Source of the DNA: Anaerolineae bacterium
GTDB lineage: Bacteria; Chloroflexota; Anaerolineae; Epilineales; JAHCIE01
Length of the DNA: 64,000 nt
Assembly: GCA_046328505.1 (NCBI GenBank)
Contig: JAXLWL010000003.1
Coordinates: 466,181 to 530,180 of the forward strand
Direction of reading: 5' to 3'
Below, in pieces: positions 1-64,000 of this stretch. The position numbers and the translations under genes are program-made. The notes below the pieces were generated by a model. The model was given only the letters and a program-made list of their open reading frames with translations, was not told where the DNA came from and made no database searches. How positions within the stretch are numbered: the stretch's first letter is position 1; every line of letters starts with the position of its first letter.

Positions 1-149
1 TAGTCGAGGCCCAGCTCCGCCGCCTGCGCCTCGAGCTTGTCGCGGCTGCGGCCGGCGAGAATGGGGTGCATGCCGCGGGTGACGGCGAGCCGCGCGATGA
101 GGTCACCCGTGAACCCAGTCGAGCCGTAGAGTAGAAAAGTGCCAGCCAT
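1..149 (-). CDS. NAD(P)-binding saccharopine dehydrogenase-like oxidoreductase, N-terminal part; gene runs off the window start
   Basis: ATG at 149 on minus strand; translation MAGTFLLYGSTGFTGDLIARLAVTRGMHPILAGRSRDKLEAQAAELGLD shows a Rossmann GxxGxxG fingerprint; AAGGAG upstream. Confidence 0.5.
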   Translation of the reverse strand, partial: MAGTFLLYGSTGFTGDLIARLAVTRGMHPILAGRSRDKLEAQAAELGLD

Positions 150-307
150 TGGATTTTCTTCGCTCCTTACGATGTTGCCAGCCGATAGGTCAAAGCCAGC
201 AAAAGCTCTTGCGCCGCTCGGCCATCTGTGATAGACTCGCAGCGGGCGCACAAATCGGCGTCTCTCTCATCATCAGTCTTTGATTCTAGCCATTTGGGAG
301 GAATTCT

Positions 308-712
308 ATGGAACGTCCAACCGGAGTAACGATTATCGCGTGGATCGCGATCATTTGGGGCATCATTCAGCTCGTGTGGTCCTTCCTCGTGCTGGGCTTC
401 TCGAGTGTGGGTTGGGTCGCCGGCCTCGTCATGAGCCAGGGTCTGCAAAACTGGGGCGCGTCTGCCTTCACCGGCGCCTTCGTCAGCATCATCGGAGCCG
501 TCCTGATGTTTGTGGTCGGGTGGGGTATGCTGCGCCTCAAGGGTTGGGCCTGGATACTGGCCGTGATCGCCGTCATCGTCAGCCTCATCCCGCCGCTGAT
601 CACCATGTTCAGCGGCGCCTTCTGGCTCGGGCTTATCGGCCTGATCATCCCCGCCATCCTGACATACTACCTGTTGTCGCCGGGTGTTCGGAGGGCCTTC
701 GGCCGCGCGTAA
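308..712 (+). CDS. small integral membrane protein (4 predicted TM), unknown function
   Basis: 134-aa ORF, very hydrophobic, GGGAGG RBS at 296-301, high GC3. Confidence 0.6.
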   Translation: MERPTGVTIIAWIAIIWGIIQLVWSFLVLGFSSVGWVAGLVMSQGLQNWGASAFTGAFVSIIGAVLMFVVGWGMLRLKGWAWILAVIAVIVSLIPPLITMFSGAFWLGLIGLIIPAILTYYLLSPGVRRAFGRA

Positions 713-757
713 CAAGCGCCCCCTGAAGAATAATCTCAGATCCAGGATACAAATGAG

Positions 758-785
758 TAGAGACGCGCCATAGCGCGTCTCTACA
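758..785. terminator. bidirectional rho-independent terminator between convergent genes
   Basis: perfect 12-bp stem gtagagacgcgc/gcgcgtctctac with cata loop, T-rich flanks on both strands. Confidence 0.6.
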
Positions 786-790
786 TCTTT

Positions 791-2839
791 CTATGCTTCG
801 CCCGCCGGCCGCACGCCGACGAGGACGCTGCGCGGAGGAATGGTCACCGTCGCTTCCCACGCCTCGCCGGTGCGAGCGTCGCGCCAGGCGGGTGGGTAGA
901 GCGCCGCCATCTGGTACTCGTCCGTGGGGTTGACCAGCCCCATGTACTCGTTCTCCGCGGACGCGCGGCGTCCCACCAGGATACCGGCCGGCAGCTCCGC
1001 CACCTCCCACACCCCGGCCAGATGCGCCAGCCACGCGACGATTCGGTCGGCCAGGGCATCATCGGGCCACGCGCCGACATAGGCGACCTGCCCACGCCCC
1101 GCGCCACGCAGGGTCGCGGCGGGCTGTCCCTCCAGCAATCCGCCGCTCCACGTCGCCACGACCTCGACCCGCGGCGCCGGTTGAAGGGCCTCTGCCCACA
1201 GGAGCACCGGCGCCGTCTCCCCTTCCCATGCCAGCTCGTATGTCACGTTCGGCGGCAGGCTATGGAACGCCGTGACCTGCACGCCCGTTAGCTCGGTCAG
1301 CGCCCCCGGTGGGCCGTTCGGGTTCACGACGTTGCTCGGCGTCTTGAATCCGCTGCGCGGCCCTATCATCAGCGTGCCGCCCGCCTCCGCATAGGCGCGT
1401 AGCCGGTCGGCCAGCGCGGCGTCGGCGAGCCAGAGCGTCGGCGCGACGGCCAGCCGGTAGCGCGACAGGTCGGCCCACGGCGATACCACATCCACCGGGA
1501 TGCCGGCGCGCTGGAAGGCGCGGAAATAGGCAAAGACCTCGCGCCGCAGGTCGAAGTCAGCGTTGTGCGGCTGCATTGTCGCCGCCCAGTCGTCCTGGTA
1601 GGAGTAAAGGATCGCGGCGTCGGCGGTCGGCGCGGCGCTCTGCAAGGCTTCGAGCAGCGGACGGTCGGCGGCCAGGTCCGCTACCTCCTGGAGGCCCTGG
1701 TCGGGCGTCCCGTCGTGCTTCAGAAGGCCGCTGTGGAGCTGCTCCTGGGCGAAGTGGCACGCGCGCCAGCGGAAGAACACGACCGTATCCGCCCCGTGGA
1801 CGAAATCCTCCAGCGTCCAGGTGCGTACGACGCCGGGTCGGGGCGTCGGATTGTGCTTCCCCCAGTTGACGTAGCCCGGCTGCTGCTCCATGATCCATGT
1901 CGGCTGCTGCTTCAGCCCACGCATGAGAGCGTGATAGAACGCGGTCATGGCCGAGTCGCCCATGTCGTAGGCGTGGGGTGACGGCGTCGCGCCGGGGCCG
2001 TACAGAATGGGCATGTCGCGGTCGGTGTTGCCCGTCGGGTAATTGTCCCAGCTTACGAAATCCAGGTCGGCCGCCAGCGCGTGATAGTCAATGGAGCGCA
2101 CCGGCCCCATGAGATTGTGGGTGATCCAGCGCCCCGGCGACGCGCCGCGCAGGATATGGACCTGGGAGCGCTGGAACGCGACCCAGCTATCCGACGCGAA
2201 CCGGTAGTAGTCGAGAACTTGGGAGGGATTGGGCTGGCCGAGGACAAGATTGGGTGGCTCGATTTGGGAGAAGTCGCTGTAATTTTGAGACCAGAACACC
2301 GCGCTCCAGGCGTCGTTCACAGCATCGATGCCCTCGTAATGCCGCATGAGCCAGCGGCGGAACGCCGCCGCGCAGTGGGGGCAATAGCACCGCGTAGTGC
2401 TGCCGCCGCCGAACTCGTTGTCGATCTGCCATCCGACGAGGGCCGGGTGCTGCCCATAGCGCTCGGCCATGGCATGGACGATGCGGTCGGAAGCCGCCTG
2501 GAGTTCGGGGGCGTTGGCGCACACGTGGCGGCGCCCGCCGTGGCGGCGTCGGCGCCCCTCGACATCGACGGGGAGCATATCCGGGTGGGCGTGGATGAGC
2601 CAGGCCGGGGGGGCGGCGGTCGGCGTGCCGAGAATGAGACTCAACCCGGCGTTCGCCAGGGTCGCCACGGCTCGGTCGAGCCAATCCCAATCGAACTGCC
2701 CTGCCGAGGGCTCCATTTTCGCCCAGGCAAACTCCGCGATCCGCACGCACTCCAGGCCCAGGTCGCGCATCTGGGCGGCATCCTGCGCCCAGCGCTCCTC
2801 CGGCCAGTGCTCAGGATAGTAATCGACGCCAAACAACAT
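791..2839 (-). CDS. GH42 family beta-galactosidase
   Basis: MLFGVDYYPEHWPEERWAQDAAQMRDLGLECVRIAEFAWAKMEP... is typical GH42; ATG at 2839 preceded by AAGGAG (six-frame ORF extends to 2899). Confidence 0.9.
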   Translation of the reverse strand: MLFGVDYYPEHWPEERWAQDAAQMRDLGLECVRIAEFAWAKMEPSAGQFDWDWLDRAVATLANAGLSLILGTPTAAPPAWLIHAHPDMLPVDVEGRRRRHGGRRHVCANAPELQAASDRIVHAMAERYGQHPALVGWQIDNEFGGGSTTRCYCPHCAAAFRRWLMRHYEGIDAVNDAWSAVFWSQNYSDFSQIEPPNLVLGQPNPSQVLDYYRFASDSWVAFQRSQVHILRGASPGRWITHNLMGPVRSIDYHALAADLDFVSWDNYPTGNTDRDMPILYGPGATPSPHAYDMGDSAMTAFYHALMRGLKQQPTWIMEQQPGYVNWGKHNPTPRPGVVRTWTLEDFVHGADTVVFFRWRACHFAQEQLHSGLLKHDGTPDQGLQEVADLAADRPLLEALQSAAPTADAAILYSYQDDWAATMQPHNADFDLRREVFAYFRAFQRAGIPVDVVSPWADLSRYRLAVAPTLWLADAALADRLRAYAEAGGTLMIGPRSGFKTPSNVVNPNGPPGALTELTGVQVTAFHSLPPNVTYELAWEGETAPVLLWAEALQPAPRVEVVATWSGGLLEGQPAATLRGAGRGQVAYVGAWPDDALADRIVAWLAHLAGVWEVAELPAGILVGRRASAENEYMGLVNPTDEYQMAALYPPAWRDARTGEAWEATVTIPPRSVLVGVRPAGEA

Positions 2840-3035
2840 ACCTATCTCCTTGTCCATGATACCGCCTGCCGTCTCGACAAGCGCGCGGTGTTGAAGCATA
2901 ATGAAACGCGTCCGGTTTCTGGCCTCCCTTTCCCCGTGGACTTGCGTCCACCATCAGGCGGGTGAAATCGCCTGTCACCCCCAAGGACCCCATGCCATGT
3001 GGCGGCAGGCACCGACGCAAGACCACCGCCTTGCT

Positions 3036-3153
3036 GTCATTGCGAGCGTCAGCGAAGCAATCCCTCGCCCTTGTTGCGGGCGGTCTGAGCGGCTATGGCG
3101 AAGATGTCGCCCACCGGTAGATTGCTTCGGCGGCAAAGCCGCCTCGCAGTGAC
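3036..3153. repeat. family-1 palindromic repeat unit (GTCATTGCGAGCG..CGAAGCAATC..loop..GATTGCTTCG..CTCGCAATGAC), MITE/REP-like
   Basis: nested inverted repeats gtcattgcgag/ctcgca(g)tgac and cgaagcaatc/gattgcttcg; left 40 nt almost identical to copy at 45140. Confidence 0.8.
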
Positions 3154-3200
3154 TCCACTGGCTGCCCTGTTCAGGCGAAAGCGAAACGCAGAGTTCGATT

Positions 3201-4250
3201 ATGTCCGAGTTACCACCTGTTCCCCTATCGCTGACAGATCCACGCGCCGTCACTGCGAACGCCGGCGGCGAGCTAACGCCCGGCCAGCGCGAGGCCGTTG
3301 CCGGGCAGATGCGGCGTATCCGCGGCCTGCTCATTTTCTTCCTCGTCAGCGCCATCCTCCTGGTGCTCATCGCCCTGCCCGTCTGGGTTGCGCAAGAAAT
3401 GAGCGCCTCGCCCCTCGCGCTGATCATCCGCCTCACGCTGCTCGCCGTGATCGCCCTCGTTGTGCTCGTCACTACCTGGACGGGCGTGCAGACACGGCGG
3501 ATACGCGCCGACTTCGGCGGCCCTAGCATCGCGTCCGCCGCCGGGCAAGTGCTCTGGAACGAGTCCGCCTATGTAGCGGACATCGGAGGGCGCAGCCTGC
3601 TGCCCCTCCGTGGCGCCGCGATGCCGCCGCCCGGCCGCTATCGATTCTACTATCTCGCCCAGAGTGGCTGGCTGCTATCCGCCGCCCCTCTCCAGTCGGC
3701 CGACCCCACACCGGCCGAGGTGACCACGCGCCTGGCCCAGGCCAACGGACTCCTGGCATCCGCGCTGCCGGCGAATCGCGCCGGCAGCCTCGGGGACGGT
3801 CAGGCGCGTTGGCTGCTCCGCCCGCTGCTCGGGTCAGCGTTGCTGATTGTAGCCGTCGCCATTGTCGCGATAGGGGCCTCGGCCCTTGCGGCTGCGGCAG
3901 GTCAGCCGTGGCTCACCGTCCCCGTCGTCTTGGCCGCCGTGATGATCGTCTTCAGCGACGCGGTGCGCCTCGTTAGAACGATCCGCGACGCGATCGACAA
4001 GCAGGTGCTGTCGGTCGAAGGCGAAGTGGAGCGTCTGACGGCCGGAAGCCGCAGCCGCCCGAAGTACCACTACGCTCTGGGTGACATGCGCTTCGCCGTC
4101 ACAGCAGCGGGGTTCGATGCGCTCGACGAGGAACAGCGTTACCGCCTCTACTACGTCCCGCACAGCGAGCGCCTTGCCAATATCGAGGTGCTTGAGCGCA
4201 TCCCCGTGACGGCGGGCGGGCCGTCGAGCGATGGGGCGCACAGCGCGTAG
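3201..4250 (+). CDS. hypothetical membrane protein (two TM pairs separated by soluble segments)
   Basis: 349-aa ORF, high GC3; TM helices LLIFFLVSAILLVLIALPVWV, LALIIRLTLLAVIALVVLV, LLIVAVAIVAIGASALAAAA, VPVVLAAVMIVF; no recognisable family. Confidence 0.6.
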   Translation: MSELPPVPLSLTDPRAVTANAGGELTPGQREAVAGQMRRIRGLLIFFLVSAILLVLIALPVWVAQEMSASPLALIIRLTLLAVIALVVLVTTWTGVQTRRIRADFGGPSIASAAGQVLWNESAYVADIGGRSLLPLRGAAMPPPGRYRFYYLAQSGWLLSAAPLQSADPTPAEVTTRLAQANGLLASALPANRAGSLGDGQARWLLRPLLGSALLIVAVAIVAIGASALAAAAGQPWLTVPVVLAAVMIVFSDAVRLVRTIRDAIDKQVLSVEGEVERLTAGSRSRPKYHYALGDMRFAVTAAGFDALDEEQRYRLYYVPHSERLANIEVLERIPVTAGGPSSDGAHSA

Positions 4251-4299
4251 ACCAATGCGGGAGCCCTCGGGATGACTCATTTACCCCGCGCCGTGCTGC

Positions 4300-4317
4300 T
4301 TGACACCGGTGTATAAT
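4300..4317 (+). promoter_or_regulatory. promoter-like element (TTGACA ... TGTATAAT) upstream of the 4351 gene
   Basis: ttgacaccggtgtataat; extended -10-like TGTATAAT at 4310-4317; the TTGACA hexamer is only 6 nt upstream, so not a canonical -35. Confidence 0.35.
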
Positions 4318-4350
4318 AGTCGCCAGGACTGAGTCCAACAGGAGGAGCGC

Positions 4351-5496
4351 ATGCCATTCTCACTCTTCAGAAAAGCCGGTGACCCCTACCAGCGTGTAGG
4401 AACGATGATGATGTACGTGCCACGAGACGGATCACAGCCGGTGCGTCCGGGCCAGGATTACTTCCTCGTCCAGATCAAGAGCGCCCAGGCGGCGTTTGAC
4501 GGCGCCATTTGGGACAGCGTGCGGAACCTGGTCGTCACGTCATCGGTCAACCTGAACAGCGCCATCCTGGGCAACCAGGAGATGCGGGCGTTGCAGCGGA
4601 CGTTGTCCGTCGACAAGAATCAGGCGACCCAGCTTGGCCTCAGCCGCGACCTGATCGCGTTGGTTCCGGCGACCATGCCTCGCACCACGGCGTCTGTCGA
4701 TTTTGTCATCGACCGCGAGAACCGCCTGGCGGGCCTCGGCTCCATCATCAACAGCGATAGCTTCCTGACCGTCGTGTCGCTCGCGCCGGGCGTGGCCCCG
4801 GTGGCGCGCATCCTCAGCAAGCTCTCCTCGGATATCATCCGGGCGTATATCCCGGCTGAGGAGCAAAGCCCCATTCTCCAATTCACCGCGGACTTCAACA
4901 TTGATGGCACGGCTAACGGTCTGCAGGATGGGTACTACGTCATCCTCGGAACGGCCGACGCCGACAACCCGCTGCCCGACACCATCAATAGCGTCGAGGT
5001 GCTCGACACGGGCCTGCGTATCGACGGCCAGCCGGTGACGCAGCTCTCGTACATCATTCTCAGCGTCGTTCGCGTGCCGACTCGCCCGGCCAGCCTGTCC
5101 GACGGCGCCCCCTGGGCGGCCAAGTTGCGGGAAGCCGAGGACACGGCGCAGCTCACCAATCTTGACCCCTTCGCCGACGATGCGGCCCGCAAAGAGGCGT
5201 GGGACAAGTGCAAGAAGCTCATCCAGGAAGCGTCGGTGCTGGTGGCCGCCGACCCCAACTATCTGCCCCAGGATGGGCAAACAATCTGGCGAGCGTCGTA
5301 CCAAAAGTGCGTCGATTTGCTCTCAGCCGCGCCATCGGGGACGAGGGACCTCGCGCCGCCCACCGTCGACACGGCGGAAGACCGGCGCGCGATGGGGATT
5401 CCAGTTGACGCCGACATGCGGGCCGTTCTCGCCCACCACGCCGAGAAAGTCATGGCCGCGGAGCGCGCCCTTGAGGACGCGGGATTGGCACCGTGA
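4351..5496 (+). CDS. hypothetical soluble protein, no recognisable family
   Basis: 381-aa ORF with AGGAGG RBS 5 nt upstream; high GC3; no signal peptide or TM. Confidence 0.65.
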   Translation: MPFSLFRKAGDPYQRVGTMMMYVPRDGSQPVRPGQDYFLVQIKSAQAAFDGAIWDSVRNLVVTSSVNLNSAILGNQEMRALQRTLSVDKNQATQLGLSRDLIALVPATMPRTTASVDFVIDRENRLAGLGSIINSDSFLTVVSLAPGVAPVARILSKLSSDIIRAYIPAEEQSPILQFTADFNIDGTANGLQDGYYVILGTADADNPLPDTINSVEVLDTGLRIDGQPVTQLSYIILSVVRVPTRPASLSDGAPWAAKLREAEDTAQLTNLDPFADDAARKEAWDKCKKLIQEASVLVAADPNYLPQDGQTIWRASYQKCVDLLSAAPSGTRDLAPPTVDTAEDRRAMGIPVDADMRAVLAHHAEKVMAAERALEDAGLAP

Positions 5497-5515
5497 GCGC
5501 GCTCAAGACATGGCC

Positions 5516-5852
5516 GTCATTGCGAGACCCCCACGCCGGGTGACGGCATGCGCCGGCACAAGAACACAGTTAAGCCGTCATTGCGAGCGGAGCGAAGCAA
5601 TCCCCCGTCCTTGTCAAAGGCGGTTTGCACCGCTACGGCGTTGCTGTCATCCACCGAGAGATTGCTTCGTCAGTGGGGAGCTTCGCCCCCCACACCCCCG
5701 AGATGCGCTCCTCGCAATGACAGTAGTGTGTGTTCTGAGCAGGAGGACGATAGGACGACGAAGCAATCTCGCTTTGGGTAAATGGCCCGCTCTCGCCGTG
5801 CTAGAGTATCTGCCGCAAGGGCGGGGGATTGCTTCGCTACGCGCGCAATGAC
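5516..5852. repeat. composite array of three family-1 palindromic repeat units
   Basis: repeated gtcattgcgag / cgaagcaatc / gattgcttcg / ctcgcaatgac arms; units shared with locus 52820-53131. Confidence 0.85.
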
Positions 5853-5891
5853 AGGTCGCCTGTGCCTTATGCGGTACACGCGACACTCACG

Positions 5892-7394
5892 CTACCCGTT
5901 GCCCCAGCTCCGCACCGTCTCCACGGCGCGCTGCCAGCGCGCGTAGCCCGCGTCTCGCTCGTCCGCCGAGAGCCGCGGCTCAAAGACCGTGACCGCGCTC
6001 GGCAGCGGCGGCAGGGCACCGTGCGGCCAAACCCCGGCGCCCACGCCGGCGAGGAGGGCCGCGGCCCGGGCCGTCGTCTCCGTGAACGCCGGGCGCACGG
6101 TGGGAATGCCGAGCATGTCCGCCTGAATCTGACAGGCCAGGTCATTGGCCGACACGCCGCCGCCCAGGTAGAGCTGGCCAACGTGAATATCGGCCTGCGC
6201 CGCGATCGTCTCCAGAATGGCGCGCACCTGGTAGCCGAGCGCCTCCAGGAAAGCGCGCAGGATATGCCCGCGGTGGCTGCCCAGGGTCAAGCCCAGGATC
6301 GTGCCGCGGGCGTTGACGTCATTGTACGGGACGTTGAGGCCGGTGAACGCCGGCACGAAGACGACACCGCCGGCATCCGGCACGGAGCCGGCCAGCGGGC
6401 CGACCTCCTCATCGCGGTCAAACAGCCGCGCGCTTTCACGCATCCAGCGAATAGCCGCGCCGGTGACCGTCGCGTCCGCCTCCATGCAGTACGTTATCTC
6501 GCCATCGATTTCCCAGGCGTAATAGACGTTGATGCGCTCCTGCTGTGGCGCGTGGCTCCCGGTACAGACGTCCACGAACGTGGCCGTGCCGTGGGTGCAC
6601 TCGGCGTCGCCGGCCTGACGGCAGTCGTAGCCGTAGAGCGCGGCTTGCTGGTCGCCGATCATGGCCAGCACCGGGACATCGGCCTCCTCACCGTTTGGGC
6701 CTGTCAAGCGCAACACGCCATGGTCGCGGACAGTGGGCACAGCATCCGGCAGAATCGAGCGCGGCACACCGAGCCGCGCCAGCCACTCTTCCCAATAGCA
6801 GTGGGCGCGGAAGTCGTACATCCCCATCTGCTGCACGAGGGATAGGTCGGCGGCGTGGTCGCGCGCCTCGCCGAGGGCCACCAGCAGCCACTCGGCCGAC
6901 GGACCGACGCGCAAGGCGCCGGTGTGAGCCGCGTCGGCGAACGCTCGGTCGTGACGCATCCGCCAGGCCAGATGCATCGCCGAGCTCCACGGGCCTGGGA
7001 AGTAGCCGAGACGCTCGCGCCAGTTCACGGCCTCGGGCCAGCCGGAAAGCTCCGCCACGAGATCGACGGTGCGCAGGTCTTGCCACGTAATCGCGTTGCC
7101 GACTGGGCGACGTGTGTGAGCGTCCCAGGCGAAGTCCGTGTTGCGCTGAGAGGCCAGACCAACGGCGGCCACCTCGCTGGGTGTAATGCCCGCCTGGCGC
7201 AGAGCCTCAGACATGGCGTCGGAAACCGTGGCCGCGACGGCATACGGGTCCTGCTCCACCCGGCCCGCCTCGGGGTAGAGACGCGCCAGCGGGCGGTAGC
7301 CATAGCCGCGCACCTGGCCCTCGCGGTCCAGGATGAGTGCGCGGCTGCCGCTGGTTCCCTGGTCAATTCCAATAACGAAGGATGGAGTAGGCAT
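5892..7394 (-). CDS. FGGY-family carbohydrate kinase (glycerol kinase/xylulokinase-like)
   Basis: N-terminus VIGIDQGTSGSRALILD is the FGGY fingerprint; 500 aa. Confidence 0.85.
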   Translation of the reverse strand: MPTPSFVIGIDQGTSGSRALILDREGQVRGYGYRPLARLYPEAGRVEQDPYAVAATVSDAMSEALRQAGITPSEVAAVGLASQRNTDFAWDAHTRRPVGNAITWQDLRTVDLVAELSGWPEAVNWRERLGYFPGPWSSAMHLAWRMRHDRAFADAAHTGALRVGPSAEWLLVALGEARDHAADLSLVQQMGMYDFRAHCYWEEWLARLGVPRSILPDAVPTVRDHGVLRLTGPNGEEADVPVLAMIGDQQAALYGYDCRQAGDAECTHGTATFVDVCTGSHAPQQERINVYYAWEIDGEITYCMEADATVTGAAIRWMRESARLFDRDEEVGPLAGSVPDAGGVVFVPAFTGLNVPYNDVNARGTILGLTLGSHRGHILRAFLEALGYQVRAILETIAAQADIHVGQLYLGGGVSANDLACQIQADMLGIPTVRPAFTETTARAAALLAGVGAGVWPHGALPPLPSAVTVFEPRLSADERDAGYARWQRAVETVRSWGNG

Positions 7395-7408
7395 AGTTGT
7401 CGCCAGGT

Positions 7409-7464
7409 GTAGTGGCGACTTTGGTCGCTTCCGAAAGCCAGAGAGCGACTAAAGTCGCCACTAC
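7409..7464. repeat. family-2 small palindromic element (GTAGTGGCGACT ... AGTCGCCACTAC)
   Basis: 12-bp perfect terminal inverted repeats enclosing internal sub-hairpins; sits between the kinase start and the HAD gene stop. Confidence 0.75.
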
Positions 7465-7483
7465 ATAATGTCCTGCTGGAGTT

Positions 7484-8299
7484 TCATGGCAGCAAGTCGC
7501 CCAGGTTTCGGACGACGTAGGTAGGACGGACGGACGAGGTGGCCAGAGCCGAGGCCGGCGTCGCGCCGGTCAGCGTCAGGGCGGCGGCCATGCCGGCATC
7601 CAACCCCATCAGCACGTCGGTTTCGAGACGGTCGCCCGTCATGATACACCGGTCGGGCGGCATCTTCAATCGGCCCAGGATCGCCTCCGCCATGTGACGC
7701 GACGGCTTGCCAACGATAGCCTCGACCTTAGTGTTGGTGCACGCCTCGATCGCGGCGATGATCGCCGCGGCGTCCGGCTCCCCGCCGCCTGGCACCGGAC
7801 AATAACGGTCGCCGTTGGTGGCGAAGAATCGCGCGCCGGCGCGGATGGCATCAAAGGCTATCTGGAGCTTGCGGTAGACGAATGTCCTGTCGAAACTGGC
7901 GACAACGGCATCAATGCGTGTTGGATCGTCAGTCAACTCGAAGCCGCCGGCCGCCAGGTCGTGCTCCAGCGGCGCCTCGCCGACGGCGAACACGCGCGCG
8001 CCGGGCATCGTCCGCTGCAGGAAGTCTACCATAACCATCGATGAGTTGACAATGTCGTCTAGCGGCGTGGGCAGGCCGAGCCGCGCCAGGCGCTCGGCGT
8101 ACTCTTGCTGGGTATGGGTCGGGTTGTTGGAGAGAAAGACGGTGCGGCGGCCCATCTCCCGCAGCGTCGTGATGGTCTTGCCGGCCGTTGGGAGCAAGGC
8201 GTTGCCGAGGTAAACCGTGCCGTCGAGGTCGAAGATGTAGGCGTCGTAGAGAACCGAGGGACGGCTTATGGCTGTGTATAGGTCAGTCATGTATGTCAC
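7484..8299 (-). CDS. HAD-superfamily subfamily IIA hydrolase (NagD-like sugar phosphatase)
   Basis: YIFDLDGTVYLG motif I, LSNNPTHT motif, 271 aa. Confidence 0.85.
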   Translation of the reverse strand: MTYMTDLYTAISRPSVLYDAYIFDLDGTVYLGNALLPTAGKTITTLREMGRRTVFLSNNPTHTQQEYAERLARLGLPTPLDDIVNSSMVMVDFLQRTMPGARVFAVGEAPLEHDLAAGGFELTDDPTRIDAVVASFDRTFVYRKLQIAFDAIRAGARFFATNGDRYCPVPGGGEPDAAAIIAAIEACTNTKVEAIVGKPSRHMAEAILGRLKMPPDRCIMTGDRLETDVLMGLDAGMAAALTLTGATPASALATSSVRPTYVVRNLGDLLP

Positions 8300-8507
8300 T
8301 CATGTAGCCAGCGTATCGCCCGCCGACGCCCCCGACTCGAGTCGGGGGCTGAGAGGGCCAAGCCTGCTGAAGCGCAGCAGGGGCGTTACGCCCCCGCACC
8401 CCAAAGAGGGCAGCCCACTTCAGTGGGCTTTGCAGTGTCAGCCTGGCACTTGAGTGCCAGGCGTCGCCGAGAGAGGGTCAAAACTCCCAAGTCAGACTCG
8501 ATTAAGT

Positions 8508-9365
8508 CTAGCCCTTCGTCGCGCCGAGCGTCAGACCCGCGATGAAGTAGCGCTGCAAGAAGATGAACACGAGAACAGTCGGCAGCGCGGCGATGATCGA
8601 GCCGGCGATGATGATGCTGTACTCGGTGATGAATTGGCCCTGCAGGACGGACAGGCCCGTGGTCACTGGCTTGAGCTGGTCGCGCTGGATGAGCACCAGG
8701 GCCCACAGGAAGTCGTTGAAGATCCAGGTAAACTCCAGCGTCGCCAGGGCCGCGATGGCCGGCAGCGTCAGCGGCATCATGATACGGCGGTAGATGCCGA
8801 ACTCCCCGCAGCCGTCGATGCGCGCCGCCTCCAGGATTTCGCCCGGCACCGTACGCATGTAGTTGCGCAGCACGAAGGTGCAGAAGCCGAGCTGGAAAGC
8901 GGTGTGCAACAGGATGGGCGCCCAGTAGGTGTCGTAGATGCCCAGCGTGTCCGACAGCTTAAAGACGGGCAGCAGGAGAATCTGGAACGGCAGCATCGCC
9001 CCGGCGACGAACATGAAGAAGATGAGGCGGTTGCCCGGGAACTTGAAGCGCGACAGAGCGTAGCCGGCCAGCGACGACAGAAACAGCGTCGCGACGAGCG
9101 CCGGCAGGGTGATGATGAAGCTATTGGGCATATAGTGGGACAGGCCGCCCCGGTTCCAGGCTTCGATGTACGCCTGGAAGCTGATGCTAGTAGGCACAGC
9201 GAAGAAGCCACGCTTCACGATGTCATCGTTAGTGCGGAACGAGGTCAGAATGGCGGTGATGACCGGAATAATCCAAAGCAACGTCAGGGCATAGACCAGG
9301 ATGTAGACGATCCACTTACCGATAGAGAAGCCCGTGCGTGGTTGGGTAGGTGCTGCAGCAGCCAT
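8508..9365 (-). CDS. carbohydrate ABC transporter permease (CUT1, MalG-like)
   Basis: conserved region TWIFNDFLWALVLI... and 6 TM; start ATG 9365 with GGGAGG RBS. Confidence 0.9.
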   Translation of the reverse strand: MAAAAPTQPRTGFSIGKWIVYILVYALTLLWIIPVITAILTSFRTNDDIVKRGFFAVPTSISFQAYIEAWNRGGLSHYMPNSFIITLPALVATLFLSSLAGYALSRFKFPGNRLIFFMFVAGAMLPFQILLLPVFKLSDTLGIYDTYWAPILLHTAFQLGFCTFVLRNYMRTVPGEILEAARIDGCGEFGIYRRIMMPLTLPAIAALATLEFTWIFNDFLWALVLIQRDQLKPVTTGLSVLQGQFITEYSIIIAGSIIAALPTVLVFIFLQRYFIAGLTLGATKG

Positions 9366-9376
9366 GGCTCGCCTCC

Positions 9377-10309
9377 CTAGTACTCTAGCTCGTCTTGCAT
9401 GACGCGCCACAGGTAGATGAAGATGAAAATCGAGGTCAGCAGGAACAGCACCACCGCAATCGTCGCGCCGTAGCCCATCTTGTAGTTATTGAACGCCTCG
9501 ATGTACATGAACGTCGCCATCACCGAGGAAGCGTTGGCAGGACCGCCGCGGGTCATGATATAGACCAGGTCGAAGGAGCGCAGCGAGTCAATGACGCTGA
9601 TGACGACGACGATGATGGTGACCGGGGCAAGTAGCGGCCAGATGACGTTGCGGAACTGCTGCCAGCCGTTCGCGCCGTCCACCTTGGCGGCGTCAATGAG
9701 CGTCGGGTCGACGCCTTGCAGGCCGGCCAGGTAGAGCACCATGATGTAACCCACCTGGCGCCAGATGGCGGCGGCGATGATGCACCACGTGGCCAACGCG
9801 GGATTGGCCAGCCAGCCCTGCTGGAGCGCACCCAGGCCCACTGTGCGCAGGAAGGTATTAAGCATGCCCTGAACCGGTAGATAGATCCAGCCGAAGATCA
9901 GGCCGATGATGACCGGCGCGAGGATGTAGGGCGAGTAGATGGCCGACTTGATGCCGCGCGCGCCCGGCAGGTTGCGATTGAGGGCCATCGCTAGCGCCAG
10001 CCCCAGCGCCACCGGCACAGTGATGAAGGAGACCAGCCACTTGATGTTGTTGCCGATGGAGGTATAGAACAGCGGGTCCTTGAAGAGCCGCTGATAGTTG
10101 GCGAAGCCAATGTATTGCGGCGCCGAGATGCCATCCCAGTTGGTCAGGCTGAGATAGAATGAGTAGAACATCGGCCCAATGACCCAGATGAGGAACATGA
10201 TTACGGGCACGGCCAGGAACAAGTAGGGCGTGAACACCGGCGCGCGGTGTGAGCGCCCTCGTTTCTCGGCGACTGGACGGGTCGCCTCAACGCTGCCAGT
10301 GGCGGCCAT
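9377..10309 (-). CDS. carbohydrate ABC transporter permease (CUT1, MalF/UgpA-like)
   Basis: typical permease hydrophobic profile; ATG 10309 preceded by AAAGGAG. Confidence 0.9.
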   Translation of the reverse strand: MAATGSVEATRPVAEKRGRSHRAPVFTPYLFLAVPVIMFLIWVIGPMFYSFYLSLTNWDGISAPQYIGFANYQRLFKDPLFYTSIGNNIKWLVSFITVPVALGLALAMALNRNLPGARGIKSAIYSPYILAPVIIGLIFGWIYLPVQGMLNTFLRTVGLGALQQGWLANPALATWCIIAAAIWRQVGYIMVLYLAGLQGVDPTLIDAAKVDGANGWQQFRNVIWPLLAPVTIIVVVISVIDSLRSFDLVYIMTRGGPANASSVMATFMYIEAFNNYKMGYGATIAVVLFLLTSIFIFIYLWRVMQDELEY

Positions 10310-10333
10310 GGGATGGCTCCTTTCAACTGATTT

Positions 10334-10484
10334 GTAGTGGCGACTTATGGACCTTGCGGAACCGTTGCCACCCATCGCTCGCGGCGGAGAGCCAACTCCG
10401 CCGCCGTTGGTGGTGCTGGAGATGGCTCTCCAGCATCAGCACGATTACGGCAGCAATTAGCCAAGAACCATAAGTCGCCACTAC
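10334..10484. repeat. family-2 palindromic element, long version
   Basis: gtagtggcgactt ... aagtcgccactac termini 151 bp apart with internal hairpins (ggcggag..ctccgcc; ctggaga..ctctccag). Confidence 0.7.
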
Positions 10485-10496
10485 GTTTCGGCGCAG

Positions 10497-11897
10497 TTAC
10501 GGCGTTGGCGTCCCGCTGAAGATGCGGGCGCGCTCCTCTTCAAGAGCCGCGAGAATCTGCTGGGCGTTGCCCGGGTTCGCCATGAAGTCCTGGAAGGCGG
10601 CCATGCCCTTCTCGGCCATCTCGGGCGTGGTGTCGCGGTCGTAGAACTGGGCGATGTAGTCGGCCTTCTTGATGATGTCGATACCCTTCTGCGTCGCCGG
10701 CGTGAAGATGCTGGGGTCGACCTCGGTGTTGGTCGGCAGACGCTGCAGGTTCTTGGCGAAATACGTCTGCGATTCCTTCGAGCCGAGGAAGGCTAGGAAC
10801 TTCTTGGCGGCTTCGGGATCGGGCGCGTTGGCGGCGGCGAAGTAGCCGTCCGTCGGGGCGTCCTCGCCGATCTTGACGCTGGGATCGATGATCGGGAAGC
10901 GCACGAAGTCGAAGTTGTCCTGCTGGTCCTTCGGAATCGAGTCCATGATGAACTGACCCATCAGGTACATGCCGGCCTTGCCATCGACCAGCGGCTGGAC
11001 AGCATCCTCCCACGCGTAGGCTGTTGGGTTGTCAATGAAGCAGCCGGCGTCGAGCAGCTTCTTCCAGTTGTCGAATGTCTTCGCCACACGCGGATCGGTG
11101 TACTTCTCCTTGCCTTCCATCAGAGCGATGTGGAAGTCCGGGCCGTTGGTGCGCATGTTGAGGTAGTCGAACCAGCCGGCGGCCGGCCACGGGGCCTTCG
11201 TGCCGATGGTGATGGGCGTGATGCCCTTGTCTTTCAGCGTCTTGCACGCGGCCAGCAGCTCGTCGAAGGTCTGCGGCGGCTTGAGGCCGGCATCCTGGAA
11301 GACCTTCTTGTTGTAGTACAGCGCCCACCAGTAGTAGCTCGTGGGGACGAAGTACTGCTTGCCGTTGACGGTGCTCAGCGCGGCCATGCCCTTAGGGAAG
11401 GACTTGTCCCAGCCCTGCTGCTTCCAGACATCGCTGATATCCATGATCAGGCCTTTGTCGATGAAGAAGCGGGCGCGGTTGCCGGCGAACCAGGTCATGA
11501 CATCCGGCGGGCGGGAGGCGGCCAGGTAGGTGCGGATGGCCTGCTTGAAACCCTCGTGATCGACGATGCTGTGCTCGACGTCGATGTTCGGGTTGGCCTT
11601 CTTGAACTGCGCCACCAAATCCTCATCCGCCTTGCGGGGCGTGGGATCGCTGATGTAGGAGTTGTAGACCAGGCGCATGTTCGGGGCCGTCGTCACCTGG
11701 ACCTGGACCTGCTTCTCCACGGTCTTCTCGACGACGGACGTTTCCTTAACGACGACGGTCTGGATGACAGGCGCTGCGGTCGCGGCGGCCTGGGGCGCAG
11801 CCGCCGGAGCGGACGAGCACGCCAGGACGACCAGGGCCAGGACGCCGAGAGCGCCCAGCAGCAAGGCCAGTCTCATTTTAGGTGTGATGCGGCTCAC
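10497..11897 (-). CDS. ABC transporter extracellular solute-binding lipoprotein (family 1, sugar)
   Basis: GTG 11897 with GGAGGA RBS; lipoprotein signal ...LALVVLACSS; SBP_bac_1-like body. Confidence 0.9.
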   Translation of the reverse strand: MSRITPKMRLALLLGALGVLALVVLACSSAPAAAPQAAATAAPVIQTVVVKETSVVEKTVEKQVQVQVTTAPNMRLVYNSYISDPTPRKADEDLVAQFKKANPNIDVEHSIVDHEGFKQAIRTYLAASRPPDVMTWFAGNRARFFIDKGLIMDISDVWKQQGWDKSFPKGMAALSTVNGKQYFVPTSYYWWALYYNKKVFQDAGLKPPQTFDELLAACKTLKDKGITPITIGTKAPWPAAGWFDYLNMRTNGPDFHIALMEGKEKYTDPRVAKTFDNWKKLLDAGCFIDNPTAYAWEDAVQPLVDGKAGMYLMGQFIMDSIPKDQQDNFDFVRFPIIDPSVKIGEDAPTDGYFAAANAPDPEAAKKFLAFLGSKESQTYFAKNLQRLPTNTEVDPSIFTPATQKGIDIIKKADYIAQFYDRDTTPEMAEKGMAAFQDFMANPGNAQQILAALEEERARIFSGTPTP

Positions 11898-12024
11898 AGT
11901 TTTTCCTCCATTGGAAGAGTTGGGTTGGTTCAACTGGCGACTTCTTAAGTGGGTTAAAGATCGGCTAGTGTTTCGCGGGCATCACCTCCTTCTGCGCGTC
12001 CATTGCAGCTTGCTCCTCTCCTTT

Positions 12025-13095
12025 TCAGAGAGAAAGGGCATCAGGCGCCTCTCGGTGAGGGTCCGGCGCGGCTATTGTCGCGCCGCAAGATAGGCGGACA
12101 ACAAGATGAGTAGCAAGACGGATAGGTTCAGCCGGTGGTGGCGCACCGTGGATGATGTCGATGAGTGTCTGCGCTGCAGCCCGGCCCAACTCGAAATTTG
12201 GCTGGTGAACAGTTGTCAGGGAAGGATCGAAATACGGCGTGGATGGGATGTCGTCGAAGCCCACGACGGCCATGTCGTCCGGCACGCGCAGGCCGCGCTC
12301 GCGCAGCGCCTGCAGCGCTCCCATCGCCATACGGTCGTTCTGGACAAACACAGCGTCGAAGCTGGCGCTGTCGAGCAAGCGGAGCATGGCCGCGTAGCCG
12401 CTGGCGCTCGTCCAGTCGCCGGCGTCCACAAGGCGTTGATCGACCTGGAGGTCGGCCTGCGCGAGCGCCTGGGTGTAGCCGACGTAGCGCTCCTGGCTGG
12501 CGTAGAACTGGCGCGGGCCGCTGATGAGGGCGACTCGCCTGTGTCCCAGCGACAGCAGGTGTTCCGTCGCGAGTCGCCCGCCCTGGACGTTGGCAATTCC
12601 AAGCGAGACGACGTGGGACCGGTCTCGACCGTAGCCGATGGTCACCACGGGCAGATCGGACGAAATGTGCTCGAAGAGCGCGCCTGTATCGCGGTCGGAG
12701 CCGTGATAGACGATAAGCAAGCCTTCGGTCTGGTGTTGTGACAGGAGGGGGGTACTCAGTGGCTCGCCGTCCGGCCCGCGGTCGCCGCCGCTGACAAAGA
12801 TCAGGTAGCCCTGATGGCGGGCCTCGGCCTCGGCGCCTTCGATAATGCGGGCGTGGGTGTAGTCGCTGAAGTCGGCGGTGAACAATCCCAGCACGTGGGT
12901 GCGCTGAGAGACAAGGCTGCGGGCAATGGCGGATGGGCGATAGTCCAGGTCGTCAATCGCCGTCTGGACGCGTTGCCGAGTGTCGTCAGACACTTCCCCC
13001 TTGCCGTTCAACACGCGGGAGACCGTCTGATAGGAGACACCAGCGCGCGCGGCTACATCCTTGATTGTCGTCCGCTGATGTTTGGGAACGCCCAT
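12025..13095 (-). CDS. LacI-family transcriptional regulator
   Basis: HTH TIKDVAARAGVSYQTVSRVLNG plus periplasmic-binding-like C-domain; ATG 13095 with AAGGATGAGG RBS. Confidence 0.9.
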   Translation of the reverse strand: MGVPKHQRTTIKDVAARAGVSYQTVSRVLNGKGEVSDDTRQRVQTAIDDLDYRPSAIARSLVSQRTHVLGLFTADFSDYTHARIIEGAEAEARHQGYLIFVSGGDRGPDGEPLSTPLLSQHQTEGLLIVYHGSDRDTGALFEHISSDLPVVTIGYGRDRSHVVSLGIANVQGGRLATEHLLSLGHRRVALISGPRQFYASQERYVGYTQALAQADLQVDQRLVDAGDWTSASGYAAMLRLLDSASFDAVFVQNDRMAMGALQALRERGLRVPDDMAVVGFDDIPSTPYFDPSLTTVHQPNFELGRAAAQTLIDIIHGAPPPAEPIRLATHLVVRLSCGATIAAPDPHREAPDALSL

Positions 13096-13123
13096 GGACA
13101 CGCCTCATCCTTGAAGTTAGCCC

Positions 13124-13147
13124 GTGAACGTTCACGTGAACGTTCAC
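13124..13147. promoter_or_regulatory. candidate LacI operator: two tandem perfect palindromes GTGAACGTTCAC
   Basis: gtgaacgttcacgtgaacgttcac, 30-50 nt upstream of the lacI start. Confidence 0.55.
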
Positions 13148-13221
13148 AGTCCAGTTTATCACGGCATCCGGCGTTTGTCAAGGGGCAAAATGAGAGAAAT
13201 CTAAGGATTCTTTCGCTGCAC

Positions 13222-13258
13222 ACAAAAATGCCTGTGGCGATACGAACCGCCACAGGCA
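13222..13258 (-). terminator. rho-independent terminator downstream of the metalloprotease gene
   Basis: stem gcctgtggcg/cgccacaggc followed on the minus strand by ATTTTTGTGTG. Confidence 0.6.
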
Positions 13259-13277
13259 CGATAATCTGAAGACGAAT

Positions 13278-15263
13278 CTAGCGCTGCGCCTTGCCTGGCT
13301 CCTCGTCGAAGCTGTACGCCTTCCCTACAAGCGGCAGATACGCGAAGTGTGTGTATGCAACCCCCGGCGTTCCGCTCGTCGCCGTTGGAGTCGGTGTTCG
13401 CGTCGCGGTAGCCGCCGGTAGCCCCGTCGTTGCCGTCGGTGTGGGCGTTCGCGTCGCGGTAGCCGCCGGTAGCCCCGTCGTTGCCGTTGGAGTCGGCGTC
13501 CGCGTCGCGGTGACCACGGGCGTCAGGCTCGCGGTCGGCGTCGGTGTCCCTGTTTGGGATGGCAGGCCGAGCGTTTCGGTTGGTGTCGGCGTCTCCGTCG
13601 CCTCGACTGTCTCGGTCTCAGTCGGTGTCGGTGTAGCGGTCGCCGACTCGCCGGGCGCGCTGAGAACCACGCCGTAGCCCGTCAGGCTGACGGAGCCATC
13701 GCTCGACTGACCCTGGTTGGTAATCACGAGGACGATGCTCTGGGTCCCGGCCGGTGGCGTGAAGCCCGCGAGCGACGCGTTCTCCCCCGGTCCCGCGATC
13801 TTCGAGAGAGGAAACACCTGCAAATCATCGCCGGTGTCGGCGACGACGCTCGCCCGCAGCGCGCCGTTCGACGTCGCATTCACCATGTCGACGTTGTAGG
13901 CGCCGCTCGTTGGCAGTCCAATGTAATTGATGGAGTACGTGTCGCTGATGACCCCGATATAGGTCGGGCTGCCGGCCGTGAGCTCGCCATCGTTGACGAT
14001 CGGCGATCCGCTCATGTAGGCAGCGATCCCGTCGCCGTCGCTGAAGCAGTAGGGGTCGGCGACCGGGCACTTCTTGGTGAAGCGGATGGCAATGGCGAAG
14101 TTGTGGAACAAATCGTTGAGGTTGCTGCCCTTCGCCTTCAGCGCGTTGTCGTACGCCGGGATGGCGGCCTGCCCCGCCGCCACGAACGCCAGGAAGTCCT
14201 TGTACACCACCTCCCCGCCGCCCGGCGTGTTCAGCCCACCGTTCTGCTCAGACGCGTAGCGGAACATCGGCCAGTTCGAGTACCACCCCGCCTTCGGATA
14301 GGTCGCGAGGGATTGCTGGAACAGCGGCCAGAGGTAACCGTAGTTGTCGTGGCTGTCCGGGTAAACCTCGTCCTCGGCGTATGTCGCCGTCGACTCCGTC
14401 CACATCCCCTCGACGGTCTGCGATGGGTAGCCGACGCCAAACTGGATCGAGTGCACGAACTCGTGGGCCGTCGTGGCATTCAGCGCCTGCAGGGCCTTGG
14501 CCACGTCGCCATTGGTGAACTGTACAAGGTCATTGTTGATGACCATGCACGATGCCCACGCATCGGTCTCCGTCGCCGGCGTGTTCGGGTTATTACCGAT
14601 GAAGCCGGTGTACGGCCCGCCGACAATCGTCACGTAGCCGTATAGCTTGCTGTCGCTGGAGGAAGCATCGTTGACCTGAACCGGGTACTTGCCATAGGCG
14701 TTCTCCGCGGTGAACGGCGGCTTCGGCCAGTCGTACGACGTCACCTCGACGCCGAACGCCGTCTCGAGGCCGGTCTTGTACTGATCGATGGTCAGGCCGG
14801 CGATGTCGCCATAGTTGATGACGAAGTCCGTCGTCTCCGTGGTATTGGGGCCGTCCGGCTTGTTGCACAACGTCCCCTGCGGGCGCGTGAGCCGGGTTAG
14901 CTCCGCCACGGTGGCCGGCGAGAGCGCGGTCACCTTGCCCGTCCCCTGGTTCTGCAGCGTCTTGTTGATCTCCGCTACGGCCGCCGTGCCTTCCCAGCCG
15001 GCCGTGCCGTGATACTGCGCGGGCAGCTTCGAGATGTCGTACACGGCGTAGGCCAGGTACAGGATGCGCTGCTCGGCGGTGATCTCACCGCGGCTGTACG
15101 CTTGATTGATCAACTGCTCGGTCGACAGGGGCCTAGAACTGGCGGAGGATGCTGCGGCGCCGGCTGACTGCGCCAGGAGAGGCAGGGCGGCCAGTACAGT
15201 GAGCAGGGCGAGCATCGCCAGGACAAACGCGAAACGACGCGGCCGAAATGGAACGGTTCGCAT
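13278..15263 (-). CDS. secreted HExxH zinc metallopeptidase with C-terminal Thr/Pro-rich linker and YLPLVGK tail
   Basis: signal peptide; TTAHEFVHSIQFG (HExxH); TP linker with repeated TTGLPAATATRTPTPTA; C-terminal FAYLPLVGKAYSFDEE; ATG 15263 with AAGGAG. Confidence 0.8.
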   Translation of the reverse strand: MRTVPFRPRRFAFVLAMLALLTVLAALPLLAQSAGAAASSASSRPLSTEQLINQAYSRGEITAEQRILYLAYAVYDISKLPAQYHGTAGWEGTAAVAEINKTLQNQGTGKVTALSPATVAELTRLTRPQGTLCNKPDGPNTTETTDFVINYGDIAGLTIDQYKTGLETAFGVEVTSYDWPKPPFTAENAYGKYPVQVNDASSSDSKLYGYVTIVGGPYTGFIGNNPNTPATETDAWASCMVINNDLVQFTNGDVAKALQALNATTAHEFVHSIQFGVGYPSQTVEGMWTESTATYAEDEVYPDSHDNYGYLWPLFQQSLATYPKAGWYSNWPMFRYASEQNGGLNTPGGGEVVYKDFLAFVAAGQAAIPAYDNALKAKGSNLNDLFHNFAIAIRFTKKCPVADPYCFSDGDGIAAYMSGSPIVNDGELTAGSPTYIGVISDTYSINYIGLPTSGAYNVDMVNATSNGALRASVVADTGDDLQVFPLSKIAGPGENASLAGFTPPAGTQSIVLVITNQGQSSDGSVSLTGYGVVLSAPGESATATPTPTETETVEATETPTPTETLGLPSQTGTPTPTASLTPVVTATRTPTPTATTGLPAATATRTPTPTATTGLPAATATRTPTPTATSGTPGVAYTHFAYLPLVGKAYSFDEEPGKAQR

Positions 15264-15335
15264 GGCACGTCTCCTTAACAGAACCGCCATCGTCGGTCTC
15301 ATCATGAAACGCAACGGTGGCGTTTAGGTCATCCA

Positions 15336-15364
15336 GTAAGGGCAGGTTTGAAACCTGCCCTTAC
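15336..15364. terminator. strong hairpin between the two protease paralogs (possible terminator/attenuator)
   Basis: perfect 11-bp stem gtaagggcagg/cctgcccttac with loop tttgaaa; no clear U-tract. Confidence 0.35.
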
Positions 15365-15402
15365 ATCACCACGTCCCTTTAGCTGTAGATGTAGCGGCCC
15401 AA

Positions 15403-17196
15403 TTACCGCGTCAGTGATGGCGGAACCTGATCGAAGCTGAATTCCTTCCCGACCAGGGGCAGATACGTAAAGTACGAGTATCCGCCGGGCGGCGGCGTAG
15501 GCGTGTCGCTCGGAGTCGGTGTCGCCGCTGGCGTCGGAGTCTCTGCCGGCGGCGTGGGTGTGCCGCCTTCACCTGCCGTTCCAGCGGTCACGCGATAGGC
15601 CGTCATGCTCACCGAGCCATCACTCGACTGGCCCTGGTTGGTCACGACCAGAACGACGCGCTGGGTGTTGGCCGGCACGGTAAAGCTCGCCAGAGTCGCC
15701 GTCTGGCCGGGGCCGGCCGTGCCGGGCACCGCCACGACGGTCAGACTGTCGCCGGTGTCGGCGACGACGCTTGCCCGCAGCTCGCCGTTGGTCGCGGTGT
15801 TCGCCACCTCGACGCTGTAGGCGCCGCTCGACGGCAAGCCGACGTAGTTGATGGAGTACGTGTCGCTGATGCTCCCGGTGTAGTTCGCGCCGACCGAGGC
15901 CACCTCGCCGTCATTCTGGATGGGGGTATTCTGCATCTTCAGCGCGATCCCGTCGCCGTCGCTGAAGCAGTACGGATTGGCGACGGGGCACTTCTTGGTG
16001 AAGCGGATGGCAATGGCGAAGTTGTGGAACAAATCGTTGAGGTTGCTGCCCTTCGCCTTCAGCGCGTTGTCGTATGCCGGGATGGCGGCCTGCCCTGCTG
16101 CCACGAACGCCAGGAAGTCCTTGTACACCACCTCCCCGCCGCCCGGCGTGTTCAGCCCGCCGTTCTGCTCAGACGCATAGCGGAACATCGGCCAGTTCGA
16201 GTACCACCCCGCCCGCGGGTAGGTTGCGAGGGATTGCTGGAACAGCGGCCACAGGTAGCCGTAGTTGTCGTGGCTGTCCGGGTAAACCTCGTCCTCGGCG
16301 TATGTCGCCGTCGACTCGCTCCACATGCCGCTGACTGTCGGGGATGGGGAGCCGACGCCAAACTGGATCGAGTGCACGAACTCATGGGCCGTGGTGGCAT
16401 TCAGCGCCTGCAGGGCCTTGGCCGGATCTCCCCCTGCGAACTGCCCCATGTCATTGTTGATGACCATGCACGTGGCGTAGGCATCGGTCTCCGTCGCCGG
16501 CGTGTTGGGGTTGTTACCGATGAAGCCGGTGTACGGCCCGCCGTCCGTCGTCACGTAGCCGTACAGGTTGGCATCCGACGTAGACGCATTGGTAACCTGC
16601 ACCGGATACTTGCTGTACGTGTTGGCCGCGGTGAACGGCGGCTTCGGCCAGCCGAACGACGTGACCTCGACATCGAAAGCCTTGTCGAGGCCGGTCTTGT
16701 ACTGATCGATGGTCAGGCCACCGGCGATGTCCCCATAATTGATGACAAAGCTCGCGGTCTCCGTAATGTTGGGCCCATCCGGCTTGTTGCACAACGTCCC
16801 CTGTGGGCGCGTGAGCCGGGTTAGCTCCGCCACGGCGGCCGCCGAAAGGGGTGTCACTTTGCCCGTCCCCTGGTTCTGCAGCGTCTTGTTGATCTCCGCT
16901 ACGGCCGCCGTGCCTTCCCAGCCGGCCGTGCCGTGATACTGCGCGGGCAGCTTCGAGATGTCGTACACGGCGTAGGCCAGGTACAGGATGCGCTGCTCGG
17001 CGGTGATCTCACCGCGGCTGTACGCCTGATTGATCAACTGCTCGGTCGACAGGGGCTTAGAACTGGCGGAGGATGCTGCGGCACTCGCTGCGCCGGTCGA
17101 TTGGGCCAGCACAGGCAGAACCGCCAACACGGCAAGCAGGGCGAACAGGAATGTCGCCACAACGAGGCGTCGTGGCAGAGGGCGGGATATTCGCAC
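15403..17196 (-). CDS. secreted HExxH zinc metallopeptidase, tandem paralog
   Basis: same architecture; long stretches nucleotide-identical to 13278-15263; GTG 17196 with AAGGAG; C-terminal FTYLPLVGKEFSFDQ. Confidence 0.8.
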   Translation of the reverse strand: MRISRPLPRRLVVATFLFALLAVLAVLPVLAQSTGAASAAASSASSKPLSTEQLINQAYSRGEITAEQRILYLAYAVYDISKLPAQYHGTAGWEGTAAVAEINKTLQNQGTGKVTPLSAAAVAELTRLTRPQGTLCNKPDGPNITETASFVINYGDIAGGLTIDQYKTGLDKAFDVEVTSFGWPKPPFTAANTYSKYPVQVTNASTSDANLYGYVTTDGGPYTGFIGNNPNTPATETDAYATCMVINNDMGQFAGGDPAKALQALNATTAHEFVHSIQFGVGSPSPTVSGMWSESTATYAEDEVYPDSHDNYGYLWPLFQQSLATYPRAGWYSNWPMFRYASEQNGGLNTPGGGEVVYKDFLAFVAAGQAAIPAYDNALKAKGSNLNDLFHNFAIAIRFTKKCPVANPYCFSDGDGIALKMQNTPIQNDGEVASVGANYTGSISDTYSINYVGLPSSGAYSVEVANTATNGELRASVVADTGDSLTVVAVPGTAGPGQTATLASFTVPANTQRVVLVVTNQGQSSDGSVSMTAYRVTAGTAGEGGTPTPPAETPTPAATPTPSDTPTPPPGGYSYFTYLPLVGKEFSFDQVPPSLTR

Positions 17197-17335
17197 AGCG
17201 GGTCTCCTTCAGAGTGATGTCACAGTGTGAGTGTGGATGAGCAGCAATGATGCAGACCCGAGCACCCCGTGTAAGGAGAATTCGGGGGACTGTTCGGGTG
17301 CTGAAGGCGAACAATCGAAGGGAAAGTCTATGCGA

Positions 17336-17362
17336 AAAGGGGCCGGACGCAAGTCCGACCCC
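17336..17362 (-). terminator. rho-independent terminator after the acyl-CoA dehydrogenase gene
   Basis: minus-strand stem ccggggtcggac/gtccggcccc followed by TTTTCG. Confidence 0.6.
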
Positions 17363-17395
17363 GGCAGGCTTAGGTAGAATCTTTGTAAACAGTAG

Positions 17396-18550
17396 CTACA
17401 GACTGTGGTGGTCGCGCAGGATGTTGCGGGCGATGACCATGCGCATGATCTCGCTGGTCCCTTCGCCGATCTCGGTCAGGCGGTTGTCGCGGTAGTAGCG
17501 CTCGACCGGGTATTCGCGGGAGTAGCCGTAGCCGCCGAAGATCTGCACGGCCTCGAAGCACGCCTTTTCGGCCGCTTCTGAGGCGAACAGCTTCGCCATC
17601 GCAGCCTCCTGCGTGAAGCGCTCGCCGCGATCCTTGAGCCAGGCGGCCTGGAGAATGAGCAGACGCGACGCTTCTAGCAGGGTCGCCGAGTCGGCAAGCT
17701 TCCACTGGATGCCCTGGTACTCGGCGATGGGATGGCCGAAGGCGACGCGCTCCTTGGCGTAGCCAACCGCCGCTTCGAAGGCGGCCCGGCCCAGCCCCAG
17801 CGCCATCGCCCCAATGCTGATGCGGCCACCATCGAGAATGATGAGCATCTGCTTGAAGCCCTGTCCAATCGAGCCGAGGATATTGCCCGCTGGAATACGG
17901 CAGTCCTCAAAGAATAGCTGCGATGTGATGGAGCCTTTGAGCCCCATCTTTGGCTCATCCTTGCCGGGAATGAAGCCGGGCGTGCCCTTCTCAACGATGA
18001 AGCACGAGACGCCTCGGTCCTCGCCGTCCACCATCGTGCGCGCTGTCGCGACGATCACATCGGCAATGGAGCCGGACGTAATCCACATCTTGGCCCCGTT
18101 GAGCACCCAGCTATCGCCATCCTTCCGCGCCGTCGTGCGCGTCGCGCCCGCGTCCGAGCCGGCTTGCGGCTCCGTCAGGCCGAACGCGCCCAACCCCTTG
18201 CCACTGGCGAGATGAGTCAGGTACTTCTGCTTCTGCTCTTCGCTGCCGAACAGATAGAACGGCGCGCAGCCCAGGGAAACGTGGGCTGCGTACGTCAGCC
18301 CCGTTGAGCCGCAGGCGCGCGACAGCTCCTCGACGGCGAGAGCATAGCTCACGGTGTCTCCCCCCGCGCCGCCGTATTTCTCAGGATATGGAAGGCCCAG
18401 CAAGCCAAGCTCGCCTAGCTTGCGAAAGGTCTCCGCGGGAAACTGGCCAGTCTCATCTACTTCTCGGGCGCGCGGCGCAACCTCGTTCTGGGCAAAGTCG
18501 CGCACCATATCGCGCACCATGCGTTGCTCTTCGGTTAGTCGAAAGTCCAT
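17396..18550 (-). CDS. acyl-CoA dehydrogenase
   Basis: MDFRLTEEQRMVRDMVRDFAQNEVAP... canonical ACAD N-terminus and fold; ATG 18550 with GGAGGAAG RBS. Confidence 0.9.
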   Translation of the reverse strand: MDFRLTEEQRMVRDMVRDFAQNEVAPRAREVDETGQFPAETFRKLGELGLLGLPYPEKYGGAGGDTVSYALAVEELSRACGSTGLTYAAHVSLGCAPFYLFGSEEQKQKYLTHLASGKGLGAFGLTEPQAGSDAGATRTTARKDGDSWVLNGAKMWITSGSIADVIVATARTMVDGEDRGVSCFIVEKGTPGFIPGKDEPKMGLKGSITSQLFFEDCRIPAGNILGSIGQGFKQMLIILDGGRISIGAMALGLGRAAFEAAVGYAKERVAFGHPIAEYQGIQWKLADSATLLEASRLLILQAAWLKDRGERFTQEAAMAKLFASEAAEKACFEAVQIFGGYGYSREYPVERYYRDNRLTEIGEGTSEIMRMVIARNILRDHHSL

Positions 18551-18693
18551 CGTGGCTTCCTCCGCTCGAACGGATAGCCCGTTCGGCGACATCGTTGTCA
18601 CAGGCGGGATTGTGGATCGGCTTGTCAGTCGCCGATTCTAGTATAGGCTCAATGGCGCAGTGCGTCAATGAGGCGTTTGTCGCAAATGTGGGG

Positions 18694-18885
18694 CTAGCGA
18701 TCGGTGCTGACAACGGGAAGCTGCCAGCCGTCAGTGTTGCGGGACCAGACAATGTGGAAGCGGGGCTGGGGTCCCCGCTGGCGCTCGGCAACAGAAGACA
18801 TCGCCGAATCCGATGGCTTGAGCACGATCATTGCACCCATCACGATTGCCAGGACAATGATCGCCAGCCAGATGTTGGTGTTCAT
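18694..18885 (-). CDS. possible small membrane protein (63 aa)
   Basis: MNTNIWLAIIVLAIVMGAMIVLKP... single TM, good GC3, weak RBS; lies in an otherwise non-coding 550-bp region. Confidence 0.25.
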   Translation of the reverse strand: MNTNIWLAIIVLAIVMGAMIVLKPSDSAMSSVAERQRGPQPRFHIVWSRNTDGWQLPVVSTDR

Positions 18886-19041
18886 AAGCGCGTTTTCCGG
18901 TGCGAGAAGATATCTACTACGCGGTTTGATAGCATGATGCGCGCCACCAAAGCTCCGCAGCATTATAGCGACACGGGAAGTATGAGGCAACTTTCAGCAA
19001 ACGTTTTCCCATTTCGGAAGGCCCCGTAGCGCCAACAAATG

Positions 19042-19148
19042 AGAACCCTCTCCCCGTAGGAGAGGGCAGGGTAAGGGTCTTGAAACCTTGCCGGGTTCCA
19101 GAACCCTCACCCCAACCCTTTCCCAGAGGGAGAGGGGGTTAAGACCTT
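19042..19148. repeat. tandem hairpin-containing direct repeats (aaccctctcccc..ggagaggg) immediately downstream of the giant gene
   Basis: units aaccctctccccgtaggagagggcagggtaagggtcttgaaacc and aaccctttcccagagggagagggggttaagaccttg; candidate terminator/REP. Confidence 0.4.
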
Positions 19149-19152
19149 GCTG

Positions 19153-22100
19153 TTACTGGCCGACCGTGATGTAGGGCAGGTAGATGCAGCCGGTGCGGAC
19201 ATCCACCGTGCCTGACGCATCCACCGGTAGCGCCTCGCTCTTCGTGTTCGAGAGTGTCAGCGATGCCTGATCACCGTTCGCCAGATCGATGCTCATCGCG
19301 CCGCACCCGATCACGCGGAAGGTGATCTGGGCCAGCGACCCGCTGCCATCGACCGGGCCGTCCAGGCGAGCGCCCGCCAGGCGGACGATGTGCTTGCCGT
19401 CAGCCGTCACCGCCGTGTTCTCCATCGGCACGATCAGCGAGCCCTCGGGCAGCAGGCTGCCGGCCTTCACCTGGACGCCGGGCTTATCGGCGTCACTGTC
19501 GACAACCTCGACGACGCGCGGATCGTACGCCAGGTTCAGCGCGCCGCCGTAGAAGCCGGTCAGGTTGTCGAGATTGACGGTCACAGTCACCAGGTCGCCT
19601 AGTCCGTAGGTCGCCTTCGGGTTGTCCACCGCCAGCCGGGCCTTGGCCGGAGCGACGTTCGCCTGCGCCGCCTTGCTTGCCGCCGCGCCCGCGCCCAGCG
19701 CCACGGTGCTGTGCAAGCCATCCGTCGGCCCAACGCGGTCGAAGTTGTTGCTGACAAGCACCAGGTCGAAGATGTTGATCTTGTTGTCGCCGTTGATGTC
19801 GGCACGCGGCTCGAAGTTCGGCATTCCCAGCGCGCTATCGTATGCCGACGCGACCAGGGTCAGGTCGAACAGGTTGATGAAGTTGTCGTTGTTCGCGTCG
19901 CCACCAATCATCGTCATGTTGCCGAGCGGCGTGTCGATGCTGGTCACATCGAACTCGCGCCGGATTGGCAGGTAGCCGTCCATGGTCACGGTCAGGACGT
20001 GGTGACCGTACGTCGTCCCGGCGATGTCGAAGTCGCCGTTGACGTCAGTCACCGCCGAGCCTTCCGCGCCGTCATCGATGAGTACCAGGGCTCCCGAGTA
20101 GTTGGTGCGGCCCTCGAGCGCAACCGTTCCGGTCACGTCGTCGCGGTTGGGCGGCGGGAGCGTCTTGCAAGAGATGACCTGCGAGTAGTCGGAGTACTGC
20201 CCATCGGCGCTCTGGTAGAAGCGCGATCGGTAGAAGTAGAGCGTGTTACCCGACAGGCCCATGTTGCGGTAGCTTCCCTGGCCGGACGGCAGCACCGCGA
20301 CCTCGCTCCAGTTCACGTCGTTGAGCGAGCGCTCGATGTGGATGCTCGTCGCGGCAGCGCCGGGCGATGTCCAGATCAGGTCAATCGCGGTGGACGAGTA
20401 GACGCGGCAGCTCCAGTCGGGCGGCGGCGGAGGCGGCTTCTGCGGCGTCGTACACGACGCGGGTCCGCTGAAGGCCGTCTGGACGCCGTTCTTGATGCCG
20501 GCTACCTGGTACTGATAGCTCGTATTCGGCTGGGCGCTCTTGTCGTAGTAGATCGACGTGCCAGCCGGCTGCTGCACGGTCGGGCCAGACACGAAGGAGG
20601 CCACGCGCTGAATGACGAGCGCATCGTACGCAGCGTTGTTCTCCCACGTAATGTTGATCTGGTTGCTGTTGACGGTGATACACTGCACGTTGGACGGCCC
20701 GAGAAGGCCCGTCGGCGTCGGCGTCGGCGTCGCCGTATTGGTCGACGTGTTTGTCGGCGTATTCGTCGGCGTGCTCGTGCGGGTCGACGTTGGCGTGTTG
20801 GTCGGTGTCGCCGTGTTCGTCGACGTCGGCGTGTTCGTCGCCCTCGTCCCTGTTGTCGTTGGGGTCGGCGTGTATGTGTTCTGGCCGGTGGGCGTGACCG
20901 TGCTCGTCGACGTCGCCGTACTAGTCGCCGTCGCCGTGCTCGTCGGCGTCGCCGTGCTCGTCGGTGTCGCCGTGTTCGTGGCCGTGCTGGTCGCCGTCGC
21001 CGTCGGTGTATCGGTCGGGCGCGGTCCGGGCGGCTCCTCTGGGTTCACCCAGATATCGCCGCCGTCGTTCGGGTTGTACGTAAACTTGACCCGGGCCGTG
21101 GTCGGGTTGCCGGTGATGGCCGGCCCCTCGGCGTTGAAGAAGTCGATGTGGCCCGTCGAGCCGCCCACGGGGAAGTCGGCCGGGCCGACACCGCCCGTGT
21201 TAGGCTGCGGGATGCCCGGATACGGCGAGCCTGGGTTAGCGGCCCGCCACGCGGCGGCAAGATCGGCCTGGGACGACTGGGAGCCGTCCAGCTCCGGGTT
21301 GATATCGGTGCAGGCAAACAGCGACAGACGGCTCTGGGTCGAGACCAGGCTGCTGGTGAGCAGGTAGTACTGGTCGTTCGGGAGCTGGATGTCGGTGTAG
21401 CTCGCCGGGATTGTCAGGAACTGCTCGGTGCTCCAGTTGTCCCGCACAGGCGACCCGACCGCACCGGCCGCGTTGATCCACAGCATTTCGCGCAGCTCAC
21501 CCGTGAAGCGCGGCTCCACGCTCTCCGCCCGGACTCGGACGACAAGGGGTGATGCCGCGCGCGGTGCGCCGACGCAGTCGCTGCTGCTGTGGACGCCCAC
21601 TGAGGCGAACTGATCGGGAGTGATGCGGTCCACGTCGAGGGCGATGGTGTGCGCCATGTTGAACGGCGGGACCTGGGAGATGACGTTCGTGTCCGGGTTG
21701 TTGAGCACCGCGCCGCGGAAATAGGCCTGGAGGGCGATGCTATCCTCGCTGTTGACGAACGGTGCGACCTTGGGAACAGGCGTGCGCAGGGTGATGTACT
21801 TGAACTCATACGGCTCGGTGCCCGGCCCGCTGTCGCTCGGCGCCGTATCGATGGCGACAACGTTGTACTCGTGGCCGTCGACGAAGAAGCGCTTGAGGTA
21901 CCACGGGTCGCCCTTGGTCAGGTTGTGGCCGCCCTGGCCATTGTCGATCGCCGCGTAGGTTGCGCCCAACGCGCGGCCAACGGTGACGGAGACCGACTCG
22001 TCAAACTGGTTGACTGCGCCGACGTAGACGAACCAGGCGCCGTCCGTGCTGCCCAGGTTGTTTCCACCGTGGGGGAGGCGGCGCACGAAGTTGCGGTTAG

Positions 22101-25100
22101 CGATACCCATGTCGCCCACGTTGAAGGTCGACGACAGGATGAAATCGGGGTAGGACGAATACTCGCCGTTGCCCAAGGGGTGCAGACCGCCGCCCGCGTA
22201 CCAGAAGTCGAGGTCGACGCTGGGCTGCACGTTGTAGCCCCCAACGGCGACGTTGCGCAGCTTGATCATGTGGTCCAGGAACTGGACGCTGTCGCCGCGC
22301 TTCAGTGTGATATTCTGGACCGAGAAGACTGCCAGGCCATCGAGCGGCAGGCCGGTCGGGCGCAGGTTGTCGAGAACACCGTTGCCGTTGAAGTCAGCCG
22401 AGATGCCCGTCTTTGCCGCCAGGCTCGTCTCGCTGTCCACTGTCACGATATCGGGTGTGCCGTCGAAGTTGGCGTCGAACGACGTGAGGCCGAAGCCAAA
22501 GCTCGGTGGCGAGGGCGCCCAGCCAATGCCCGCGTTGGCGGGCGGCACGGGCAGCTCGTTCCGCCCGGTCGCCATGGGGAATGCCATACGCGTCACGCCC
22601 GGCTGGCCGTGCGTCGGCTGGTCCCGAGTGTCGAGGAGCAGGAATGTCAGCTCCTGCATCAGCGCCGGGAAGCGGTAGTCCTGGCGGCGATTGCCCGTAT
22701 AGAGAATCTTGTCCAGGTACGTTGGCTCGTACCACATCCGCTGGTAGACCTTCTCGCGGCCGTCGTTCTGCTCCACCGAGATCTGCGGGTAGAGCACCGA
22801 GAGCGGCTCGCCGCTGTTGCGGAACTCGTCCATGTACGCCGGGTTGAAGGTGACGGAATCTTTGGGCGGCGCCTGGGTAAGCTGTGGGTTGAAGGGCGCC
22901 CAGGGATCGGTGTACGGCGGCACTTCCACAGGATAGCCACTAATCGGGTCGTTCGTAATGCTGAGGTCGCCCGCGGTAGGCGTAATAGCCTCCGTCGGAC
23001 TTATGACGCCGCGGCCATACACGCGTAGGCTCTGGCTGTCCATGTAGACCTTGCCGGACGGGTTGTTCGTCGGATCGCCGGAGCTCGCCGGGTCGAACCA
23101 GAACTTGAACCGATTCTGGAGACCGGCGATTGCTTGCTGTCCTGGCGGTGTGTTACCGCCCCACACATACGGCTGGGGCTGGTTCTGCACCCAGAGCTGG
23201 TACTGGCTCTGATTGTCGAGGAAGGCGCTCGTGAACAGGTACAGGTCCGGGTTCGCAACCTCTTTTCCGGTCACGGGATCTATGCGCGTTCCGGTGCGGA
23301 TTGGGTTGAGATCCGGGAACGCGAACGCCGTATACGCCCAGGGCAGAGTCCAGATCTGCTCGCTGTAGAAGAACTCACTCTCGACGTTACCCTCGTCCGG
23401 CGGCCGTTCGCCGTACTTCTCGCGCAACACGCTCAGTAGAGAGTTATGAACTGTCTCCTGGCGGTAGACGAAGTACATCTCGCGCGGGTCGCTGTATGTT
23501 GCGGTTGCACCGCCCAGGTTAGGCCCCGAGGTGTACGGGAATGGGCCATTGGCCTGGATGATCGGCGGCACCGGTCCAACGAGCTTGCCGATGAAGCCGA
23601 CCTGGTCGTAGCCGTTGGTGGGCGTCATCCCGGCTATGGCGTTGACATCGGTGAAGATGTAGTGCTCATAGTTGTACGGCGGGAGAACGGCCAGCGGGTC
23701 GTTGACGGCGTAGCCCTTGAGGCGGACCGAGTGCTGCGCGATGGTGATGTTCGGCCCCTTCGGTGTCGGGGTGCGCAGCGTGATGAACTCGAACTCCGAC
23801 TGATCGGCCACTGGCGCCGCCGTCGGGTTTGTCGTCGAAGGACAGACACCGTTCGTAGCAGCAGTACAGCGCACGGCCATCGCCACCACGTTGTACTCAT
23901 GTCCATCGACGTAGAAGCGCTTTAGATACCACGGGTCGGGCGGCTGGCGGTCACCCACGCCCGGCGCGGATTCCATGGCCGTGAAGGGGTGGCCGACGGC
24001 GCGCCCGAGCCACAGGCCAACGGTTCCGTCGGCCGTATCGATAGACTGTGCGTACGCGAACCACGGTGTCTGGCTGGTGCTGCCCAGGTTCGAGCCTGTT
24101 CCGCCGTTGATGACACTGCGGAGCGTCTCCACCGGACCCTGCGTGCCGGCCAGCGCCATGTCGCCTGTTGCGATGAGCTGGTTGCCCAGGTAGCGCGGCT
24201 TCAGGTCGCCGGTGTACCATACGTCCAGCGACACGGCATTGTTGAAGATGCCGGCGACGCGCACGACGTGGTCGAGGAACTGAGCGTACTGGCCCTGGCG
24301 AAGCGGCGTGCCGCTCAAGTTGACGTCGAGCAGGGCAAGCTCAGTGCCATCTGGCGCCTGTCCGGAGCCGAGGGTCAGCCCCTGGAGTCGACCGTCACTG
24401 TTGAAGTCGGCGGCGAGATTCGTCTTCTGGAAGAGCGTTAGCTCGCTGTCCACGGTGACGATGTCGGGCGTGCCGTCGAAGTTGGCATCCAGGGTCGTGA
24501 GACCGTAGCCGGTTGCGTCGGCTGGGCCGTTATCGGCGTCGATCTGGCCGTCGGGACCGAAAAGGTCCGCCTTCCGCTGCCCGACGGGAAATACCATCTG
24601 CGTCCCGCCTACCTGGCCGAAGATTGGCTCAGGCTTGTTGGGACCGTTCGGGACGGGTGGGTTGTTCTGCATCAGCAGGTAGGTAAACTCTTGCTGAATG
24701 GCAGGGTACCACACGTCGTCGAAGAACACCGCCTCGCCGTTGATGATGCGCGGGTCGGTCGGCTGGCCCGTCGTCGGGTTGCGGGTCAGCCTGTTGTCGG
24801 CATTGAGGTCCTTGTCCCAGTGCTGCGGCTCGTACCACAGCCGGTACCAGACCTTCTCGGCCGCGTTGGGAAGACGCGGGCCACCGCTGATCTGCCCGTA
24901 GAGGCGCTGATTCTCATCGGGCGTGACGGCCTCATTCATGTAGGCCGGGTTCCACGTCACGGAGTCCTTGCGCGGGGCTTGGGGGTGCTGAGGAATGAAT
25001 ACACCCAGCAGGTCGGTGTACGGGGCATCTTCCGGCACGTGGCCGGTGACCGGATCGAAAATGGCCGGGGCCAGGCCGGCGCCGGGATCGAGGACGTTGT

Positions 25101-25314
25101 CCGCGCCCGCGCCGAAATAGCTTCGGCCATACACGCGCAGTGTGTAGTAGGCTGACGTGGCCTGCGCTCCCACGCCCCCTGCCAGCAGGACCCAACCTGC
25201 GGCCACCATGATGGCCAGCAGTGCAACGCTGAGCGCGACCATTCGCAGCGGTCTGCGACGGGCCGTCAGCCAACTTGCGGCGATGGGCTGGCGTGTTTGA
25301 TCATCTTGAGACAT
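19153..25314 (-). CDS. giant secreted multidomain surface protein (2053 aa): internally duplicated ~500-aa module x2, TP-linker, FN3 x2, CarbopepD_reg-like, type-I dockerin, C-terminal cohesin
   Basis: ATG 25314 with GGGAGGAGG RBS; signal/[25 protein letters not shown]; duplicated blocks ([22 protein letters not shown](Y/F)[10 protein letters not shown]); dockerin repeats [13 protein letters not shown] / [13 protein letters not shown]; cohesin-like C-terminus; ends ...[11 protein letters not shown]. Confidence 0.85.
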
Positions 25315-25460
25315 GACTTGCCTCCTCCCGCACACGACGAAGCAGTGCGCACTAACCGTTACAACGGCAGTCGGAGGCAAATGTTATGAATAATGCCCTG
25401 CAGGCCGTCTCAGCTTTTATATCTTCTTCATATTTGTTTGCATTCGCTGAAAGAAGCCTT

Positions 25461-25988
25461 TTACACGCCGAACCGGGCGGCCACCAGCAGCAGGCCGGCG
25501 ATCGTTTTTACATCGTTCCACTCGCCTGCTCTGGCCCGCGCAACGGCCTCCGCGAAAGGCATCGCGACGACCTCGATGTCCTCATCTTCGTCCCGCTTCC
25601 CCTCGGCCGGTCGGAGATCGGTCGCCAGGTACAGATGCATCAGCTCGTTCGAGTAGCCCGGCGCCAGGTAGAACTCGGTGAGCTTCTCCATGTGGCCCGC
25701 CGTGTAGTTGATCTCCTCCTGAATCTCGCGCTTAGCCGTCGCCTGCGGGTCCTCGCCCGGCTCGCGCGTGCCGGCCGGCAGCTCCCACAGCCGATTCCCT
25801 ATGGCCTGGCGCGTCTGCGTAATCAGGAGCACTCGCGCGTCCGCCCCTTCGCCGATAATCGGCACGATGCCCACCGAGCCGGGGTGGATCAGCCAGGCGC
25901 GGGTAGACTGCTTGCCATCGGGCGCCGTCACCGTCGCCTCATGCACATCGAACACTTTGCTGTGATACACTGTCCGTCCGTCCGCCAT
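25461..25988 (-). CDS. NUDIX hydrolase (ADP-ribose pyrophosphatase-like)
   Basis: Nudix box ELPAGTREPGEDPQATAKREIQEEINY. Confidence 0.85.
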   Translation of the reverse strand: MADGRTVYHSKVFDVHEATVTAPDGKQSTRAWLIHPGSVGIVPIIGEGADARVLLITQTRQAIGNRLWELPAGTREPGEDPQATAKREIQEEINYTAGHMEKLTEFYLAPGYSNELMHLYLATDLRPAEGKRDEDEDIEVVAMPFAEAVARARAGEWNDVKTIAGLLLVAARFGV

Positions 25989-26008
25989 CTATCCTCCCCA
26001 ATCTGCCC

Positions 26009-28234
26009 TTACGCCAACATCGCAACCAGCGTGCGGTCAGCGCTCGCCAGCCGATCCGCCAGCACCCGCGCTAACATCCTGTGCAAGGCCGCTGCCAACT
26101 CCGGCTCCTCGACCTCCATCCGGGCCAGTTCTTCCTGACTCAAGCAATACACAGTGACCAGCTCATCGGCGACCACCGATGCGGAGCGTGGTCGCCCCAA
26201 GTAGAAGCCTAGCTCTCCCACCCATACGCCAGGCTCCATCGTCCATAGCCGCATTTGCTCGCCGGTCGGCATCTCTAGCAGGACCGTGGCCAGCCCTGCC
26301 TCGATCAGGTATAGCTCGTCCGCCACCTCTCCCTGCCGCATGATACTCTCGCCCGCCGCAAACGAGCGTCGTTCCATGTATGGCAAGAAGCGCGCCGGTT
26401 CAATCGTCGGCGGCAGGTACGCCTCCAACCGCTCGGCAAAAGACATCATCCCCGTCGCGTAAGCGCCATGCGCTGCCAATATCTGTTCTTCGCACCACTC
26501 GACCCCCCGGTCCAGGTCCGCAAACAGCTTCAGATTGGGGGTTGAATCGGTCAGGCCGTACGCCTTCAAATCAACGCGCATGTAATCGCTCACGTGCGTG
26601 AGGACGAGCGTTATGTCGCGTCGGGCAACGGTCTGCAATAGGCGCGCGAAGCTCAGCGCGGCAGACGAGTCCATCCCGACAACGCGTTGAAAGTCCAGCA
26701 CGACAAACCGCAGCCGCGGTTGGGTTGTATCCTCAGTGCGCTGGCGGATCTGTTCCAGCAGGCTGTTCGCTGTCCCGAAGAACAGGTAGTTCTGCAGCCT
26801 GAGGATGTAGGTGTCCTCGCCGTGCTCGCGCAGCGCCTGCTCCTGATCAGGTGAGCGCTGACGATTGCTGACAAACGTCTGTCCCGTCAGCGTGTTTCGG
26901 ACAACGCCGATGCGGCTGTAGCGCACCAGGAACACCCCGACCGCGATCGCCAGCCCGACAGCGACGCCCGGTAGAGGCCCCGCCGCCATGATAACAAGAA
27001 AGATGACAGCTATCAACACCCAGTCAACGCGCGGCATGTTGAACCATGTCTTGTAAAGCCATCCGATGAGGAGATCGGCGCCCACGAAGATGATGATCCC
27101 GCCAAGAACGAAGCGCGGCAGGTAGCCGAGCGGCGCAGTTCCTACGACCAAGGCAAGCCCCGCGACCGCTGCTGTTGTGAGCGGGACGAGAATACTGTGC
27201 ACCTTCATTCGTGGCGCAAGCAAGCTCAGGCCCAGCGCTGAAAAACCGGGCATTCCGCCCAGTATTCCACTCAGCAAGTTGGCGGCGCCGTTGCTGGTGA
27301 GGTCTCGGTTGAGGTCGAAATCCTGGCGGGTCGCCAACTCCAGGGCGCTGTCGTACAGCAACAGCGTCATCGTGCTCAGCAACACCAGGCTAAGCAAATT
27401 GCCGGTCTGGTGTAGTAACACAGACCAGTTGATATCAACCCACTCGGCAGGCGCCAGGGGGGGCCAACGATAGCCTTGGGCGAACGGGCCGAGGAGCCAG
27501 CCCGCGGCGCTGGCCTGGGCAGTGGAGTGTCCCGTGAGAAACAGGACCACGTAGAAGAGAGCGCCGCTTGCGAGCAGAATTACCGGCAGGATGAGGAAAT
27601 GTCTGACGCGCGAACTCAGGAAGAGCAACAGCGCCGCGAGCGCGACGCCCGGCAGCCAACGGCTCAACGTCTCCGGCGCGAACAGCCGGCCCAGGTTGGC
27701 GAGCATAGTCGGCCCGTCAACCATGACGCCTAGCCCACCCTTGGCGAGCAAACCGCCGGTTCCTGCCAGGAACCCGCCCATCACCGGGTATGGAATCAGG
27801 CGGATGAACCGCCCGAGGCGAAAGGTACCAATCGCCAGGTACGCCAGGCCGAGCAGCACGGACGCCAGGACCATCAACGCCAGGACAGTCGGATAGACCT
27901 GGCGCTCCGAGCCGGGTGACGAGAGATCATCGGCGATCGCTGCGGCCGAGACGGCCAGAATGACCGCGGTTACGTCCTGGGGGCTGGCAAGAACGAAGGG
28001 CACAGAGCCAGTCAGGGCCACCACGATGCTCAAGACAATGATGCCGGTCAGCATGCTTCCCCAACCGCCCGGCAGGTACCGCGCCAATTGGTTGTCGAAA
28101 ATCAGCGTCGCCAGCGAGATCTCGATCATCAGAAGCACTAGACCGACGATAAGGCCCGCCGTCACCCCCGGTATCAGGCGATGAAGCGCAAACTCGTGCC
28201 TAAGCATCTCAAGAACGGCGGGACGTTTCGACAT
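26009..28234 (-). CDS. SulP/SLC26 anion transporter fused to STAS and a C-terminal cyclic-nucleotide-binding domain
   Basis: SulP TM core, STAS segment FVVLDFQRVVGMDSSA, C-terminal CAP_ED-like ...ESIMRQGEVADELYLIEAGLATV...; ATG 28234. Confidence 0.85.
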   Translation of the reverse strand: MSKRPAVLEMLRHEFALHRLIPGVTAGLIVGLVLLMIEISLATLIFDNQLARYLPGGWGSMLTGIIVLSIVVALTGSVPFVLASPQDVTAVILAVSAAAIADDLSSPGSERQVYPTVLALMVLASVLLGLAYLAIGTFRLGRFIRLIPYPVMGGFLAGTGGLLAKGGLGVMVDGPTMLANLGRLFAPETLSRWLPGVALAALLLFLSSRVRHFLILPVILLASGALFYVVLFLTGHSTAQASAAGWLLGPFAQGYRWPPLAPAEWVDINWSVLLHQTGNLLSLVLLSTMTLLLYDSALELATRQDFDLNRDLTSNGAANLLSGILGGMPGFSALGLSLLAPRMKVHSILVPLTTAAVAGLALVVGTAPLGYLPRFVLGGIIIFVGADLLIGWLYKTWFNMPRVDWVLIAVIFLVIMAAGPLPGVAVGLAIAVGVFLVRYSRIGVVRNTLTGQTFVSNRQRSPDQEQALREHGEDTYILRLQNYLFFGTANSLLEQIRQRTEDTTQPRLRFVVLDFQRVVGMDSSAALSFARLLQTVARRDITLVLTHVSDYMRVDLKAYGLTDSTPNLKLFADLDRGVEWCEEQILAAHGAYATGMMSFAERLEAYLPPTIEPARFLPYMERRSFAAGESIMRQGEVADELYLIEAGLATVLLEMPTGEQMRLWTMEPGVWVGELGFYLGRPRSASVVADELVTVYCLSQEELARMEVEEPELAAALHRMLARVLADRLASADRTLVAMLA

Positions 28235-28306
28235 CACGACTCCTAACGAAGGATTGTGAAGCGACGCAACAACTCGGTCAACGCCGAACAATCTGCCGCA
28301 ACCGAC

Positions 28307-30531
28307 CTACGCCAACAAGCCAACCATCATCCGATCTGTGTTCGCCAGCCGCTCCGCCAGCACCCGCGCCAGCATCTCGTGGAAAGCCATCGCCAGATCC
28401 GCGTCCTCCGCCTGCATTCGCTCCAGCCCGGCGCGGCTCAGGCTGTACACCGTCACCGGCTCGTCCGCGACCACGGATGCCGATCGTAGCCTCCCAAGGT
28501 AGAACCCCATCTCCCCCACCCACGTACCCGGCTCCATCGTCCAGAGCCGGATCTCATTGCCATCTGGCAGTCGTAGCAGGACTGTCGCCTGCCCCGCGCC
28601 GATGAGGTAAAGCTTGTCGGCTGCCTCTCCCTGGCGCATGATGGTCTCACTCGCCGCGACCTCGCGCCGCTCCATGTAGGCCAGAAGCCGCGGCGGCGCA
28701 ATTGTCGCCGGCAAGTACTGCGCCAGCTCGTCCGCAAATGTGAATTCGCGGGCGTCGGCCTCGCCCAGTGCAGCAAGCGTTTGATTCTCGCACCACTCCA
28801 CGCCACGGTCCAGGTCCGGGAATATCCGCACATCCTCACCTTCGAGAATCTGCCCGCCAAGCTTAAGCTCCCGGAGCAGCGCATCTTCGATGTGTGTCAG
28901 CACCAAGAAGATGCCCCGCTCGCTGGTGATTTGCTGCAACCGGACAAAGCCCAGGACCGCCGATGAATCCATGCCCACGACGCGCTGGAAGTCCAGCACC
29001 ACGAACTTGACCGGCGGCTGCCCTGTGTCATCTACCCGATGGCGAATCTGTGTCACCAGGCCGTCCGCGGTGCCGAAGAAGAGATAGTTTTGCAGTCGGA
29101 GAATGTAGAGGCTGGCGCCGTGCTCGCGCAGCAGTCGCTCGTGACGGAGGAGGCGCTGGCGGTTGCTGACGAAGGACTGCCCATCCAGTGTGTTCTTGAC
29201 AACGCCCACTCGGCTGTAGCGTACGATGAACAGCACCATCGCCACGATAAGGCCGACCCCAATCCCGACCAGGAGTCCGCTCGTAATAATGACGGCGAGG
29301 ATAAGCATCAGCAGAACCCAGTCGAGGCGCGGCAGGCTGAACCAGGTCGAGTAGACCCATTCAATCAGCAAGCTGAGTCCGAGAAAGAAGGCCAGACCTG
29401 CCAGAGTGAAGCGGGGCAGGTAGCTCAAACTGTTCGCGCCGACGAGAAGAGTCGCGCCGGCCATGAACGCGACAACCAGCGGGGCCACTCGCCGCCCGAC
29501 CCGCATCCGCGGCCCAATAAGCGAGATGCTGAGCGATGTGTAGCCTGGCGCCCCGCCCAGAAGGCCACTGAGAAGGTTGGCCCAGCCATGCGCACGCAAG
29601 TCCTGATCCAGGCTCGTATCGCGATGCAGCGCCAGCTCAAGCCCTGTCTCGTTTAGGAGCAAGGATATTGTGCCGACGAGGAGCAAACTCAGCATCAGTC
29701 CCATTTCCTGGCCCAACACCGCCCAATTGATTTCGGGAATTTGTGATGGGGCGAGGGGCGGCCAGCGATACCCTTGAGAGAAAGGTCCCAGGAGCCAATC
29801 GTGCGCGCTGGCCTGGGCGAGCGAAGTCCCAGTCAGCCACAGAACTGCATAGAAGCCAGCAATACTCACCACCAGTGTAGCCGGCACGACCAGGAAATGT
29901 TTGTATCTGGCGGTCAACACAGCGAGAAGAACGCCGAGCGCCACCCGGGCAACCAGTGGGACAGAGTATCGGCGACGAACAGCTCAGGCAAATGTTCCGG
30001 CGTAGTCGGCACGTTGACCATGATGCCAAGCGCTTCCATCGCCACCAGCCAGCCCGTGCCTGCCAAAAACCCGCCGGCGACAGGGTACGGGATGAAGCGA
30101 ATGAGACGCCCCAGCCGAAACGTGCCCAGCCCAAGGTAGACGAGGCCCATCAGTATCGAGGACAGGATAATGTAGGCGAGAACTGTGGGGTAGACCTGGC
30201 TGAGCCGGCCTTGTGAGATGAGAGCGCTGGCTATGGATGTGGTCGCTAGAGCCAGGATGACGGAGGGGTTTTCCTGGGGCTTGGCAATTGCGAAAGGCAA
30301 CGAGCCCACAAGGGCGACGACAACGGCGAGGACGACCGTAGCCGTGAGCATGCTCGACAGCCCATTCGGCAGGTACGGCGCGAGATCGCCGGAGAATATG
30401 AGCGCCGTCAGCGAAATCACGATTGTCACGGTCATCACACTGGCGAGGAGCCCCGCGATCAGACCGGGCAGGAGGCGGTCAGGCGCTAGCTCGCGCCGAG
30501 TGCGACCGAGGATACCCGAGGATGTGGACAT
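28307..30531 (-). pseudogene. second SulP-STAS-cNMP-binding transporter paralog, split by a single -1 frameshift (or sequencing error)
   Basis: ORFs 29914-30531 and 28307-29944 overlap; by comparison with the intact paralog the junction ...HWLPG|VALGVLLAV... is broken by one missing base in the run cccggg (29943-29948). Confidence 0.75.
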
Positions 30532-30769
30532 GACGGCCCTCGATGGAAATAGCGGGCGAGCTGTTGTGCTTGAGGAGAAAGATGTGTCGCCGCGACAAAG
30601 ACGTCAAGACTGCGCATTTTACCGCACTCTGCCTATGCGAGCAACCCGACCCTCTCAGCGGCTCCATCAGTAGCACAAAACGCAGGGGGTCTCTCCCACA
30701 GACAGATCGCCGGTGAGAGTCCCCCTGCGTCGGGGTGATCACAACTACGCTTGCGCAGGCGCAAAGGGC

Positions 30770-31801
30770 CTAGCGCGCGTCTACGACGTCGATATTCTCC
30801 TTGCCGCCGTAGAGTGTCCACCACGGCTTGGCGCCCTTGGCGAGCACTTCATTGAGCGCCTCGATGTTCGCAACCCCTCGATCCGCCAGCCACGCGACCA
30901 GGGCGTCGTAGCCCTGCTGCGCGTAGACCGGCACGCCGTCCTGCCACGTCGCCCGGCCGCACAGAACGCCCGAGAAATCCGTGCCGGCTTCGGCGGCCAG
31001 CTCGAGCGTCTCGCGGAAGATTTCGTCGGTCACACCCGCGCTCAGGTAGATGAACGGCTTGCGCGCCACGCTCGCCGCCTCGCGGAACAGGCGCATGGCG
31101 TCGGCGCGGTTGTACGCCGCCGTTCCGCCGAACGCCTGGGTTCCTTCGACGAACTTCATGTTGACCGGCACCTCGACCTTGAGAATGTCGACCCCGTAGC
31201 GGTCCTTCGAGAACTCCTCCATGATGCGGGTGACGTTCTCAGGCTTGCGCCGCGCCAACTCCAGGGCGTTACCATCCAGGTCGTCGTCGTAATACAGCGG
31301 CTCCAGGAAGAAAGGCACGTCGAGGGCCGCGCATTCCGCGCCGACTCGCTCGATGAACGCGTGCTTGATCGTCGTGACGCGCTCGTCGTCGCCGGGCTTG
31401 TAGTAGAGCAGAATCTTGATGGCGTCAGCGCCCGCCTCGACCAGGCGGCGCACGCTCCACTCCGACAGCAGGTCGGGCAGGCGCCCCTTCACCGCCGCGT
31501 CGTAGCCCGTCTTCTCATAGGCGAGCAGGACACCAGCATCGGGGTCCTTGAGCTCGAGCGCGGGCAGGCCGAATTCGGGGTCGATGAGGACGGCGCTGGC
31601 GTGAGGCGTCAGCACCTGGACGATGCCCTTCTTGAACTCGGTCAGGTCGTCCGGCGTGGCCTTCCCGTCGCTTCGCCCCTTTGCGATTGACTTCTGCAAA
31701 GAACCGCGCTGGTCGATGGCGGCCGCGGCGATCACGCCGCGCTCATCGGCACAGGCCGAGATACCGTTGAACTTTCCCTTAGTCATTTGGACGCGTGACA
31801 T
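30770..31801 (-). CDS. lacD: tagatose-1,6-bisphosphate aldolase, class I (LacD family)
   Basis: LLAYEKTGYD, LKVEVPVNMK, YLSAGV, GVLCGRATW match LacD; ATG 31801 with AAGGAG. Confidence 0.85.
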   Translation of the reverse strand: MSRVQMTKGKFNGISACADERGVIAAAAIDQRGSLQKSIAKGRSDGKATPDDLTEFKKGIVQVLTPHASAVLIDPEFGLPALELKDPDAGVLLAYEKTGYDAAVKGRLPDLLSEWSVRRLVEAGADAIKILLYYKPGDDERVTTIKHAFIERVGAECAALDVPFFLEPLYYDDDLDGNALELARRKPENVTRIMEEFSKDRYGVDILKVEVPVNMKFVEGTQAFGGTAAYNRADAMRLFREAASVARKPFIYLSAGVTDEIFRETLELAAEAGTDFSGVLCGRATWQDGVPVYAQQGYDALVAWLADRGVANIEALNEVLAKGAKPWWTLYGGKENIDVVDAR

Positions 31802-31839
31802 GAGTGTGTCTCCTTCGTGGTCATCCACTCAAATGACGG

Positions 31840-34320
31840 TTACAGAGTGATCGGCACAGGCTGAGTTTTCCAAATACCCTCACTATACTGTTGGACGGCG
31901 CGGTCAGCGGAGAAAAATCCGGTGCGGGCTGTGTTCAGGATGGACATGCGCGTCCAGCGCTCTGTATCCTGGTAGGCCAGCGTCGCCGCCTCCACAGCCT
32001 CGACGTAGGCAGCGTAGTCGGCCATGATGAAGTACTGATCGTGACTCAGCAGCGAGTCGATCAGCGGACGGAATACCTCTCGGTCGCCTCGCGAGAAGTA
32101 GCCGCTCGCGATCATGTCCACGACCTGGCGCAGCTCCGGGTCACGCTCATAGTACATCGCCGGGCGATAGCCCTGGCGCAGCAAGTGAAACACGTCCTCT
32201 GCGCGCAGCCCAAACAGGAAGAAGTTCTCCGGCCCGACAAGATCGCGAATCTCGATGTTCGCACCGTCCAGCGTGCCGACGGTGACCGCCCCATTCAGCG
32301 CAAACTTCATGTTCCCCGTGCCAGAGGCTTCCTTGCCCGCCAGGGAGATCTGCTCGGAGATGTCGGCAGCCGGGTAGATCTGCATCGCCGTCGAGACGTT
32401 GAAGTTGGGAACGAACACCACCTTCAGCCGATCCCCCACAGCCGGGTCATTGTTGATGACCTCGGCGATGGAGTTCAGCAGCTTGATGATGAGCTTCGCC
32501 ATGCGGTAGCCGGGCGCTGCCTTGGCCCCGAACACGAAGACGCGTGGGAAGACCTCTGCCGTCGGGTTAGCCTTGATCCGATTGTAGAGAGTGATGATGT
32601 GGAACGCCTTGAGGAGCTGACGCTTGTACTCGTGGAGCCGTTTGACCATCACATCCCACACGGCGTTCGGGTCAATCTCCAGCCCCAGGCCTTCTTTGGC
32701 CTTTTCCGCCGCGTCTCGCTTGTTCGCCTGCTTGACCTCGCGCCACTCCGCGCGGAACGTCGGGTCGTCGATGAACTGCTCCAGCTCGCGCAGGCGCTCA
32801 AGGCGGCCGAGCCAGTGCTCGCCGATTCGGTCATAGATGAGCGAAGACAGGCGCGGGTTCGCCAATCGAATGAACAGCCGCGGGTCGACGCCGTTGGTCT
32901 TGTTGTTGAACTTCCACGGCCAGAGCGTGTTGAAGTCGCGCAACACCAGGTCCCTCAGCAGCCCTGACTGCAGCGCCGAGACGCCGTTGATCGAGAAGCT
33001 CCCGACGCTGGCCAGGTACGCCATCCGCACGTGGGGCGCCGCGCCCGGGGTGACGATGGACATGCGCGCCGCGGCTGCATAGTCGCCGAGGACAGCGCAC
33101 GCCTGTTCGAGGAATCGCCGATTGATCTCGCGGATGATCTCCATGTGGCGCGGGAGCAGTTGTTCCAACAGGCTCGCGGGCCACTCCTCCAGCGCCTCGG
33201 GCAACAGGGTGTGGTTGGTGTAGGCGAAGGTGCGGCTTGTGATGCTCCAGGCCGTGTCCCAGTCGACATCGTACTCGTCGACGAGCAAGCGCATCAGCTC
33301 CGGGATGGCGATGGTAGGGTGGGTGTCGTTGAGCTGAATGGCGACCTTGTCCGGGAACAGATCCCAGTTCGCGCCGTTGCGGCGCATGAAGACGCGCACG
33401 ATGTCGGCCAGCGATGCCGCCACAAAGAAGTACTGCTGCTGGAGGCGCAGCAGCTTGCCCTGGGGGGTCGTGTCGTCCGGGTAGAGTACCTTTGTGATGT
33501 TCTCCGAGTGGACCTTGCCCTCGACCGCGCGCACGAAGTCGCCGGTGTTGAACACCTGGAGGTCGAAGGACGCTGTAGCGTGGGCGCTCCACAGGCGCAG
33601 CGAGTTGACCGTGTTGTTCTTGTACCCCGGCACCATCATGTTGTACGGTATCGCCTCGACACACCACGCCGGGCGCCAGTGCACTTTGAAGTCGCCGTAG
33701 CTCCCCCACTCCTTCTCGGTGTAGCCCCCGAAGCCGATCTCCACGCGCCGCTCCGGGCGCGGGAACGACCAGGGGTCGCCGCCCGCTGTCCAATCGTCTG
33801 GCCGCTCGACCTGCCAGCCATCCACGAATGTCTGGCGAAAGATGCCGTACTCGTAGCGAATACCGTAGCCGATGGCAGGCAGACCGAGCGTCGCCATGGA
33901 CGCCAGGTAGCACGCCGCCAGCCGCCCCAGGCCGCCGTTGCCGAGGCCCGGCTCGCGCTCCTGGCCCATCACGGCGTCGAGGTCGAGGCCTAGCTCGGTC
34001 ATAGCCTGGCGCGCCACGTCCATAAGGCCGATATTGAGCAGGTTGCTGGGAAGCTGCGGGCCTAGGAGATATTCAGCCGAGAGGTAGTAGACGAATTTGC
34101 AGTCGGTCTCATCGTAAGTCTGGAACGTTTGCAGCCAGCGCTGCATCAATCGGTCGCGCACGGTGTAGGCCAGGGCCAGATAGTGATCCATCGGCGTGGC
34201 GCGGGGCATGTCCTTGCCCTGGACGTAGTAGAGATTGTCCAAAAAAGCGCGCTTGAACGCATCGGCGGTCATGCCCGTGCGGGTATGAATATAGTTTTGT
34301 TGTGTCTGGATGTCCATCAT
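31840..34320 (-). CDS. glgP: glycogen/alpha-glucan phosphorylase
   Basis: 826 aa; classic GT35 phosphorylase motifs (EPGLGNGGLGRLAACYL..., PLP-site region). Confidence 0.9.
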   Translation of the reverse strand: MMDIQTQQNYIHTRTGMTADAFKRAFLDNLYYVQGKDMPRATPMDHYLALAYTVRDRLMQRWLQTFQTYDETDCKFVYYLSAEYLLGPQLPSNLLNIGLMDVARQAMTELGLDLDAVMGQEREPGLGNGGLGRLAACYLASMATLGLPAIGYGIRYEYGIFRQTFVDGWQVERPDDWTAGGDPWSFPRPERRVEIGFGGYTEKEWGSYGDFKVHWRPAWCVEAIPYNMMVPGYKNNTVNSLRLWSAHATASFDLQVFNTGDFVRAVEGKVHSENITKVLYPDDTTPQGKLLRLQQQYFFVAASLADIVRVFMRRNGANWDLFPDKVAIQLNDTHPTIAIPELMRLLVDEYDVDWDTAWSITSRTFAYTNHTLLPEALEEWPASLLEQLLPRHMEIIREINRRFLEQACAVLGDYAAAARMSIVTPGAAPHVRMAYLASVGSFSINGVSALQSGLLRDLVLRDFNTLWPWKFNNKTNGVDPRLFIRLANPRLSSLIYDRIGEHWLGRLERLRELEQFIDDPTFRAEWREVKQANKRDAAEKAKEGLGLEIDPNAVWDVMVKRLHEYKRQLLKAFHIITLYNRIKANPTAEVFPRVFVFGAKAAPGYRMAKLIIKLLNSIAEVINNDPAVGDRLKVVFVPNFNVSTAMQIYPAADISEQISLAGKEASGTGNMKFALNGAVTVGTLDGANIEIRDLVGPENFFLFGLRAEDVFHLLRQGYRPAMYYERDPELRQVVDMIASGYFSRGDREVFRPLIDSLLSHDQYFIMADYAAYVEAVEAATLAYQDTERWTRMSILNTARTGFFSADRAVQQYSEGIWKTQPVPITL

Positions 34321-35714
34321 TACACAACCTCTGGGGCAGCTCCATGGCCGAGCAGCTCCGTCTTGTCATCGGTGTGAAGCCAGAGCCTGAGCAAGACATA
34401 GCCAACGATACCGGCCACGAGCGATGCCACGAGAATGCCAAGTTTGGCTTCGTTGATAAGGTGCTCATCAGTGAAGGCCAGCTCGGTTACGAACAGGGAC
34501 ATGGTAAAGCCAATGCCAGCCAGCCAGCTCGCGCCGTAGAGAGTGCGCCAGTTTACGCCCTCAGGCAGTGACGCCCACCCCAGGCGCACGGTCAGCCAGC
34601 TGAACAACGTGACGCCAATCTGCTTGCCGAGCACCAGGCCCAGCAGCACGCCCATACCGATAGGATTGAGAATTGCGCTCAGGCCGCCGCCCTCCAAAGG
34701 CACGCCTGCGTTGAATAAGGCAAACAGTGGAATGACAAAGTACGCATTGAACGGATGGAGCGCGTGCTCGATGACGAGGCCCGGTGGCCGCATGTCCCGC
34801 GCCGCGTCGTGCAGCTCCATGATGAGCTCCATCTGCCGGTGGTCATGAATCATGCTCTCAGTCGTCAGCTCGGCGCCTTCGAGCTCCTGGAGCTTCTGGT
34901 AGCCTAGAACCAGGAACTTCTCTGGGTCCATGCGCGCGCGCACAGGAATGGTCAGGGCGATCAGGACGCCCGCCACGGTGGCGTGCACGCCGGACAGGTA
35001 CATCTCAAGCCAGACGCCGATACCAAGGACGATGTAAAGCGCGGCGCTTCGGACACCCAGGCGGTTTGCCACGAGCATGGCTACCAGCAAAAGCCCGGCG
35101 ATTTCCAATGAGGTGAAGCTCACCGAGGGTGTGTAGAAGAGAGCGATGACCAGCACAGCGCCCAGGTCGTCGGCGATCGCCAGCGCCGTCAGGAACACCT
35201 TGAGGCCCGGAACGACTCGCGCCCCCAGTAGCGCCAGGATGCCCAACGCGAAGGCAATGTCGGTCGCCATCGGGATGCCCCACCCGGCCTGGCCCGCGCC
35301 GCCGAAGTTGAAGACTGTATAGATGAGCGCGGGGATGAGCATGCCGCCGAGCGCCGCGACGACCGGCAGAATGGCCTTTCGGGGTGACGCCAGCTCACCC
35401 ACCAAGACCTCGCGCTTGATCTCCAGACCAACGACGAGGAAGAACAGCGTCATCAAGCCATCGTTGATCAGATGATGCAGCGAAAGGGTGAGCACATGCT
35501 CGCCCACCGATAGCGAAATGTCGGTATGGAGAATCTCGACGTAAAGATAGGCCCAGGGGGAGTTAGCCCATACGAGGGCGATAATCGCGGTAACGAGGAG
35601 AATGATGGCGCCAGTCGCCTCAGAGTGGGCAAACTCGCGGAACGGCTCGGTCAAGGCAAGCGGGGTGCGCAGAATGCGGCTGATCCTGCGCTCGGCCGGG
35701 AGCTGTCTGTCCAT
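34320..35714 (-). CDS. nhaA: Na+/H+ antiporter NhaA
   Basis: NhaA motifs (GIPMATDIAFALGILALLG, LTALAIADDLGAVLVIALFYT); stop TAA overlaps the glgP ATG by 1 nt (TAATG). Confidence 0.9.
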   Translation of the reverse strand: MDRQLPAERRISRILRTPLALTEPFREFAHSEATGAIILLVTAIIALVWANSPWAYLYVEILHTDISLSVGEHVLTLSLHHLINDGLMTLFFLVVGLEIKREVLVGELASPRKAILPVVAALGGMLIPALIYTVFNFGGAGQAGWGIPMATDIAFALGILALLGARVVPGLKVFLTALAIADDLGAVLVIALFYTPSVSFTSLEIAGLLLVAMLVANRLGVRSAALYIVLGIGVWLEMYLSGVHATVAGVLIALTIPVRARMDPEKFLVLGYQKLQELEGAELTTESMIHDHRQMELIMELHDAARDMRPPGLVIEHALHPFNAYFVIPLFALFNAGVPLEGGGLSAILNPIGMGVLLGLVLGKQIGVTLFSWLTVRLGWASLPEGVNWRTLYGASWLAGIGFTMSLFVTELAFTDEHLINEAKLGILVASLVAGIVGYVLLRLWLHTDDKTELLGHGAAPEVV

Positions 35715-35920
35715 AACATCAAGTACCTTGTGAGAATGCTGCGCCTGCGCTACCGGAAGTGAAGATTATCACAGGTTGGCGCGCGGCGCAAAGCAAAAAA
35801 GAGGCCGGGGAGCCGCGCGGCTTCATCAGCCACGCGCTCCCCGGCGCTCCCGTCTCGATCCGTCTCAACCGCTAACTTCCGAACCGGTGATTCTTCTCCT
35901 GCCGCTCCGTGAGCCGCCGA

Positions 35921-37723
35921 TCACGGAACGTTCAGCACCTGACCGACATAGATGGCATTCGGGTTGGCCAGGTTGTTGGCCCGCGCCAGGGCGTACACTG
36001 TCGTGTTGAAGCGCAGGGCGATAGCCGACAGCGTGTCCCCCGGCTTCACGATATAGGGCCTGCCACAGCATGGCGACGGCGGCTGCGGTGGCGCTGGATG
36101 GTCGCCTGGGCAGATGATCAGCGTCTGGCCGGCGCGGATCAGATGCGGGTTCGCCAGGTGGTTGGCGTCCACGATGGCCGCCACCGAGGTGCCGAAGCGC
36201 TGAGCCAGGCCGAGCACCGTATCGCCAGGCTGGACCACGTACGGTATGCACTGTGGGCCGGGCGGAGGCGGAGGACCGGGCTCGGGCGGGACTGGATTGC
36301 CGCTGCAGTCCGGGATGATGAGGGTCTGCCCCACCTTGATATGGTCGGGATCCGCTAGACCGTTCGCGTTCACGATCGCGGCTACCGTCGTGCCGTTGCG
36401 GAAGGCGATGGCCGACACGGTATCGCCAGGCCGGACGACGTAGGTGCACGTCGGGCCGCCGCCGCCACCGGGCGGAGGAGGCACGACCGTCGAGGTCGGC
36501 TCAGGGCCAGGGCCGGGGCCGCCGGTGGGCTCGGGAGTCGGCGTCTGGCCGCCACCACCGCTGCCGACGACCACATTGCCGTTGGTCTGCGTCGTGTCGA
36601 TCGCGCCCTGCTTGCTCGCCACCTGCACGGGGCCGAGTGTCAACGCACTCTGACCATTTGCCTTGCCCTTGGCGGTGAAGGTGAAAACCGTGCATGAACC
36701 GGTAACAGATGGCGCCGGCGCGATGCGGCTCGCCGCGACGCGAATGGTGCCCTGGGCGTTGTTGGCTTCATTGCGCACGACCTGCGACCCTGTCGGGAAG
36801 CAGTCGCCCAGCGCGACCTGGGTACCCGCCGCCGCCGCGTCCGCGTCCTGCACCTCGACCACCGACGGGTCAAAGGTCAGCGTGATATCGGCGCCGTACA
36901 TGTCGGTCACATTCTGGACCTTCACCGCGAAATTGCCGTTGCCGCCGACGGTGATGTTTGCGCTAGCTGGATCGACGAGCACAACTGCGGCTGCTGCCGC
37001 GGCTGCCCCACCGGCCGCGGGCGTTGCCTGAGCCTTTGGCGCTGCGGCTGTCGCTTGCGGAGCCGCGCCGGTTGCCTGGCCCTGAGGAGCTGCAGCCTGG
37101 GCCTGCGGGGTGGCGCCGGCGGCGCCGGCAGGAACCACCGCGACCGGGCCGGGCGTCTGGCCAAGGCCGGTGCTCGTCACCGGGATCGTCTCGTTCTGCG
37201 GCGTCGTCAGAATCGTGCTCAGGAAGCCGACGTTCACCGGGCCGGTTTCCTTGGCGTTGAAGGTGATGATCGCCAGGGGCCCCGAGCCTTGCGCGGGCTG
37301 CGCCGGGCTTAGCAAGGTGACGGCGTAGCTAATGCGCCCGGCCCCGTTGTCGGCCGAGTTCTGAGCCACGAAGCCCTTGCCGTTCGACGGGTCGAGGAAC
37401 TTGCCGACCTCGATCTGGGTGCCAGGCACGCCGGGGTTCGCGTCCACGACTTCCAATCGGGACGGGTCGAACTGAAGGCGAACGTCGGCGCCGAACAGGT
37501 CTTTGACGTTGTTCACCAAGACCTGAACCTTCACCTGATCGCCCTTGTTCGCCGTTGGCTTGTCCGCCGAGAGGGTGAGCGTCGCACCACTCGCCGCGGG
37601 CTGAGCCGTCGCCTGCTGTGCTGGCGCCGCCGATGCCGATTGCACGCCGCTCCGACCGCAGCCGGCGAGGGCGAGCATGACAACAGCGATCGCTGCCAGC
37701 ATGAGCCATTTGGAATACTTCAT
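35921..37723 (-). CDS. lipoprotein with two cohesin-like domains and three C-terminal LysM domains (peptidoglycan-anchored scaffold)
   Basis: ATG 37723 with GGAGGG; lipobox LALAGC; cohesin-like [16 protein letters not shown] / [15 protein letters not shown]; LysM repeats [13 protein letters not shown]..., [13 protein letters not shown]..., [13 protein letters not shown]... Confidence 0.8.
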
Positions 37724-37857
37724 CGCCAATCCCTCCTTCGATAAGAATGAATCTGGAAGGACACAGATAAGTGCTGTTGGAGCCCAGGCGGCTCCGTCCA
37801 TCCCCCAGTACAATAAAAGCCTACGCATTACAACACGTAGCATCACGTAGCAATGTA

Positions 37858-37886
37858 ATAGTATCATATTCTTCGCATTCTGTCAA
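37858..37886 (-). promoter_or_regulatory. sigma70-like promoter for the cohesin/LysM lipoprotein gene
   Basis: minus strand TTGACA-17 nt-TACTAT in an AT-rich divergent intergenic region. Confidence 0.5.
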
Positions 37887-38189
37887 CCTCTTTGGCGCGG
37901 CATTTTCTTTCCAGGGCCGAAAATCGAGTCTTTTGCTGCTGCAGCGGTTGAGTTGGATGCGAATTAGGATGCTCGCCCATATCCTAAGGCAATCTGTCAA
38001 CGTATTGTATTTAGATGGTCACGCGGGATTACCTAGGGGGTACTTTCCTGGCGTCTATCTGCGTTTCGGATTTCCCGTCCTGTGTCTCAACCCTTGTGAG
38101 GCGCACCGGCAGCAACCAGGCTCGCCCGAGCGACGCCGGAAACGCTCACCCGCTGCGCTCCCCCCCCAACACCAAGGAGGATCAAGTCA

Positions 38190-41100
38190 TGCTCAAGCGT
38201 TTGCTGGTAGCGTTGACCAGTCTGTCGCTGCTCCTTGGAGCAGCCGTCATTGTCTGGCAAGCCAATCCAGCGAGAGCCCAGGGACAGGCGCGAACGACCT
38301 ACACTGCGTTTGCCCCCTTCATTGCAAAAGCTGCCTTTCCCAACGGCTCAAGCAGTAGTATTCAGCTCGGCATCACCACCTCCGTCGCCAGCAACGGTAA
38401 CATCAACTACCGCATCAAGATCACCAACCTGGCCGACACGGCCGTCACCGTTCTCCCTCTGGAGTTCGGCTACGACGCCTCAGTTCTGAAGTTCCTATCC
38501 GCGACACATACCCCCGACAGCCCGACGCCCGGCGCCCTACGCTGGAACAACCTGGCAGCCTTCTCGGACATTGGCCCGCTGGGCCCGGCCGGGTCAGCCA
38601 CGGCGTCCAAGAACTTCGACATCACGATGGGCACCGTCATCTGTCCGCAGGGCGGGATTGTCACCGTCAACGCCCTCGTCAGCGGCGCGATTGACAGCGC
38701 CAATCAAGTCATCCCGCCGGCCCAGGTATCCAGCGGCCAGCAGGTCTGTACCCCCCTGCAGATCACGAAGTCGCTGTTCAACCTGCCCACCGGTCAGGCC
38801 CTCGTCGGCGACCTGGTCACGTTCGACATCGTCGTGACCAACCCCAGCGTCAACAGCAACGCGCCGCCGGCGCTACAGAACGTCACCGGACCGATTGTCG
38901 TCGACCGCTTCAATCCCGATGTGCTCAAGTACAAGTCGGCAAGCATCGAGATGCAGCCGGGCAGCTTCACGCCCATCTCGGCGACCACGCCGATCACCGG
39001 CACGCCGGTCGGCACCGTCACGTTCCAGGACGCCCTGGCCAACACCACCCTCACACCGGGCCAGAGCCTGCGCCTCCACATCCTGTTTGAGGTCACAGCG
39101 TGCGGCTCGGCGGCCGGCACGACCAACGTCGGTGAGGTGGCGGCCATCGGCGCGACCGGCCTACCCGTTCGGGTCGGCTCCTCCAGCGCCAACCTGAACA
39201 TCATCTGCCCCAACATCCAGGTGACCAAGCGCATCCAGGCGCCGGCTCAGGGTGTCGTCGCCATCAACGAGAACATCACCTTTACCATCGCCGTTCAGGC
39301 CGTTGGCAACCAGGCCATTAACGTCGTTCCGATGGAGGATATCTTCGACCCCAACATCCTCCAGTACGTGAGCGCCGACCCCGCGCCCAGCGGCGTGCCG
39401 ATCGGCGGCAACGTCACCTGGGATGACCTGATCAAGGCCCGCGGTGGGGCGCTCCAGCCGGGTGAGACGTACACCGTCACCCTGCTGATGAAGGCCGTCG
39501 GCTGCCCGGTCGGCGGGCAAACGGCCAACCGCGCCCGCGTCGGCAACGGCATCGCCTCCGGCGGCGGCTACGGCTTCGGCGTCCCGCAGTCCTCGGACAC
39601 CGTGCCGGTCGACGTTGCCTGCCCGAAGGTGAACGTCGAGAAGCGCCTGGTCACGCCGCGCAGCGGCCTCATCCAGGAGCTTGGCTCGGACGCCACCTAC
39701 GAGGTCGTCGTCCGCAACACGGGCAACCTGCCCCTGGTCACCGTGCCGCTTACTGACACGTTCAACGCCAGCATTTTCGACCTGATCAGCACCTCCATCA
39801 CGCCGTCGACCAACAGCGGCGGGAAGCTGACCTGGAATAACCTGGCAGGCGGCTCGCCGCTCTTACCCGGCCAAAGCATCGCCATGATCATGGTGCTGCG
39901 GAATAAGGCCTGCCCGCCGGTGAACCAGATCACGTACACCAACTCGGCAGGCGTCTCGGGCGCTCTGGCGAGCTTCCGCAACGGCACTCTGCCCGTTCCG
40001 CCCAGCTTCTCCTCGGCCGACGTGGACGTAGTCTGCGCCCAGGTGAAGCTCACCAAGACGCTGGTGAGTCCGCCAGATAGAGTCGTCTCGCCGAACGTCG
40101 CCGGGCGCAGCACGCTGACGTTCCGCATCGACATCACCAACACGGGCAACATCACCGTCACCCGCCTGCCCCTGACCGACTCGTGGGACCCGGCGTATCT
40201 CGACTACAACCGCGCTGACCCAGCGCCCGACGAGATTATCTCCGGCAAGCTCACGTGGTCGAACCTGGCGGCGGCCGACCGCGGCGGGCCACTGCTGCCC
40301 GGCCAGCACCGCACGATTACGGTTCTCCTGCGGCCCATCGGCTGCCCGCCGAACCAGACCGTCTACAACGAGGCCGTCATCGACAACGCTCTCGCCATCG
40401 CGCAAGGCGCGGGTGTCCCGACGCCGCTGCCGAAGATCACGGCGTTCAGCGATGCGCGTATCGCGTGTCCGGCCGTCGCGGTTGAGAAGACCGTGGAGGT
40501 CCAGCCGAACTGCGACATCGTCGGCATCAACCAGAACGTCACCTTCGACATAATTGTTCGCAACACCGGCAACAGCACGCTGACGACGATCCCGCTGACG
40601 GACACCTACGAGTCCAACTATCTCCAGTTCCTCAGCGCGGATCCACAGCCGAACAGCAGCACCACGAGCGGAAGTGGACAAACCGCTAAGGGCTTACTAA
40701 GCTGGAACAACATAGCGGGCGCAGCGCCCAACGGCTTCGGCCGCGGCCTGCCGCCGGGCGAGAGCTTCAGCGTCAAGGTCACGTTCAAGACCCTGCGCAG
40801 CACCGGCGACATCCAGCGCTCACCGGCCCGCTACACCCTGAACTACGCCGGCGTCACGGGCGCCACCGACGAGTACGGCTTCGTCGCCAAGCCCGCCACG
40901 AGCGCACCGGCCCGCCTCCGCATCGCCCAGGCGGACCTGTACATCGAGATGACGCAGGAGACCCAGTACCCGACGGTCGATGTGAACCAGTCGGTAACGG
41001 ACACGTTCGGCATGGCGCCCTGGCCATCACAGATGAGTAACCAGGTGGTCGTGCCGGGTGAGCTGATCACCTACACCATCAAGTACGGCAACCGCGGCCC

Positions 41101-42139
41101 GTATGACGAAGCGCCCTTTGTCCGCATTCTGGACATCATCCCGGCCGGCACGCAGTATGTCGGCCATACCCAGGGCAACTGCGTCAACAGTGATATCCAG
41201 AACGGCTGCTTCATCGGGAGCCTCATCCCCGGTCAGAACGGCCAGTTCAAGATCACGATCCGCGTCCCGAACTTGAGCGAGTCCACCAACGGCGCGATCA
41301 AGCCGGGTGTGACCCTGGTCAACACCATCACCATCGACTCCGGCTTCTCGCCCAGCGGCCCGCAGTGCGGCGTCCCCGACTACTTCAACAGCGACAACGT
41401 CGCGAAGTGGTCGACGGACATCCTGAGCGACTTCGGCGACTCGCCGGTTGTCGCCCAGCCGCCGCTGCCCGGCTACGGCGCGGGTTCCACCGACACCTAC
41501 AACGGCAACTACATCCACGAGTGGCTCGGCCGCGCCGTCAGCGGCGAGCGCTCCGTCTCCGACGCCAAGGACCCCGATGGTGAGCCGAACGTCACCTCGA
41601 CGACCTTCAACGGCGACCACCAGGACGACGGCGTCTACTTCCGCAACCCGTGGGACACGAGCCTGCCGCAGACGCAGCGCGTCTACCGGCCCGGCGAGCT
41701 GGCCGTGACCGCCAAGGTCATCGTCTCGGCGCGCGACCCGCAGAGCAGCCGCTACGGCGCTGACCCCAGCAAGCAGATCTACATCAGCGCCTGGGCGGAC
41801 AACAACCGCAACGGCGTCTTCGGCGATGTGGGAGACATGCTGGTCTTCCAGTGGCACGGCTACCCCGGCAGCACCGACGACTACGGCAACATCTGGCCCG
41901 GCGACAAGAACAACGTCCTGCTCAACATCCCGATCCGTGTGCCGGGTGAGACCGGCTGGATGTTGGTGCGCGTCCGCATGAGCTACGGCGCGCCGCCGAC
42001 ACCAAACGGCCCGCTGGACTACGGCGAGACCGAGGACTACCTGATCGGCACGTTCCCCGGCTACGACTGGGACAACTACCTGCCGATCCCCGGCCTGCCG
42101 CAGCCGCGGCCGGCCTACCCGGCCGGCCTGACGCAGTAA
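38190..42139 (+). CDS. large secreted surface protein with multiple DUF11 (conserved repeat, TIGR01451-type) domains
   Basis: ATG 38190 with AAGGAGGA RBS; signal peptide; repeated ...V(V/I)(R/T)NTGN..L..(P)LTD(T/S)(F/W/Y) DUF11 signatures; C-terminus ...DNYLPIPGLPQPRPAYPAGLTQ. Confidence 0.85.
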
Positions 42140-42158
42140 CGCTGGCGGTCGTAGAGCT

Positions 42159-42213
42159 GTAGTAGCGACTTGAGTCGCTTCTCAGACAGAAGAACGACTG
42201 AAGTCGTCAGTAC
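42159..42213. repeat. family-2 palindromic element, degenerate copy
   Basis: gtagtagcgact ... agtcgtcagtac with internal hairpins agcgact-tga-gtcgct and acgact-gaa-gtcgt. Confidence 0.6.
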
Positions 42214-42238
42214 CCACGACAGAGTGCAGTGAACAACA

Positions 42239-42282
42239 TCGGCCTCTCCCCCGCGGAGAGGCCGATGTCATTTGCAGCGTTT
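42239..42282 (+). terminator. possible terminator after the DUF11 gene
   Basis: hairpin cggcctctc-ccccgcg-gagaggccg followed by atgtcatttgcagcgtttt. Confidence 0.4.
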
Positions 42283-42355
42283 TGACACACTCAGCGGATA
42301 ACTATACACTTCCGGCGGTACACTCCCTGACATGAACTAGAAACAGGGCAACGCA

Positions 42356-44605
42356 ATGACCCTCGCTAGCGCGGGCATGAATGACCCTATCAGCGCCCTC
42401 ATCGCCCAGGAGCTCGATCTGGGCGCGGGCCAGGTCGCGCGCACGATTGCGCTCCTGGACGACGACAACACCGTCCCCTTTATCGCCCGCTACCGAAAAG
42501 AAGTGACCGAGGGCCTCGACGAGGAGCAGATTCGCGCCATCGAGCGCCGCCGCACCTATCTGCGCCAGCTCGCCGAGCGCAAGGCCGCCGTCCTGGCCTC
42601 CATCCAGGAGCAGGGCAAGCTCACCGACGAGCTGCGCGGCGAGATCACGGCGGCCACCACTCTCCAGGCCGTCGAGGACCTGTATCTCCCGTACAAGCCG
42701 AAGCGGCGCACGCGCGCCATGATCGCCCGCGAGCACGGCCTCCAGCCTCTCGCCGACCGCATCCGCGAACTGCTCGCCGCGCCGCCGAAGGACCTGGGCA
42801 AGCCGGGCGGGCCAGACCTGGCGGCCCTGGCGGCCGAATACCTCGGTGAGAACGTTGCCGACATTGATTCAGCGCTTCAGGGCGCGCGCGACATCATCGC
42901 CGAGGAAGTGTCGGAGGACGCGACGGTGCGCGCCGAAACGCGCAACCTCACGTCCGGCGCCGGCCGCCTCAGCGTGACCCTGGCTGACGCGAGCCTGGAC
43001 CCGACCAAGAAATACGAGCTATACTACGATTACAGCGAGGCCATCGAGGCCGTCCCGCCACACCGCTGGCTCGCCATCAACCGCGGCGAGCGCGAGGGCG
43101 TGCTGCGGGTCCATGTCGACGCTCCGACCGAGCGCATTATGCCGCTGCTCGAAGCGCGGGCCGGGCTCGGTCGCGCCCTTTCGCCGGCCGCCGCGCCTTT
43201 CGCCGCCCAGGTGCGCGAGGCGGTTCAGGATGGCTACAAGCGGCTGCTCGCGCCGGCCATCGAGCGCGAGGTGCGCGGCGACCGCACGGACGACGCCGAC
43301 AGCCACGCCGTCCAGATCTTCGCCGCGAACCTGCGCGCCCTTCTCCTCCAGCCGCCCCTGTCCGGCCGCGTCCTCATCGGCGTCGATCCGGGCATCCGCA
43401 CCGGCTGCAAGCTGGCCGTCGTCGACTCGACGGGCAAGGTTCTGACGACGGGCACGATCTACCCCTTCGAGCCACGGAACGACCGGGCGGGCGCGAAGAA
43501 GACTCTGCTCGGCCTGATTCGCCACTTCGGCGCGACAATCATTGCCATCGGCAACGGCACCGCCTCCCGCGAGAGTGAGGCGCTCGTGGCTGAAGTCATC
43601 GGCGAGGCCGGCGGCGGTGTCATGTACGCCATCGTCAACGAGGCCGGCGCCTCGGTCTACTCGGCGTCGCCCCTGGCGCGCAAGGAGATGCCTGACCTGG
43701 ACGTCTCGCTCCGCGGCGCGGTGTCCATCGCCCGCCGACTCCAGGATCCACTCGCCGAGCTTGTCAAGATCGACCCGCAGAGCATCGGCGTCGGCCTCTA
43801 CCAGCATGACGTCGACCAGCGCGAGCTGGCGGCGACGCTAGACGCTGTAGTGGAGTCGTGCGTCAACCTCGTCGGCGTCGACCTCAACACGGCTTCCCCC
43901 GCCCTGCTCAAGTACGTCTCCGGCCTGACGGCGAAGCAGGCCGAAGCCATCGTCGCCCACCGCGACGCCAACGGCCCATTCCGGCAACGCCGCGACTTGC
44001 TCAAGGTCAAGAGCGTCGGGCCGAAGGCGTTCCAACAGGCGGCGGGTTTCCTCAAGCTCCCGGACGGCGCCAACCCGCTCGAAAACACGCCCATCCACCC
44101 CGAGACCTATCCCGCCGTCGAGCGTCTGTTCGCCCTGATGGATGTGACGGGCCGCGAGAAGGACCTGCCCGCCCGCGTCCGCGCCTTCCGACAGCGCACG
44201 GGGCGTGAGATGGGCGGCCTCACCGCGCTCGCCGCGCTCCTTGAGATTGGCGAGCCGACACTGGCCGATATCCTGGACAGCCTCGAACGCCCCGGCCGTG
44301 ACCCGCGCGAGGACGCGCCGCCGATCATCCTGCGCCAGGACGTGCTCTCCCTCGACGACCTCAAGGAGGGCATGGTGCTGAAAGGCACCGTCCGCAACGT
44401 CGTCGACTTCGGCGTGTTTGTGGATATCGGCGTCAAGCAAGACGGCCTGGTACATATCTCCGAGATGGCCGACCGCCGCGTGCGCCACCCACTGGATGTG
44501 GCGCAGGTGGGAGATATTGTCCGCGTGCGCGTATTGAAAGTAGACAAAGAACGCGGACGTATCGGTCTGAGCATGAAGGGTATGGCAGGCGATGGGGATT
44601 ATTAG
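42356..44605 (+). CDS. tex: transcription accessory protein Tex (YqgF/HhH/S1 domains)
   Basis: 749 aa; Tex N-terminal helical region, HhH, and C-terminal S1 domain GMVLKGTVRNVVDFGVFVDIGVKQDGLVHISEM. Confidence 0.9.
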   Translation: MTLASAGMNDPISALIAQELDLGAGQVARTIALLDDDNTVPFIARYRKEVTEGLDEEQIRAIERRRTYLRQLAERKAAVLASIQEQGKLTDELRGEITAATTLQAVEDLYLPYKPKRRTRAMIAREHGLQPLADRIRELLAAPPKDLGKPGGPDLAALAAEYLGENVADIDSALQGARDIIAEEVSEDATVRAETRNLTSGAGRLSVTLADASLDPTKKYELYYDYSEAIEAVPPHRWLAINRGEREGVLRVHVDAPTERIMPLLEARAGLGRALSPAAAPFAAQVREAVQDGYKRLLAPAIEREVRGDRTDDADSHAVQIFAANLRALLLQPPLSGRVLIGVDPGIRTGCKLAVVDSTGKVLTTGTIYPFEPRNDRAGAKKTLLGLIRHFGATIIAIGNGTASRESEALVAEVIGEAGGGVMYAIVNEAGASVYSASPLARKEMPDLDVSLRGAVSIARRLQDPLAELVKIDPQSIGVGLYQHDVDQRELAATLDAVVESCVNLVGVDLNTASPALLKYVSGLTAKQAEAIVAHRDANGPFRQRRDLLKVKSVGPKAFQQAAGFLKLPDGANPLENTPIHPETYPAVERLFALMDVTGREKDLPARVRAFRQRTGREMGGLTALAALLEIGEPTLADILDSLERPGRDPREDAPPIILRQDVLSLDDLKEGMVLKGTVRNVVDFGVFVDIGVKQDGLVHISEMADRRVRHPLDVAQVGDIVRVRVLKVDKERGRIGLSMKGMAGDGDY

Positions 44606-45125
44606 GCGCTTCTTCGAGTGGACGTGGGAGTCGCGAACCCACGCTATCCTCGGCATCGTCGGATGCGTGCTGGTCGCGTGCATGGGGCTCAACATGATGG
44701 TGGGAGCGTTGGCCGCCCCGGCCACGCGCACCGGGTCCTCGACCAGCGGGCCGGTGAGCAGCGGCGGGAATTACAACGCCGGCCCCGTTGGTATCCCACC
44801 CATCATCGTGTTACCCGGCGGCGGAAGTCGGAGTGGGCCATCGGCTCCAGCGCCGAGCACGTCGAACAATCCGGCACCCTCGCGCCCGTCCGACGCAGGC
44901 TCGTGGGGAAGCTCGAACAGTTCGAGCAGCAGTGGCAAGTCCGACTCCAGCTCGTGGGGCACCTCCAAGAGCTCCAGCAGCAGCAGCAGCAAGTCTGACT
45001 CCGGTTCATGGGGCAGCTCGAAAAGCTCCAGCAGCAGCAGCAAGTCCGACTCTGGCTCGTGGGGCAGCTCCAAGAGCTCCTCTAGCTCGTCGAAGTCGTC
45101 GTCTTCCAGCCGCTCCAAGCGGTAG
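44592..45125 (+). CDS. membrane-anchored Ser-rich repeat protein
   Basis: N-terminal TM ILGIVGCVLVACMGLNMMVGALAA; 3.5 tandem copies of KSDSGSWGSSKSSSSSS (54-nt DNA repeat); overlaps the tex 3' end by 14 nt. Confidence 0.5.
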   Translation: MGIIRRFFEWTWESRTHAILGIVGCVLVACMGLNMMVGALAAPATRTGSSTSGPVSSGGNYNAGPVGIPPIIVLPGGGSRSGPSAPAPSTSNNPAPSRPSDAGSWGSSNSSSSSGKSDSSSWGTSKSSSSSSSKSDSGSWGSSKSSSSSSKSDSGSWGSSKSSSSSSKSSSSSRSKR

Positions 45126-45139
45126 GAAAGGACAAGCCG

Positions 45140-45258
45140 GTCATTGCGAGCGTCAGCGAAGCAATCTCTCGCCCTTGCGAAGGGCGGCCTAAGCAGCAGC
45201 ATATCTTTTGCCCACCGAGAGATTGCTTCGTCCTCCTGTCGTCGTCCTCGCAATGACC
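45140..45258. repeat. family-1 palindromic repeat unit
   Basis: gtcattgcgagcgtcagcgaagcaatc ... gattgcttcgtc ... ctcgcaatgac. Confidence 0.8.
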
Positions 45259-45277
45259 GTAATACGGATACATCACC

Positions 45278-46060
45278 ATGAACTTCTTCTTCGGCCTCTG
45301 TCTCGTGATCGTCGCCATCATCGTCGCGGTAGCAATCTGGTCCGGCTACAAGCGCAATCAGCGAAAGGCGGAAGGCGGCGCGCCGGAAAGCGTGGCGCCT
45401 GGCCCTGCCTCGACGCGCGACCCGGCGACGCAGGCCAGGCGCATGCTCGACCGACTCATCGCGGTGCAGCCTGGCCAGACGATCGTGACCGCGATGGACG
45501 AGTACTACCTCGTGCGGGGCCGCGTCGACCTCAGGGAGCTGGCGCAGTACGGCGGCTCCGACCAGTGGACACCGACCGGGCGCGAGCTTGTCTTGATCGA
45601 GACCCAGGGCGAGAGCAACGACAACGCCGCCTTCGCGTATCTGCCGTCGGCCGAGGGCGGGGCGCTGGAGCTCTTCAAGATGGCCGCGCAGAACCCCGCC
45701 GGCTGGAACCAGATTCTCGCCGGCACCGATGACAAGCCCGGCCCGGCGCGCGCCTTCGCCGATCTCGACCAGCGCCAGGACCTCCAGGGCGCCGAGCTGG
45801 AGAGCATCCGGTTCAAGGCGTTTAACACGACGTGGCAGATGGCCGACATCGGCCAGGCCGCCTACACAGCGCGGGGAACGGCCTTCCTGTCCGGTCAGGG
45901 CGAGGTTCGCTTCGCGACGGCCCAGGAAGTAGACGGATCGCAGCGCCTGCTGTTCATCAACCTTCTGCGCGGCGACTCCGCCTCCGAGGACGGCCTGTTC
46001 GTCGGTGGAGAATATCCGATCGATATGCTGAAGGATATCACGCCCGCGGCGCGAGCGTGA
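45278..46060 (+). CDS. hypothetical protein with N-terminal membrane anchor
   Basis: MNFFFGLCLVIVAIIVAVAIW TM; high GC3; the overlapping minus-strand 461-aa ORF is Arg-rich antisense noise. Confidence 0.6.
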   Translation: MNFFFGLCLVIVAIIVAVAIWSGYKRNQRKAEGGAPESVAPGPASTRDPATQARRMLDRLIAVQPGQTIVTAMDEYYLVRGRVDLRELAQYGGSDQWTPTGRELVLIETQGESNDNAAFAYLPSAEGGALELFKMAAQNPAGWNQILAGTDDKPGPARAFADLDQRQDLQGAELESIRFKAFNTTWQMADIGQAAYTARGTAFLSGQGEVRFATAQEVDGSQRLLFINLLRGDSASEDGLFVGGEYPIDMLKDITPAARA

Positions 46061-46148
46061 CGCCGCGCGCTGCCGTCCCGGCGGCGTCCTAGCGCCTCCA
46101 GGTCGCGTTCTAACCACGGAATACACGGAACACAGGGAAAGTTGAACC

Positions 46149-46469
46149 ATGCGCAATTATCGAATCGCTCTCGGCATCGGCGCTGGCCTCATGATCATCC
46201 TTCTCATCGTCGGTATTCTCCAGGACCCGGCTGCGTTCCTGGCCGACGCCGCGCGCATTCCCCAGGCGTGGGCATCCCTGGCGCTCTGGCTGGCGGTCTC
46301 AGTGCTCGTCTTCTGGCTCGCCGCGGAGGCCCTGACGCGCCTGCTGGTCGGCAAAGGGCTGGCCCAGATGCGAGCGGACGGCGACCCGCAGTTCGAGCAG
46401 AACCTTGTGCTCGCCGGATTGATTACCCTGGCTATCCTACTCCTCGTCGCCCAGGGCCGCGTCCCCTGA
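46149..46469 (+). CDS. small membrane protein (3 TM)
   Basis: 106 aa, hydrophobic, good GC3, weak RBS. Confidence 0.5.
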   Translation: MRNYRIALGIGAGLMIILLIVGILQDPAAFLADAARIPQAWASLALWLAVSVLVFWLAAEALTRLLVGKGLAQMRADGDPQFEQNLVLAGLITLAILLLVAQGRVP

Positions 46470-46952
46470 GGACGCCTTGCCGCTCACCAGCGGCAGGTAG
46501 ATGCGGTATCCGGGCGCGAGCGCGAAATCGCGCGCAGGATGCTGCCGCAGGTCGTCTGTCGTGTAGGTATGCTCGAACGGTAGGTAGCCCGCGGCTGAAA
46601 CCTTCAGGGGCGCCAACCCGCAGGGGAAGTAGAACCCCGGCAGGAACAGACTGTACCGCCCATCTGCGTCGGTCGTGGCCGAGTAGGCGCGTGGGAAGCA
46701 CGAGGTGACCAACACAGTGGCGTCAGGAATGCCCAATCCGGTGCTGGCGTCGGTGACCTGGCCGGTGAGTGTGATGTCGGCGGGCGTCGGTGTGAGAGTT
46801 GGCGTTGACGTTGTGTCGGGTGTCGAGGTAGTGGAAGGAGAGGGTGTCGCGTCAGATGGGGTGGATAACGGTTGGCCAGATGCGAACGTCCCAAACAGCA
46901 GGAATGCCGCCACGACGCAGAGGCCAACGATCAACGGTTTCTGCCAGTTCAT
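46437..46952 (-). CDS. small secreted protein: TP/SP-rich linker, CarbopepD_reg-like domain, C-terminal YLPLVSGK tail
   Basis: ATG 46952 with GGAGGG; signal peptide; GQVTDASTGLGIPDATVLV...DADGRYSLF; ends ...YRIYLPLVSGKASSGDAALGDEE. Confidence 0.7.
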   Translation of the reverse strand: MNWQKPLIVGLCVVAAFLLFGTFASGQPLSTPSDATPSPSTTSTPDTTSTPTLTPTPADITLTGQVTDASTGLGIPDATVLVTSCFPRAYSATTDADGRYSLFLPGFYFPCGLAPLKVSAAGYLPFEHTYTTDDLRQHPARDFALAPGYRIYLPLVSGKASSGDAALGDEE

Positions 46953-47082
46953 AGGCCCTCCTCGGCCCACCCCCCGCACAGAACCTCCCGTGTTCTATCA
47001 GGTTCGCCCCCCTCCATTGTTATACCACATTTCGGGCTACAAAGTGGCGCCAAAACAGAGCAAGATCGTGAGGTCTGCTGTG

Positions 47083-47124
47083 CGCAAAAAGAAGCCGGCT
47101 GCTTCCTGAGGAGAGCAGCCGGCA
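47083..47124 (-). terminator. rho-independent terminator after the META-domain lipoprotein gene
   Basis: minus-strand stem gccggctgc/gcagccggc followed by TTCTTTTTG. Confidence 0.65.
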
Positions 47125-47147
47125 GAATTTCTACGCGCGACCGAGGG

Positions 47148-48269
47148 TTACTTCGAGGCCTTGTAGTCGGCCAGGAGCGCGCCGGTGGCGTCGCGCAGCT
47201 CCAGCGTATCGTCGCGGATCGTGTACGTCGAGGCGTTGGGCAGCGCGGCCAGGTAAGCAGCTTCCTGCGCCATGACGGCCTGCGCGCAGGCTTTCTTGGT
47301 TGAGGCCGGCGGCTCGATCTGGATGTTCGTGCCTGTCGTCTGGTAGCCGGCGTTGTAGGAGTTGCAGCCGGCCGAGCCGGTGAGCTTGCCATCGGTGCCG
47401 AAGATAGCGGTAATCTCGGTGCCGGCGGCTACTGACTGCACAGCGTTCTTGCCGTTGTTGTAGCCGATCGCTACCCAGCGGGTCGTCGTCAGAGACACCG
47501 GCTGGCTGACCTGGTACTTCAGCGTGGTCTTGCCCGCGTTGTTCATCAGCTCCAGGGTATCGCCCGTAATCTTGAACGTGGCGGCGGCCTGCAGCGCCTT
47601 GAAGTAGGCCTGCTCCAGCGTCATGATGGGTTGCGCGCACGCCTTCATGGTGGCGGCTACCTCGCTAATCATGATCTGGTTGCCATTGACGCTGTACGAC
47701 CCGAAGTAGTTGTTGCAGCCCGCGTTGCCTGAGACCTGGCCGTTGTTGAATTCCAGGGTGGTGCGCGTGTTGGCGGGAACGTTGGTCAACGCACCCTGAG
47801 CGTTGGCGAAGGCGGTGAGCTTCCAGAGCTGGCCTTCGAGGCCGCCCGCGCCGCCCGAGGGCTGCTGAGCGCCACCGGCTCCTCCCGCCGCGCCACCGGC
47901 CGCGCCGGCAGCGCCCGTCGGCTGCGCTTGAGGCACGGCAGTCGCCTGGGCCTTAGCCGCGGCTGTCGGCTGGGCCTGCGCCGCCGCTGGCTGAGTCGCT
48001 GCCGCCTTGGGCGCGGCCTGAGGCGTCGTAGCCGCCTTCGGCGCCGCGGGCAGCGCCGCCGTCGCGCGTGGAGCGCTGCTGGCAGCGCCCGTCGCGGCCG
48101 GTGTCGCAGCGGCAGGGCGGGACGCTACCGCCGTGCCGGTCGGCTGCACAGAGGCGCCGGGTAGCACCTGGCGCAGCTGGCTACAGGCTGAGATGGCCAC
48201 CGCGACGGCGACCAGCATCAGGGACAGCCATAGCAGGCGTCCGATCTTCGTGCGAGATTTCGGGGTCAT
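47148..48269 (-). CDS. lipoprotein with Ala/Pro-rich linker and two META (HslJ-like, DUF306) domains
   Basis: ATG 48269 with GGAGGA; lipobox AISAC; two blocks GNAGCNNYFGSY...ACAQ / GSAGCNSYNAGY...ACAQ. Confidence 0.8.
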   Translation of the reverse strand: MTPKSRTKIGRLLWLSLMLVAVAVAISACSQLRQVLPGASVQPTGTAVASRPAAATPAATGAASSAPRATAALPAAPKAATTPQAAPKAAATQPAAAQAQPTAAAKAQATAVPQAQPTGAAGAAGGAAGGAGGAQQPSGGAGGLEGQLWKLTAFANAQGALTNVPANTRTTLEFNNGQVSGNAGCNNYFGSYSVNGNQIMISEVAATMKACAQPIMTLEQAYFKALQAAATFKITGDTLELMNNAGKTTLKYQVSQPVSLTTTRWVAIGYNNGKNAVQSVAAGTEITAIFGTDGKLTGSAGCNSYNAGYQTTGTNIQIEPPASTKKACAQAVMAQEAAYLAALPNASTYTIRDDTLELRDATGALLADYKASK

Positions 48270-48434
48270 GAGTCCTCCATAAATGATGTGATAAAGACGG
48301 CGATGCAATAAGATCTGTGCGACAGCGGCGAGAGTTCCTTCGCCGAAGGAGACGCCGCTAATGATAGCACTCTCAGTATATCACACTTTCCAATAACGCG
48401 CAACACATAACAACACATAGCAACCTTAAATTCC

Positions 48435-48463
48435 TTGGTAGGAGTCGATAACTTCCCTATAAT
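48435..48463 (+). promoter_or_regulatory. sigma70-like promoter (TTGGTA-17-TATAAT) for the TolB-like lipoprotein gene
   Basis: ttggtaggagtcgataacttccctataat. Confidence 0.5.
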
Positions 48464-48496
48464 TTGCGCGATTGGCCTCGGAGAAGGAGAAAGACT

Positions 48497-49696
48497 GTGC
48501 GCACCCTCGTGATCGTTGCGGCGTTGGCCCTGGTCCTGGCTGCCTGTCAGTCCACCGGGCCTACGCCCCCCAGCTCCATCGCCGTGGCGGGCGCCGCGAC
48601 ACCTGTCGGGGTGGGTCTGAACCCCACGCCGACAAACCCACCGGCGCCGACAAACCCGCCCGCGCCAACCAACGCCCCCACCCAGACACCTCGCCCCACG
48701 CCGACCACCCCGCCGACGCCGTCGCCTACCCCGCCGCCTCGCCCACGACAGATTACCGAGGGTGGCTGCTGCATCGCGCCGTCGTGGTCGCCGGACGGGA
48801 GTAAGGTCATCTACCTCGACAAGCCCTCCGCCGACGCCGACACCGCGTACTACAGCGTGGACGTCACGAAGCCAGGCGCGAAGCCCGAGGTGTTTGAGTC
48901 GCGTGTCGCCCAATGGACGGGCGACTTCAAGTACGTTGTCACGCGTGGCGACGGGGTCGCCACCGTGGAGCAGCCTGCTGATGGGAAGACGTGGCGCATC
49001 AACACCGGGCGATGCAGCACGATTGCGCCGACTGGCTGCCAGGTCAGCCTCTCGCCCGACCGCCAGCAGGTCGTCTGGTCCATTACCGCCGAAGCGACCG
49101 GCCCCTTCGAGAACCGCCACACCCAGGTACGTCTCGCCAACATCGACGGCAGCAACGTTCGCACAATCGCCAGCCTGCTCAGCACGCGGGCCGGCGCATC
49201 GTGGTTCCCCGACGGCCGCCGCTTGCTCGTCAGCGGGCGTCCCGACACCACGACACAGGACATCGCCTTCTGGGTGCTCGACCTGGCCGATGGCTCGATG
49301 AAGGAGATTCTGCGTGGCGAGCGCATCAACCGTGGCGCGCTCTCGCCCGACGGCCAGTGGCTGTTCTACAGTATCGTCCTTGACGATAACCCCGAGCGCA
49401 ACGGCCTGTGGATTATCCGCACTGACGGAACCGACCAACGCAAGCTGCCCTTCTTCGGCCCATCCGCCTGGCGCAGCAACAACAAACTGGTCTACATTCC
49501 GTTCCAGCCTGAAACCACGAGCCACAGCGTGTGGGAGTATGACGTCGACACGAACACGACACGCGCGCTCACGGATCCGAAGACAACGCCGTTCAAGATC
49601 TCCTTCGGGGATTGGGCCTTGTCGCCGGACGGCAATCGCATCGTGTACATGTCGGCCGAAGACCACAACCTGTATGTCCTGGATCTTCCATCCTGA
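48497..49696 (+). CDS. TolB-like beta-propeller lipoprotein with N-terminal Pro/Thr-rich linker
   Basis: GTG 48497 with GAAGGAGA RBS; lipobox LAAC; PTNPPAPTNPPAPTN linker; repeated SPDG propeller blades. Confidence 0.8.
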   Translation: MRTLVIVAALALVLAACQSTGPTPPSSIAVAGAATPVGVGLNPTPTNPPAPTNPPAPTNAPTQTPRPTPTTPPTPSPTPPPRPRQITEGGCCIAPSWSPDGSKVIYLDKPSADADTAYYSVDVTKPGAKPEVFESRVAQWTGDFKYVVTRGDGVATVEQPADGKTWRINTGRCSTIAPTGCQVSLSPDRQQVVWSITAEATGPFENRHTQVRLANIDGSNVRTIASLLSTRAGASWFPDGRRLLVSGRPDTTTQDIAFWVLDLADGSMKEILRGERINRGALSPDGQWLFYSIVLDDNPERNGLWIIRTDGTDQRKLPFFGPSAWRSNNKLVYIPFQPETTSHSVWEYDVDTNTTRALTDPKTTPFKISFGDWALSPDGNRIVYMSAEDHNLYVLDLPS

Positions 49697-49704
49697 GGAA
49701 TCAT

Positions 49705-49956
49705 ATGTCCGAAACCATTGCCGTTGAAGCGCGGCTCGAAGCCGACGGCAGCGTCACCCCGGTGCGTGTCACCTGGCGCGGGCGGCAGCAGGCCGTCAGC
49801 GATGTCGGCCGCGCGTGGGTCGAGACCCGCGACAGCGTCCCCTACCGCCATGTCCTGGTCATGCTGCCTAACGGCGACCGGCTGGAGCTGGCGCTCAATC
49901 AACATACGCTCGCCTGGGAGCTAGTCCAGAGCTGGACGACTCCGACGACCGGCTGA
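49705..49956 (+). CDS. small hypothetical protein (83 aa)
   Basis: ATG 49705 with GAGGAA RBS 5 nt upstream; good GC3; immediately follows the TolB-like gene. Confidence 0.45.
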   Translation: MSETIAVEARLEADGSVTPVRVTWRGRQQAVSDVGRAWVETRDSVPYRHVLVMLPNGDRLELALNQHTLAWELVQSWTTPTTG

Positions 49957-49967
49957 TATACAATACT

Positions 49968-50044
49968 GTCTCAATTGTCATGCTGAGCAAAGCAGAGCAT
50001 CCCGGCTCGGACGGGGACTCTTCTCTTCGCTCAGAGCGACATGG
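49968..50044. repeat. diverged/truncated family-1-like palindromic unit
   Basis: gtcatgctgagcaaagcagagcatcc ... tcttcgctcagagcgacatg resembles gtcattgcgagcgaagcgaagcaatc ... cttcgctccgctcgcaatgac. Confidence 0.5.
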
Positions 50045-50053
50045 AGTTTTCAG

Positions 50054-52021
50054 ATGACACCCTCTCGCATTGCGCCCTACGGAAGCTGGACATCGCCCAT
50101 TACCGCCTACGTCGCCGGAGCCGCCGCCGCCGTGCGCCGCCTCGGCGACTTTCAAATTGCCGCCGACGGCGGTGACGTCTATTGGACCGAGCCACGGCCC
50201 CACGAGGGCGGCCGCATGGCCCTGGTGCGCCGCCGCGCCAACGGGCGCATCGAGACCGTGACCCCCGATGGGTTCAACATCCGTGATCGGGTGCACGAAT
50301 ACGGCGGCGGCGCCTTTGCCGTATCCGACGGCGTCATCATCTTCTCGAACTTCGCCGACAATCGCCTGTACCGCCAGGAGGGAACTGCGGCGCCCCGCCC
50401 AGTTACGGCGGCCGGTCCGTGGCACTTCGCGGACATGCAGATCGACCGCACGCGGCAGCGCCTCATCTGCATCCGCGAGGACCACTCGACGCCCGGCGAA
50501 GAGTGTTCGAACACGCTCGTCTCCGTTGACTTGGACGGAGATGAGGCCGGCGCCGTCCTGGCATCCGGCGCTGACTTCTACTCGTCCCCGGCGCTCGACT
50601 CGGCCGCGCGCCGCCTCGCCTGGCTGCAGTGGAACCACCCACAAATGCCGTGGACGGAGACCGAACTGTGGCTGGCCGATGTCGCGCCGGATGGGACGCT
50701 CGCGAACGCGCGCCAGATCGCGGGAGGCCACGGCGAGTCCATCCTGCAGCCGCGCTGGCTGGCCGACGGCACACTGGTGTTCATCTCTGACCGCACCGAT
50801 TGGTGGAATCTCTACTGCTGGCGCGATGGCGCGGTCACGCCGCTGCACCCCATCGAGGCCGAGGTGGGCGTGCCGCCGTGGGTGATGGGCGTATCCACCT
50901 ACGCCTCGGTCGGCGCGGACCACATCGCCGCCGCCTACAATCGCCGCGGCATGTGGAGCCTGGGTCTGTTCCCCACCAACGGCGGCCCCTTCACGCCTGT
51001 GGACACGCCCTACACGGAGATCACATCGGTCCACGGCAGCGACGGCCGCGCCGTCTTCGCTGGCGCCGCGCCGGCAATCCCGCCGTCAGTCGTCGTGTTT
51101 GATATTGCCGCGGACCGGCTGGACGTTCTCTACACGGTGGCAGCCCCCGGCATCGATGAGACGTACCTTCCCACACCGGAGCCTGTCGAATTCGCGACCG
51201 ATGGCGGCCGAACAGCACACGCCTTCTTCTATGCCCCCCATAACCCCGGCTTCGCCGCGCCGGAGGGCGAGCGCCCACCGCTCATCGTCATCAGCCACGG
51301 CGGGCCGACCGGAGCCACGACGGCCGTCATGCGGCCCGACATCGCCTTCTGGACGAGCCGCGGCTTCGCCGTCCTCGACGTGAACTATGGGGGAAGCGCG
51401 GGCTTCGGCCGCGCCTACCGCGACCGGCTGAACGGGCAGTGGGGTATCGTGGACGTGGCCGACTGCGCCAACGGCGCGCTGGCGATGGCCGCGCAAGGCC
51501 GCGCGGACCCCGACCGGCTCATCATTCGCGGCGGGAGCGCCGGCGGCTACACCACGCTCGCGGCGCTGACCTTCACCAATGTCTTCAAGGCCGGCGCCAG
51601 CTACTACGGCATCGGCGACCTTGAGGGGCTGGCGCAGGACACGCACAAGTTCGAGTCGCGCTATCTCGATGGCCTGGTCGCGCCGTACCCTGCGGGTCGC
51701 GACGTCTACGTCGAGCGCTCGCCGGTGCACTTCACCGAGCGCCTGTCCTGTCCCGTCATCTTCTTCCAAGGGCTAGACGACAAGGTTGTGCCGCCGAACC
51801 AGGCGGAGGCGATGGTCAAGGCGCTACGGCGGAAAGGGCTGCCGGTCGCCTACCTGGCGTTCGAGGGCGAGGGTCACGGCTTTCGCCGCGCCGATACCAA
51901 CCGCCGCGCCCTGGACGCCGAGCTATACTTCTACGCACACGTCTTCGATATTCCGCTGAGCGAGGACATCGAGGGCGTGGAGATCCAGAATCTCGGGGAC
52001 GGGGCAGGCAGCCGTGGCTGA
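50054..52021 (+). CDS. S9-family serine peptidase (beta-propeller + prolyl-oligopeptidase-like alpha/beta-hydrolase domain)
   Basis: C-terminal PLIVISHGGP... IIRGGSAGGYTTL (GxSxGG) ... catalytic D/H region. Confidence 0.9.
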   Translation: MTPSRIAPYGSWTSPITAYVAGAAAAVRRLGDFQIAADGGDVYWTEPRPHEGGRMALVRRRANGRIETVTPDGFNIRDRVHEYGGGAFAVSDGVIIFSNFADNRLYRQEGTAAPRPVTAAGPWHFADMQIDRTRQRLICIREDHSTPGEECSNTLVSVDLDGDEAGAVLASGADFYSSPALDSAARRLAWLQWNHPQMPWTETELWLADVAPDGTLANARQIAGGHGESILQPRWLADGTLVFISDRTDWWNLYCWRDGAVTPLHPIEAEVGVPPWVMGVSTYASVGADHIAAAYNRRGMWSLGLFPTNGGPFTPVDTPYTEITSVHGSDGRAVFAGAAPAIPPSVVVFDIAADRLDVLYTVAAPGIDETYLPTPEPVEFATDGGRTAHAFFYAPHNPGFAAPEGERPPLIVISHGGPTGATTAVMRPDIAFWTSRGFAVLDVNYGGSAGFGRAYRDRLNGQWGIVDVADCANGALAMAAQGRADPDRLIIRGGSAGGYTTLAALTFTNVFKAGASYYGIGDLEGLAQDTHKFESRYLDGLVAPYPAGRDVYVERSPVHFTERLSCPVIFFQGLDDKVVPPNQAEAMVKALRRKGLPVAYLAFEGEGHGFRRADTNRRALDAELYFYAHVFDIPLSEDIEGVEIQNLGDGAGSRG

Positions 52022-52400
52022 CCAGGGAGACGTGCGGCGCATCTCGCTGGCGCTGCCCGGCACGAGCGAGGCCGAGGACCACTTCGGTTTCTCGGTGCTC
52101 AACAAAGGCAAACAGAAAGGCTTTGTCTGGGCGTGGAACGAGCGCGTCGAGCCGAAGAAGCCGAAGGTACCAAACCCTTTAGTCGTCGCTGTTCGCGTGG
52201 CCGATCAGAATGAGAAGGAATTGCTGCTCTTGTCCGGCGACGAGAAGTTCTTCACCGAACCGCACTACAACGGCTTTCCGGCGGTCCTGGTCCGGCTGCC
52301 GTTGATCGGGGTGGAGGAGTTGCGAGAGCTAATCGAGGACGCGTGGCGCTGCCAGGCGCCAAAATCGCTGGTCGCGGCGTGGGAACAAGGCGAGGGGTGA
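52014..52400 (+). CDS. MmcQ/YjbR-family protein (putative DNA-binding)
   Basis: GTG start overlapping the peptidase stop; ISLALPGTSEAEDHFGFSV resembles the YjbR N-terminal motif. Confidence 0.55.
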   Translation: MADQGDVRRISLALPGTSEAEDHFGFSVLNKGKQKGFVWAWNERVEPKKPKVPNPLVVAVRVADQNEKELLLLSGDEKFFTEPHYNGFPAVLVRLPLIGVEELRELIEDAWRCQAPKSLVAAWEQGEG

Positions 52401-52435
52401 CACTTAGCACACGACGAACCCGGATAAGGTGAGCT

Positions 52436-52669
52436 ATGGAATATGAGGTGCGTATACTCCGCGGTCCGAATTGGTGGGAGAACGAAGGTTACGAGATCTC
52501 AGAAGCCGAATGGCAGAGAGTTGTCGAAGCCAACGCGGCAATGCGTATGAGCAGGGCGGCTGAGGCAGCTTATCCAGAAGGCGTACTTCAATACGAGAGT
52601 CCTAACCTGGCTGAATGGCAGGACACCCGAGCGGACACGTTGTCTGGCTCGATTTTCGGGGCGGGATGA
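52436..52669 (+). CDS. small hypothetical ORF in a low-GC (~52%) patch
   Basis: 77-aa ORF with AAGGTGA RBS; atypical composition; followed by a 35-aa ORF (52666-52773) with ATGA overlap. Confidence 0.3.
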   Translation: MEYEVRILRGPNWWENEGYEISEAEWQRVVEANAAMRMSRAAEAAYPEGVLQYESPNLAEWQDTRADTLSGSIFGAG

Positions 52670-52819
52670 TCGTTGTCAATAATCCGGATAAGCCGATCAT
52701 TGTAAAAATGCAGGATATTGCGCGTATATTGGCCGCTCGTGTGCAAGGCGATGAGGGCGAGTTCTACGATTGACGTCCAGAACAAACCTTTCCCGCTGGC
52801 TAGAGGACGCTACGAAACT

Positions 52820-53131
52820 GTCATTGCGAGCGGAGCGAAGCAATCTCACGCTGGGGAAAAGGTACGCTGTACCCGTGCTAGAGCGGCCTACACAAGGGCG
52901 CCAGATTGCTTCGTCGGGCTATCGCCCTCCTGCTCAGAACACACACTACTGTCATTGCGAGGAGCGCATCAGCGCGACGAAGCAATCTCTCGGTGGATGA
53001 CAGCAACGCCGTAGCGGTGCAAACCGCCTTTGACAAGGGCGGGGGATTGCTTCGCTCCGCTCGCAATGACGGCTTAACTGTGTTCTTGTGTCGGCGCATG
53101 CCGTCACCCGGCGTGGGGGTCTCGCAATGAC
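52820..53131. repeat. composite array of three family-1 palindromic repeat units (mosaic relative of 5516-5852)
   Basis: right-most unit is the reverse complement of the left-most unit at 5516; another unit is shared in the same orientation. Confidence 0.85.
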
Positions 53132-53332
53132 GCCGCATCTACCGCCACGAGCGGTATTGCCGCCGCTCGACGCCACCGATCCGAACTGGATGTCTGATAC
53201 AGCAAAGCCTGCCTCGGCAGGCTTTCCCCTCTCAGGCGCAGACTTCGAGTCTGCGTCGCTTCGCATCTGCGCAACCCGGCGATACCCTTTCGCGTCCTTC
53301 GCGTCCTTTCGTGGTCCGCCCTCCCTCGGCCC

Positions 53333-53629
53333 TCACCCTTTCTTGACCAACACCTCGTACTCCGGCTGGCCGTCGATGTAGTCGGCGACGAACCAGCATT
53401 GCGGCACGACGGATAGGTTGTTAGCGCGGGCGTACTCCAGCCCGGCGTATACAACCTGGCTCGCGATGCCGCGGCCGCGCAGGCCCACCGGCGTAAAGGT
53501 GTGGGTGAAGACGATTCTCCCCGGCGACTCCACGTAATCCAGGAGCGCCACTTTGCCCTCGACCTCGGCCTCGAAGCGGCTCTTGTCGCGGTTGTGGACA
53601 ACCTGCACCTTCAGCTCGTCATCGTCCAT
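53333..53629 (-). CDS. small GNAT-family N-acetyltransferase (Acetyltransf_CG-like, ~98 aa)
   Basis: ATG 53629; ...RFEAEVEGKVALLDY...HTFTPVGLRGRGIASQVV...VVPQCWFV typical of the minimal GNAT family. Confidence 0.75.
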   Translation of the reverse strand: MDDDELKVQVVHNRDKSRFEAEVEGKVALLDYVESPGRIVFTHTFTPVGLRGRGIASQVVYAGLEYARANNLSVVPQCWFVADYIDGQPEYEVLVKKG

Positions 53630-53630
53630 G

Positions 53631-54143
53631 TCACCTATCCCCCTGGCTGCTGGCGTCGTCATCCGTGCGGAAACCGATGCGCGCGTGGCTGCCATCGCAG
53701 AACGGCTTGTGGCCTGAGTGCCCGCAGCGGCAGAGCACCGCCTTTGTCGTCTCCCGCAGCACGTTGCCGTCCTCGTCCGTGATCTTGAGCCTGCCGCGGA
53801 CCGTCAGCGGGCCGTTGCGCACCGGTGTGATCACCGTCTCCGGGATGACCGCTTCCGATGCGGCGGGCGCCGCCTGCTGGGGCGAGATGTCCAGCCGCTC
53901 ATACGTCAGCGCGCCGCTCGGGCAGCGCCCCACGACCTCAGCAATCTGGTCGGGCGATGCCGCGTTGATGGCAACCCAGGGGAGATGGCGCGGCCTGAAA
54001 ACCCACGGCAGCCCCTGGACGCAGACGCCGCTGTGGATGCACAGCTCGGGCTTCCAGTAGACCACGATCTTATCATTGCGGTATTCACGGGCGATGGTCC
54101 GGGTGTGCCGCGCTTCCGCCCGTTTCTCCGGTGTGTCCGACAT
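53631..54143 (-). CDS. iron-sulfur protein: divergent 4Fe-4S mono-cluster (DUF1271) domain + CDGSH zinc-finger/2Fe-2S domain
   Basis: YWKPELCIHSGVC...RCPSGAL and CRCGHSGHKPFCDGSH. Confidence 0.8.
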   Translation of the reverse strand: MSDTPEKRAEARHTRTIAREYRNDKIVVYWKPELCIHSGVCVQGLPWVFRPRHLPWVAINAASPDQIAEVVGRCPSGALTYERLDISPQQAAPAASEAVIPETVITPVRNGPLTVRGRLKITDEDGNVLRETTKAVLCRCGHSGHKPFCDGSHARIGFRTDDDASSQGDR

Positions 54144-54158
54144 TCGAGTCTCCTTATG

Positions 54159-54455
54159 TCATCCGCGCGCCAGGAGTGGGCGATACTCGGGGTGGCGTTG
54201 GATGTAGCTGGTCACAAACGGGCAGTCGGAAATCACCCCCAAGCCCTCGGCGCGCGCGTACTCCAGGCCAGTCTTGGCCAACTGCCCGCCGACGCCTTGG
54301 CCTTCGAGCTCGTCCGGCACGCCGGTGTGCAGGAATATGATCGTTCCCGGCGCCATCTCGTACTCCAGGACCCCCAGGTACCCATTGACCAGCGCCTCGA
54401 ACCGCGACTCGGCCGGATTGTTTACGACCTGCACAGGCATCTTTTTGTCACTCAT
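54159..54455 (-). CDS. small GNAT-family N-acetyltransferase, paralog
   Basis: ATG 54455 with AAGGAG; same minimal-GNAT pattern (RFEALVNGYLGVLEY...HTGVPDELEGQGVGGQL...DCPFV). Confidence 0.75.
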   Translation of the reverse strand: MSDKKMPVQVVNNPAESRFEALVNGYLGVLEYEMAPGTIIFLHTGVPDELEGQGVGGQLAKTGLEYARAEGLGVISDCPFVTSYIQRHPEYRPLLARG

Positions 54456-54550
54456 CCAATACTCCTTGAGGGAACAAACACGGGGAGTGTGATGATTAAA
54501 CATCTCACTCCCCGCCAGTGCTTCCTTATACTCGGTAGCAGCCTCAGGGG

Positions 54551-55835
54551 CTACGCCGTTTTCTCCATCTCATCCCAGCCTAGCGGCTGCTCCGTCTGGG
54601 TCATCAGCAGCGGGGCGCTGGTGCGCCGAATCGTCTCCGGACTGATAACCACTCTGCGGACGTCGGCCCGGCTGGGGATCTCGAACATGACATCGAGCAG
54701 AACGCTCTCGATGATCGTGCGCAAACCGCGCGCGCCCGTCCGAATCTTCATCGCCTCCTCGGCTGCCGCTTCCAGCGCCTCGGGTGTGAAGACCAGGTCG
54801 ACCTTGTCCAGGGAGAACAGCTTCTGGAACTGCTTCACCAGGGCATTGCGCGGCTTGGTGAGGATGTCGATCATCATCGCCTTGTCGAGCGGGTCCACCG
54901 ACACTGTGACCGGCAGACGCCCGATGAACTCGGGGATCATGCCGTACTCCAGAAGATCGTCGGCGTTGATACGCTCCAACAGCTCGCCCGACTTGAGGTC
55001 CTTCGGACCCACCGCGCCCTCCGACTGGAAGCCGATGGGCGACTTGTCTACGACGCGCTTGGCGATTATCTTGTCGATCCCCTCGAACGCGCCGCCGCAG
55101 ATAAAGAGGATGTTGGATGTATCGAGCGTGGATGAAGTCCTGGGCAGTGGTGCTTGCGCCCGCCCTGGGGCGGGACACTGGCGACTGTCCCCTCGATGAT
55201 CTTGAGCAGGGCTTGCTGCACGCCCTCGCCTGAGACATCGCGGGTGATGGACGGGCTGTCGCTTCCGGTCTTGCGCGCGGTCTTGTCGGATTCGTCCACG
55301 TAGACGATGCCCTTGGATGGCCCAGGATCGTAGTCCGCCGCCTGGATCAGCCCAGGATGTTCTCCACGTCCTCGCCCACGTACCCTGGCCCTCGGTGAGA
55401 GCGGTGGCATCGGCGATGGTGAACGCCATCCAGGATGCGGGCCAGGGTCTGGGCCAGGAGAGTCTTGCCGCAGCCCGTCGGGCCGATGGCGAATGCTGCT
55501 CTTCTGCAGCTCGACGTCATCCGAACGCACACCGCCGCGGATGCGCTTGTGGTGAGCGAACGGCCACGGAGAGGACTTTCTTCGCCCCTTCCTGGCTGAT
55601 CACGTACTCGTTCAAACGGCGGTAGATCTCCTCGCGGCGTAGGTGGCTTCGGCAACTGAAGTCACGCGATGGGCGCTGGTCTCCTGGCTTCCTCCAGCAG
55701 CATCTCCTACAGGCCCACACACTCGTCACAGATATAGACGCGTTCGGACCCGCGATCAATCGGATTGACCTGGCCTTGCCTGCGCTTGCAGAAGGAGCAG
55801 ACATGCCCACCCCCACGGCGACTAGTCTTTGCCAT
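54551..55835 (-). pseudogene. clpX: clpX (ATP-dependent Clp protease ATP-binding subunit) disrupted by ~10 +/-1 frameshifts and in-frame stops in its 5' two-thirds
   Basis: expected gene length ~426 codons. ClpX segments lie in alternating frames: [135 protein letters not shown]...GGRKH, TAQDFIH, then a clean [16 protein letters not shown]... to the end. The ATG overlaps the clpP stop. Confidence 0.85.
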
Positions 55836-56499
55836 CGGCCTTCACCCCTTGCGTCTGCGCTTCGTCTTTGCGCACGTCCTCAGGACGCGCTTCTTCACTG
55901 AAGTGGATTTCAGGCCCGGGCAGGACTTCGTCAATCAGGCCGTATTCCTTGGCCGCGATGGCGTCCATGTAGCGGTCGCGGTCGAAGTCGCGGGCGATGC
56001 GCTGGATGGTCTGGCCGGTGTGGTGGGACATGATCTCGTTCATGCGGCGCTGAAGACGGACAATCTCACGCGCCATGATCTCGATGTCCTGGGTGTAGCC
56101 ACGCGCGCCGCCACCGGCGGGGTGCATGTGGATGGTGGCATTGGGAAGCGCGTAGCGGCGCCCCTTCGTGCCAGAGGCCAGCAACACCGTACCCATGCTC
56201 GCCGTCATGCCGACCGCCACGGTCGAGACGGGAGCGCGAATCGCCTGGATTGTGTCGTAGATTCCAAGACCGGAATACACGACACCACCCGGCGAGTTGA
56301 TGTACATCCGAATCTCTTTCTCCTGGTCCTGGCTGTCGAGCCAGAGGAGCTGAGCAATGATGAGATTGGCGATCTGGTCATCAATGCCCGTGCCGAGGAA
56401 GATGATCCGCTCCTTAAGCAGCAAGGAGAAGATATCCATATGGCGTTCGCCTCGGCCGGTGTTCTCGATAACCATGGGGATCAGAGCCATGGGATCCAT
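55822..56499 (-). CDS. clpP: ATP-dependent Clp protease proteolytic subunit
   Basis: 225 aa; ...YINSPGGVVYSGLGIYDTIQ...GMTASMGTVLLASG...HMHPAGG; AAAGGAA RBS. Confidence 0.9.
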   Translation of the reverse strand: MDPMALIPMVIENTGRGERHMDIFSLLLKERIIFLGTGIDDQIANLIIAQLLWLDSQDQEKEIRMYINSPGGVVYSGLGIYDTIQAIRAPVSTVAVGMTASMGTVLLASGTKGRRYALPNATIHMHPAGGGARGYTQDIEIMAREIVRLQRRMNEIMSHHTGQTIQRIARDFDRDRYMDAIAAKEYGLIDEVLPGPEIHFSEEARPEDVRKDEAQTQGVKADGKD

Positions 56500-56625
56500 C
56501 GAGAGTTCCTTTCTGCGTATCTCTTGCGCTAATCTCTTACTGTCGCTAGACTGCTAAGCCAACACAGTGTACTAAGATAGATGGCGTAGATGCGCGTCGC
56601 CTTACGCGGCAGCGCGAGCAGCCGC

Positions 56626-57987
56626 TTACTCAGCGGCGCTGCCCGCCTCGACCGCGTTCTCCTCGGCCTCCGCCTCATCATCCGCCGCGTCCGCAACGGG
56701 CGCCTCGGCCGCGATCTCTTCCGCGTCCTCTGCTACCTCATCTTCCGGTTGGTTCAGCGTCTCCATCTGGTCTGCCGGCCAGCTCGGCCCAACCCCAGCA
56801 ACAGTCTCGACAAGCCAGTCAAGAGTGGCGCGGAGGCGAGCATTGCCGCGCTGCTCGGCGGGGAAATCCGCCGGCGGCTCGATGTTCTCGCGCTTGGCGA
56901 TATCGTCCAGAAGCAGGGTGCGCTCAATCCGCCGTTGCAGTTCTGGCTCAAGCTCCGCGCGGAGATCCTCCATCGTCCGGTTGGTCATGCGCAGGAAATT
57001 GTCCAGGGTGAAGCCCATGCGCTCCAGCGCCTTTTCCTGGCGCTCCACCTCTTCCTCGAGCTGCTGCTGTAGGAGAATGGGCGGGAAGCTGACGACGGCC
57101 TGCGCCAGCAGGGCATCGAGAACGTCGTTCTCGACCTTCTCGCGCGCCTCGCGCGACGCCTGGAACTCCAGGTTCTGGCGGATGCGCATCTCCAATTCGT
57201 CGAGCGTCTGGAACTCCTCGCTGACCCCCTGGGCAAAGGCGTCGTCCAACTCCGGCAGGTTCTGCTCCTTGACGCCATGTAGCGTCACCTTGAACTCCGC
57301 CGTCTTCTCGCGCAGCGCTTCGCGCTCGAAGTCTTCCGGGAACGTGAGGCTGAACTCGCGCGTCTCCCCGTCGGACATGCCAATCAGCTCGTCCATGAAA
57401 CCGGGCGGGAACTCGCGGAAGGATTCCTCCTTGAGAACGAACTCGTCCCCGTAGCTCTCGATGATGCGGTCCTCGCCGGTCTCGCCGACGACGTCCGCCG
57501 TCACCATGTCTTCGAGCTGAGCGGGGCGCTCGACCGGCGTCCAGGTCGCCTGCTGCTGCTGGAGGCGCTCGATCTGGTCTTCTACGTCTTCATCGCTCAC
57601 TTCCGGCAAGGTCGCTTCGACCTTGACCGAGTTATAATCGCCGGGATCGACTGTAGGAGCCATGGGGACAAGAAGCTGGAACGTGAGCGGCTCATGTGAG
57701 AGCACCTTGACTTCGCCGGGAGCGAAAGGCTCCAGCTTCTGCTGCTCGACCGCTTCCTTGTAAATCTGCGGCCCCATGTCGTCGATGGCCGCCTCGAGGA
57801 CCTGTTCCTCACCGAACACGCGGACGACGTGGCTGTAGGGAGCTTTGCCCGGGCGGAAGCCGGGAATCCGGTAACGCTGGGAAATGCGGCGCGCGGCCTG
57901 CTGCTTGGCGCGTTCTACCCGCTCCGGCTCGACTTCAACGACCAGAACGGTTTGGTGATTTTCGACACCTTGCTCGGTAATATTCAA
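56626..57987 (-). CDS. tig: trigger factor
   Basis: TTG start with GGGAGGA RBS; ...RIPGFRPGKAP... N-domain, PPIase and C-terminal acidic tail. Confidence 0.9.
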   Translation of the reverse strand: MNITEQGVENHQTVLVVEVEPERVERAKQQAARRISQRYRIPGFRPGKAPYSHVVRVFGEEQVLEAAIDDMGPQIYKEAVEQQKLEPFAPGEVKVLSHEPLTFQLLVPMAPTVDPGDYNSVKVEATLPEVSDEDVEDQIERLQQQQATWTPVERPAQLEDMVTADVVGETGEDRIIESYGDEFVLKEESFREFPPGFMDELIGMSDGETREFSLTFPEDFEREALREKTAEFKVTLHGVKEQNLPELDDAFAQGVSEEFQTLDELEMRIRQNLEFQASREAREKVENDVLDALLAQAVVSFPPILLQQQLEEEVERQEKALERMGFTLDNFLRMTNRTMEDLRAELEPELQRRIERTLLLDDIAKRENIEPPADFPAEQRGNARLRATLDWLVETVAGVGPSWPADQMETLNQPEDEVAEDAEEIAAEAPVADAADDEAEAEENAVEAGSAAE

Positions 57988-58181
57988 CGCGGAGTCCTCC
58001 CAATAATACGGTAAGGATAGTATAGCATATCAAGGCTAAAAGGGGAAAGATGGTTCAGGGGTCTTACACCGACCGCGCCATAACTTACCCGTCAGCTTGC
58101 CAGGCGCGTTCGGGCGTATATAATAGCTTCAGTCCTGTTAGCCTCTACATCGACCTTGAGTTGTCCAGGAGCCACATTACC

Positions 58182-58400
58182 ATGACAGGCTTGTTAGAGA
58201 AAGCTTTTGCAGAGGCTGCCAAGCTGAGCGAGCCGGAGCAAGACTCTCTAGCGCAGTGGATATTGGAGGAGCTTCATTCAGAGCAAAGATGGGACACCGC
58301 TTTCGCTCAATCTTCTGATATCCTGCACCAGTTGGCCGAGGAGGCGCTGGCTGAGTATCGCGCCGGTAAGACCGAACCTCTCGACCCAGAGACACTGTGA
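58182..58400 (+). CDS. putative addiction-module antitoxin (CHP02574-like)
   Basis: 72 aa; LSEPEQDSLAQWILEEL...LAEYRAGKTEPLDPETL; AGGAG RBS. Confidence 0.55.
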   Translation: MTGLLEKAFAEAAKLSEPEQDSLAQWILEELHSEQRWDTAFAQSSDILHQLAEEALAEYRAGKTEPLDPETL

Positions 58401-58669
58401 GGTCGCGCACCACGGAGAGCTTCCGCAAGCTATTTCGGGCGCTTCCGGCAGAGGTGCGAGAGCAAGGACGAGAGGCATACCGTCTCTTCGCGCAGAATCC
58501 GTATCACCCCAGTCTGAGATTCAAGCAAATCGAGGGCGACATCTACTCAGCCAGAGTCACGCTTGATTATCGAGCCGTCGGTGCTAGGAGCGGCGACGAA
58601 ATCATCCGGTTCTGGGTTGGCTCGCACGCTGAGTATGACAAGCTCGTCAGGCAGTTGCGCAGAAAGTGA
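58397..58669 (+). CDS. RelE/ParE-family toxin
   Basis: GTG start overlapping the antitoxin stop (GTGA); ...YRAVGARSGDEIIRFWVGSHAEYDKL resembles the ParE/RelE fold. Confidence 0.6.
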   Translation: MRSRTTESFRKLFRALPAEVREQGREAYRLFAQNPYHPSLRFKQIEGDIYSARVTLDYRAVGARSGDEIIRFWVGSHAEYDKLVRQLRRK

Positions 58670-58674
58670 CAACC

Positions 58675-60687
58675 TCAATAAGGGCCGATAGCTACGTTTC
58701 CTAACCCAACCGCGTTGTCTTTCGCGCCTTCGCTCGCACTCACCACGGGCAGCCGCTCCAACGTCTCCAGCTCGTAGAACCCCACCTCAAAGCGATAGTC
58801 CGCGGTCGGCGCATCCTTCGGAATGGGTAGCCGGACGCGGTGCTGAATGATTTCTCCCTTGTGCCACGTCGACGTCGGCACCAACCGCTCGCACGGCTCG
58901 CTGTCAGACTGCGCCCACATCGGGTCGCCCGTCGCCGGGTTCTTGGGGCCGAGCAAGTGAACGAACACCGTGTAGTTCGCCTCCATCTCATCCAGCGCCT
59001 CGAAGTAAACGTTCATGTCGATCTCCTGCCCTGGATCATAGTTCGGAGCATCGAGATCATAGCCGAGCAGCCGGATCTTGCCGGCCCAGTTCGCGTCGAC
59101 CTTCACCTCTGGATTGACGTTGATCTGGGCGCCCGGTGGGACGTGGTACGCGAAGAAGTACGGCTGCGTCTGGTGCAGCGGCCCGACCTGGGCAATCTCT
59201 CCCTTGGGGAAATAAGTCTCTACTGTGTCCAGCCCGTACTTGTCCTCCTCGGGCACAACGATGAACGTCGCGCCATTGGGCGCCTCGGATGGGAAGCGCA
59301 GGCACACATTCCCGTTGTAGCTCCGCACATCCGGACGCATATTCGAGCTGAGCTGTAGCCCGACGTGCTCGGCGGCGATGGGGTCCACGTAGACAAGCTC
59401 GTCCTGCGGCAGCGTGCCGATATACTCTCCGACGGCGGACTGGCCGGCCTCGAAGTGGGTAAACAGGTCGCCGTCGCTCCCAAAGGTCACGAAGTAGTCA
59501 TACGATGTGACAAGCCCGGCAGCTACCAGGCCGATGAGCAGTAGCGATGCCAGCCCGACGCCAGGTTGCACGGCCCAGGGCGTATAGCGCAACAGCAGAC
59601 GGCGCACAAGCTCCCAGGCGACCAGCGCCCCGATCGCGCCCAGGATCGCCACGGCAGGCAGCGTTGCGCTGGCCCGCTTCTCCGCCGCGCCCAGGCCGGC
59701 CAGCATGGACGGCACCATCATGACCCCAAGCCAGAACAGGAGAAAGGCGTAGGGGAACCGGCGGATCCGGAGGAGGGCAATTATGATTCCGAGCATGAAC
59801 AAGGCGGACAGAAACGGGTCCAGGCCGGGGTGGTAAGGGATGTTCTTGATGGGGGAGTCGTTGCCGCGGATGCTGAACATCAGCAGCGTGTCGACGACCT
59901 GGTCGCGCAGCGCCTGTAGGCCGCTGGAGGACTCGCCCGGGTTGTTCAGCACAAGGGCGTCCTCGACGCGCTGGTTGAACTCGGTCGGGTGGTTGACCGC
60001 GTAGGCCGCCAGCGGCAGAGCCACGACCGCGGCGAGGACAAGGACCAGCGCTAGATTGCGCCACGGCGCCGGCGGCCAGCCGGGCCGCCAGAGTCTCACC
60101 CCAACGAATGCCGCGACGACCAGGACCGGGACGAGCCGGATAGCCTGGTAGCTGTACATGCTGAGGCCGAGCGTCACGCCGCAGGCGGCAAACATCGCCA
60201 CGCGCCCGGTGCGCAGTCCGCGCCAGAGGAAATACACGACAAGGGCGGTAAACAGGGGAACGAGGATGGCACGCACCCCCTGTCGGCTGAGCTGGACGTG
60301 CCAGTAGGAGACGCAGACGAACAGCGCGGCGGCGAGCGGCCCCCACGCTCGCAGCACGCCATCCTCGTCGGCCAGCACCTCGCTCGCTGCGAGGTACACT
60401 GCCGGAATGGTGAGAATCCCAACCAGCGCCGAGGATAGGTAGATGCCCAGCCCGCCGGGGCCGGTGAACAGGTAGAAGAAGGCGACGAGGTAGCTGAAGA
60501 GCGCCTCGCGGCCCGCGTTCGTTGCCATGAACACCGGCCGCGCGCCCCGAAGAATCTCCAGCGCGTCAAGGCCGTAGAATGTTGCGTCGAAGCTGGGACC
60601 GGGAGGAATGGAGGCGATTTTGTAGAGTCGCAGCGCGGCGCCGATAAAGAGAATCGCCAGGAGCAAGAGCCGGCGTGTCTTGTTCAT
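58675..60687 (-). CDS. GT-C-fold membrane glycosyltransferase (ArnT/PMT-like, GT39/GT83) with C-terminal soluble domain
   Basis: N-terminal LLLLAILFIGAALRLYKIASIPPGPSFDATFYGLDALEIL... and ~11 TM; ATG 60687 (alternative GTG at 60696). Confidence 0.8.
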   Translation of the reverse strand: MNKTRRLLLLAILFIGAALRLYKIASIPPGPSFDATFYGLDALEILRGARPVFMATNAGREALFSYLVAFFYLFTGPGGLGIYLSSALVGILTIPAVYLAASEVLADEDGVLRAWGPLAAALFVCVSYWHVQLSRQGVRAILVPLFTALVVYFLWRGLRTGRVAMFAACGVTLGLSMYSYQAIRLVPVLVVAAFVGVRLWRPGWPPAPWRNLALVLVLAAVVALPLAAYAVNHPTEFNQRVEDALVLNNPGESSSGLQALRDQVVDTLLMFSIRGNDSPIKNIPYHPGLDPFLSALFMLGIIIALLRIRRFPYAFLLFWLGVMMVPSMLAGLGAAEKRASATLPAVAILGAIGALVAWELVRRLLLRYTPWAVQPGVGLASLLLIGLVAAGLVTSYDYFVTFGSDGDLFTHFEAGQSAVGEYIGTLPQDELVYVDPIAAEHVGLQLSSNMRPDVRSYNGNVCLRFPSEAPNGATFIVVPEEDKYGLDTVETYFPKGEIAQVGPLHQTQPYFFAYHVPPGAQINVNPEVKVDANWAGKIRLLGYDLDAPNYDPGQEIDMNVYFEALDEMEANYTVFVHLLGPKNPATGDPMWAQSDSEPCERLVPTSTWHKGEIIQHRVRLPIPKDAPTADYRFEVGFYELETLERLPVVSASEGAKDNAVGLGNVAIGPY

Positions 60688-60809
60688 CGCTCGCACTCGT
60701 AACTTATGTGAGGCACAGTCAGCTTGTCATTCAAGAGGTTACGAATTGTGACTCTGACTGTACAGCGACCAATTATAGCGCCAAGGCTGTGCCAAGGCCA
60801 TTTTACCCC

Positions 60810-60838
60810 TTGACGAAACGGAGCCGCCCCGTTATAAT
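60810..60838 (+). promoter_or_regulatory. consensus sigma70 promoter (TTGACG-17-TATAAT) with ~100-nt leader for the zinc-ribbon gene
   Basis: cttgacgaaacggagccgccccgttataatgcc; leader contains inverted repeat atttccgag (60866-60874) / ctcggaaat (60928-60936) abutting the start codon. Confidence 0.6.
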
Positions 60839-60938
60839 GCCTGTAAGCGATGCGCGCACCTGCGGGATTTCCGAGGTGCGCCTATGTTTGTCTCAAATCG
60901 AATTGGTCAATTCGTAATTCTGTAGGGAGATCTCGGAA

Positions 60939-61358
60939 ATGCCGGTGATGGCGGTTTGTCCCAACCCAGCGTGCAGTGCCGACATGGTGATTCCGCGTCG
61001 AATCGGCGCTCACGTGCGGTGCGAAGAGTGCGACATCGAGTGGATTGTCGAGGACCTGGACCCGGTCGAGCTCGTTCCCGCCGACGATGAGCTGGATGAC
61101 TGGGACGACGAAGCAGGCCTGGCCTCGGACGAGTTAGAGATCGACGAGTCTCCCGTGGCGAGCGACCGCTGGGGCCGCAGCAGTGCGACTGCCGCGCCGC
61201 CGCAAACGCAGTGGGAATGCACCCAGTGCGGCACAATCGCGGTCGGCACCCGCGCACCGCGCCGCTGCCCCGCCTGCGGCGCGGGCAGCGATGCGTTCGT
61301 GATGCTGAGTGAAGAGGACTTCGACACCTCTCTGGACGACGAGGATTTCGAGCCGTAG
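60939..61358 (+). CDS. double zinc-ribbon protein with acidic linker
   Basis: CPNPAC...CEEC and CTQC...CPAC; GGGAG RBS. Confidence 0.7.
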   Translation: MPVMAVCPNPACSADMVIPRRIGAHVRCEECDIEWIVEDLDPVELVPADDELDDWDDEAGLASDELEIDESPVASDRWGRSSATAAPPQTQWECTQCGTIAVGTRAPRRCPACGAGSDAFVMLSEEDFDTSLDDEDFEP

Positions 61359-61381
61359 CAACGGCTCCCAATCTAGAGCCG

Positions 61382-64000
61382 TCACTCCGCCGTCGTGAGG
61401 CTGTACATTCGGAAATTGTCATAGCGCGTGTCACCGTTTGCGACCCATGTCTGGCTCGCCAATCCCTGCCACGCCGGTGACGGCAAGCCCGGAATTGTGA
61501 GACGCGCCAGCTCTTGCCCGTTAGCGTACACGCGTACGCCGTTTCCCTGCCGTAGCGCCATCAAGTGGTTGGGCGTTGTTCCGAGGCGGAGGAACGGTGA
61601 CGCTGTCATCGGGTAGAGCTGCGACTGGTTTCCCCCGACCCACTGCACCACCTGGAACGCGCCGTCGTTGGTTACCTGGAATGCGACCCACTGCGAGCTG
61701 TCATCGCTCAGGCCGAGCATGATACCGTACTGATCAGTCACGTCCTCTGTGCGGCGCCCGTCCAGCTCGACCACCATATCCCCGGTCTTCGCTCCCGGCC
61801 CCGACCGCCCGACTGACAGGCCCACCTGCTTGATGAGAACCTGATACTCGCCGTTCACATAGCCCACCGTGAAGGCCGCGTTGTCCGCCACCGGCCAGCC
61901 GCTGGCCGCGCTGGTGAACGTCTCATTGATGAGCAGCTTCCCGGCGAACACCATCACACTGCTGCCGGACACGACCGGCGTCGCGCTCAATGTGCCGGTG
62001 AACTGGTACTGCTGCCACGTCACGCCGCTCGGCACGACCCCATCGCGGCAGCTCGTCGATTGGCCGACCAGGAACGTCGGCGTATCGCTGCCGGAGAGCG
62101 CGGGAACGGCGCTGCCGTTCTCGCCGACAACGGCCCAGCTATAGGGTACGGTCAACGGCACGCTCGCCCGATTGGTCACCTGGACACACATCCGAATGCC
62201 CTCGCCGGACTTGAAGGCCATCCGCTCGGCGTTCAGGGTATCCGCCGTCCAAGCGCGGTCGATCGTCAGCGTGGGTGGCGGCGTTGTCGGCGTCGGGGTC
62301 AAGGTGATCGTGGGCGTCGGCGTGCTGCCGCCGCTGGGCGTGGCGATAAAGTCGTAGCCAACGTCCTCGACGCCGTAGTAGTGGTGCCAGCTAATCAATG
62401 GCGGGTAGAAAGAGTAGCCGTCCTTCTCCGCCCACAGAGTCACGTCCGCCTGGCCCGGAATATACATGAACTGCGACATATAGAAGCCGTTGGCATCCGT
62501 CGTCGCCACAACCGGACCGGGCGCCTCGGCTCCCAGGTAGAAGTGCAAGTTGACGCCGGCCAGCCCCGGTCCCGCGTCGCTCCCTACGTGCACGTAGCCG
62601 CGCACGCGCACCCCCAGGATCGGTGTTTCCGTGGGAGTGGGCGTCTGGTTGACGGCGCCGGTGACCGTGGCGGTCGCGCTCGGCGTTGGTGTCGGCGTCC
62701 TCGTGGGCGAAGGCGTCGCCGTCGCGGTGGAGGTGGGCGTCAGGGTGGGCGTGCTGCTCGGTGTCGCGGTAGCGGGCAACGTGGCCGTGGCCGTCGGTGT
62801 CGCCGTGAGCGCGGCGAGGCACTGGGTACCGGCGAAGTTGACCTCGCGCGTGCCGCTGCCAGGCAAAGTCAGGCTCACACTCCGCGCTCCGTAGCCAGGC
62901 GCTACCGCCGTGAGGATGTAGTCGCCGGCCAGGAAGTCGAGCATAGGCCCGATGCTGTAGCGCCCGACACTGTCCGTGGCGCCAACGTAGCCGGTTCCTT
63001 CGAGCGTGACCGTCGCTCCGGCGAGGCGCTGGCCGGTGCAGTTCTGCACCGCCCCTGTGATCAGCAACGTTGGCGCGGGTGTCACCGTGAGCGTCGCCGT
63101 CGCACTAGGCGTCGCAGTCAGTGTCGGCGACGCCGTGGCTGTTGCAGATGACGTCGCGGTCGCGCTTGGCGCCGTAGTCCGCGTCGGCGACGCCGTGGCT
63201 GTCGCCGATGACGTGGCGGTCGCGGTCGCGCTCGGTGTCGTCGTCAGCGACGCCCTCACCGTAACCGTCACGGTCGGCGTGGCGCTAACGGTTGGGGTTG
63301 TCGTGCCCGTCGGCGGCTGAGTGGCCGTTCCTGTCGGGCTTGGCGTCTTGGTCGGCGGCGGCGTCAGGGTGAACGTAGGCGTATCTGTCGGCGCCACGGT
63401 TTCGGTCGGCGTGTCCGTGGCCGTCGGGGTCCAGGTCTCGGTTGGCGTCGGCGTATCGGTCGGCGTCGGCGTATCGGTCGGCGTCTCCGTCGCCGTGGGC
63501 GTGAGCGTGGGACGGGGTGTGGCAGTGGGACGCGGGGTCGGCCCCGTCACGGCGCGCATCACCATCGGCAGGTAGCTCTGCCAGGCTTGCAGATGCAGAG
63601 TGATCGACGCCGTAGATTGGTCGCCGTCGGAGTCACGCGCGGTCAGCGTGATTGTGTGATCGCCGGGCGACAGATTCCGTGCGTCGAGCGTCTCGCCCGT
63701 TCCCAGGATGCCATCCCGATCCGACGACCAGGTGAGCGCCGTGCCTGTCAGTGCGCCATCCTCCGGGTCGTCGGCGCTGCCGGACAAAATCACCGGCTGG
63801 CCCTGCACGATATGGTCGCCGTCGCCGGGCGACAGAATCGTCACCCGCGGCGCCTTGCGCGGCACGCTGAGCGCATCGATGTCGGCGAGGGCGGTGTAGA
63901 AGCCGTCGCTGGCGAGAACGCGGATCTGGCCGTAGCTGCTGCCGGGCAGCTCGCGCGTGTCGACGCTGAAGCTCGTCCCTGTCACATCGACGGCAATCGG
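61382..64000 (-). CDS. large secreted surface protein (partial, N-terminus beyond window): Ig/PKD-like module, YLPMV motif, three TP-linkers, two CarbopepD_reg-like domains, C-terminal beta-rich domain
   Basis: open reading frame continues without a stop to 64000; ...[30 protein letters not shown]...; long PT repeats. Confidence 0.8.

Follow-up and report, generated by a model that had tools for sequence, protein, structure and literature searches.

What are the short palindromic repeats that recur along this 64-kb stretch of Anaerolineae DNA (64,000 nucleotides; the window), how are they built and what moves them between sites? An earlier note, made from the sequence alone, had described nested-hairpin units at several gene boundaries and read them as a REP/MITE-like mobile, structure-forming family that builds mosaic arrays. 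String and repeat searches together with 13-mer statistics located all of the copies, with arms as described: the outer arms GTCATTGCGAG/CTCGCAATGAC and the inner arms CGAAGCAATC/GATTGCTTCG are present at 3036, 5516–5852, 45140 and 52820–53131. Exact matches to the inner arm CGAAGCAATC number 12 in the window and form six inverted pairs, and the 13-mer GTCATTGCGAGCG, with up to two mismatches, has 13 matches in the window against 3.6 expected, a number that none of 100 shuffles reached. Every copy is intergenic, as the note had it. The copy at 49968 exists and is degenerate, but its stem (ATGCT/AGCAT) places it in another subfamily, and what had been taken for the left-most unit (5516–5576) is instead an outer arm followed by a left module of 50 nt, which in many related loci stands ahead of a unit. 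The features, grouped as single-unit loci A, C and E and arrays B and D, are as follows.

2988–3035, plus strand: degenerate 50-nt left module of locus A (block 5527–5742 matches 2988–3129 at 75% in blastn)
3036–3150, plus strand: single 115-nt unit of locus A, made of head, 57-nt core and tail
5516–5526, plus strand: outer arm GTCATTGCGAG, belonging to the array B host unit and joined directly to the copied block
5527–5742, plus strand: 216-nt composite block of array B, recurring inverted at 52930–53120
5527–5576, part of the composite block: left module
5577–5721, part of the composite block: full unit whose 3′ linker carries an additional GC-rich hairpin
5730–5742, part of the composite block: right arm GTGTTCTGAGCAG
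5743–5852, minus strand: rest of the array B host unit, canonical on this strand
45140–45257, plus strand: single 118-nt unit of locus C, between two co-directional genes
49968–50040, plus strand: degenerate unit GTCATGCTGAGCAAAGCAGAGCATC of the sister stem type, locus E, just upstream of an S9 peptidase gene
52820–52929, plus strand: resident unit of array D, made of head, core flipped relative to the arms, inner arm and tail linker
52930–53120, minus strand: 191-nt inserted block of array D, the reverse complement of 5527–5742 minus 25 nt
53121–53131, plus strand: outer arm CTCGCAATGAC of the array D resident unit, split from the remaining unit by the 191-nt block

The two arrays are related by inversion over most of their shared length. 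Segment 5515–5671 forms an inverted repeat of 157 nt with 52976–53132 (99% complementary), a second pairs 5702–5772 with 52900–52970 (94%), and when the arrays at 5516–5852 and 52820–53131 are aligned they are mutual reverse complements from 5516 to about 5770, differing by three substitutions and one indel of 24–25 nt. The indel falls in the 3′ linker of the middle unit, where an extra GC-rich hairpin was gained or lost. The proposal that the triple arrays share units in opposite orientation is thereby borne out, and the sequence common to both is a single 191/216-nt block, of which each array holds a copy in a host unit of its own. In array B the remainder of the host unit (5743–5852) carries, on its minus strand, a head beginning GTCATTGCGCGCGTAG, a core beginning CCCCGCCCTTGCGG and the tail linker TCGTCCTATCGTCCTC. 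The earlier note had also described a unit shared in the same orientation; the loops concerned (5769–5826 and 52846–52903) do lie in direct orientation, but they are only about 74% identical and a related metagenome-assembled genome (MAG) carries the same flipped state, so the 52820 core is not a recently inverted copy. Inversion at the level of single units does occur now and then: in about 3 of 65 units the core is reversed with respect to its arms.

The basic module, here called the head, is a hairpin of 26–27 nt that can form in single-stranded DNA. An unpaired GTC tag leads into a 5-bp stem (ATTGC/GCAAT) extended by tandem G·A/G·A(A) and capped by a mini-hairpin, and a C follows on the 3′ side; in five of six window heads the base preceding GTC is C or T. 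The mini-hairpin is GCGNAGC or GCGNNAGC; the upper part has exactly one of these forms in 358 of 990 distinct heads, with all four bases found at N, and in five of the seven window heads. GCGNAGC-type motifs are extraordinarily stable DNA mini-hairpins (PMC13037366). Single heads reach only −2 to −4 kcal/mol under nearest-neighbour DNA folding, no better than shuffles (z about 0), a result set aside because the parameters omit sheared G·A pairs and GNA mini-hairpins. With the pattern GTCANNNNGAGCGNAGCGANNNNTC, which leaves the stem free, 191 of 207 distinct metagenomic matches were fully Watson-Crick paired at the four free positions, the paired matches falling into at least 11 stem types, which shows that the hairpin is conserved through compensatory change. 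At locus E the stem layout is GTC ATGCT GAGCAAAGCAG AGCAT C.

Inverted doublets of heads are the rule, and the 115-nt unit is such a REPIN- or NIME-like doublet, with two inverted heads around a core of 57–58 nt; extra modules lengthen it into a block of about 190–216 nt. Folded as DNA, the units at locus A (3036–3150) and locus C (45140–45257) reach −31.3 kcal/mol (z = −3.5) and −32.9 kcal/mol (z = −6.3) respectively. The locus A unit occupies leader sequence, with a conserved promoter-like site on one side and the ATG at 3201 on the other.

Counting copies in related genomes, as the earlier note had proposed, yields at least 86 stretches of family-1 repeats, many of them holding several matches, in three related MAGs of the Anaerolineae; among the matches listed the arrays reach 13. 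The note would have given up a mobile or structural family had only these few copies existed, without conservation at orthologous positions; copies are abundant well beyond the window, which supports the family, while the orthologous positions are indeed not conserved, all five window loci differing from the corresponding sites in related MAGs. At the site orthologous to locus A, one relative (L230) is empty and a second (L229) has a half unit with a different stem type. For locus C the counterpart is a short repeat-free spacer in L472 and a GTAG-type REP doublet in L473, and for locus E it is two family-1 units in L472 (9715–9969) and none in L473. A separate GTAG-tagged REP family is present in these same genomes. 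Taken together, the alignments show units coming and going at orthologous intergenic sites, and the palindromes are real and mobile, as the note had supposed.

Array D provides the clearest case. Its unit at 52820–52929 is orthologous to, and about 91% identical with, L473:12356–12465, which shares the flipped core, and by this comparison it is an old, ancestral resident. Alignment of the filled with the empty site shows that the 191-nt block at 52930–53120 interrupts a unit that L473 has intact; on this alignment, the block was inserted precisely at the junction of outer arm and linker of a pre-existing unit. No target-site duplication was found in this filled/empty pair. The large inversion that the earlier note had considered for the 5.8–52.8 kb segment did not survive the comparison, as the segment is collinear and in the same orientation in the relative STL-CHL21, and this synteny rules out an inverted 47-kb segment.

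The earlier note had named neither an enzyme nor a known family, and both the Ssn GIY-YIG nucleases with their SRM/NTS hairpins and the CGTC-tagged REPs come from the present comparison. One of the three related Anaerolineae MAGs encodes a single-domain GIY-YIG protein of 95 aa (P0121), with PF01541 as its only Pfam match. Eighty-six loci were collected solely by homology to this protein, related GIY-YIG loci being gathered by a profile-based search, and heads were counted up to 350 nt from the gene; used as a single query in viral contigs, the protein returned no related loci. A head lies within that distance in 63 of the 86 loci (73%) and on both sides in 39 (45%), and 137 of the 146 gene-proximal heads have the window's own TTGC stem type. 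Close to the gene there are 2.67 heads per kb against 0.115 per kb farther off, a 23-fold local enrichment, and the loci contain 159 heads in total compared with 0.15 in shuffled loci. Upstream, the nearest head is on the plus strand in 38 of 49 loci, and downstream it is on the minus strand in 34 of 53; in most loci the nuclease gene is bracketed by an inverted pair from the repeat family. Around more divergent homologs the heads have other stem types, TTCT for a 54%-identical homolog (L211) and both TTCT and TCCT for a 65%-identical one from Planktothrix.

In tblastn the 95-aa protein finds a single Neisseria gonorrhoeae locus (E = 2e-18, 44% identity), which is flanked by canonical NTS; the published criterion for an SsnA homolog is tblastn E < 1e-10. 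Judged by this match, the nuclease is homologous to the NTS-flanked ssnA locus of Neisseria. No GIY-YIG gene was found within the 64-kb window. A 78%-identical homolog, MFN8476029.1, is probably encoded elsewhere in the same MAG, on another contig, going only by accession numbering, since two window proteins are MFN8473123.1 and MFN8473151.1. In a limited sample of 19 ORFs bracketed by heads, one was the GIY-YIG gene and none was recognised by eye as a RAYT, the Pfam scan having covered the GIY-YIG candidates only. A search for a solved Ssn structure found none, with only the UPF0213 proteins 1zg2 and 1ywl matching the profile, weakly. Flanked by its two inverted heads, the nuclease gene is laid out like an insertion sequence; it occurs on many short contigs and is 65–78% identical across phyla, which suggests that it moves itself.

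These properties correspond to two published descriptions, the Ssn/SRM system (Chenal et al. 2025, Nat Commun 16:2388, PMC11893778) and the CGTC-tagged REP superfamily (Di Nocera, De Gregorio and Rocco 2013, BMC Genomics 14:522, PMC3733652), and the case is a well-documented new example of the hairpin class linked to Ssn nucleases in 2025 and not a new kind of element. Ssn proteins are small GIY-YIG nucleases that cut single-stranded DNA; the enzymes studied, those of Neisseria and Wolbachia, bind the hairpin only as ssDNA and nick a few nucleotides 5′ of it, with no action on dsDNA or RNA (PMC11893778). As with NTS, dRS3 and SRM, the heads are oriented hairpins about 28 nt long that carry a (C)GTC tag at the 5′ end, have AT at the start of the stem and end in a C just after the palindrome; such hairpins have hundreds of genomic copies, here at least 86 stretches in three MAGs, and form an inverted pair around a single-domain GIY-YIG gene of about 94 aa. 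The proportions are alike too, 71% of Ssn homologs having the motif and 42% having it on both sides (PMC11893778), against 73% and 45% here. An SRM is an oriented hairpin of 20–50 nt with a 5′ GTC tag and a C immediately 3′, and the heads read GTC-ATTGC-...-GCAAT-C. The published search pattern, HGTCWYN(0-2)YYVSBRHN(0-5)WNVSBRGN(0-2)RNCYNB, is a heuristic derived from 29 genomes (PMC11893778); it has no match in the window and fails on both family-1 and TTCT-type heads, while finding six NTS at the N. gonorrhoeae locus (L470), and is best regarded as a search heuristic rather than a functional definition. The heads differ from NTS in having 5 bp, a tandem G·A and a GCGNAGC or GCGNNAGC mini-hairpin in place of a perfect 8-bp stem, in their host, which belongs to the Anaerolineae (Chloroflexota), and in lying within composite units of 115–216 nt that have a conserved core and provide a precise filled/empty site; this clade is known from sequence, whereas the biochemistry comes from the Neisseria and Wolbachia enzymes.

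The likeness to CGTC-tagged REPs extends to the unpaired C/T-GTC tag, a stem opening with A-T and T-A pairs, head-to-head dimers, a short tail after the palindrome (CCA, with many metagenomic copies here ending in GCAATCCAG) and an occurrence in several phyla without association with RAYT. CGTC-tagged REPs have an unpaired CGTC, TGTC or CCTC tag, a 3-nt tail, stems of 8–9 Watson-Crick pairs and loops of 4–5 nt (PMC3733652), and the heads have nine stacked positions only if G·A is counted (five Watson-Crick, two G·A and two Watson-Crick) with a loop of 3–4 nt. In that survey Chloroflexi are listed for GTAG repeats only and the CGTC type has no known enzyme (PMC3733652). NIMEs and BIMEs are similar in forming intergenic clusters in which short tagged palindromes alternate around variable segments of 50–150 nt in shared mosaics, but differ in sequence family and host, the NIME likeness being one of description and not of a sequence test. 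BIMEs consist of GTAG-type REPs with RAYT. REPIN-RAYT systems and the PATEs of IS200/IS605 likewise comprise non-autonomous hairpin doublets and an enzyme gene flanked by the same hairpins, and would share with the present family the recognition of ssDNA hairpins and the lack of target duplication; they use an HUH/Y1 fold and a GTAG tag where this family has GIY-YIG and GTC, and transposition has been demonstrated for them, while here it is read from sequence. The exact arm strings matched only unrelated primers in the literature.

Several other explanations have to be weighed against a nuclease-linked mobile family. The repeats could be relics spread only by host recombination (gene conversion, slippage or template switching), with the nuclease domesticated, for example to restrict incoming ssDNA as in Neisseria, and not acting as the mover. 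The 191-nt block is bounded by an 11-nt outer arm shared with the donor and by a similar linker, it lacks a target-site duplication, flipped cores are the expected product of recombination between inverted arms, and the Ssn study demonstrates cleavage and modulated transformation and not transposition (PMC11893778). Units nevertheless stand at sites that are repeat-free in relatives (locus C in L472, locus A in L230), which calls for insertion rather than conversion, and the insertion-sequence-like spread of the nuclease gene with its inverted heads also speaks against host recombination as the sole agent, which we regard as unlikely. Less likely still is a role chiefly at the RNA level, the units serving as structured non-coding RNA, terminators, mRNA-stabilising hairpins or leader elements, in which case their conservation would reflect that role. 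The units do occur in leaders and 3′ regions, for the most part in sense with the neighbouring gene, whole units fold strongly, and in phage-like contigs single heads are found on the coding strand a short way upstream of ribosome-binding sites. Yet Rfam has no match in the window at the gathering threshold, segment 5450–5900 searched at E up to 10 gives only a chance miRNA match (E = 4.3), a promoter and terminator scan predicts no terminator-like site at the repeats, the GCGNAGC/GCGNNAGC loop is a DNA-specific stable structure (PMC13037366) and Neisseria SsnA binds no RNA (PMC11893778). Across 37 units, analysed with RNAalifold, per-sequence folds and pair counting, the arms pair but are invariant, the three closing pairs covary weakly, covariation in the 57-nt core is weak and no common fold of this core emerged, and on these grounds an RNA gene was dropped as a candidate; side effects on transcripts, of secondary importance, are likely.

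Mobilisation by an established transposase is the least probable of the alternatives. That the repeats are REP or REPIN elements moved by RAYT, the HUH tyrosine transposase related to IS200/IS605, would fit the general architecture of tagged imperfect palindromes in inverted, clustered, intergenic doublets, but the tag is GTC and not GTAG, the gene bracketed by heads encodes a GIY-YIG protein and not a Y1 transposase, no transposase was found beside CGTC-type REPs (PMC3733652) and the distinct GTAG-tagged family is the better RAYT candidate, all of which makes this origin very improbable. Hardly more credible are classical MITEs of a DDE-transposase insertion sequence with terminal inverted repeats. 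Their inverted ends and a size of about 115–216 nt would agree, and one relative has a DDE_Tnp_1 insertion sequence (L472:16509–17289); against this stand the missing target-site duplication at the filled/empty pair (52930–53120 versus L473), ends that are conserved hairpins across phyla with covarying stems, which is unexpected for transposase-binding terminal repeats, and the finding of no insertion sequence with these ends among the head-bracketed ORFs.

The reading we prefer, and consider probable, is that family-1 repeats are Ssn-related motifs, the DNA partner of a clade of Ssn-family GIY-YIG nucleases of about 95 aa, and members of the CGTC-tagged REP class; the absence of a GIY-YIG gene from the window, the failure of the SRM pattern and the weak folds of single heads count against it. 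The cognate nuclease, probably MFN8476029.1, would recognise heads in DNA that becomes single-stranded during replication, transformation or repair and would nick it, after which the short conserved arms could serve as points of template switching or strand transfer by which units or blocks are copied to new sites, often into existing heads, giving rise to mosaic arrays. The copying step is the part we infer, and recombination or gene conversion between repeats could yield the same filled site. It is conceivable, if rather doubtful, that the Ssn-type GIY-YIG nuclease is itself a transposase of a new mechanistic class, in which hairpin-bounded elements of 115–216 nt would be excised or copied as ssDNA and inserted, with no target duplication, at a fixed point beside the outer arm GTCATTGCGAG^ in a second hairpin. 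Nested insertion of elements into their own kind would enlarge the arrays, with the gene and its pair of heads acting as the autonomous element that passes from phylum to phylum.

The analysis ties a very widespread, unannotated metagenomic palindrome to a published enzyme family. The palindrome is a source of many spurious ‘VIAS..EAI’-type ORFs and of assembly breaks, and its units should in practice be masked in gene calling. A large clade with hairpins based on the GCGNAGC DNA mini-hairpin escapes the published SRM pattern, and the units are candidate substrates for new site-specific ssDNA nucleases. Movement of Ssn/NTS systems had previously been hypothesised and not documented, and the clean pair of filled and empty sites indicates that composite elements of this family have moved recently.

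Family 1, the palindromic repeat family of the window, is built from hairpins of 26-27 nt (heads), two of which in inverted orientation enclose a core to form a unit of about 115 nt. All of the copies described in the earlier note are present: the outer arm GTCATTGCGAGCG has 13 matches in the window with up to two mismatches, against 3.6 expected and with none of 100 shuffles reaching 13, and the inner arm CGAAGCAATC has 12 exact matches there, which form six inverted pairs.

Family-1 copies in the window, with the exact inner-arm pairs
3036-3150 (locus A), single unit, pair 3053/3129
5516-5852 (locus B), array, pairs 5593/5669 and 5759/5836
45140-45257 (locus C), single unit, pair 45157/45230
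49968 (locus E), degenerate copy whose stem, ATGCT/AGCAT, differs from that of family 1
52820-53131 (locus D), array, pairs 52836/52913 and 52978/53054

The two arrays are mutual reverse complements, with 99% complementarity across 157 nt between 5515-5671 and 52976-53132 and 94% between 5702-5772 and 52900-52970. Three substitutions and one indel of 24-25 nt (5672-5696 versus 52971-52975) separate them; the indel reflects an additional GC-rich hairpin, GGGGAGCTTCGCCCCCC, which one copy has in its 3' linker and the other lacks. Past about 5770 the match is limited to the arms, and the two cores are akin in direct orientation (about 74%). Linker hairpins of the form GGGGCGG..CCGCCCC, similar to the extra hairpin, were also seen in two loci of relatives (L321 and L363).

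Each head is a small hairpin that reads, in order, GTC, ATTGC, GA, GCG(N or NN)AGC, GA(A), GCAAT and C. When viral contigs were scanned with a pattern that leaves the stem free (GTCANNNNGAGCGNAGCGANNNNTC), all four free pairs were Watson-Crick in 191 of 207 distinct matches and at least 11 different complementary stems were found, mainly TTCT/AGAA (80 matches) and TCCT/AGGA (61), together with TTCC/GGAA, TCCC/GGGA, TGCT/AGCA, CCCT/AGGG, TACT/AGTA, TTTC/GAAA, CTCT/AGAG and TGTT/AACA; the hairpin is therefore kept by compensatory change. Neither the tag nor the G·A steps nor the apical part vary among these stem types. Of 990 distinct heads returned by a structural finder, 358 have exactly GCGNAGC or GCGNNAGC as their apical part (all four bases occur at N), as do five of the seven window heads. 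Motifs of the GCGNAGC type are known as "mini-hairpin DNA", of extraordinary stability as DNA (PMC13037366), which points to single-stranded DNA rather than RNA as the form in which the head is structured. With nearest-neighbour DNA parameters, which miss the mini-hairpin motif, the folding energy of a single head is just -2 to -4 kcal/mol (z about 0); whole units reach -29 to -35 kcal/mol (z = -3.4 to -6.3).

Order of parts in the 115-nt unit (alignment A2)
Part 1, head and short linker
Part 2, core of 57-58 nt, consensus YCCCGCCCTTGCGACAGACGGTCT...ATCACCCGCCGGGR
Part 3, inner arm, inverted
Part 4, variable 3' linker: TCGTTC, TCGTCCTATCGTC, GCGGCAAAGCCCG or a longer GGGGCGG..CCGCCCC hairpin
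Part 5, outer arm, inverted

The core has no internal fold that is consistent among units, and its covariation is weak and confined to the closing pairs. The unit often has two extensions, a left module of 50 nt (ACCCCCACGCCGKGTGACGGCRTGCGCCGACACRAGAACAC..), before which another GTCATTGCGAG nearly always stands, and a right arm (GTGTTCTGAGCAG).

Units have recently been gained, lost and copied. Synteny with three relatives extends over the entire window, yet all repeat loci differ.

Repeat loci of the window and of relatives (L-numbers)
Locus A: window, about 290 nt including a family-1 unit; L230, only 7 nt from a conserved promoter-like site to the ATG; L229, half a unit of another stem type
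Locus B: window, array; L229, GTAG-type REP doublet; L230, 6-nt spacer
Locus C: window, single unit; L472, only a short repeat-free spacer; L473, GTAG-type doublet
Locus D: window, resident unit with a 191-nt insert; L473, one uninterrupted unit
Locus E: window, degenerate unit with TGCT stem; L472, two family-1 units; L473, none

Locus D is a clean filled/empty pair. The L473 unit is about 91% identical to 52820-52929 joined to 53121-53131, and the 191 extra nucleotides of the window (52930-53120) fall precisely where the tail linker (..CCCTC) would meet CTCGCAATGAC, with minus-strand junctions GTCATTGCGAG^ACCCCC...GTTCTGAGCAG^GAGGGCGATAG. The insert is an inverted copy of 5527-5742, and comparison of the window with L473 revealed no target duplication. 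In L473 as in the window, the resident unit has a core that is flipped with respect to its arms, so the unit that the two arrays share in the same orientation is an older and different unit and not a fresh inversion; a flipped core also occurs in about two other units of 65. A large inversion between the arrays had also been envisaged. All blocks of contig JAXLWK010000005.1 are collinear with the window, and an FGGY kinase gene (minus strand) and an S9 peptidase gene (plus strand), about 40 kb apart, keep their relative orientation there; with respect to that genome, then, there is no inversion of 5.8-52.8 kb. The interpretation in the earlier note, of MITE/REP-like elements that recombine or invert by units, is supported in part, for a mobile, structure-forming family with mosaic arrays and not for these two inversions.

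Other variable and repeated sequences were seen alongside. The site at 58055-58675 holds two small ORFs in the window (58050-58400 and 58397-58669), three tandem family-1 heads in L364 and one head in L473; in L472 a DDE_Tnp_1 insertion sequence lies close by. A second palindromic family, GTAG-tagged and likely a RAYT-type REP, forms inverted doublets (GTAGTGGCGACT.. in the window, TGTAGTAACGACTTNAGTCGTT.. in relatives), and those of relatives occupy the same intergenic sites as family-1 units of the window.

GTAG-tagged doublets
Window, 7409-7464, 10334-10484 and 42159-42213
Relatives, L229:11540-11600 and L473:5214-5272

Tandem gene-scale duplications lie at 13668-17020 and 26010-29246; one has a period of 1921-1924 nt at 93-96% identity (DUF6055-like genes, 13278-15314 and 15403-17196), and an older one a period of 2298 nt at about 72%. 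Degenerate 6/12/18-nt periodic repeats (GTCGGCGTC..) at 20714-21023 and 62277-63522, within very large minus-strand ORFs, probably encode low-complexity repeats in surface proteins and are unrelated to the palindromes.

Proteins of the window are 100% identical to those of an Anaerolineae MAG, where they lie on a 1.33-Mb contig. The long-core subfamily pattern was found in at least 86 stretches; nearly all of those listed belong to three related Anaerolineae MAGs, and the largest array among them holds 13 matches. The head alone is spread far more widely (at least 120 stretches in viral contigs): on phage-like contigs it is single, on the coding strand and directly upstream of ribosome-binding sites, and elsewhere it forms inverted doublets. 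In three phage-like IMG/VR contigs (L003, L015 and L036) several genes have a single head 10-20 nt upstream of their ribosome-binding site, on the coding strand in every case (six in L015, all minus strand); such heads could be nuclease targets or regulatory hairpins. Head-to-tail tandem heads occur in some viral contigs (L046:2695-2818 and L020:28-101; periods of 33 and 43 nt). No family matching the repeats was found in Rfam.

Screening for ORFs bracketed by heads yielded a 95-aa GIY-YIG protein (PF01541; L302:2039-2326) inside the repeat cluster of a relative, and a 54%-identical homolog on another contig is bracketed by heads of another stem type (GTCATTCTGAG..AGAATC). Homologs of the 95-aa protein number in the thousands (65-78% identity, many phyla), and many of them lie on very short contigs. 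Members examined (P0121-P0240; L390-L469) span Anaerolineae, Elusimicrobiota, WOR-3, Ignavibacteriae, Syntrophomonas, Nostoc/Anabaena and Deltaproteobacteria, mostly on contigs of 0.5-3 kb, which suggests horizontal spread and repeat-induced assembly breaks. The GIY-YIG protein MFN8476029.1 (78% identical) is numbered about 2,900 accessions higher than two window proteins and, going by this numbering, is probably encoded elsewhere in the MAG that they come from.

Across 86 loci taken by protein-profile homology alone (6 from viral contigs and the best 80 of 594 confirmed metagenome stretches), a head lies within 350 nt of the GIY-YIG gene in 63, upstream in 49, downstream in 53 and on both sides in 39. 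Head density is 2.67 per kb close to the gene versus 0.115 per kb farther off, the total is 159 heads against 0.15 in shuffled loci, and 137 of 146 gene-near heads carry the TTGC stem of the window. In the usual arrangement, the gap from the end of a plus-strand head to the start codon is about 33 nt, and a minus-strand head lies about 18 nt past the stop. On a Planktothrix agardhii plasmid (L471; NZ_LR882964.1, 18847-19131), GTCATTCTGAG.. and GTCATCCTGAA.. heads bracket an Ssn-like gene, which sits in a defence island, flanked by an MmeI-type restriction-modification gene and DISARM drmA.

Two bodies of work describe the system to which family 1 belongs. CGTC-tagged REPs combine an unpaired tag (C/T-GTC) with a stem that begins with AT and a tail reading CCA, and they form head-to-head dimers; they are spread over several phyla and, in the authors' words, "apparently lack a dedicated transposase" (Di Nocera et al. 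2013, PMC3733652). The ssnA gene encodes a 94-aa single-domain GIY-YIG protein (cd10448) and is flanked by the Neisseria NTS (CGTCATTCCCGCGMAVGCGGGAATCYRG, dRS3 included) and related "SRM" hairpins, an NTS-ssnA-NTS arrangement described as IS-like; SsnA binds the hairpin when it is single-stranded DNA and in no other form, cleaves a few nucleotides upstream and is inactive on dsDNA and RNA, and Ssn homologs have a motif nearby in 71% of cases and on both sides in 42% (Chenal et al. 2025, PMC11893778). Against PLSDB, the 95-aa protein matched one N. gonorrhoeae locus (44% identity, E = 2e-18) with canonical NTS on its flanks. Family 1 thus belongs to the known Ssn/SRM and CGTC-REP system. Its hairpin design differs from that of SRM/NTS, and the published degenerate SRM pattern does not recognise it: the pattern has no match in the window versus six in the Neisseria locus. 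Two 2.17-Mb PLSDB "plasmids" carrying the ssnA locus with NTS (NZ_CP119142.1 and NZ_CP119140.1) are evidently N. gonorrhoeae chromosomes, and their ssnA reading frame looks interrupted close to the 5' end.

The head is thus a structurally constrained hairpin of ssDNA type, physically associated with an Ssn-clade GIY-YIG gene. Remodelling of the arrays by recombination, with no enzyme-driven transposition, is a serious alternative to the action of such an enzyme. Site-specific ssDNA nicking is known beside hairpins of the Ssn type (Chenal et al. 2025, PMC11893778), and the proposed mechanism is that the cognate nuclease nicks the DNA, after which strand transfer or template switching that uses the short conserved arms would copy the elements. 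Copies would often land in existing heads, which would explain the clustered mosaics, and effects on transcripts (termination, stability, leaders) are plausible as by-products.

Follow-up and report, generated by a model that had tools for sequence, protein, structure and literature searches.

The stretch of DNA analysed here, hereafter the window, comprises 64,000 nucleotides from an Anaerolineae bacterium and encodes six proteins in which a YLP string stands close to the C-terminus or between domains (Table 1). All six strings quoted in the earlier note, which had proposed a recurrent YLP[LMYI][VIP] motif next to Thr/Pro-rich linkers, were found in the open reading frames to which it had assigned them. 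Two of the proteins, MP1 and MP2, are HExxH metalloproteases and paralogues of each other (P0004, 83% identity). MP2 is the same protein as NCBI U0822_13155, which comes from an Anaerolineae MAG (P0001, 100% identity), and its match to family model NF045524 (E 1.2e-26) lies under the family cutoff, with a weak match to DUF6055 besides. Directly before their stop codons, MP1 ends in FAYLPLVGKAYSFDEEPGKAQR, MP2 in FTYLPLVGKEFSFDQVPPSLTR and the small CarboxypepD_reg protein CPD in RIYLPLVSGKASSGDAALGDEE, the 13 residues that follow the MP2 string being EFSFDQVPPSLTR. P867 combines Ig-like, CarboxypepD_reg-like and Laminin_G_3-like modules with long TP/ST linkers between them. Signal peptides are visible by inspection in MP1, MP2, GIANT, the DUF11 protein and CPD, in MP1, MP2, GIANT and CPD as a basic followed by a hydrophobic region, and to these five the claim of a signal peptide in every case applies, the N-terminus of P867 lying beyond the window.

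Table 1. Genes and YLP strings of the window, with their positions
Feature	Position	Strand	Description
MP1	13278..15263	-	second secreted HExxH metalloprotease; NCBI product 661 aa, U0822_13150; longest ORF extends to 15314 (13278-15314)
MP1 YLP-box YLPLVGK	13320..13340	-	20 residues from stop, after long TP-rich linker
MP2	15403..17196	-	secreted HExxH metalloprotease, MXAN_6640-like family, 597 aa
MP2 YLP-box YLPLVGK	15445..15465	-	20 residues from stop, after TP-rich linker
GIANT	19153..25380	-	about 2075 aa: TP/ST-rich linker, CarboxypepD_reg, dockerin, C-terminal cohesin
GIANT YLP-box variant IYLPYITV	19162..19185	-	followed by GQ and stop; no K/R at +6
DUF11/GEVED protein	38015..42139	+	tail NYLPIPGLPQPRPAYPAGLTQ, then stop
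YLPIP in DUF11 Pro-rich tail	42077..42091	+	no YLP-box; chance match
CPD	46437..46952	-	171-aa secreted CarboxypepD_reg protein, NCBI MFN8473147.1
CPD YLP-box YLPLVSGK	46476..46499	-	20 residues from stop, about 7 residues past Pfam domain end
PMT_2-type GT-C glycosyltransferase gene	58675..60726		adjoins P867
P867	61382..64000	-	multi-domain secreted protein; ORF runs off window end, N-terminus missing
P867 internal YLP-box YLPMVMR	63554..63574	-	between N-terminal Ig-like module and first TP-rich linker

The recurring YLPLV-type peptide belongs to a known short linear motif of secreted Chloroflexota proteins, the YLP-box, and five of the window instances (MP1, MP2, GIANT, CPD and P867) are real. 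Contrary to the earlier view that it was undescribed, two models in NCBIfam release 20 bear the name "YLP-box putative sorting motif-containing protein", NF050076.1 (sort_motif_YLP, curated cutoff 15 bits) and NF053834.1 (ultrashort_CTERM, curated cutoff 10 bits), both with profiles of 10-11 positions. With tail or box peptides as queries, three of the six instances reached these cutoffs: CPD (16.5-17.1 bits against NF050076 and 13.3-13.9 against NF053834), P867 (15.5-16.2 and 12.9 bits, respectively) and MP2 (12.9-13.1 bits against NF053834). Neither model reported a match for the isolated peptides of MP1, GIANT and DUF11, although the core of the MP1 peptide is identical to that of MP2. When full-length sequences are searched, matches to the two models mostly go unreported, and the NCBI annotation of the Anaerolineae genome itself does not use the YLP-box name; our literature search found no paper naming the YLP-box and no published experiment on it. 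Real though it is, the motif was in the catalogue before, so what the window contributes is further members and some variants rather than a new class.

The consensus can be written as [V/L/I]-[Y/F]-L-P-[L/I/M]-[V/I]-x-[K/R], the core of which is fitted by MP1 and MP2 (YLPLVGK), P867 (YLPMVMR) and CPD (YLPLVSGK, its lysine shifted one position later), while GIANT is a variant that lacks K/R and the YLPIPGL of DUF11 falls outside. The [YF]LP[LIM][VI]x[KR] consensus and an extreme C-terminal placement agree with the profiles of the NCBIfam entries; the window boxes differ in that MP1, MP2 and CPD do not end at K/R but continue for another 12-13 residues, and in that the GIANT variant is missed by both models. 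In its commonest form the box closes a protein that has a signal peptide, making up its final 7 residues counted from the Tyr, and the distance of 10-20 residues from the C-terminus proposed earlier is a feature of this window only. More rarely a short tail comes after the box, as here, or additional domains do, joined through a Pro-rich linker, as P867 shows. Restriction of the motif to one lineage is deduced only from the organism names that some of the sources give (Anaerolineae, Caldilineaceae, 'Chloroflexi').

Amino-acid composition does not account for these strings. When residues were permuted within each of the 40 called proteins of the window (5000 shuffles), the pattern of the earlier note was expected 0.13 times per shuffle, as compared with 6 matches observed; within the final 25 residues the expectation was 0.004 and the observed number 5. 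Neither count was reached in any of the 5000 shuffles. MP1 and MP2 being paralogues, the cases amount to 5 independent ones and not 6. In open reading frames from unrelated metagenome loci, with the search-seed frames left out, the strict box was about 20 times denser in the last 25 residues than in the protein bodies (8/8,425 versus 5/104,605 residues; Poisson P = 1.2e-8), while the reversed motif occurred once in the tails and five times in the bodies of the same frames. A crude heuristic assigned signal peptides to 27/45 box-bearing and 58/271 boxless frames of the metagenome set (Fisher P = 6e-7), and judgement by eye raised the former to about 35/45. The earlier suggestion of a lineage-restricted, non-random motif of secreted proteins is supported. 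The exception is DUF11, for which a YLP-box was rejected: its 79%-identical homologue P0149 has YLPPP, and P0150-P0154 keep the Pro-rich xPGPxQPRP tail despite having no YLP. Since its closest relatives lack the string, this instance is a chance match, and the count of six proposed at first falls to five.

Among homologues of the metalloproteases, GIANT and P867, but not of DUF11, the motif is conserved in position outside the folded domain, and it persists even though its spacing from the last strand varies. Orthologues L001 and L002, and likewise P0002-P0006, retain the MP2 box with its spacing, and 82/120 members of the protease family carry a box, which is kept in orthologues. Its location within this family differs: 24 boxes lie behind the signal peptide, 37 are internal (between the protease module and added domains) and 34 are C-terminal. 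The internal boxes, found in 37/120 homologues, precede domains of 160-420 residues, and in 28/37 a K/R at +6 stands before a Pro-rich linker; YLPLLxNG, the N-terminal variant, has no K/R and is matched by the NCBIfam models in 1/19 cases. The domain ahead of the box resembles pre-peptidase C-terminal and collagen-binding domains. Some protease homologues bear at the box position a hydrophobic helix and a basic tail that look like an LPXTG anchor, with scores just under the cutoffs (15.8 against 15.9; 25.6 against 27). An LP-centred box or close variant ends 9/10 of the GIANT homologues that cover the cohesin domain, L and P being invariant in the alignment, and 3/6 P867 homologues, which align with the module upstream of the box, stop exactly at a box in that position (P0299 in ...TYLPLITKE, P0302 in TFLPVVAANQEN and P0303 in LFLPVALVPGERP). 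The domains ahead of the box include HExxH protease, cohesin, CarboxypepD_reg, Ig-like, DUF11/CLIPPER, Big_3_5 and pAdhesive_15; the YLP-box is attached to unrelated passenger domains, independently of protein family. At one locus (L127) four successive genes all end in it. AlphaFold models put the box in a flexible, unstructured segment outside folded domains, with pLDDT of 31-38 for C-terminal box regions and below 50 for the N-terminal box of P0025; in the GIANT model the box (residues 241-250) is predicted as coil (pLDDT about 61) after the last cohesin strand, TVDVRT (233-238).

Comparison with known sorting systems confirmed that the motif is not followed by a transmembrane helix and a basic tail and that it fits none of the LPXTG, PEP-CTERM, GlyGly-CTERM and PGF-CTERM signals, no such NCBIfam model matching the window tails. 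Like LPXTG signals, the YLP-box is a short Pro-containing peptide near the C-terminus of Sec-exported surface proteins, present on many unrelated passengers, and anchors of LPXTG appearance take its place in some homologues of the window protease; unlike them, it lacks the TG, the hydrophobic segment that spans the membrane and the basic tail, and can be internal. An LPXTG signal was rejected, as the tails after the window boxes are 0-15 residues long, polar or acidic, and devoid of any hydrophobic stretch; TIGR01167 gave no match to the window tails. PEP-CTERM/exosortase, GlyGly-CTERM/rhombosortase, PGF-CTERM/archaeosortase and MYXO-CTERM are likewise lineage-restricted C-terminal tags on many secreted proteins per genome, but they consist of a motif, a transmembrane helix and an Arg/Lys cluster, whereas the YLP-box has only a motif and a single basic residue. 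They were rejected, there being no transmembrane helix and no model match on the window tails at E <= 10. The protease family itself is named after a Myxococcus protein, MXAN_6640.

The T9SS CTD with its PorU sortase offers a precedent for a C-terminal signal that has no transmembrane segment and gives way, on cleavage, to a surface anchor, and a similar reaction would explain why the sequence downstream of the box ranges from nothing to a whole domain. However, that CTD folds into a beta-sandwich of some 80 residues and belongs to diderm Bacteroidota, whereas the YLP-box is a disordered peptide of 7-10 residues from Chloroflexota; box and tail together measure 7-20 residues, for which no structure is predicted, the sole T9SS-related match (9.6 bits, in P867) is spurious, and the CTD was rejected. 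So was attachment of the Braun-lipoprotein type, which needs an invariant C-terminal Lys linked to peptidoglycan: the window boxes are not terminal, and terminal boxes of the protease family end in Arg more often than in Lys, some in neither. Dockerin-cohesin, SLH and LysM resemble the box as position-tolerant, linker-tethered modules that keep diverse secreted proteins at the surface, but each of these is a folded module, 40-150 residues long, whose receptor is known, and the box is a linear peptide. Among the genes of the window are one for a LysM-cohesin lipoprotein and one for a protein that bears a dockerin.

The box behaves as a putative sorting or processing signal, as had been suggested, and on balance we lean towards reading it as a tethered tag by which Chloroflexota proteins are recognised and either sorted to the surface or retained there. 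According to this model, Sec export would come first and leave the YLP-box peptide exposed; a dedicated extracytoplasmic partner would then recognise the exposed box as a tethered tag and retain the protein at the cell surface, either by non-covalent docking or by a cleave-and-attach reaction that discards everything downstream. No membrane-spanning segment would be needed, unlike in sortase- or exosortase-type signals. Judging from sequence, the anchor-like tails at the box position in protease homologues may point to an anchoring role, for which we also count the window's four lipoprotein-type secreted proteins, none of which has a box. Against a sorting tag, 7 residues are very short for a specific anchor, and internal boxes are unusual for a C-terminal sorting signal, a proteolytic processing site fitting equally well. 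No sortase, exosortase or rhombosortase-like gene was found in the window and no sortase gene in the neighbourhoods of box genes; the co-occurring processing enzyme for which the earlier note advised a search did not emerge either, no candidate partner recurring across about 125 such neighbourhoods.

A proteolytic role alone, which we hold to be rather unlikely, would make the box an endoproteolytic maturation site at module boundaries. Cleavage at the K/R at +6, or after it, by a protease that is secreted or sits on the surface would strip N-terminal pro-regions and C-terminal tails, or split domains, with no attachment or retention. This would agree with the three kinds of boundary at which boxes lie within a single protease family, with the K/R and Pro-rich linker of most internal boxes, with the homologues of the first P867 module, whose end coincides exactly with the internal box of P867, and with the likeness of the pre-box domain to pre-peptidase C-terminal domains, which are named for their removal from secreted proteases. 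Yet the commonest form ends at K/R, leaving 0 or only 1-4 residues to remove, homologues with a membrane-anchor-like tail in the position of the box suggest retention rather than trimming, and YLPLLxNG has no K/R to cut at; as it also barely matches NCBIfam, YLPLLxNG may be a different motif.

We regard a role in glycosylation as very improbable, with the box serving as recognition element or sequon for the modification of adjacent Thr/Pro-rich linkers or of its own Tyr, a reading for which the TP-rich linkers adjoining four of the five real window boxes and the PMT_2-type glycosyltransferase gene beside P867 would speak. The boxes of CPD and GIANT come almost directly after a folded domain, the strongly hydrophobic core is atypical for known O-glycosylation sites, and among 61 non-redundant C-terminal boxes from metagenomes only 5 had at least 50% T/P/S in the 30 residues upstream; adjacency to Thr/Pro linkers is incidental, and the link drawn earlier to such linkers or to glycosylation is not supported. 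Practically negligible is the last reading, of no functional motif but chance or compositional matches or the last beta-strand of a preceding beta-sandwich domain, which describes DUF11 exactly and could invoke the internal G-Y-L-P string of CarboxypepD_reg itself (YLPIR in GIANT, YLPFE in CPD), but which is disproved for the other five instances by the excess over shuffles, the tail enrichment in independent frames with its reversed-motif control, the conservation despite variable spacing from the last strand, the AlphaFold models placing the box outside folds and the curated HMM matches above cutoff.

Returning to the recognition tag, it is possible, and we say so tentatively, that the box serves as the handle for a machinery, undiscovered and specific to Chloroflexota, which sorts proteins to the surface or processes them, does not need a transmembrane segment and reads a tethered peptide of 7-10 residues anywhere in a protein. 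If this is true, the machinery would read the box at the C-terminus, between domains or, as the YLPLLxNG variant, behind the signal peptide; it would represent a new class of bacterial protein-sorting system, and the long-tail, K/R-less and internal forms of this window would be variants missed by current HMMs. Sludge, sediments and soils are rich in Chloroflexota, and especially in Anaerolineae; the envelope architecture of these bacteria and the way in which they retain surface proteins are poorly understood. A 7-residue tag common to many secreted proteases, adhesin-like proteins and cohesin/dockerin proteins would allow cheap prediction of the surface proteome, and the box could be used as bait, in peptide pull-down or phylogenetic profiling, for the machinery that reads it.

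Searching all six frames and translating the ORFs concerned recovered every YLP string that the earlier note had quoted from six secreted proteins of the window; the six are listed below with the other features of the window. The window belongs to a contig of 1.33 Mb from an Anaerolineae (Chloroflexota) metagenome-assembled genome (MAG), and the same gene block is present in two related Anaerolineae MAGs; MP2 matches NCBI protein U0822_13155 at 100% identity, and CPD corresponds to MFN8473147.1. In P867 the box is internal and the ORF extends past the window end, its N-terminus lying outside the window. When the residues of each called protein of the window were shuffled (40 proteins, 5000 shuffles), the pattern YLP[LMYI][VIP], observed 6 times in whole proteins, arose 0.13 times per shuffle, and in the last 25 residues 5 occurrences were observed against 0.004 per shuffle; 0 of 5000 shuffles reached 6 and 5, respectively. 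MP1 and MP2 are paralogous, which lowers the independent count by one. Scans of the window for tRNA and Rfam families found no RNA genes.

Features of the window and scores of the six proteins against the two NCBIfam YLP-box models
Feature	Position	Strand	Description	NF050076.1 (cutoff 15)	NF053834.1 (cutoff 10)
MP1	13278-15263	-	secreted HExxH metalloprotease, MXAN_6640-like	no hit	no hit
MP2	15403-17196	-	paralogue of MP1	no hit	13.1
GIANT	19153-25380	-	cohesin/dockerin protein	no hit	no hit
DUF11	38015-42139	+	DUF11/GEVED protein	no hit	no hit
CPD	46437-46952	-	CarboxypepD_reg protein	17.1	13.9
P867	61382-64000	-	multi-domain secreted protein	16.2	12.9
SulP pair	26009-30531	-	tandem transporter genes
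Second SulP gene	28307-29983		C-terminal half of SulP domain
Second SulP gene, other frame	29914-30531		N-terminal part
Cohesin/LysM lipoprotein	35921-37882	-
Pro-rich tail of DUF11	42077-42136	+	xPGPxQPRP
clpX, expected place	54551-55655	-
clpX, frame 1	55066-55530
clpX, frame 2	54551-55429
clpP	55822-56553
tig	56626-58029
PMT_2-family gene	58675-60726	-	membrane glycosyltransferase

When the whole proteins, and also their tails in isolation, were compared with NCBIfam, two very short models were matched: NF050076.1 (sort_motif_YLP), with 11 positions and a cutoff of 15 bits, and NF053834.1 (ultrashort_CTERM), with 10 positions and a cutoff of 10 bits, which share the description "YLP-box putative sorting motif-containing protein". 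The motif of the window is NCBIfam's YLP-box and hence already known, so that the earlier note, which took it for an undescribed signal, was mistaken on this point. Pfam has no model for the YLP-box, and full-text searching found no paper that names the motif in the library searched.

The motif is real in five of the six window proteins, namely MP1, MP2, GIANT, CPD and P867. For the two proteases, the box is present in 82 of 120 homologues (35–100% identity). Of the 10 GIANT homologues whose sequence includes the C-terminal cohesin domain, 9 end in an LP-centred box or close variant (FLPLVQVGGQ, YLPLISESALSR, YLPLILKVR, YLPAVIRSWAP and YLPYAANLAE, each before the stop); their alignment shows invariant L and P and, beyond the conserved last strand, a spacer of variable length. 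AlphaFold places the last cohesin strand at TVDVRT and models the box as coil (pLDDT ~61). Variable spacer and model rule out that the box is merely the last cohesin strand, and its conservation in homologues together with its placement in coil therefore make the GIANT box a real variant without K/R. As for P867, 3 of 6 homologues of the Ig-like module upstream of the box stop at the box, at exactly the same place (TYLPLITKE, TFLPVVAANQEN and LFLPVALVPGERP, each before the stop). The sixth protein, DUF11, does not belong to this set, since a homologue with 79% identity has YLPPP and the next five, which keep the Pro-rich xPGPxQPRP tail, are without any YLP; judged by these relatives, its YLPIP is a chance match. 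Elsewhere, a DUF11/CLIPPER protein has a proper terminal box (QTIFLPLIGR before the stop). The Pro-rich tail itself is conserved directly after the GEVED domain of DUF11/GEVED proteins (in the window and in homologues P0149–P0154) and is distinct from the YLP-box.

Within the protease family the box takes three positions. It stands at the extreme C-terminus in 34 cases (YLPLAIR, YLPLIVK, FLPIVLR or FLPLVK before the stop, for example) and in 37 separates the protease module from further domains on its C-terminal side; 28 of these 37 have K/R at +6, typically followed by a Pro-rich stretch as in YLPLIRKDPPP. In 24 further cases a variant, Q[IL]YLPLLxNG, lies 20–40 residues past the signal peptide, and at least 11 proteins have both an N- and a C-terminal box. 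Internal boxes match the two NCBIfam models in 12/32 and 11/32, the N-terminal variant in 1/19; being hardly matched, this variant may therefore be a family-specific relative of the box. It was seen in this protease family only (P0025, P0032, P0041, P0058, P0065 and other homologues), ~15 residues ahead of the mature protease domain and often together with a C-terminal box, and is absent from MP1 and MP2. MP2 homologues with an internal box and an extra C-terminal domain (P0076, P0077, P0082, P0092, P0093, P0101) often end in EF[VL]LRP(R) before the stop, others in LTR, KTR or RRRP, and MP2 itself in PPSLTR; tails of the EF[VL]LRP(R) type may be a second terminal motif.

In place of the source genome, frequencies were taken from metagenome loci, three long contigs and three homologue sets. 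A metagenome scan for DNA encoding YLPLVxR and then a stop gave at least 120 loci; the matches listed include 63 non-redundant seed ORFs, of which 61 had sufficient length for tabulation. Among these listed matches, the C-terminal box is preceded by V, L or I at position -1 in 46/61 and by R or K at position -2 in 20/61. When ORFs of the loci other than the search seeds were counted, the strict box occurred 8 times in 8,425 tail residues versus 5 times in 104,605 body residues, a 20-fold enrichment in tails (P = 1.2e-8), and the reversed motif 1 time in tails and 5 times in bodies. In the same loci a crude heuristic called a signal peptide in 27 of 45 box-bearing ORFs versus 58 of 271 others (P = 6e-7), and inspection by eye raises the former count to ~35 of 45. 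The clear exceptions are chance matches in cytoplasmic proteins, namely a LysR-type regulator and a likely citrate synthase, the latter judged by eye on its N-terminus. The similar frequency in cytoplasmic proteins or at random positions that would have spoken against a signal, according to the earlier note, is thus not seen in the ORFs of these loci, because the motif is uneven over both.

In the favoured reading, the YLP-box would act as a surface sorting or retention tag, and several points speak for this. The box is restricted to exported proteins, is attached to many unrelated passenger domains, and is presented as a flexible tethered peptide in structure models; its genes cluster (in one locus, L127, four consecutive genes end in it). 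Also, some homologues of the protease have a hydrophobic helix and basic tail at the box position, just missing the cutoffs of the LPXTG-anchor (15.8 versus 15.9) and LAVTG (25.6 versus 27) models, and the lipoprotein-type exported proteins of the window (LysM-cohesin, META and PD40 proteins and a solute-binding protein) are without a box. Reading the motif as a signal was reasonable in the earlier note, apart from its novelty; the proposed link to Thr/Pro linkers and glycosylation does not hold.

The main rival, a proteolytic maturation site, finds support in the internal and N-terminal positions and in K/R at +6; against it speaks that the majority of boxes form the end of the protein, leaving nothing to remove. 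A box that forms part of the fold or docks on its own protein is not supported by the AlphaFold model of P0025, where pLDDT exceeds 90 in the core (residues 70–575), stays below 50 around the N-terminal box and is 31–38 in the C-terminal linker and box, with no secondary structure at either box. For the catalytic HExxH domain of this model (m255511f45322, MXAN_6640-like or DUF6055-like), Foldseek found no related solved structure; its matches, to collagenase collagen-binding and pre-peptidase C-terminal domains, fall on the C-terminal beta-sandwich alone. Thr/Pro-linker adjacency as the defining feature fails, the 30 residues upstream being at least 50% T/P/S in 5 of the 61 C-terminal metagenome boxes among the matches listed; in CPD and GIANT the box comes almost directly after the folded domain. 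A known tripartite sorting signal is dismissed, as the earlier note had held: the window tails show no TM helix, no basic cluster and no match to such a model. The distance of 20 residues from box to stop shared by MP1/MP2, CPD and DUF11 is treated as a coincidence, DUF11 being a non-member, MP1/MP2 paralogues, and distances elsewhere 6–12, 17 and 21.

Regarding a reader of the motif, no candidate was found in the window or in ~125 box-gene neighbourhoods. When 587 ORFs from the metagenome loci listed were clustered all against all, the neighbours that recurred were limited to ABC ATPases, LacI regulators, ABC permeases, ClpB and response regulators, and the Pfam-annotated 20-kb neighbourhoods of P0059, P0032, P0013 and P0058 held no sortase-like or recurrent peptidase gene.

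The window has other features worth recording. P867 contains several hundred residues of Thr/Pro/Ser-rich linker, and nearby, with one small gene between, lies a PMT_2-family (GT-C, dolichyl-phosphate-mannose-type) enzyme, a candidate for O-glycosylation of these linkers. At a distance of 10 kb from GIANT, which joins dockerin and cohesin in one protein, a lipoprotein is encoded that combines two cohesin domains with three LysM domains of the peptidoglycan-binding kind, and the two proteins resemble a surface scaffold of the cellulosome type, built on cohesin-dockerin pairs, in an Anaerolineae genome. Within its first 1200 residues GIANT contains two copies of a ~600-residue module without Pfam match, sharing strings such as SVT[WF]NPAYM.E and DPWYLKRF[YF]. 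The clpX gene expected downstream of tig and clpP is broken into two or more overlapping frames that both match pieces of AAA_2/ClpB_D2-small domains, through either a frameshift or an assembly error. Two SulP-STAS-cNMP-binding transporter genes lie in tandem; in the second, the SulP domain is matched over its C-terminal half only and the N-terminal part lies in another frame, which suggests a frameshifted copy.

The addition of the window to knowledge of the YLP-box is modest. It contributes box forms that the curated models miss, several with a 12–13-residue tail and one without K/R, as well as a clear internal box, in P867, at whose position homologues end. The biology behind the YLP-box is worth experimental study.

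Follow-up and report, generated by a model that had tools for sequence, protein, structure and literature searches.

The window, as we call the whole 64-kb stretch of DNA analysed here, carries on its minus strand the cluster tig, clpP and clpX. Trigger factor and the protease ClpP are encoded by uninterrupted genes. The sequence of clpX, the gene for the protein partner of ClpP, is garbled over one short stretch of its 5′ part and is clean from there to the stop codon. The features of this cluster are as follows.

56626–57987, minus strand: tig (trigger factor), intact, first in the cluster (TIGR00115, 307 bits).
55822–56499, minus strand: clpP, intact (Pfam CLP_protease, 238 bits), with a 14-nt overlap with the start of clpX.
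54551–55835, minus strand: clpX locus, 1285 nt compared with 1296 nt in relatives, with no single translatable open reading frame (ORF).
55128–55781, minus strand: garbled patch in clpX, 654 nt with 21 lesion clusters in three- and four-way MAFFT alignments.
55707–55709, minus strand: in-frame TAG stop in clpX, arising from a 3-nt deletion (relatives CTGTGTAAGG, window CTGTAGG).
54551–55127, minus strand: intact 3′ part of clpX, covering the end of the large AAA+ domain and the small domain (Pfam AAA_2 and ClpB_D2-small).

Scanning one genome per species with the trigger factor of the window yielded two uncultured Anaerolineae for comparison, L001 (JAXLWK010000005; trigger factor 89% identical to that of the window) and L002 (JBDHWG010000001; 82% identical). 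A third close relative with an intact clpX, L085 (JBDHWS010000009), came from the protein database. All three have the order tig–clpP–clpX, the 14-nt overlap between clpP and clpX and an uninterrupted ClpX of 431 amino acids, and synteny of the window with its relatives spans about 43.4 kb to 64 kb. In the window, as in these genomes, clpX lies directly downstream of clpP, and both termini of the locus align exactly with the intact orthologues. Further database ClpX proteins at 86–98% identity (P0122–P0125) are full-length.

ClpX segments from CSFC to PIGF follow one another in the proper order across three frames, and the zinc-ribbon cysteines, the Walker motifs, the pore loop, the RKH loop and the IGF loop can all be recognized; the Walker B region reads VDESDK where the orthologues have VDEIDK. 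The frame-corrected translation scores 560.4 bits against TIGR00382 clpX (cutoff 370.75; L001 orthologue, 625) and 569.1 bits against PRK05342 (cutoff 359; L001 orthologue, 633), so that it exceeds both equivalog cutoffs. Gene order, the clpP overlap, length and end points are those of the intact orthologues. The locus departs from them in the absence of a continuous ORF, in 12 frame-changing and three 3-nt indels, in one TAG codon and in 35 altered residues among the 242 N-terminal ones.

Six-frame reading of 54500–55900 gives one continuous frame only from LDTSNILF to the stop codon; the ClpX segments before it, PPQGGRKH and QDFIH among them, are scattered through the three frames. The longest in-frame piece comprises the last ~190 codons, and the region holds no uninterrupted ORF of ~420–430 codons; a 42-amino-acid ORF at 55707–55835 is the 5′ fragment of clpX that ends at the TAG. 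An earlier note, made from the letters alone, had described a frame broken repeatedly, two in-frame stops, and an intact tig, clpP and last ~580 nt of clpX. Our alignments bear out the core of this: the many breaks lie between about 55128 and 55781, an in-frame TAG follows from its 3-nt deletion, and the last ~577 nt and both upstream genes read through.

Nucleotide alignment with L001 and L002 places 15 indel events of 1–4 nt in the window clpX, not the solely single-base frameshifts described before. Nine are deletions (20 nt) and six are insertions (9 nt), for a net change of −11 nt; 12 alter the frame and the other three are 3-nt events. Under blastn gap scoring, the same indels count as about 20 events. 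All fall within 55764–55128 and none within the remaining 577 nt; for 15 indels placed at random in 1296 nt, the probability that every one lies among the first 675 is 6e-5. Abnormal changes begin at 55781 (GA to AG) and end with an extra C inserted at 55128. Between these sharp edges lie all 21 lesion clusters, compared with zero in the clpX 3′ part, clpP and tig.

When lesions are listed as columns at which L001, L002 and L085 agree and the window differs, the patch contains 15 indel events and 42 substitution-type columns. Its 21 clusters take up 69 columns of the alignment over 654 nt, or about 10%. This is an indel-rich mixture, with a ratio of indel events to substitutions of roughly 1:1.5 to 1:2.5. 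Some lesions change homopolymer length (C5 to C3, C3 to C2 and T3 to T2), others are losses of 2–4 nt with adjoining miscalls, and in some complex clusters a deletion and an insertion stand a few bases apart, as in the change from GAGATCGAC to GAATCCGAC. The patch is no homopolymer region, one of the settings proposed earlier, as many events are 2–4 nt long or complex. The supposed compensating pair in GGRKH|TAQDFIH|LDTSN proves to be two successive +1 insertions, at 55144 and 55128.

Changes in the patch fall regardless of codon position. At sites where the three relatives agree, the window differs at 31 of 431 first and second codon positions in the patch, compared with 1 of 365 in the 3′ part (Fisher p = 5.8e-8 for the excess in the patch), whereas third positions show no difference (18 of 147 compared with 18 of 132). 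Within the lesion clusters, the 31 changes at positions 1 and 2 are accompanied by about 11 at position 3. The lesions are therefore blind to codon position and strike residues on which all three relatives are unanimous, and the earlier claim that substitutions had not accumulated is contradicted by those 31 changes. After frame correction, 35 of 242 residues (amino acids 1–242) deviate from the unanimous relatives, compared with 0 of 189 in amino acids 243–431; the relatives themselves vary at one residue in amino acids 1–242. Perfect amino-acid conservation, as the gene had been credited with, is thus not what the patch encodes. Among the altered segments are YVIGQER (YVISQEG in the window), the strand that precedes Walker A (KSNILLIGP to KSSI.AIGP) and DEIDK, which has become DESDK by a change in the residue that follows the acidic pair of Walker B.

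In the last 577 nt of clpX, the changes specific to the window number 18 and are synonymous; non-synonymous changes and indels are absent. Every difference downstream of 55128 is an isolated single substitution, and the sole one that is not at a third position is a synonymous CTG to TTG. This pattern indicates that the 3′ part has remained under strong purifying selection along the lineage of the window. At third positions, the patch has diverged no further than the sequence downstream, and there is thus no sign of a long neutral period.

Outside the Clp cluster, one further gene is interrupted.

28307–30531, minus strand: SulP/STAS/cNMP-binding permease, split into ORFs of 205 and 545 amino acids by a 1-nt deletion in a G-run.

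The split lies at about 29943–29945, where one G has been lost from a GGGG run and the DNA reads cccgggtgg. Positions 6–142 of the Pfam Sulfate_transp profile match one ORF and positions 172–376 match the next, and the sequence across the junction, WLPG|VALG, agrees with that of the intact tandem paralogue at 26009–28306. The split may stem from a homopolymer error left over from sequencing or from a genuine slippage mutation in a gene copy that is redundant. This break near 29944 corrects the earlier statement that the remainder of the window is clean. Long intact ORFs otherwise fill the 64 kb densely; about 45 further genes are unbroken, one of them with an ORF of 2077 amino acids. A lone homopolymer-length error is a typical residue of long-read-based assembly, and a G-run error in the SulP gene would fit an assembly of that kind that was imperfectly polished.

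Independent sequences confirm the organism and stop short of the patch. Two short contigs, L084 (window 34211–35789) and L086 (window 53103–54614), match the window at 100% identity and come from the public runs SRR26348420 and SRR26348419, so that reads of the organism are openly available; the presence of such DNA in two sequencing runs means that the organism is real. The literature yielded no paper that names the run accession. Both contigs end before the patch, L086 at 54614. Exact-product look-ups in independent assemblies matched only NhaA and the shorter-start (98-amino-acid) acetyltransferase product, on these two short Logan contigs. They returned no match for ClpP (with two start codons), trigger factor, glycogen phosphorylase, the longest-start acetyltransferase ORF of 114 amino acids or the N-terminal SulP fragment. 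The exact products of the broken clpX ORFs (42, 154 and 292 amino acids) are also unrecorded in these assemblies, which is weak evidence. Protein-search matches included no ClpX of the window’s population, intact or partial, and the best were 98%-identical orthologues from other genomes; the short-query protein search favours fragments and missed known close matches, and the absence of a ClpX fragment is weak evidence as well. In metagenome contigs, the best ClpX identity was 72% among the matches listed.

Lesions gathered in one patch with sharp edges, intact orthologues in the relatives and no relaxed constraint downstream are what we observe. The conjunction of a sharply bounded 654-nt patch with a synonymous-only 3′ part rules out gradual decay and favours an artefact, and we consider it very probable that 55128–55781 is a local assembly or consensus artefact. 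We infer that the lesions are absent from the DNA of the organism and that a technical step lies behind them. The earlier note had excluded ancient decay, a conclusion upheld by the confinement of the lesions and the synonymous-only 3′ part, and had left a choice between artefact and recent inactivation. The lesion pattern favours the first member of this pair, although the premise from which the choice was drawn, a lack of substitutions, was wrong. Nothing supports preferring a reading with real lesions over a technical one, and, judged from the sequence, the patch would not be a new biological feature.

If so, the underlying locus would be an ordinary functional-type clpX in a conserved tig–clpP–clpX operon of an uncultured Anaerolineae. 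A 654-nt stretch of it would have been deposited at roughly raw-read accuracy, with the rest of the contig at consensus accuracy. Candidate causes are one or a few error-prone long reads that span a gap or graph tangle, a lack of polishing where short reads could not be uniquely placed, or a patch from a single read of low quality.

Noisy long reads show errors of this kind, rich in indels, often complex or paired within a few nucleotides, and with changes in homopolymer length. Deletion bias (here 20 nt lost and 9 gained) is known in real bacterial pseudogenes too and counts against an artefact. The lesions resemble the residual errors of long-read or hybrid assemblies in being indel-rich, codon-blind and confined to one stretch, and the separate, apparent single-base homopolymer error elsewhere in the contig fits this likeness. 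Such residual errors are typically isolated changes in homopolymer length, whereas the patch reaches 10% error, which suggests that there was almost no consensus depth at that spot. Residual indel errors that survive polishing are described in the work on Polypolish (PMC8812927), proovframe (10.1101/2021.08.23.457338) and ONT R10.4 (PMC9262707). The mutation spectrum itself is weak evidence, because natural ratios of indels to substitutions in the literature overlap the one observed here; those cited in PMC3268670 include SNP/indel ratios of 1.8–12.4 for bacterial strain pairs of very low nucleotide divergence and of about 3 in endosymbiont intergenic DNA.

Conservation among the relatives may explain in part why an artefact would arise at this spot. 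Within the 21-kb locus, no part is richer in 31-mers common to the three relatives than the counterpart of the patch: coverage by such 31-mers is 45% in the clpX 5′ part, 40% in clpP, 15% in the clpX 3′ part and 12% in tig. The short-read-type contig L086 stops at 54614 inside a 35-nt block (54585–54619) that has 31-mers in common with a relative. On this circumstantial evidence, the shared stretch is where short-read graphs and polishing would fail if related species co-occur in the sample. According to the Polypolish study (PMC8812927), polishing with short reads often leaves errors in place in regions where the alignment of those reads is unreliable. Because clpP is nearly as rich in shared 31-mers and is nonetheless clean, ambiguity between species can be no more than part of the reason for the position of the patch. 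Local composition was rejected as a cause, as the GC content of the patch (0.60–0.67) is like that of the flanks, and a repeat or second clpX in the window was rejected as a source of mis-assembly, as none was found.

Genuine and very recent inactivation, in which a single clustered event corrupted 654 nt of clpX in one step, is an unlikely alternative to the artefact. The routes would be a recombination or gene-conversion tract of ~650 nt from a decayed clpX, either a paralogue or that of another strain, or a one-off, unusually error-prone repair synthesis. Sharp edges and a tract of a few hundred nucleotides would suit import by recombination, and the deletion bias is compatible with natural decay. 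However, a donor with 21 lesions should also have brought synonymous differences, and third positions are no more divergent in the patch (18/147) than downstream (18/132); moreover, the window contains no second clpX copy or clpX repeat. As for repair synthesis, we know of no bacterial repair process with about 10% errors over 650 nt. That the organism is real, as the identical DNA in two sequencing runs attests, is in keeping with true lesions, and the SulP frameshift, too, could have arisen by genuine slippage. Against these stand the intact clpX of all relatives, with its very strong constraint (1 variable residue in 242), and, more weakly, the lack of records of the broken ORFs in independent assemblies. 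Were the lesions real, a protease partner under strong conservation would have been inactivated by an unusual cluster of changes, and the population would live with ClpP served only by other unfoldases; within the 64-kb window, we found no other Clp/AAA+ unfoldase gene.

A subtype of artefact, which we regard as very unlikely, would place the damage in the polishing step and not in the raw read: reads of co-occurring related species would cross-map onto the most conserved stretch of clpX and spoil the consensus during polishing. The coincidence of the patch with the stretch richest in 31-mers common to the relatives speaks for this, as does the break of the independent contig L086 inside a shared block, and the first event (CAATCCG, compared with CAAC-CG or CAAT-CG in the relatives) looks like two merged alleles. 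Most lesions, however, match no allele of the known relatives, and the patch retains window-specific synonymous alleles at about the rate of the clean 3′ part. In addition, clpP is similarly conserved yet clean.

Even less credible, and rejected, is slow neutral decay into an ordinary pseudogene once function had been lost. The window clpX does have in common with pseudogenes of this kind its many frameshifts, an early stop codon and a net bias towards deletions. Relaxed constraint should extend along the whole gene, which should drift throughout, yet the last 577 nt are without an indel or a non-synonymous change. The lesions of the window are instead confined to 654 nt, at a density of about 10% compared with 0 outside, the remaining 44% of the gene is synonymous-only and the relatives are intact.

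Programmed frameshifting, which in dnaX and prfB likewise makes a frame change necessary for reading a conserved protein, was rejected outright, as it uses a single conserved recoding site, whereas the window has 12 shifts that differ in sign and size and have no slippery motif in common, a TAG and missing codons, and the orthologues are continuous ORFs.

If the patch is an artefact, as we favour, automated annotation of the contig would report clpX as a pseudogene or in pieces, and in a metabolic or proteostasis reconstruction the organism would be wrongly scored as lacking ClpXP. Both the clpX patch and the single-base change in the SulP gene deserve flagging or re-polishing. Elsewhere in the databases, ClpX fragments of 150–325 amino acids occur on very long contigs of 128 kb to 1.25 Mb (P0014, P0073, P0011, P0288 and P0316), and truncated clpX gene calls are thus present in other public assemblies too.

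Several other features of the window are recorded here in their own right. Two genes encode large surface-type proteins with intact ORFs: one of 2077 amino acids with cohesin and CarboxypepD_reg domains (19153–25383, minus strand) and one of 1375 amino acids with DUF11, DUF7507 and GEVED domains (38015–42139, plus strand). Adjacent paralogues without a Pfam match, at 13278–15323 and 15403–17208 (minus strand; 682 and 602 codons), have common 300-nt blocks that are 93–96% identical, and both ORFs are intact despite these repeats. Just upstream of tig, at 58050–58669 on the plus strand, an ORF of 116 amino acids without a Pfam match overlaps a 90-amino-acid ParE-like toxin ORF, and this pair of genes is probably a toxin–antitoxin module. 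Intergenic MITE/REP-like repeats built around GTCATTGCGAGCG...AGCGAAGCAATC occur at 3036–3132, 5515–5864, 45140–45261 and 52794–53132. The copies at 5515–5671 and 52976–53132 are each 157 nt long and 99% complementary, and the independent contig L086 breaks at one copy of this repeat.
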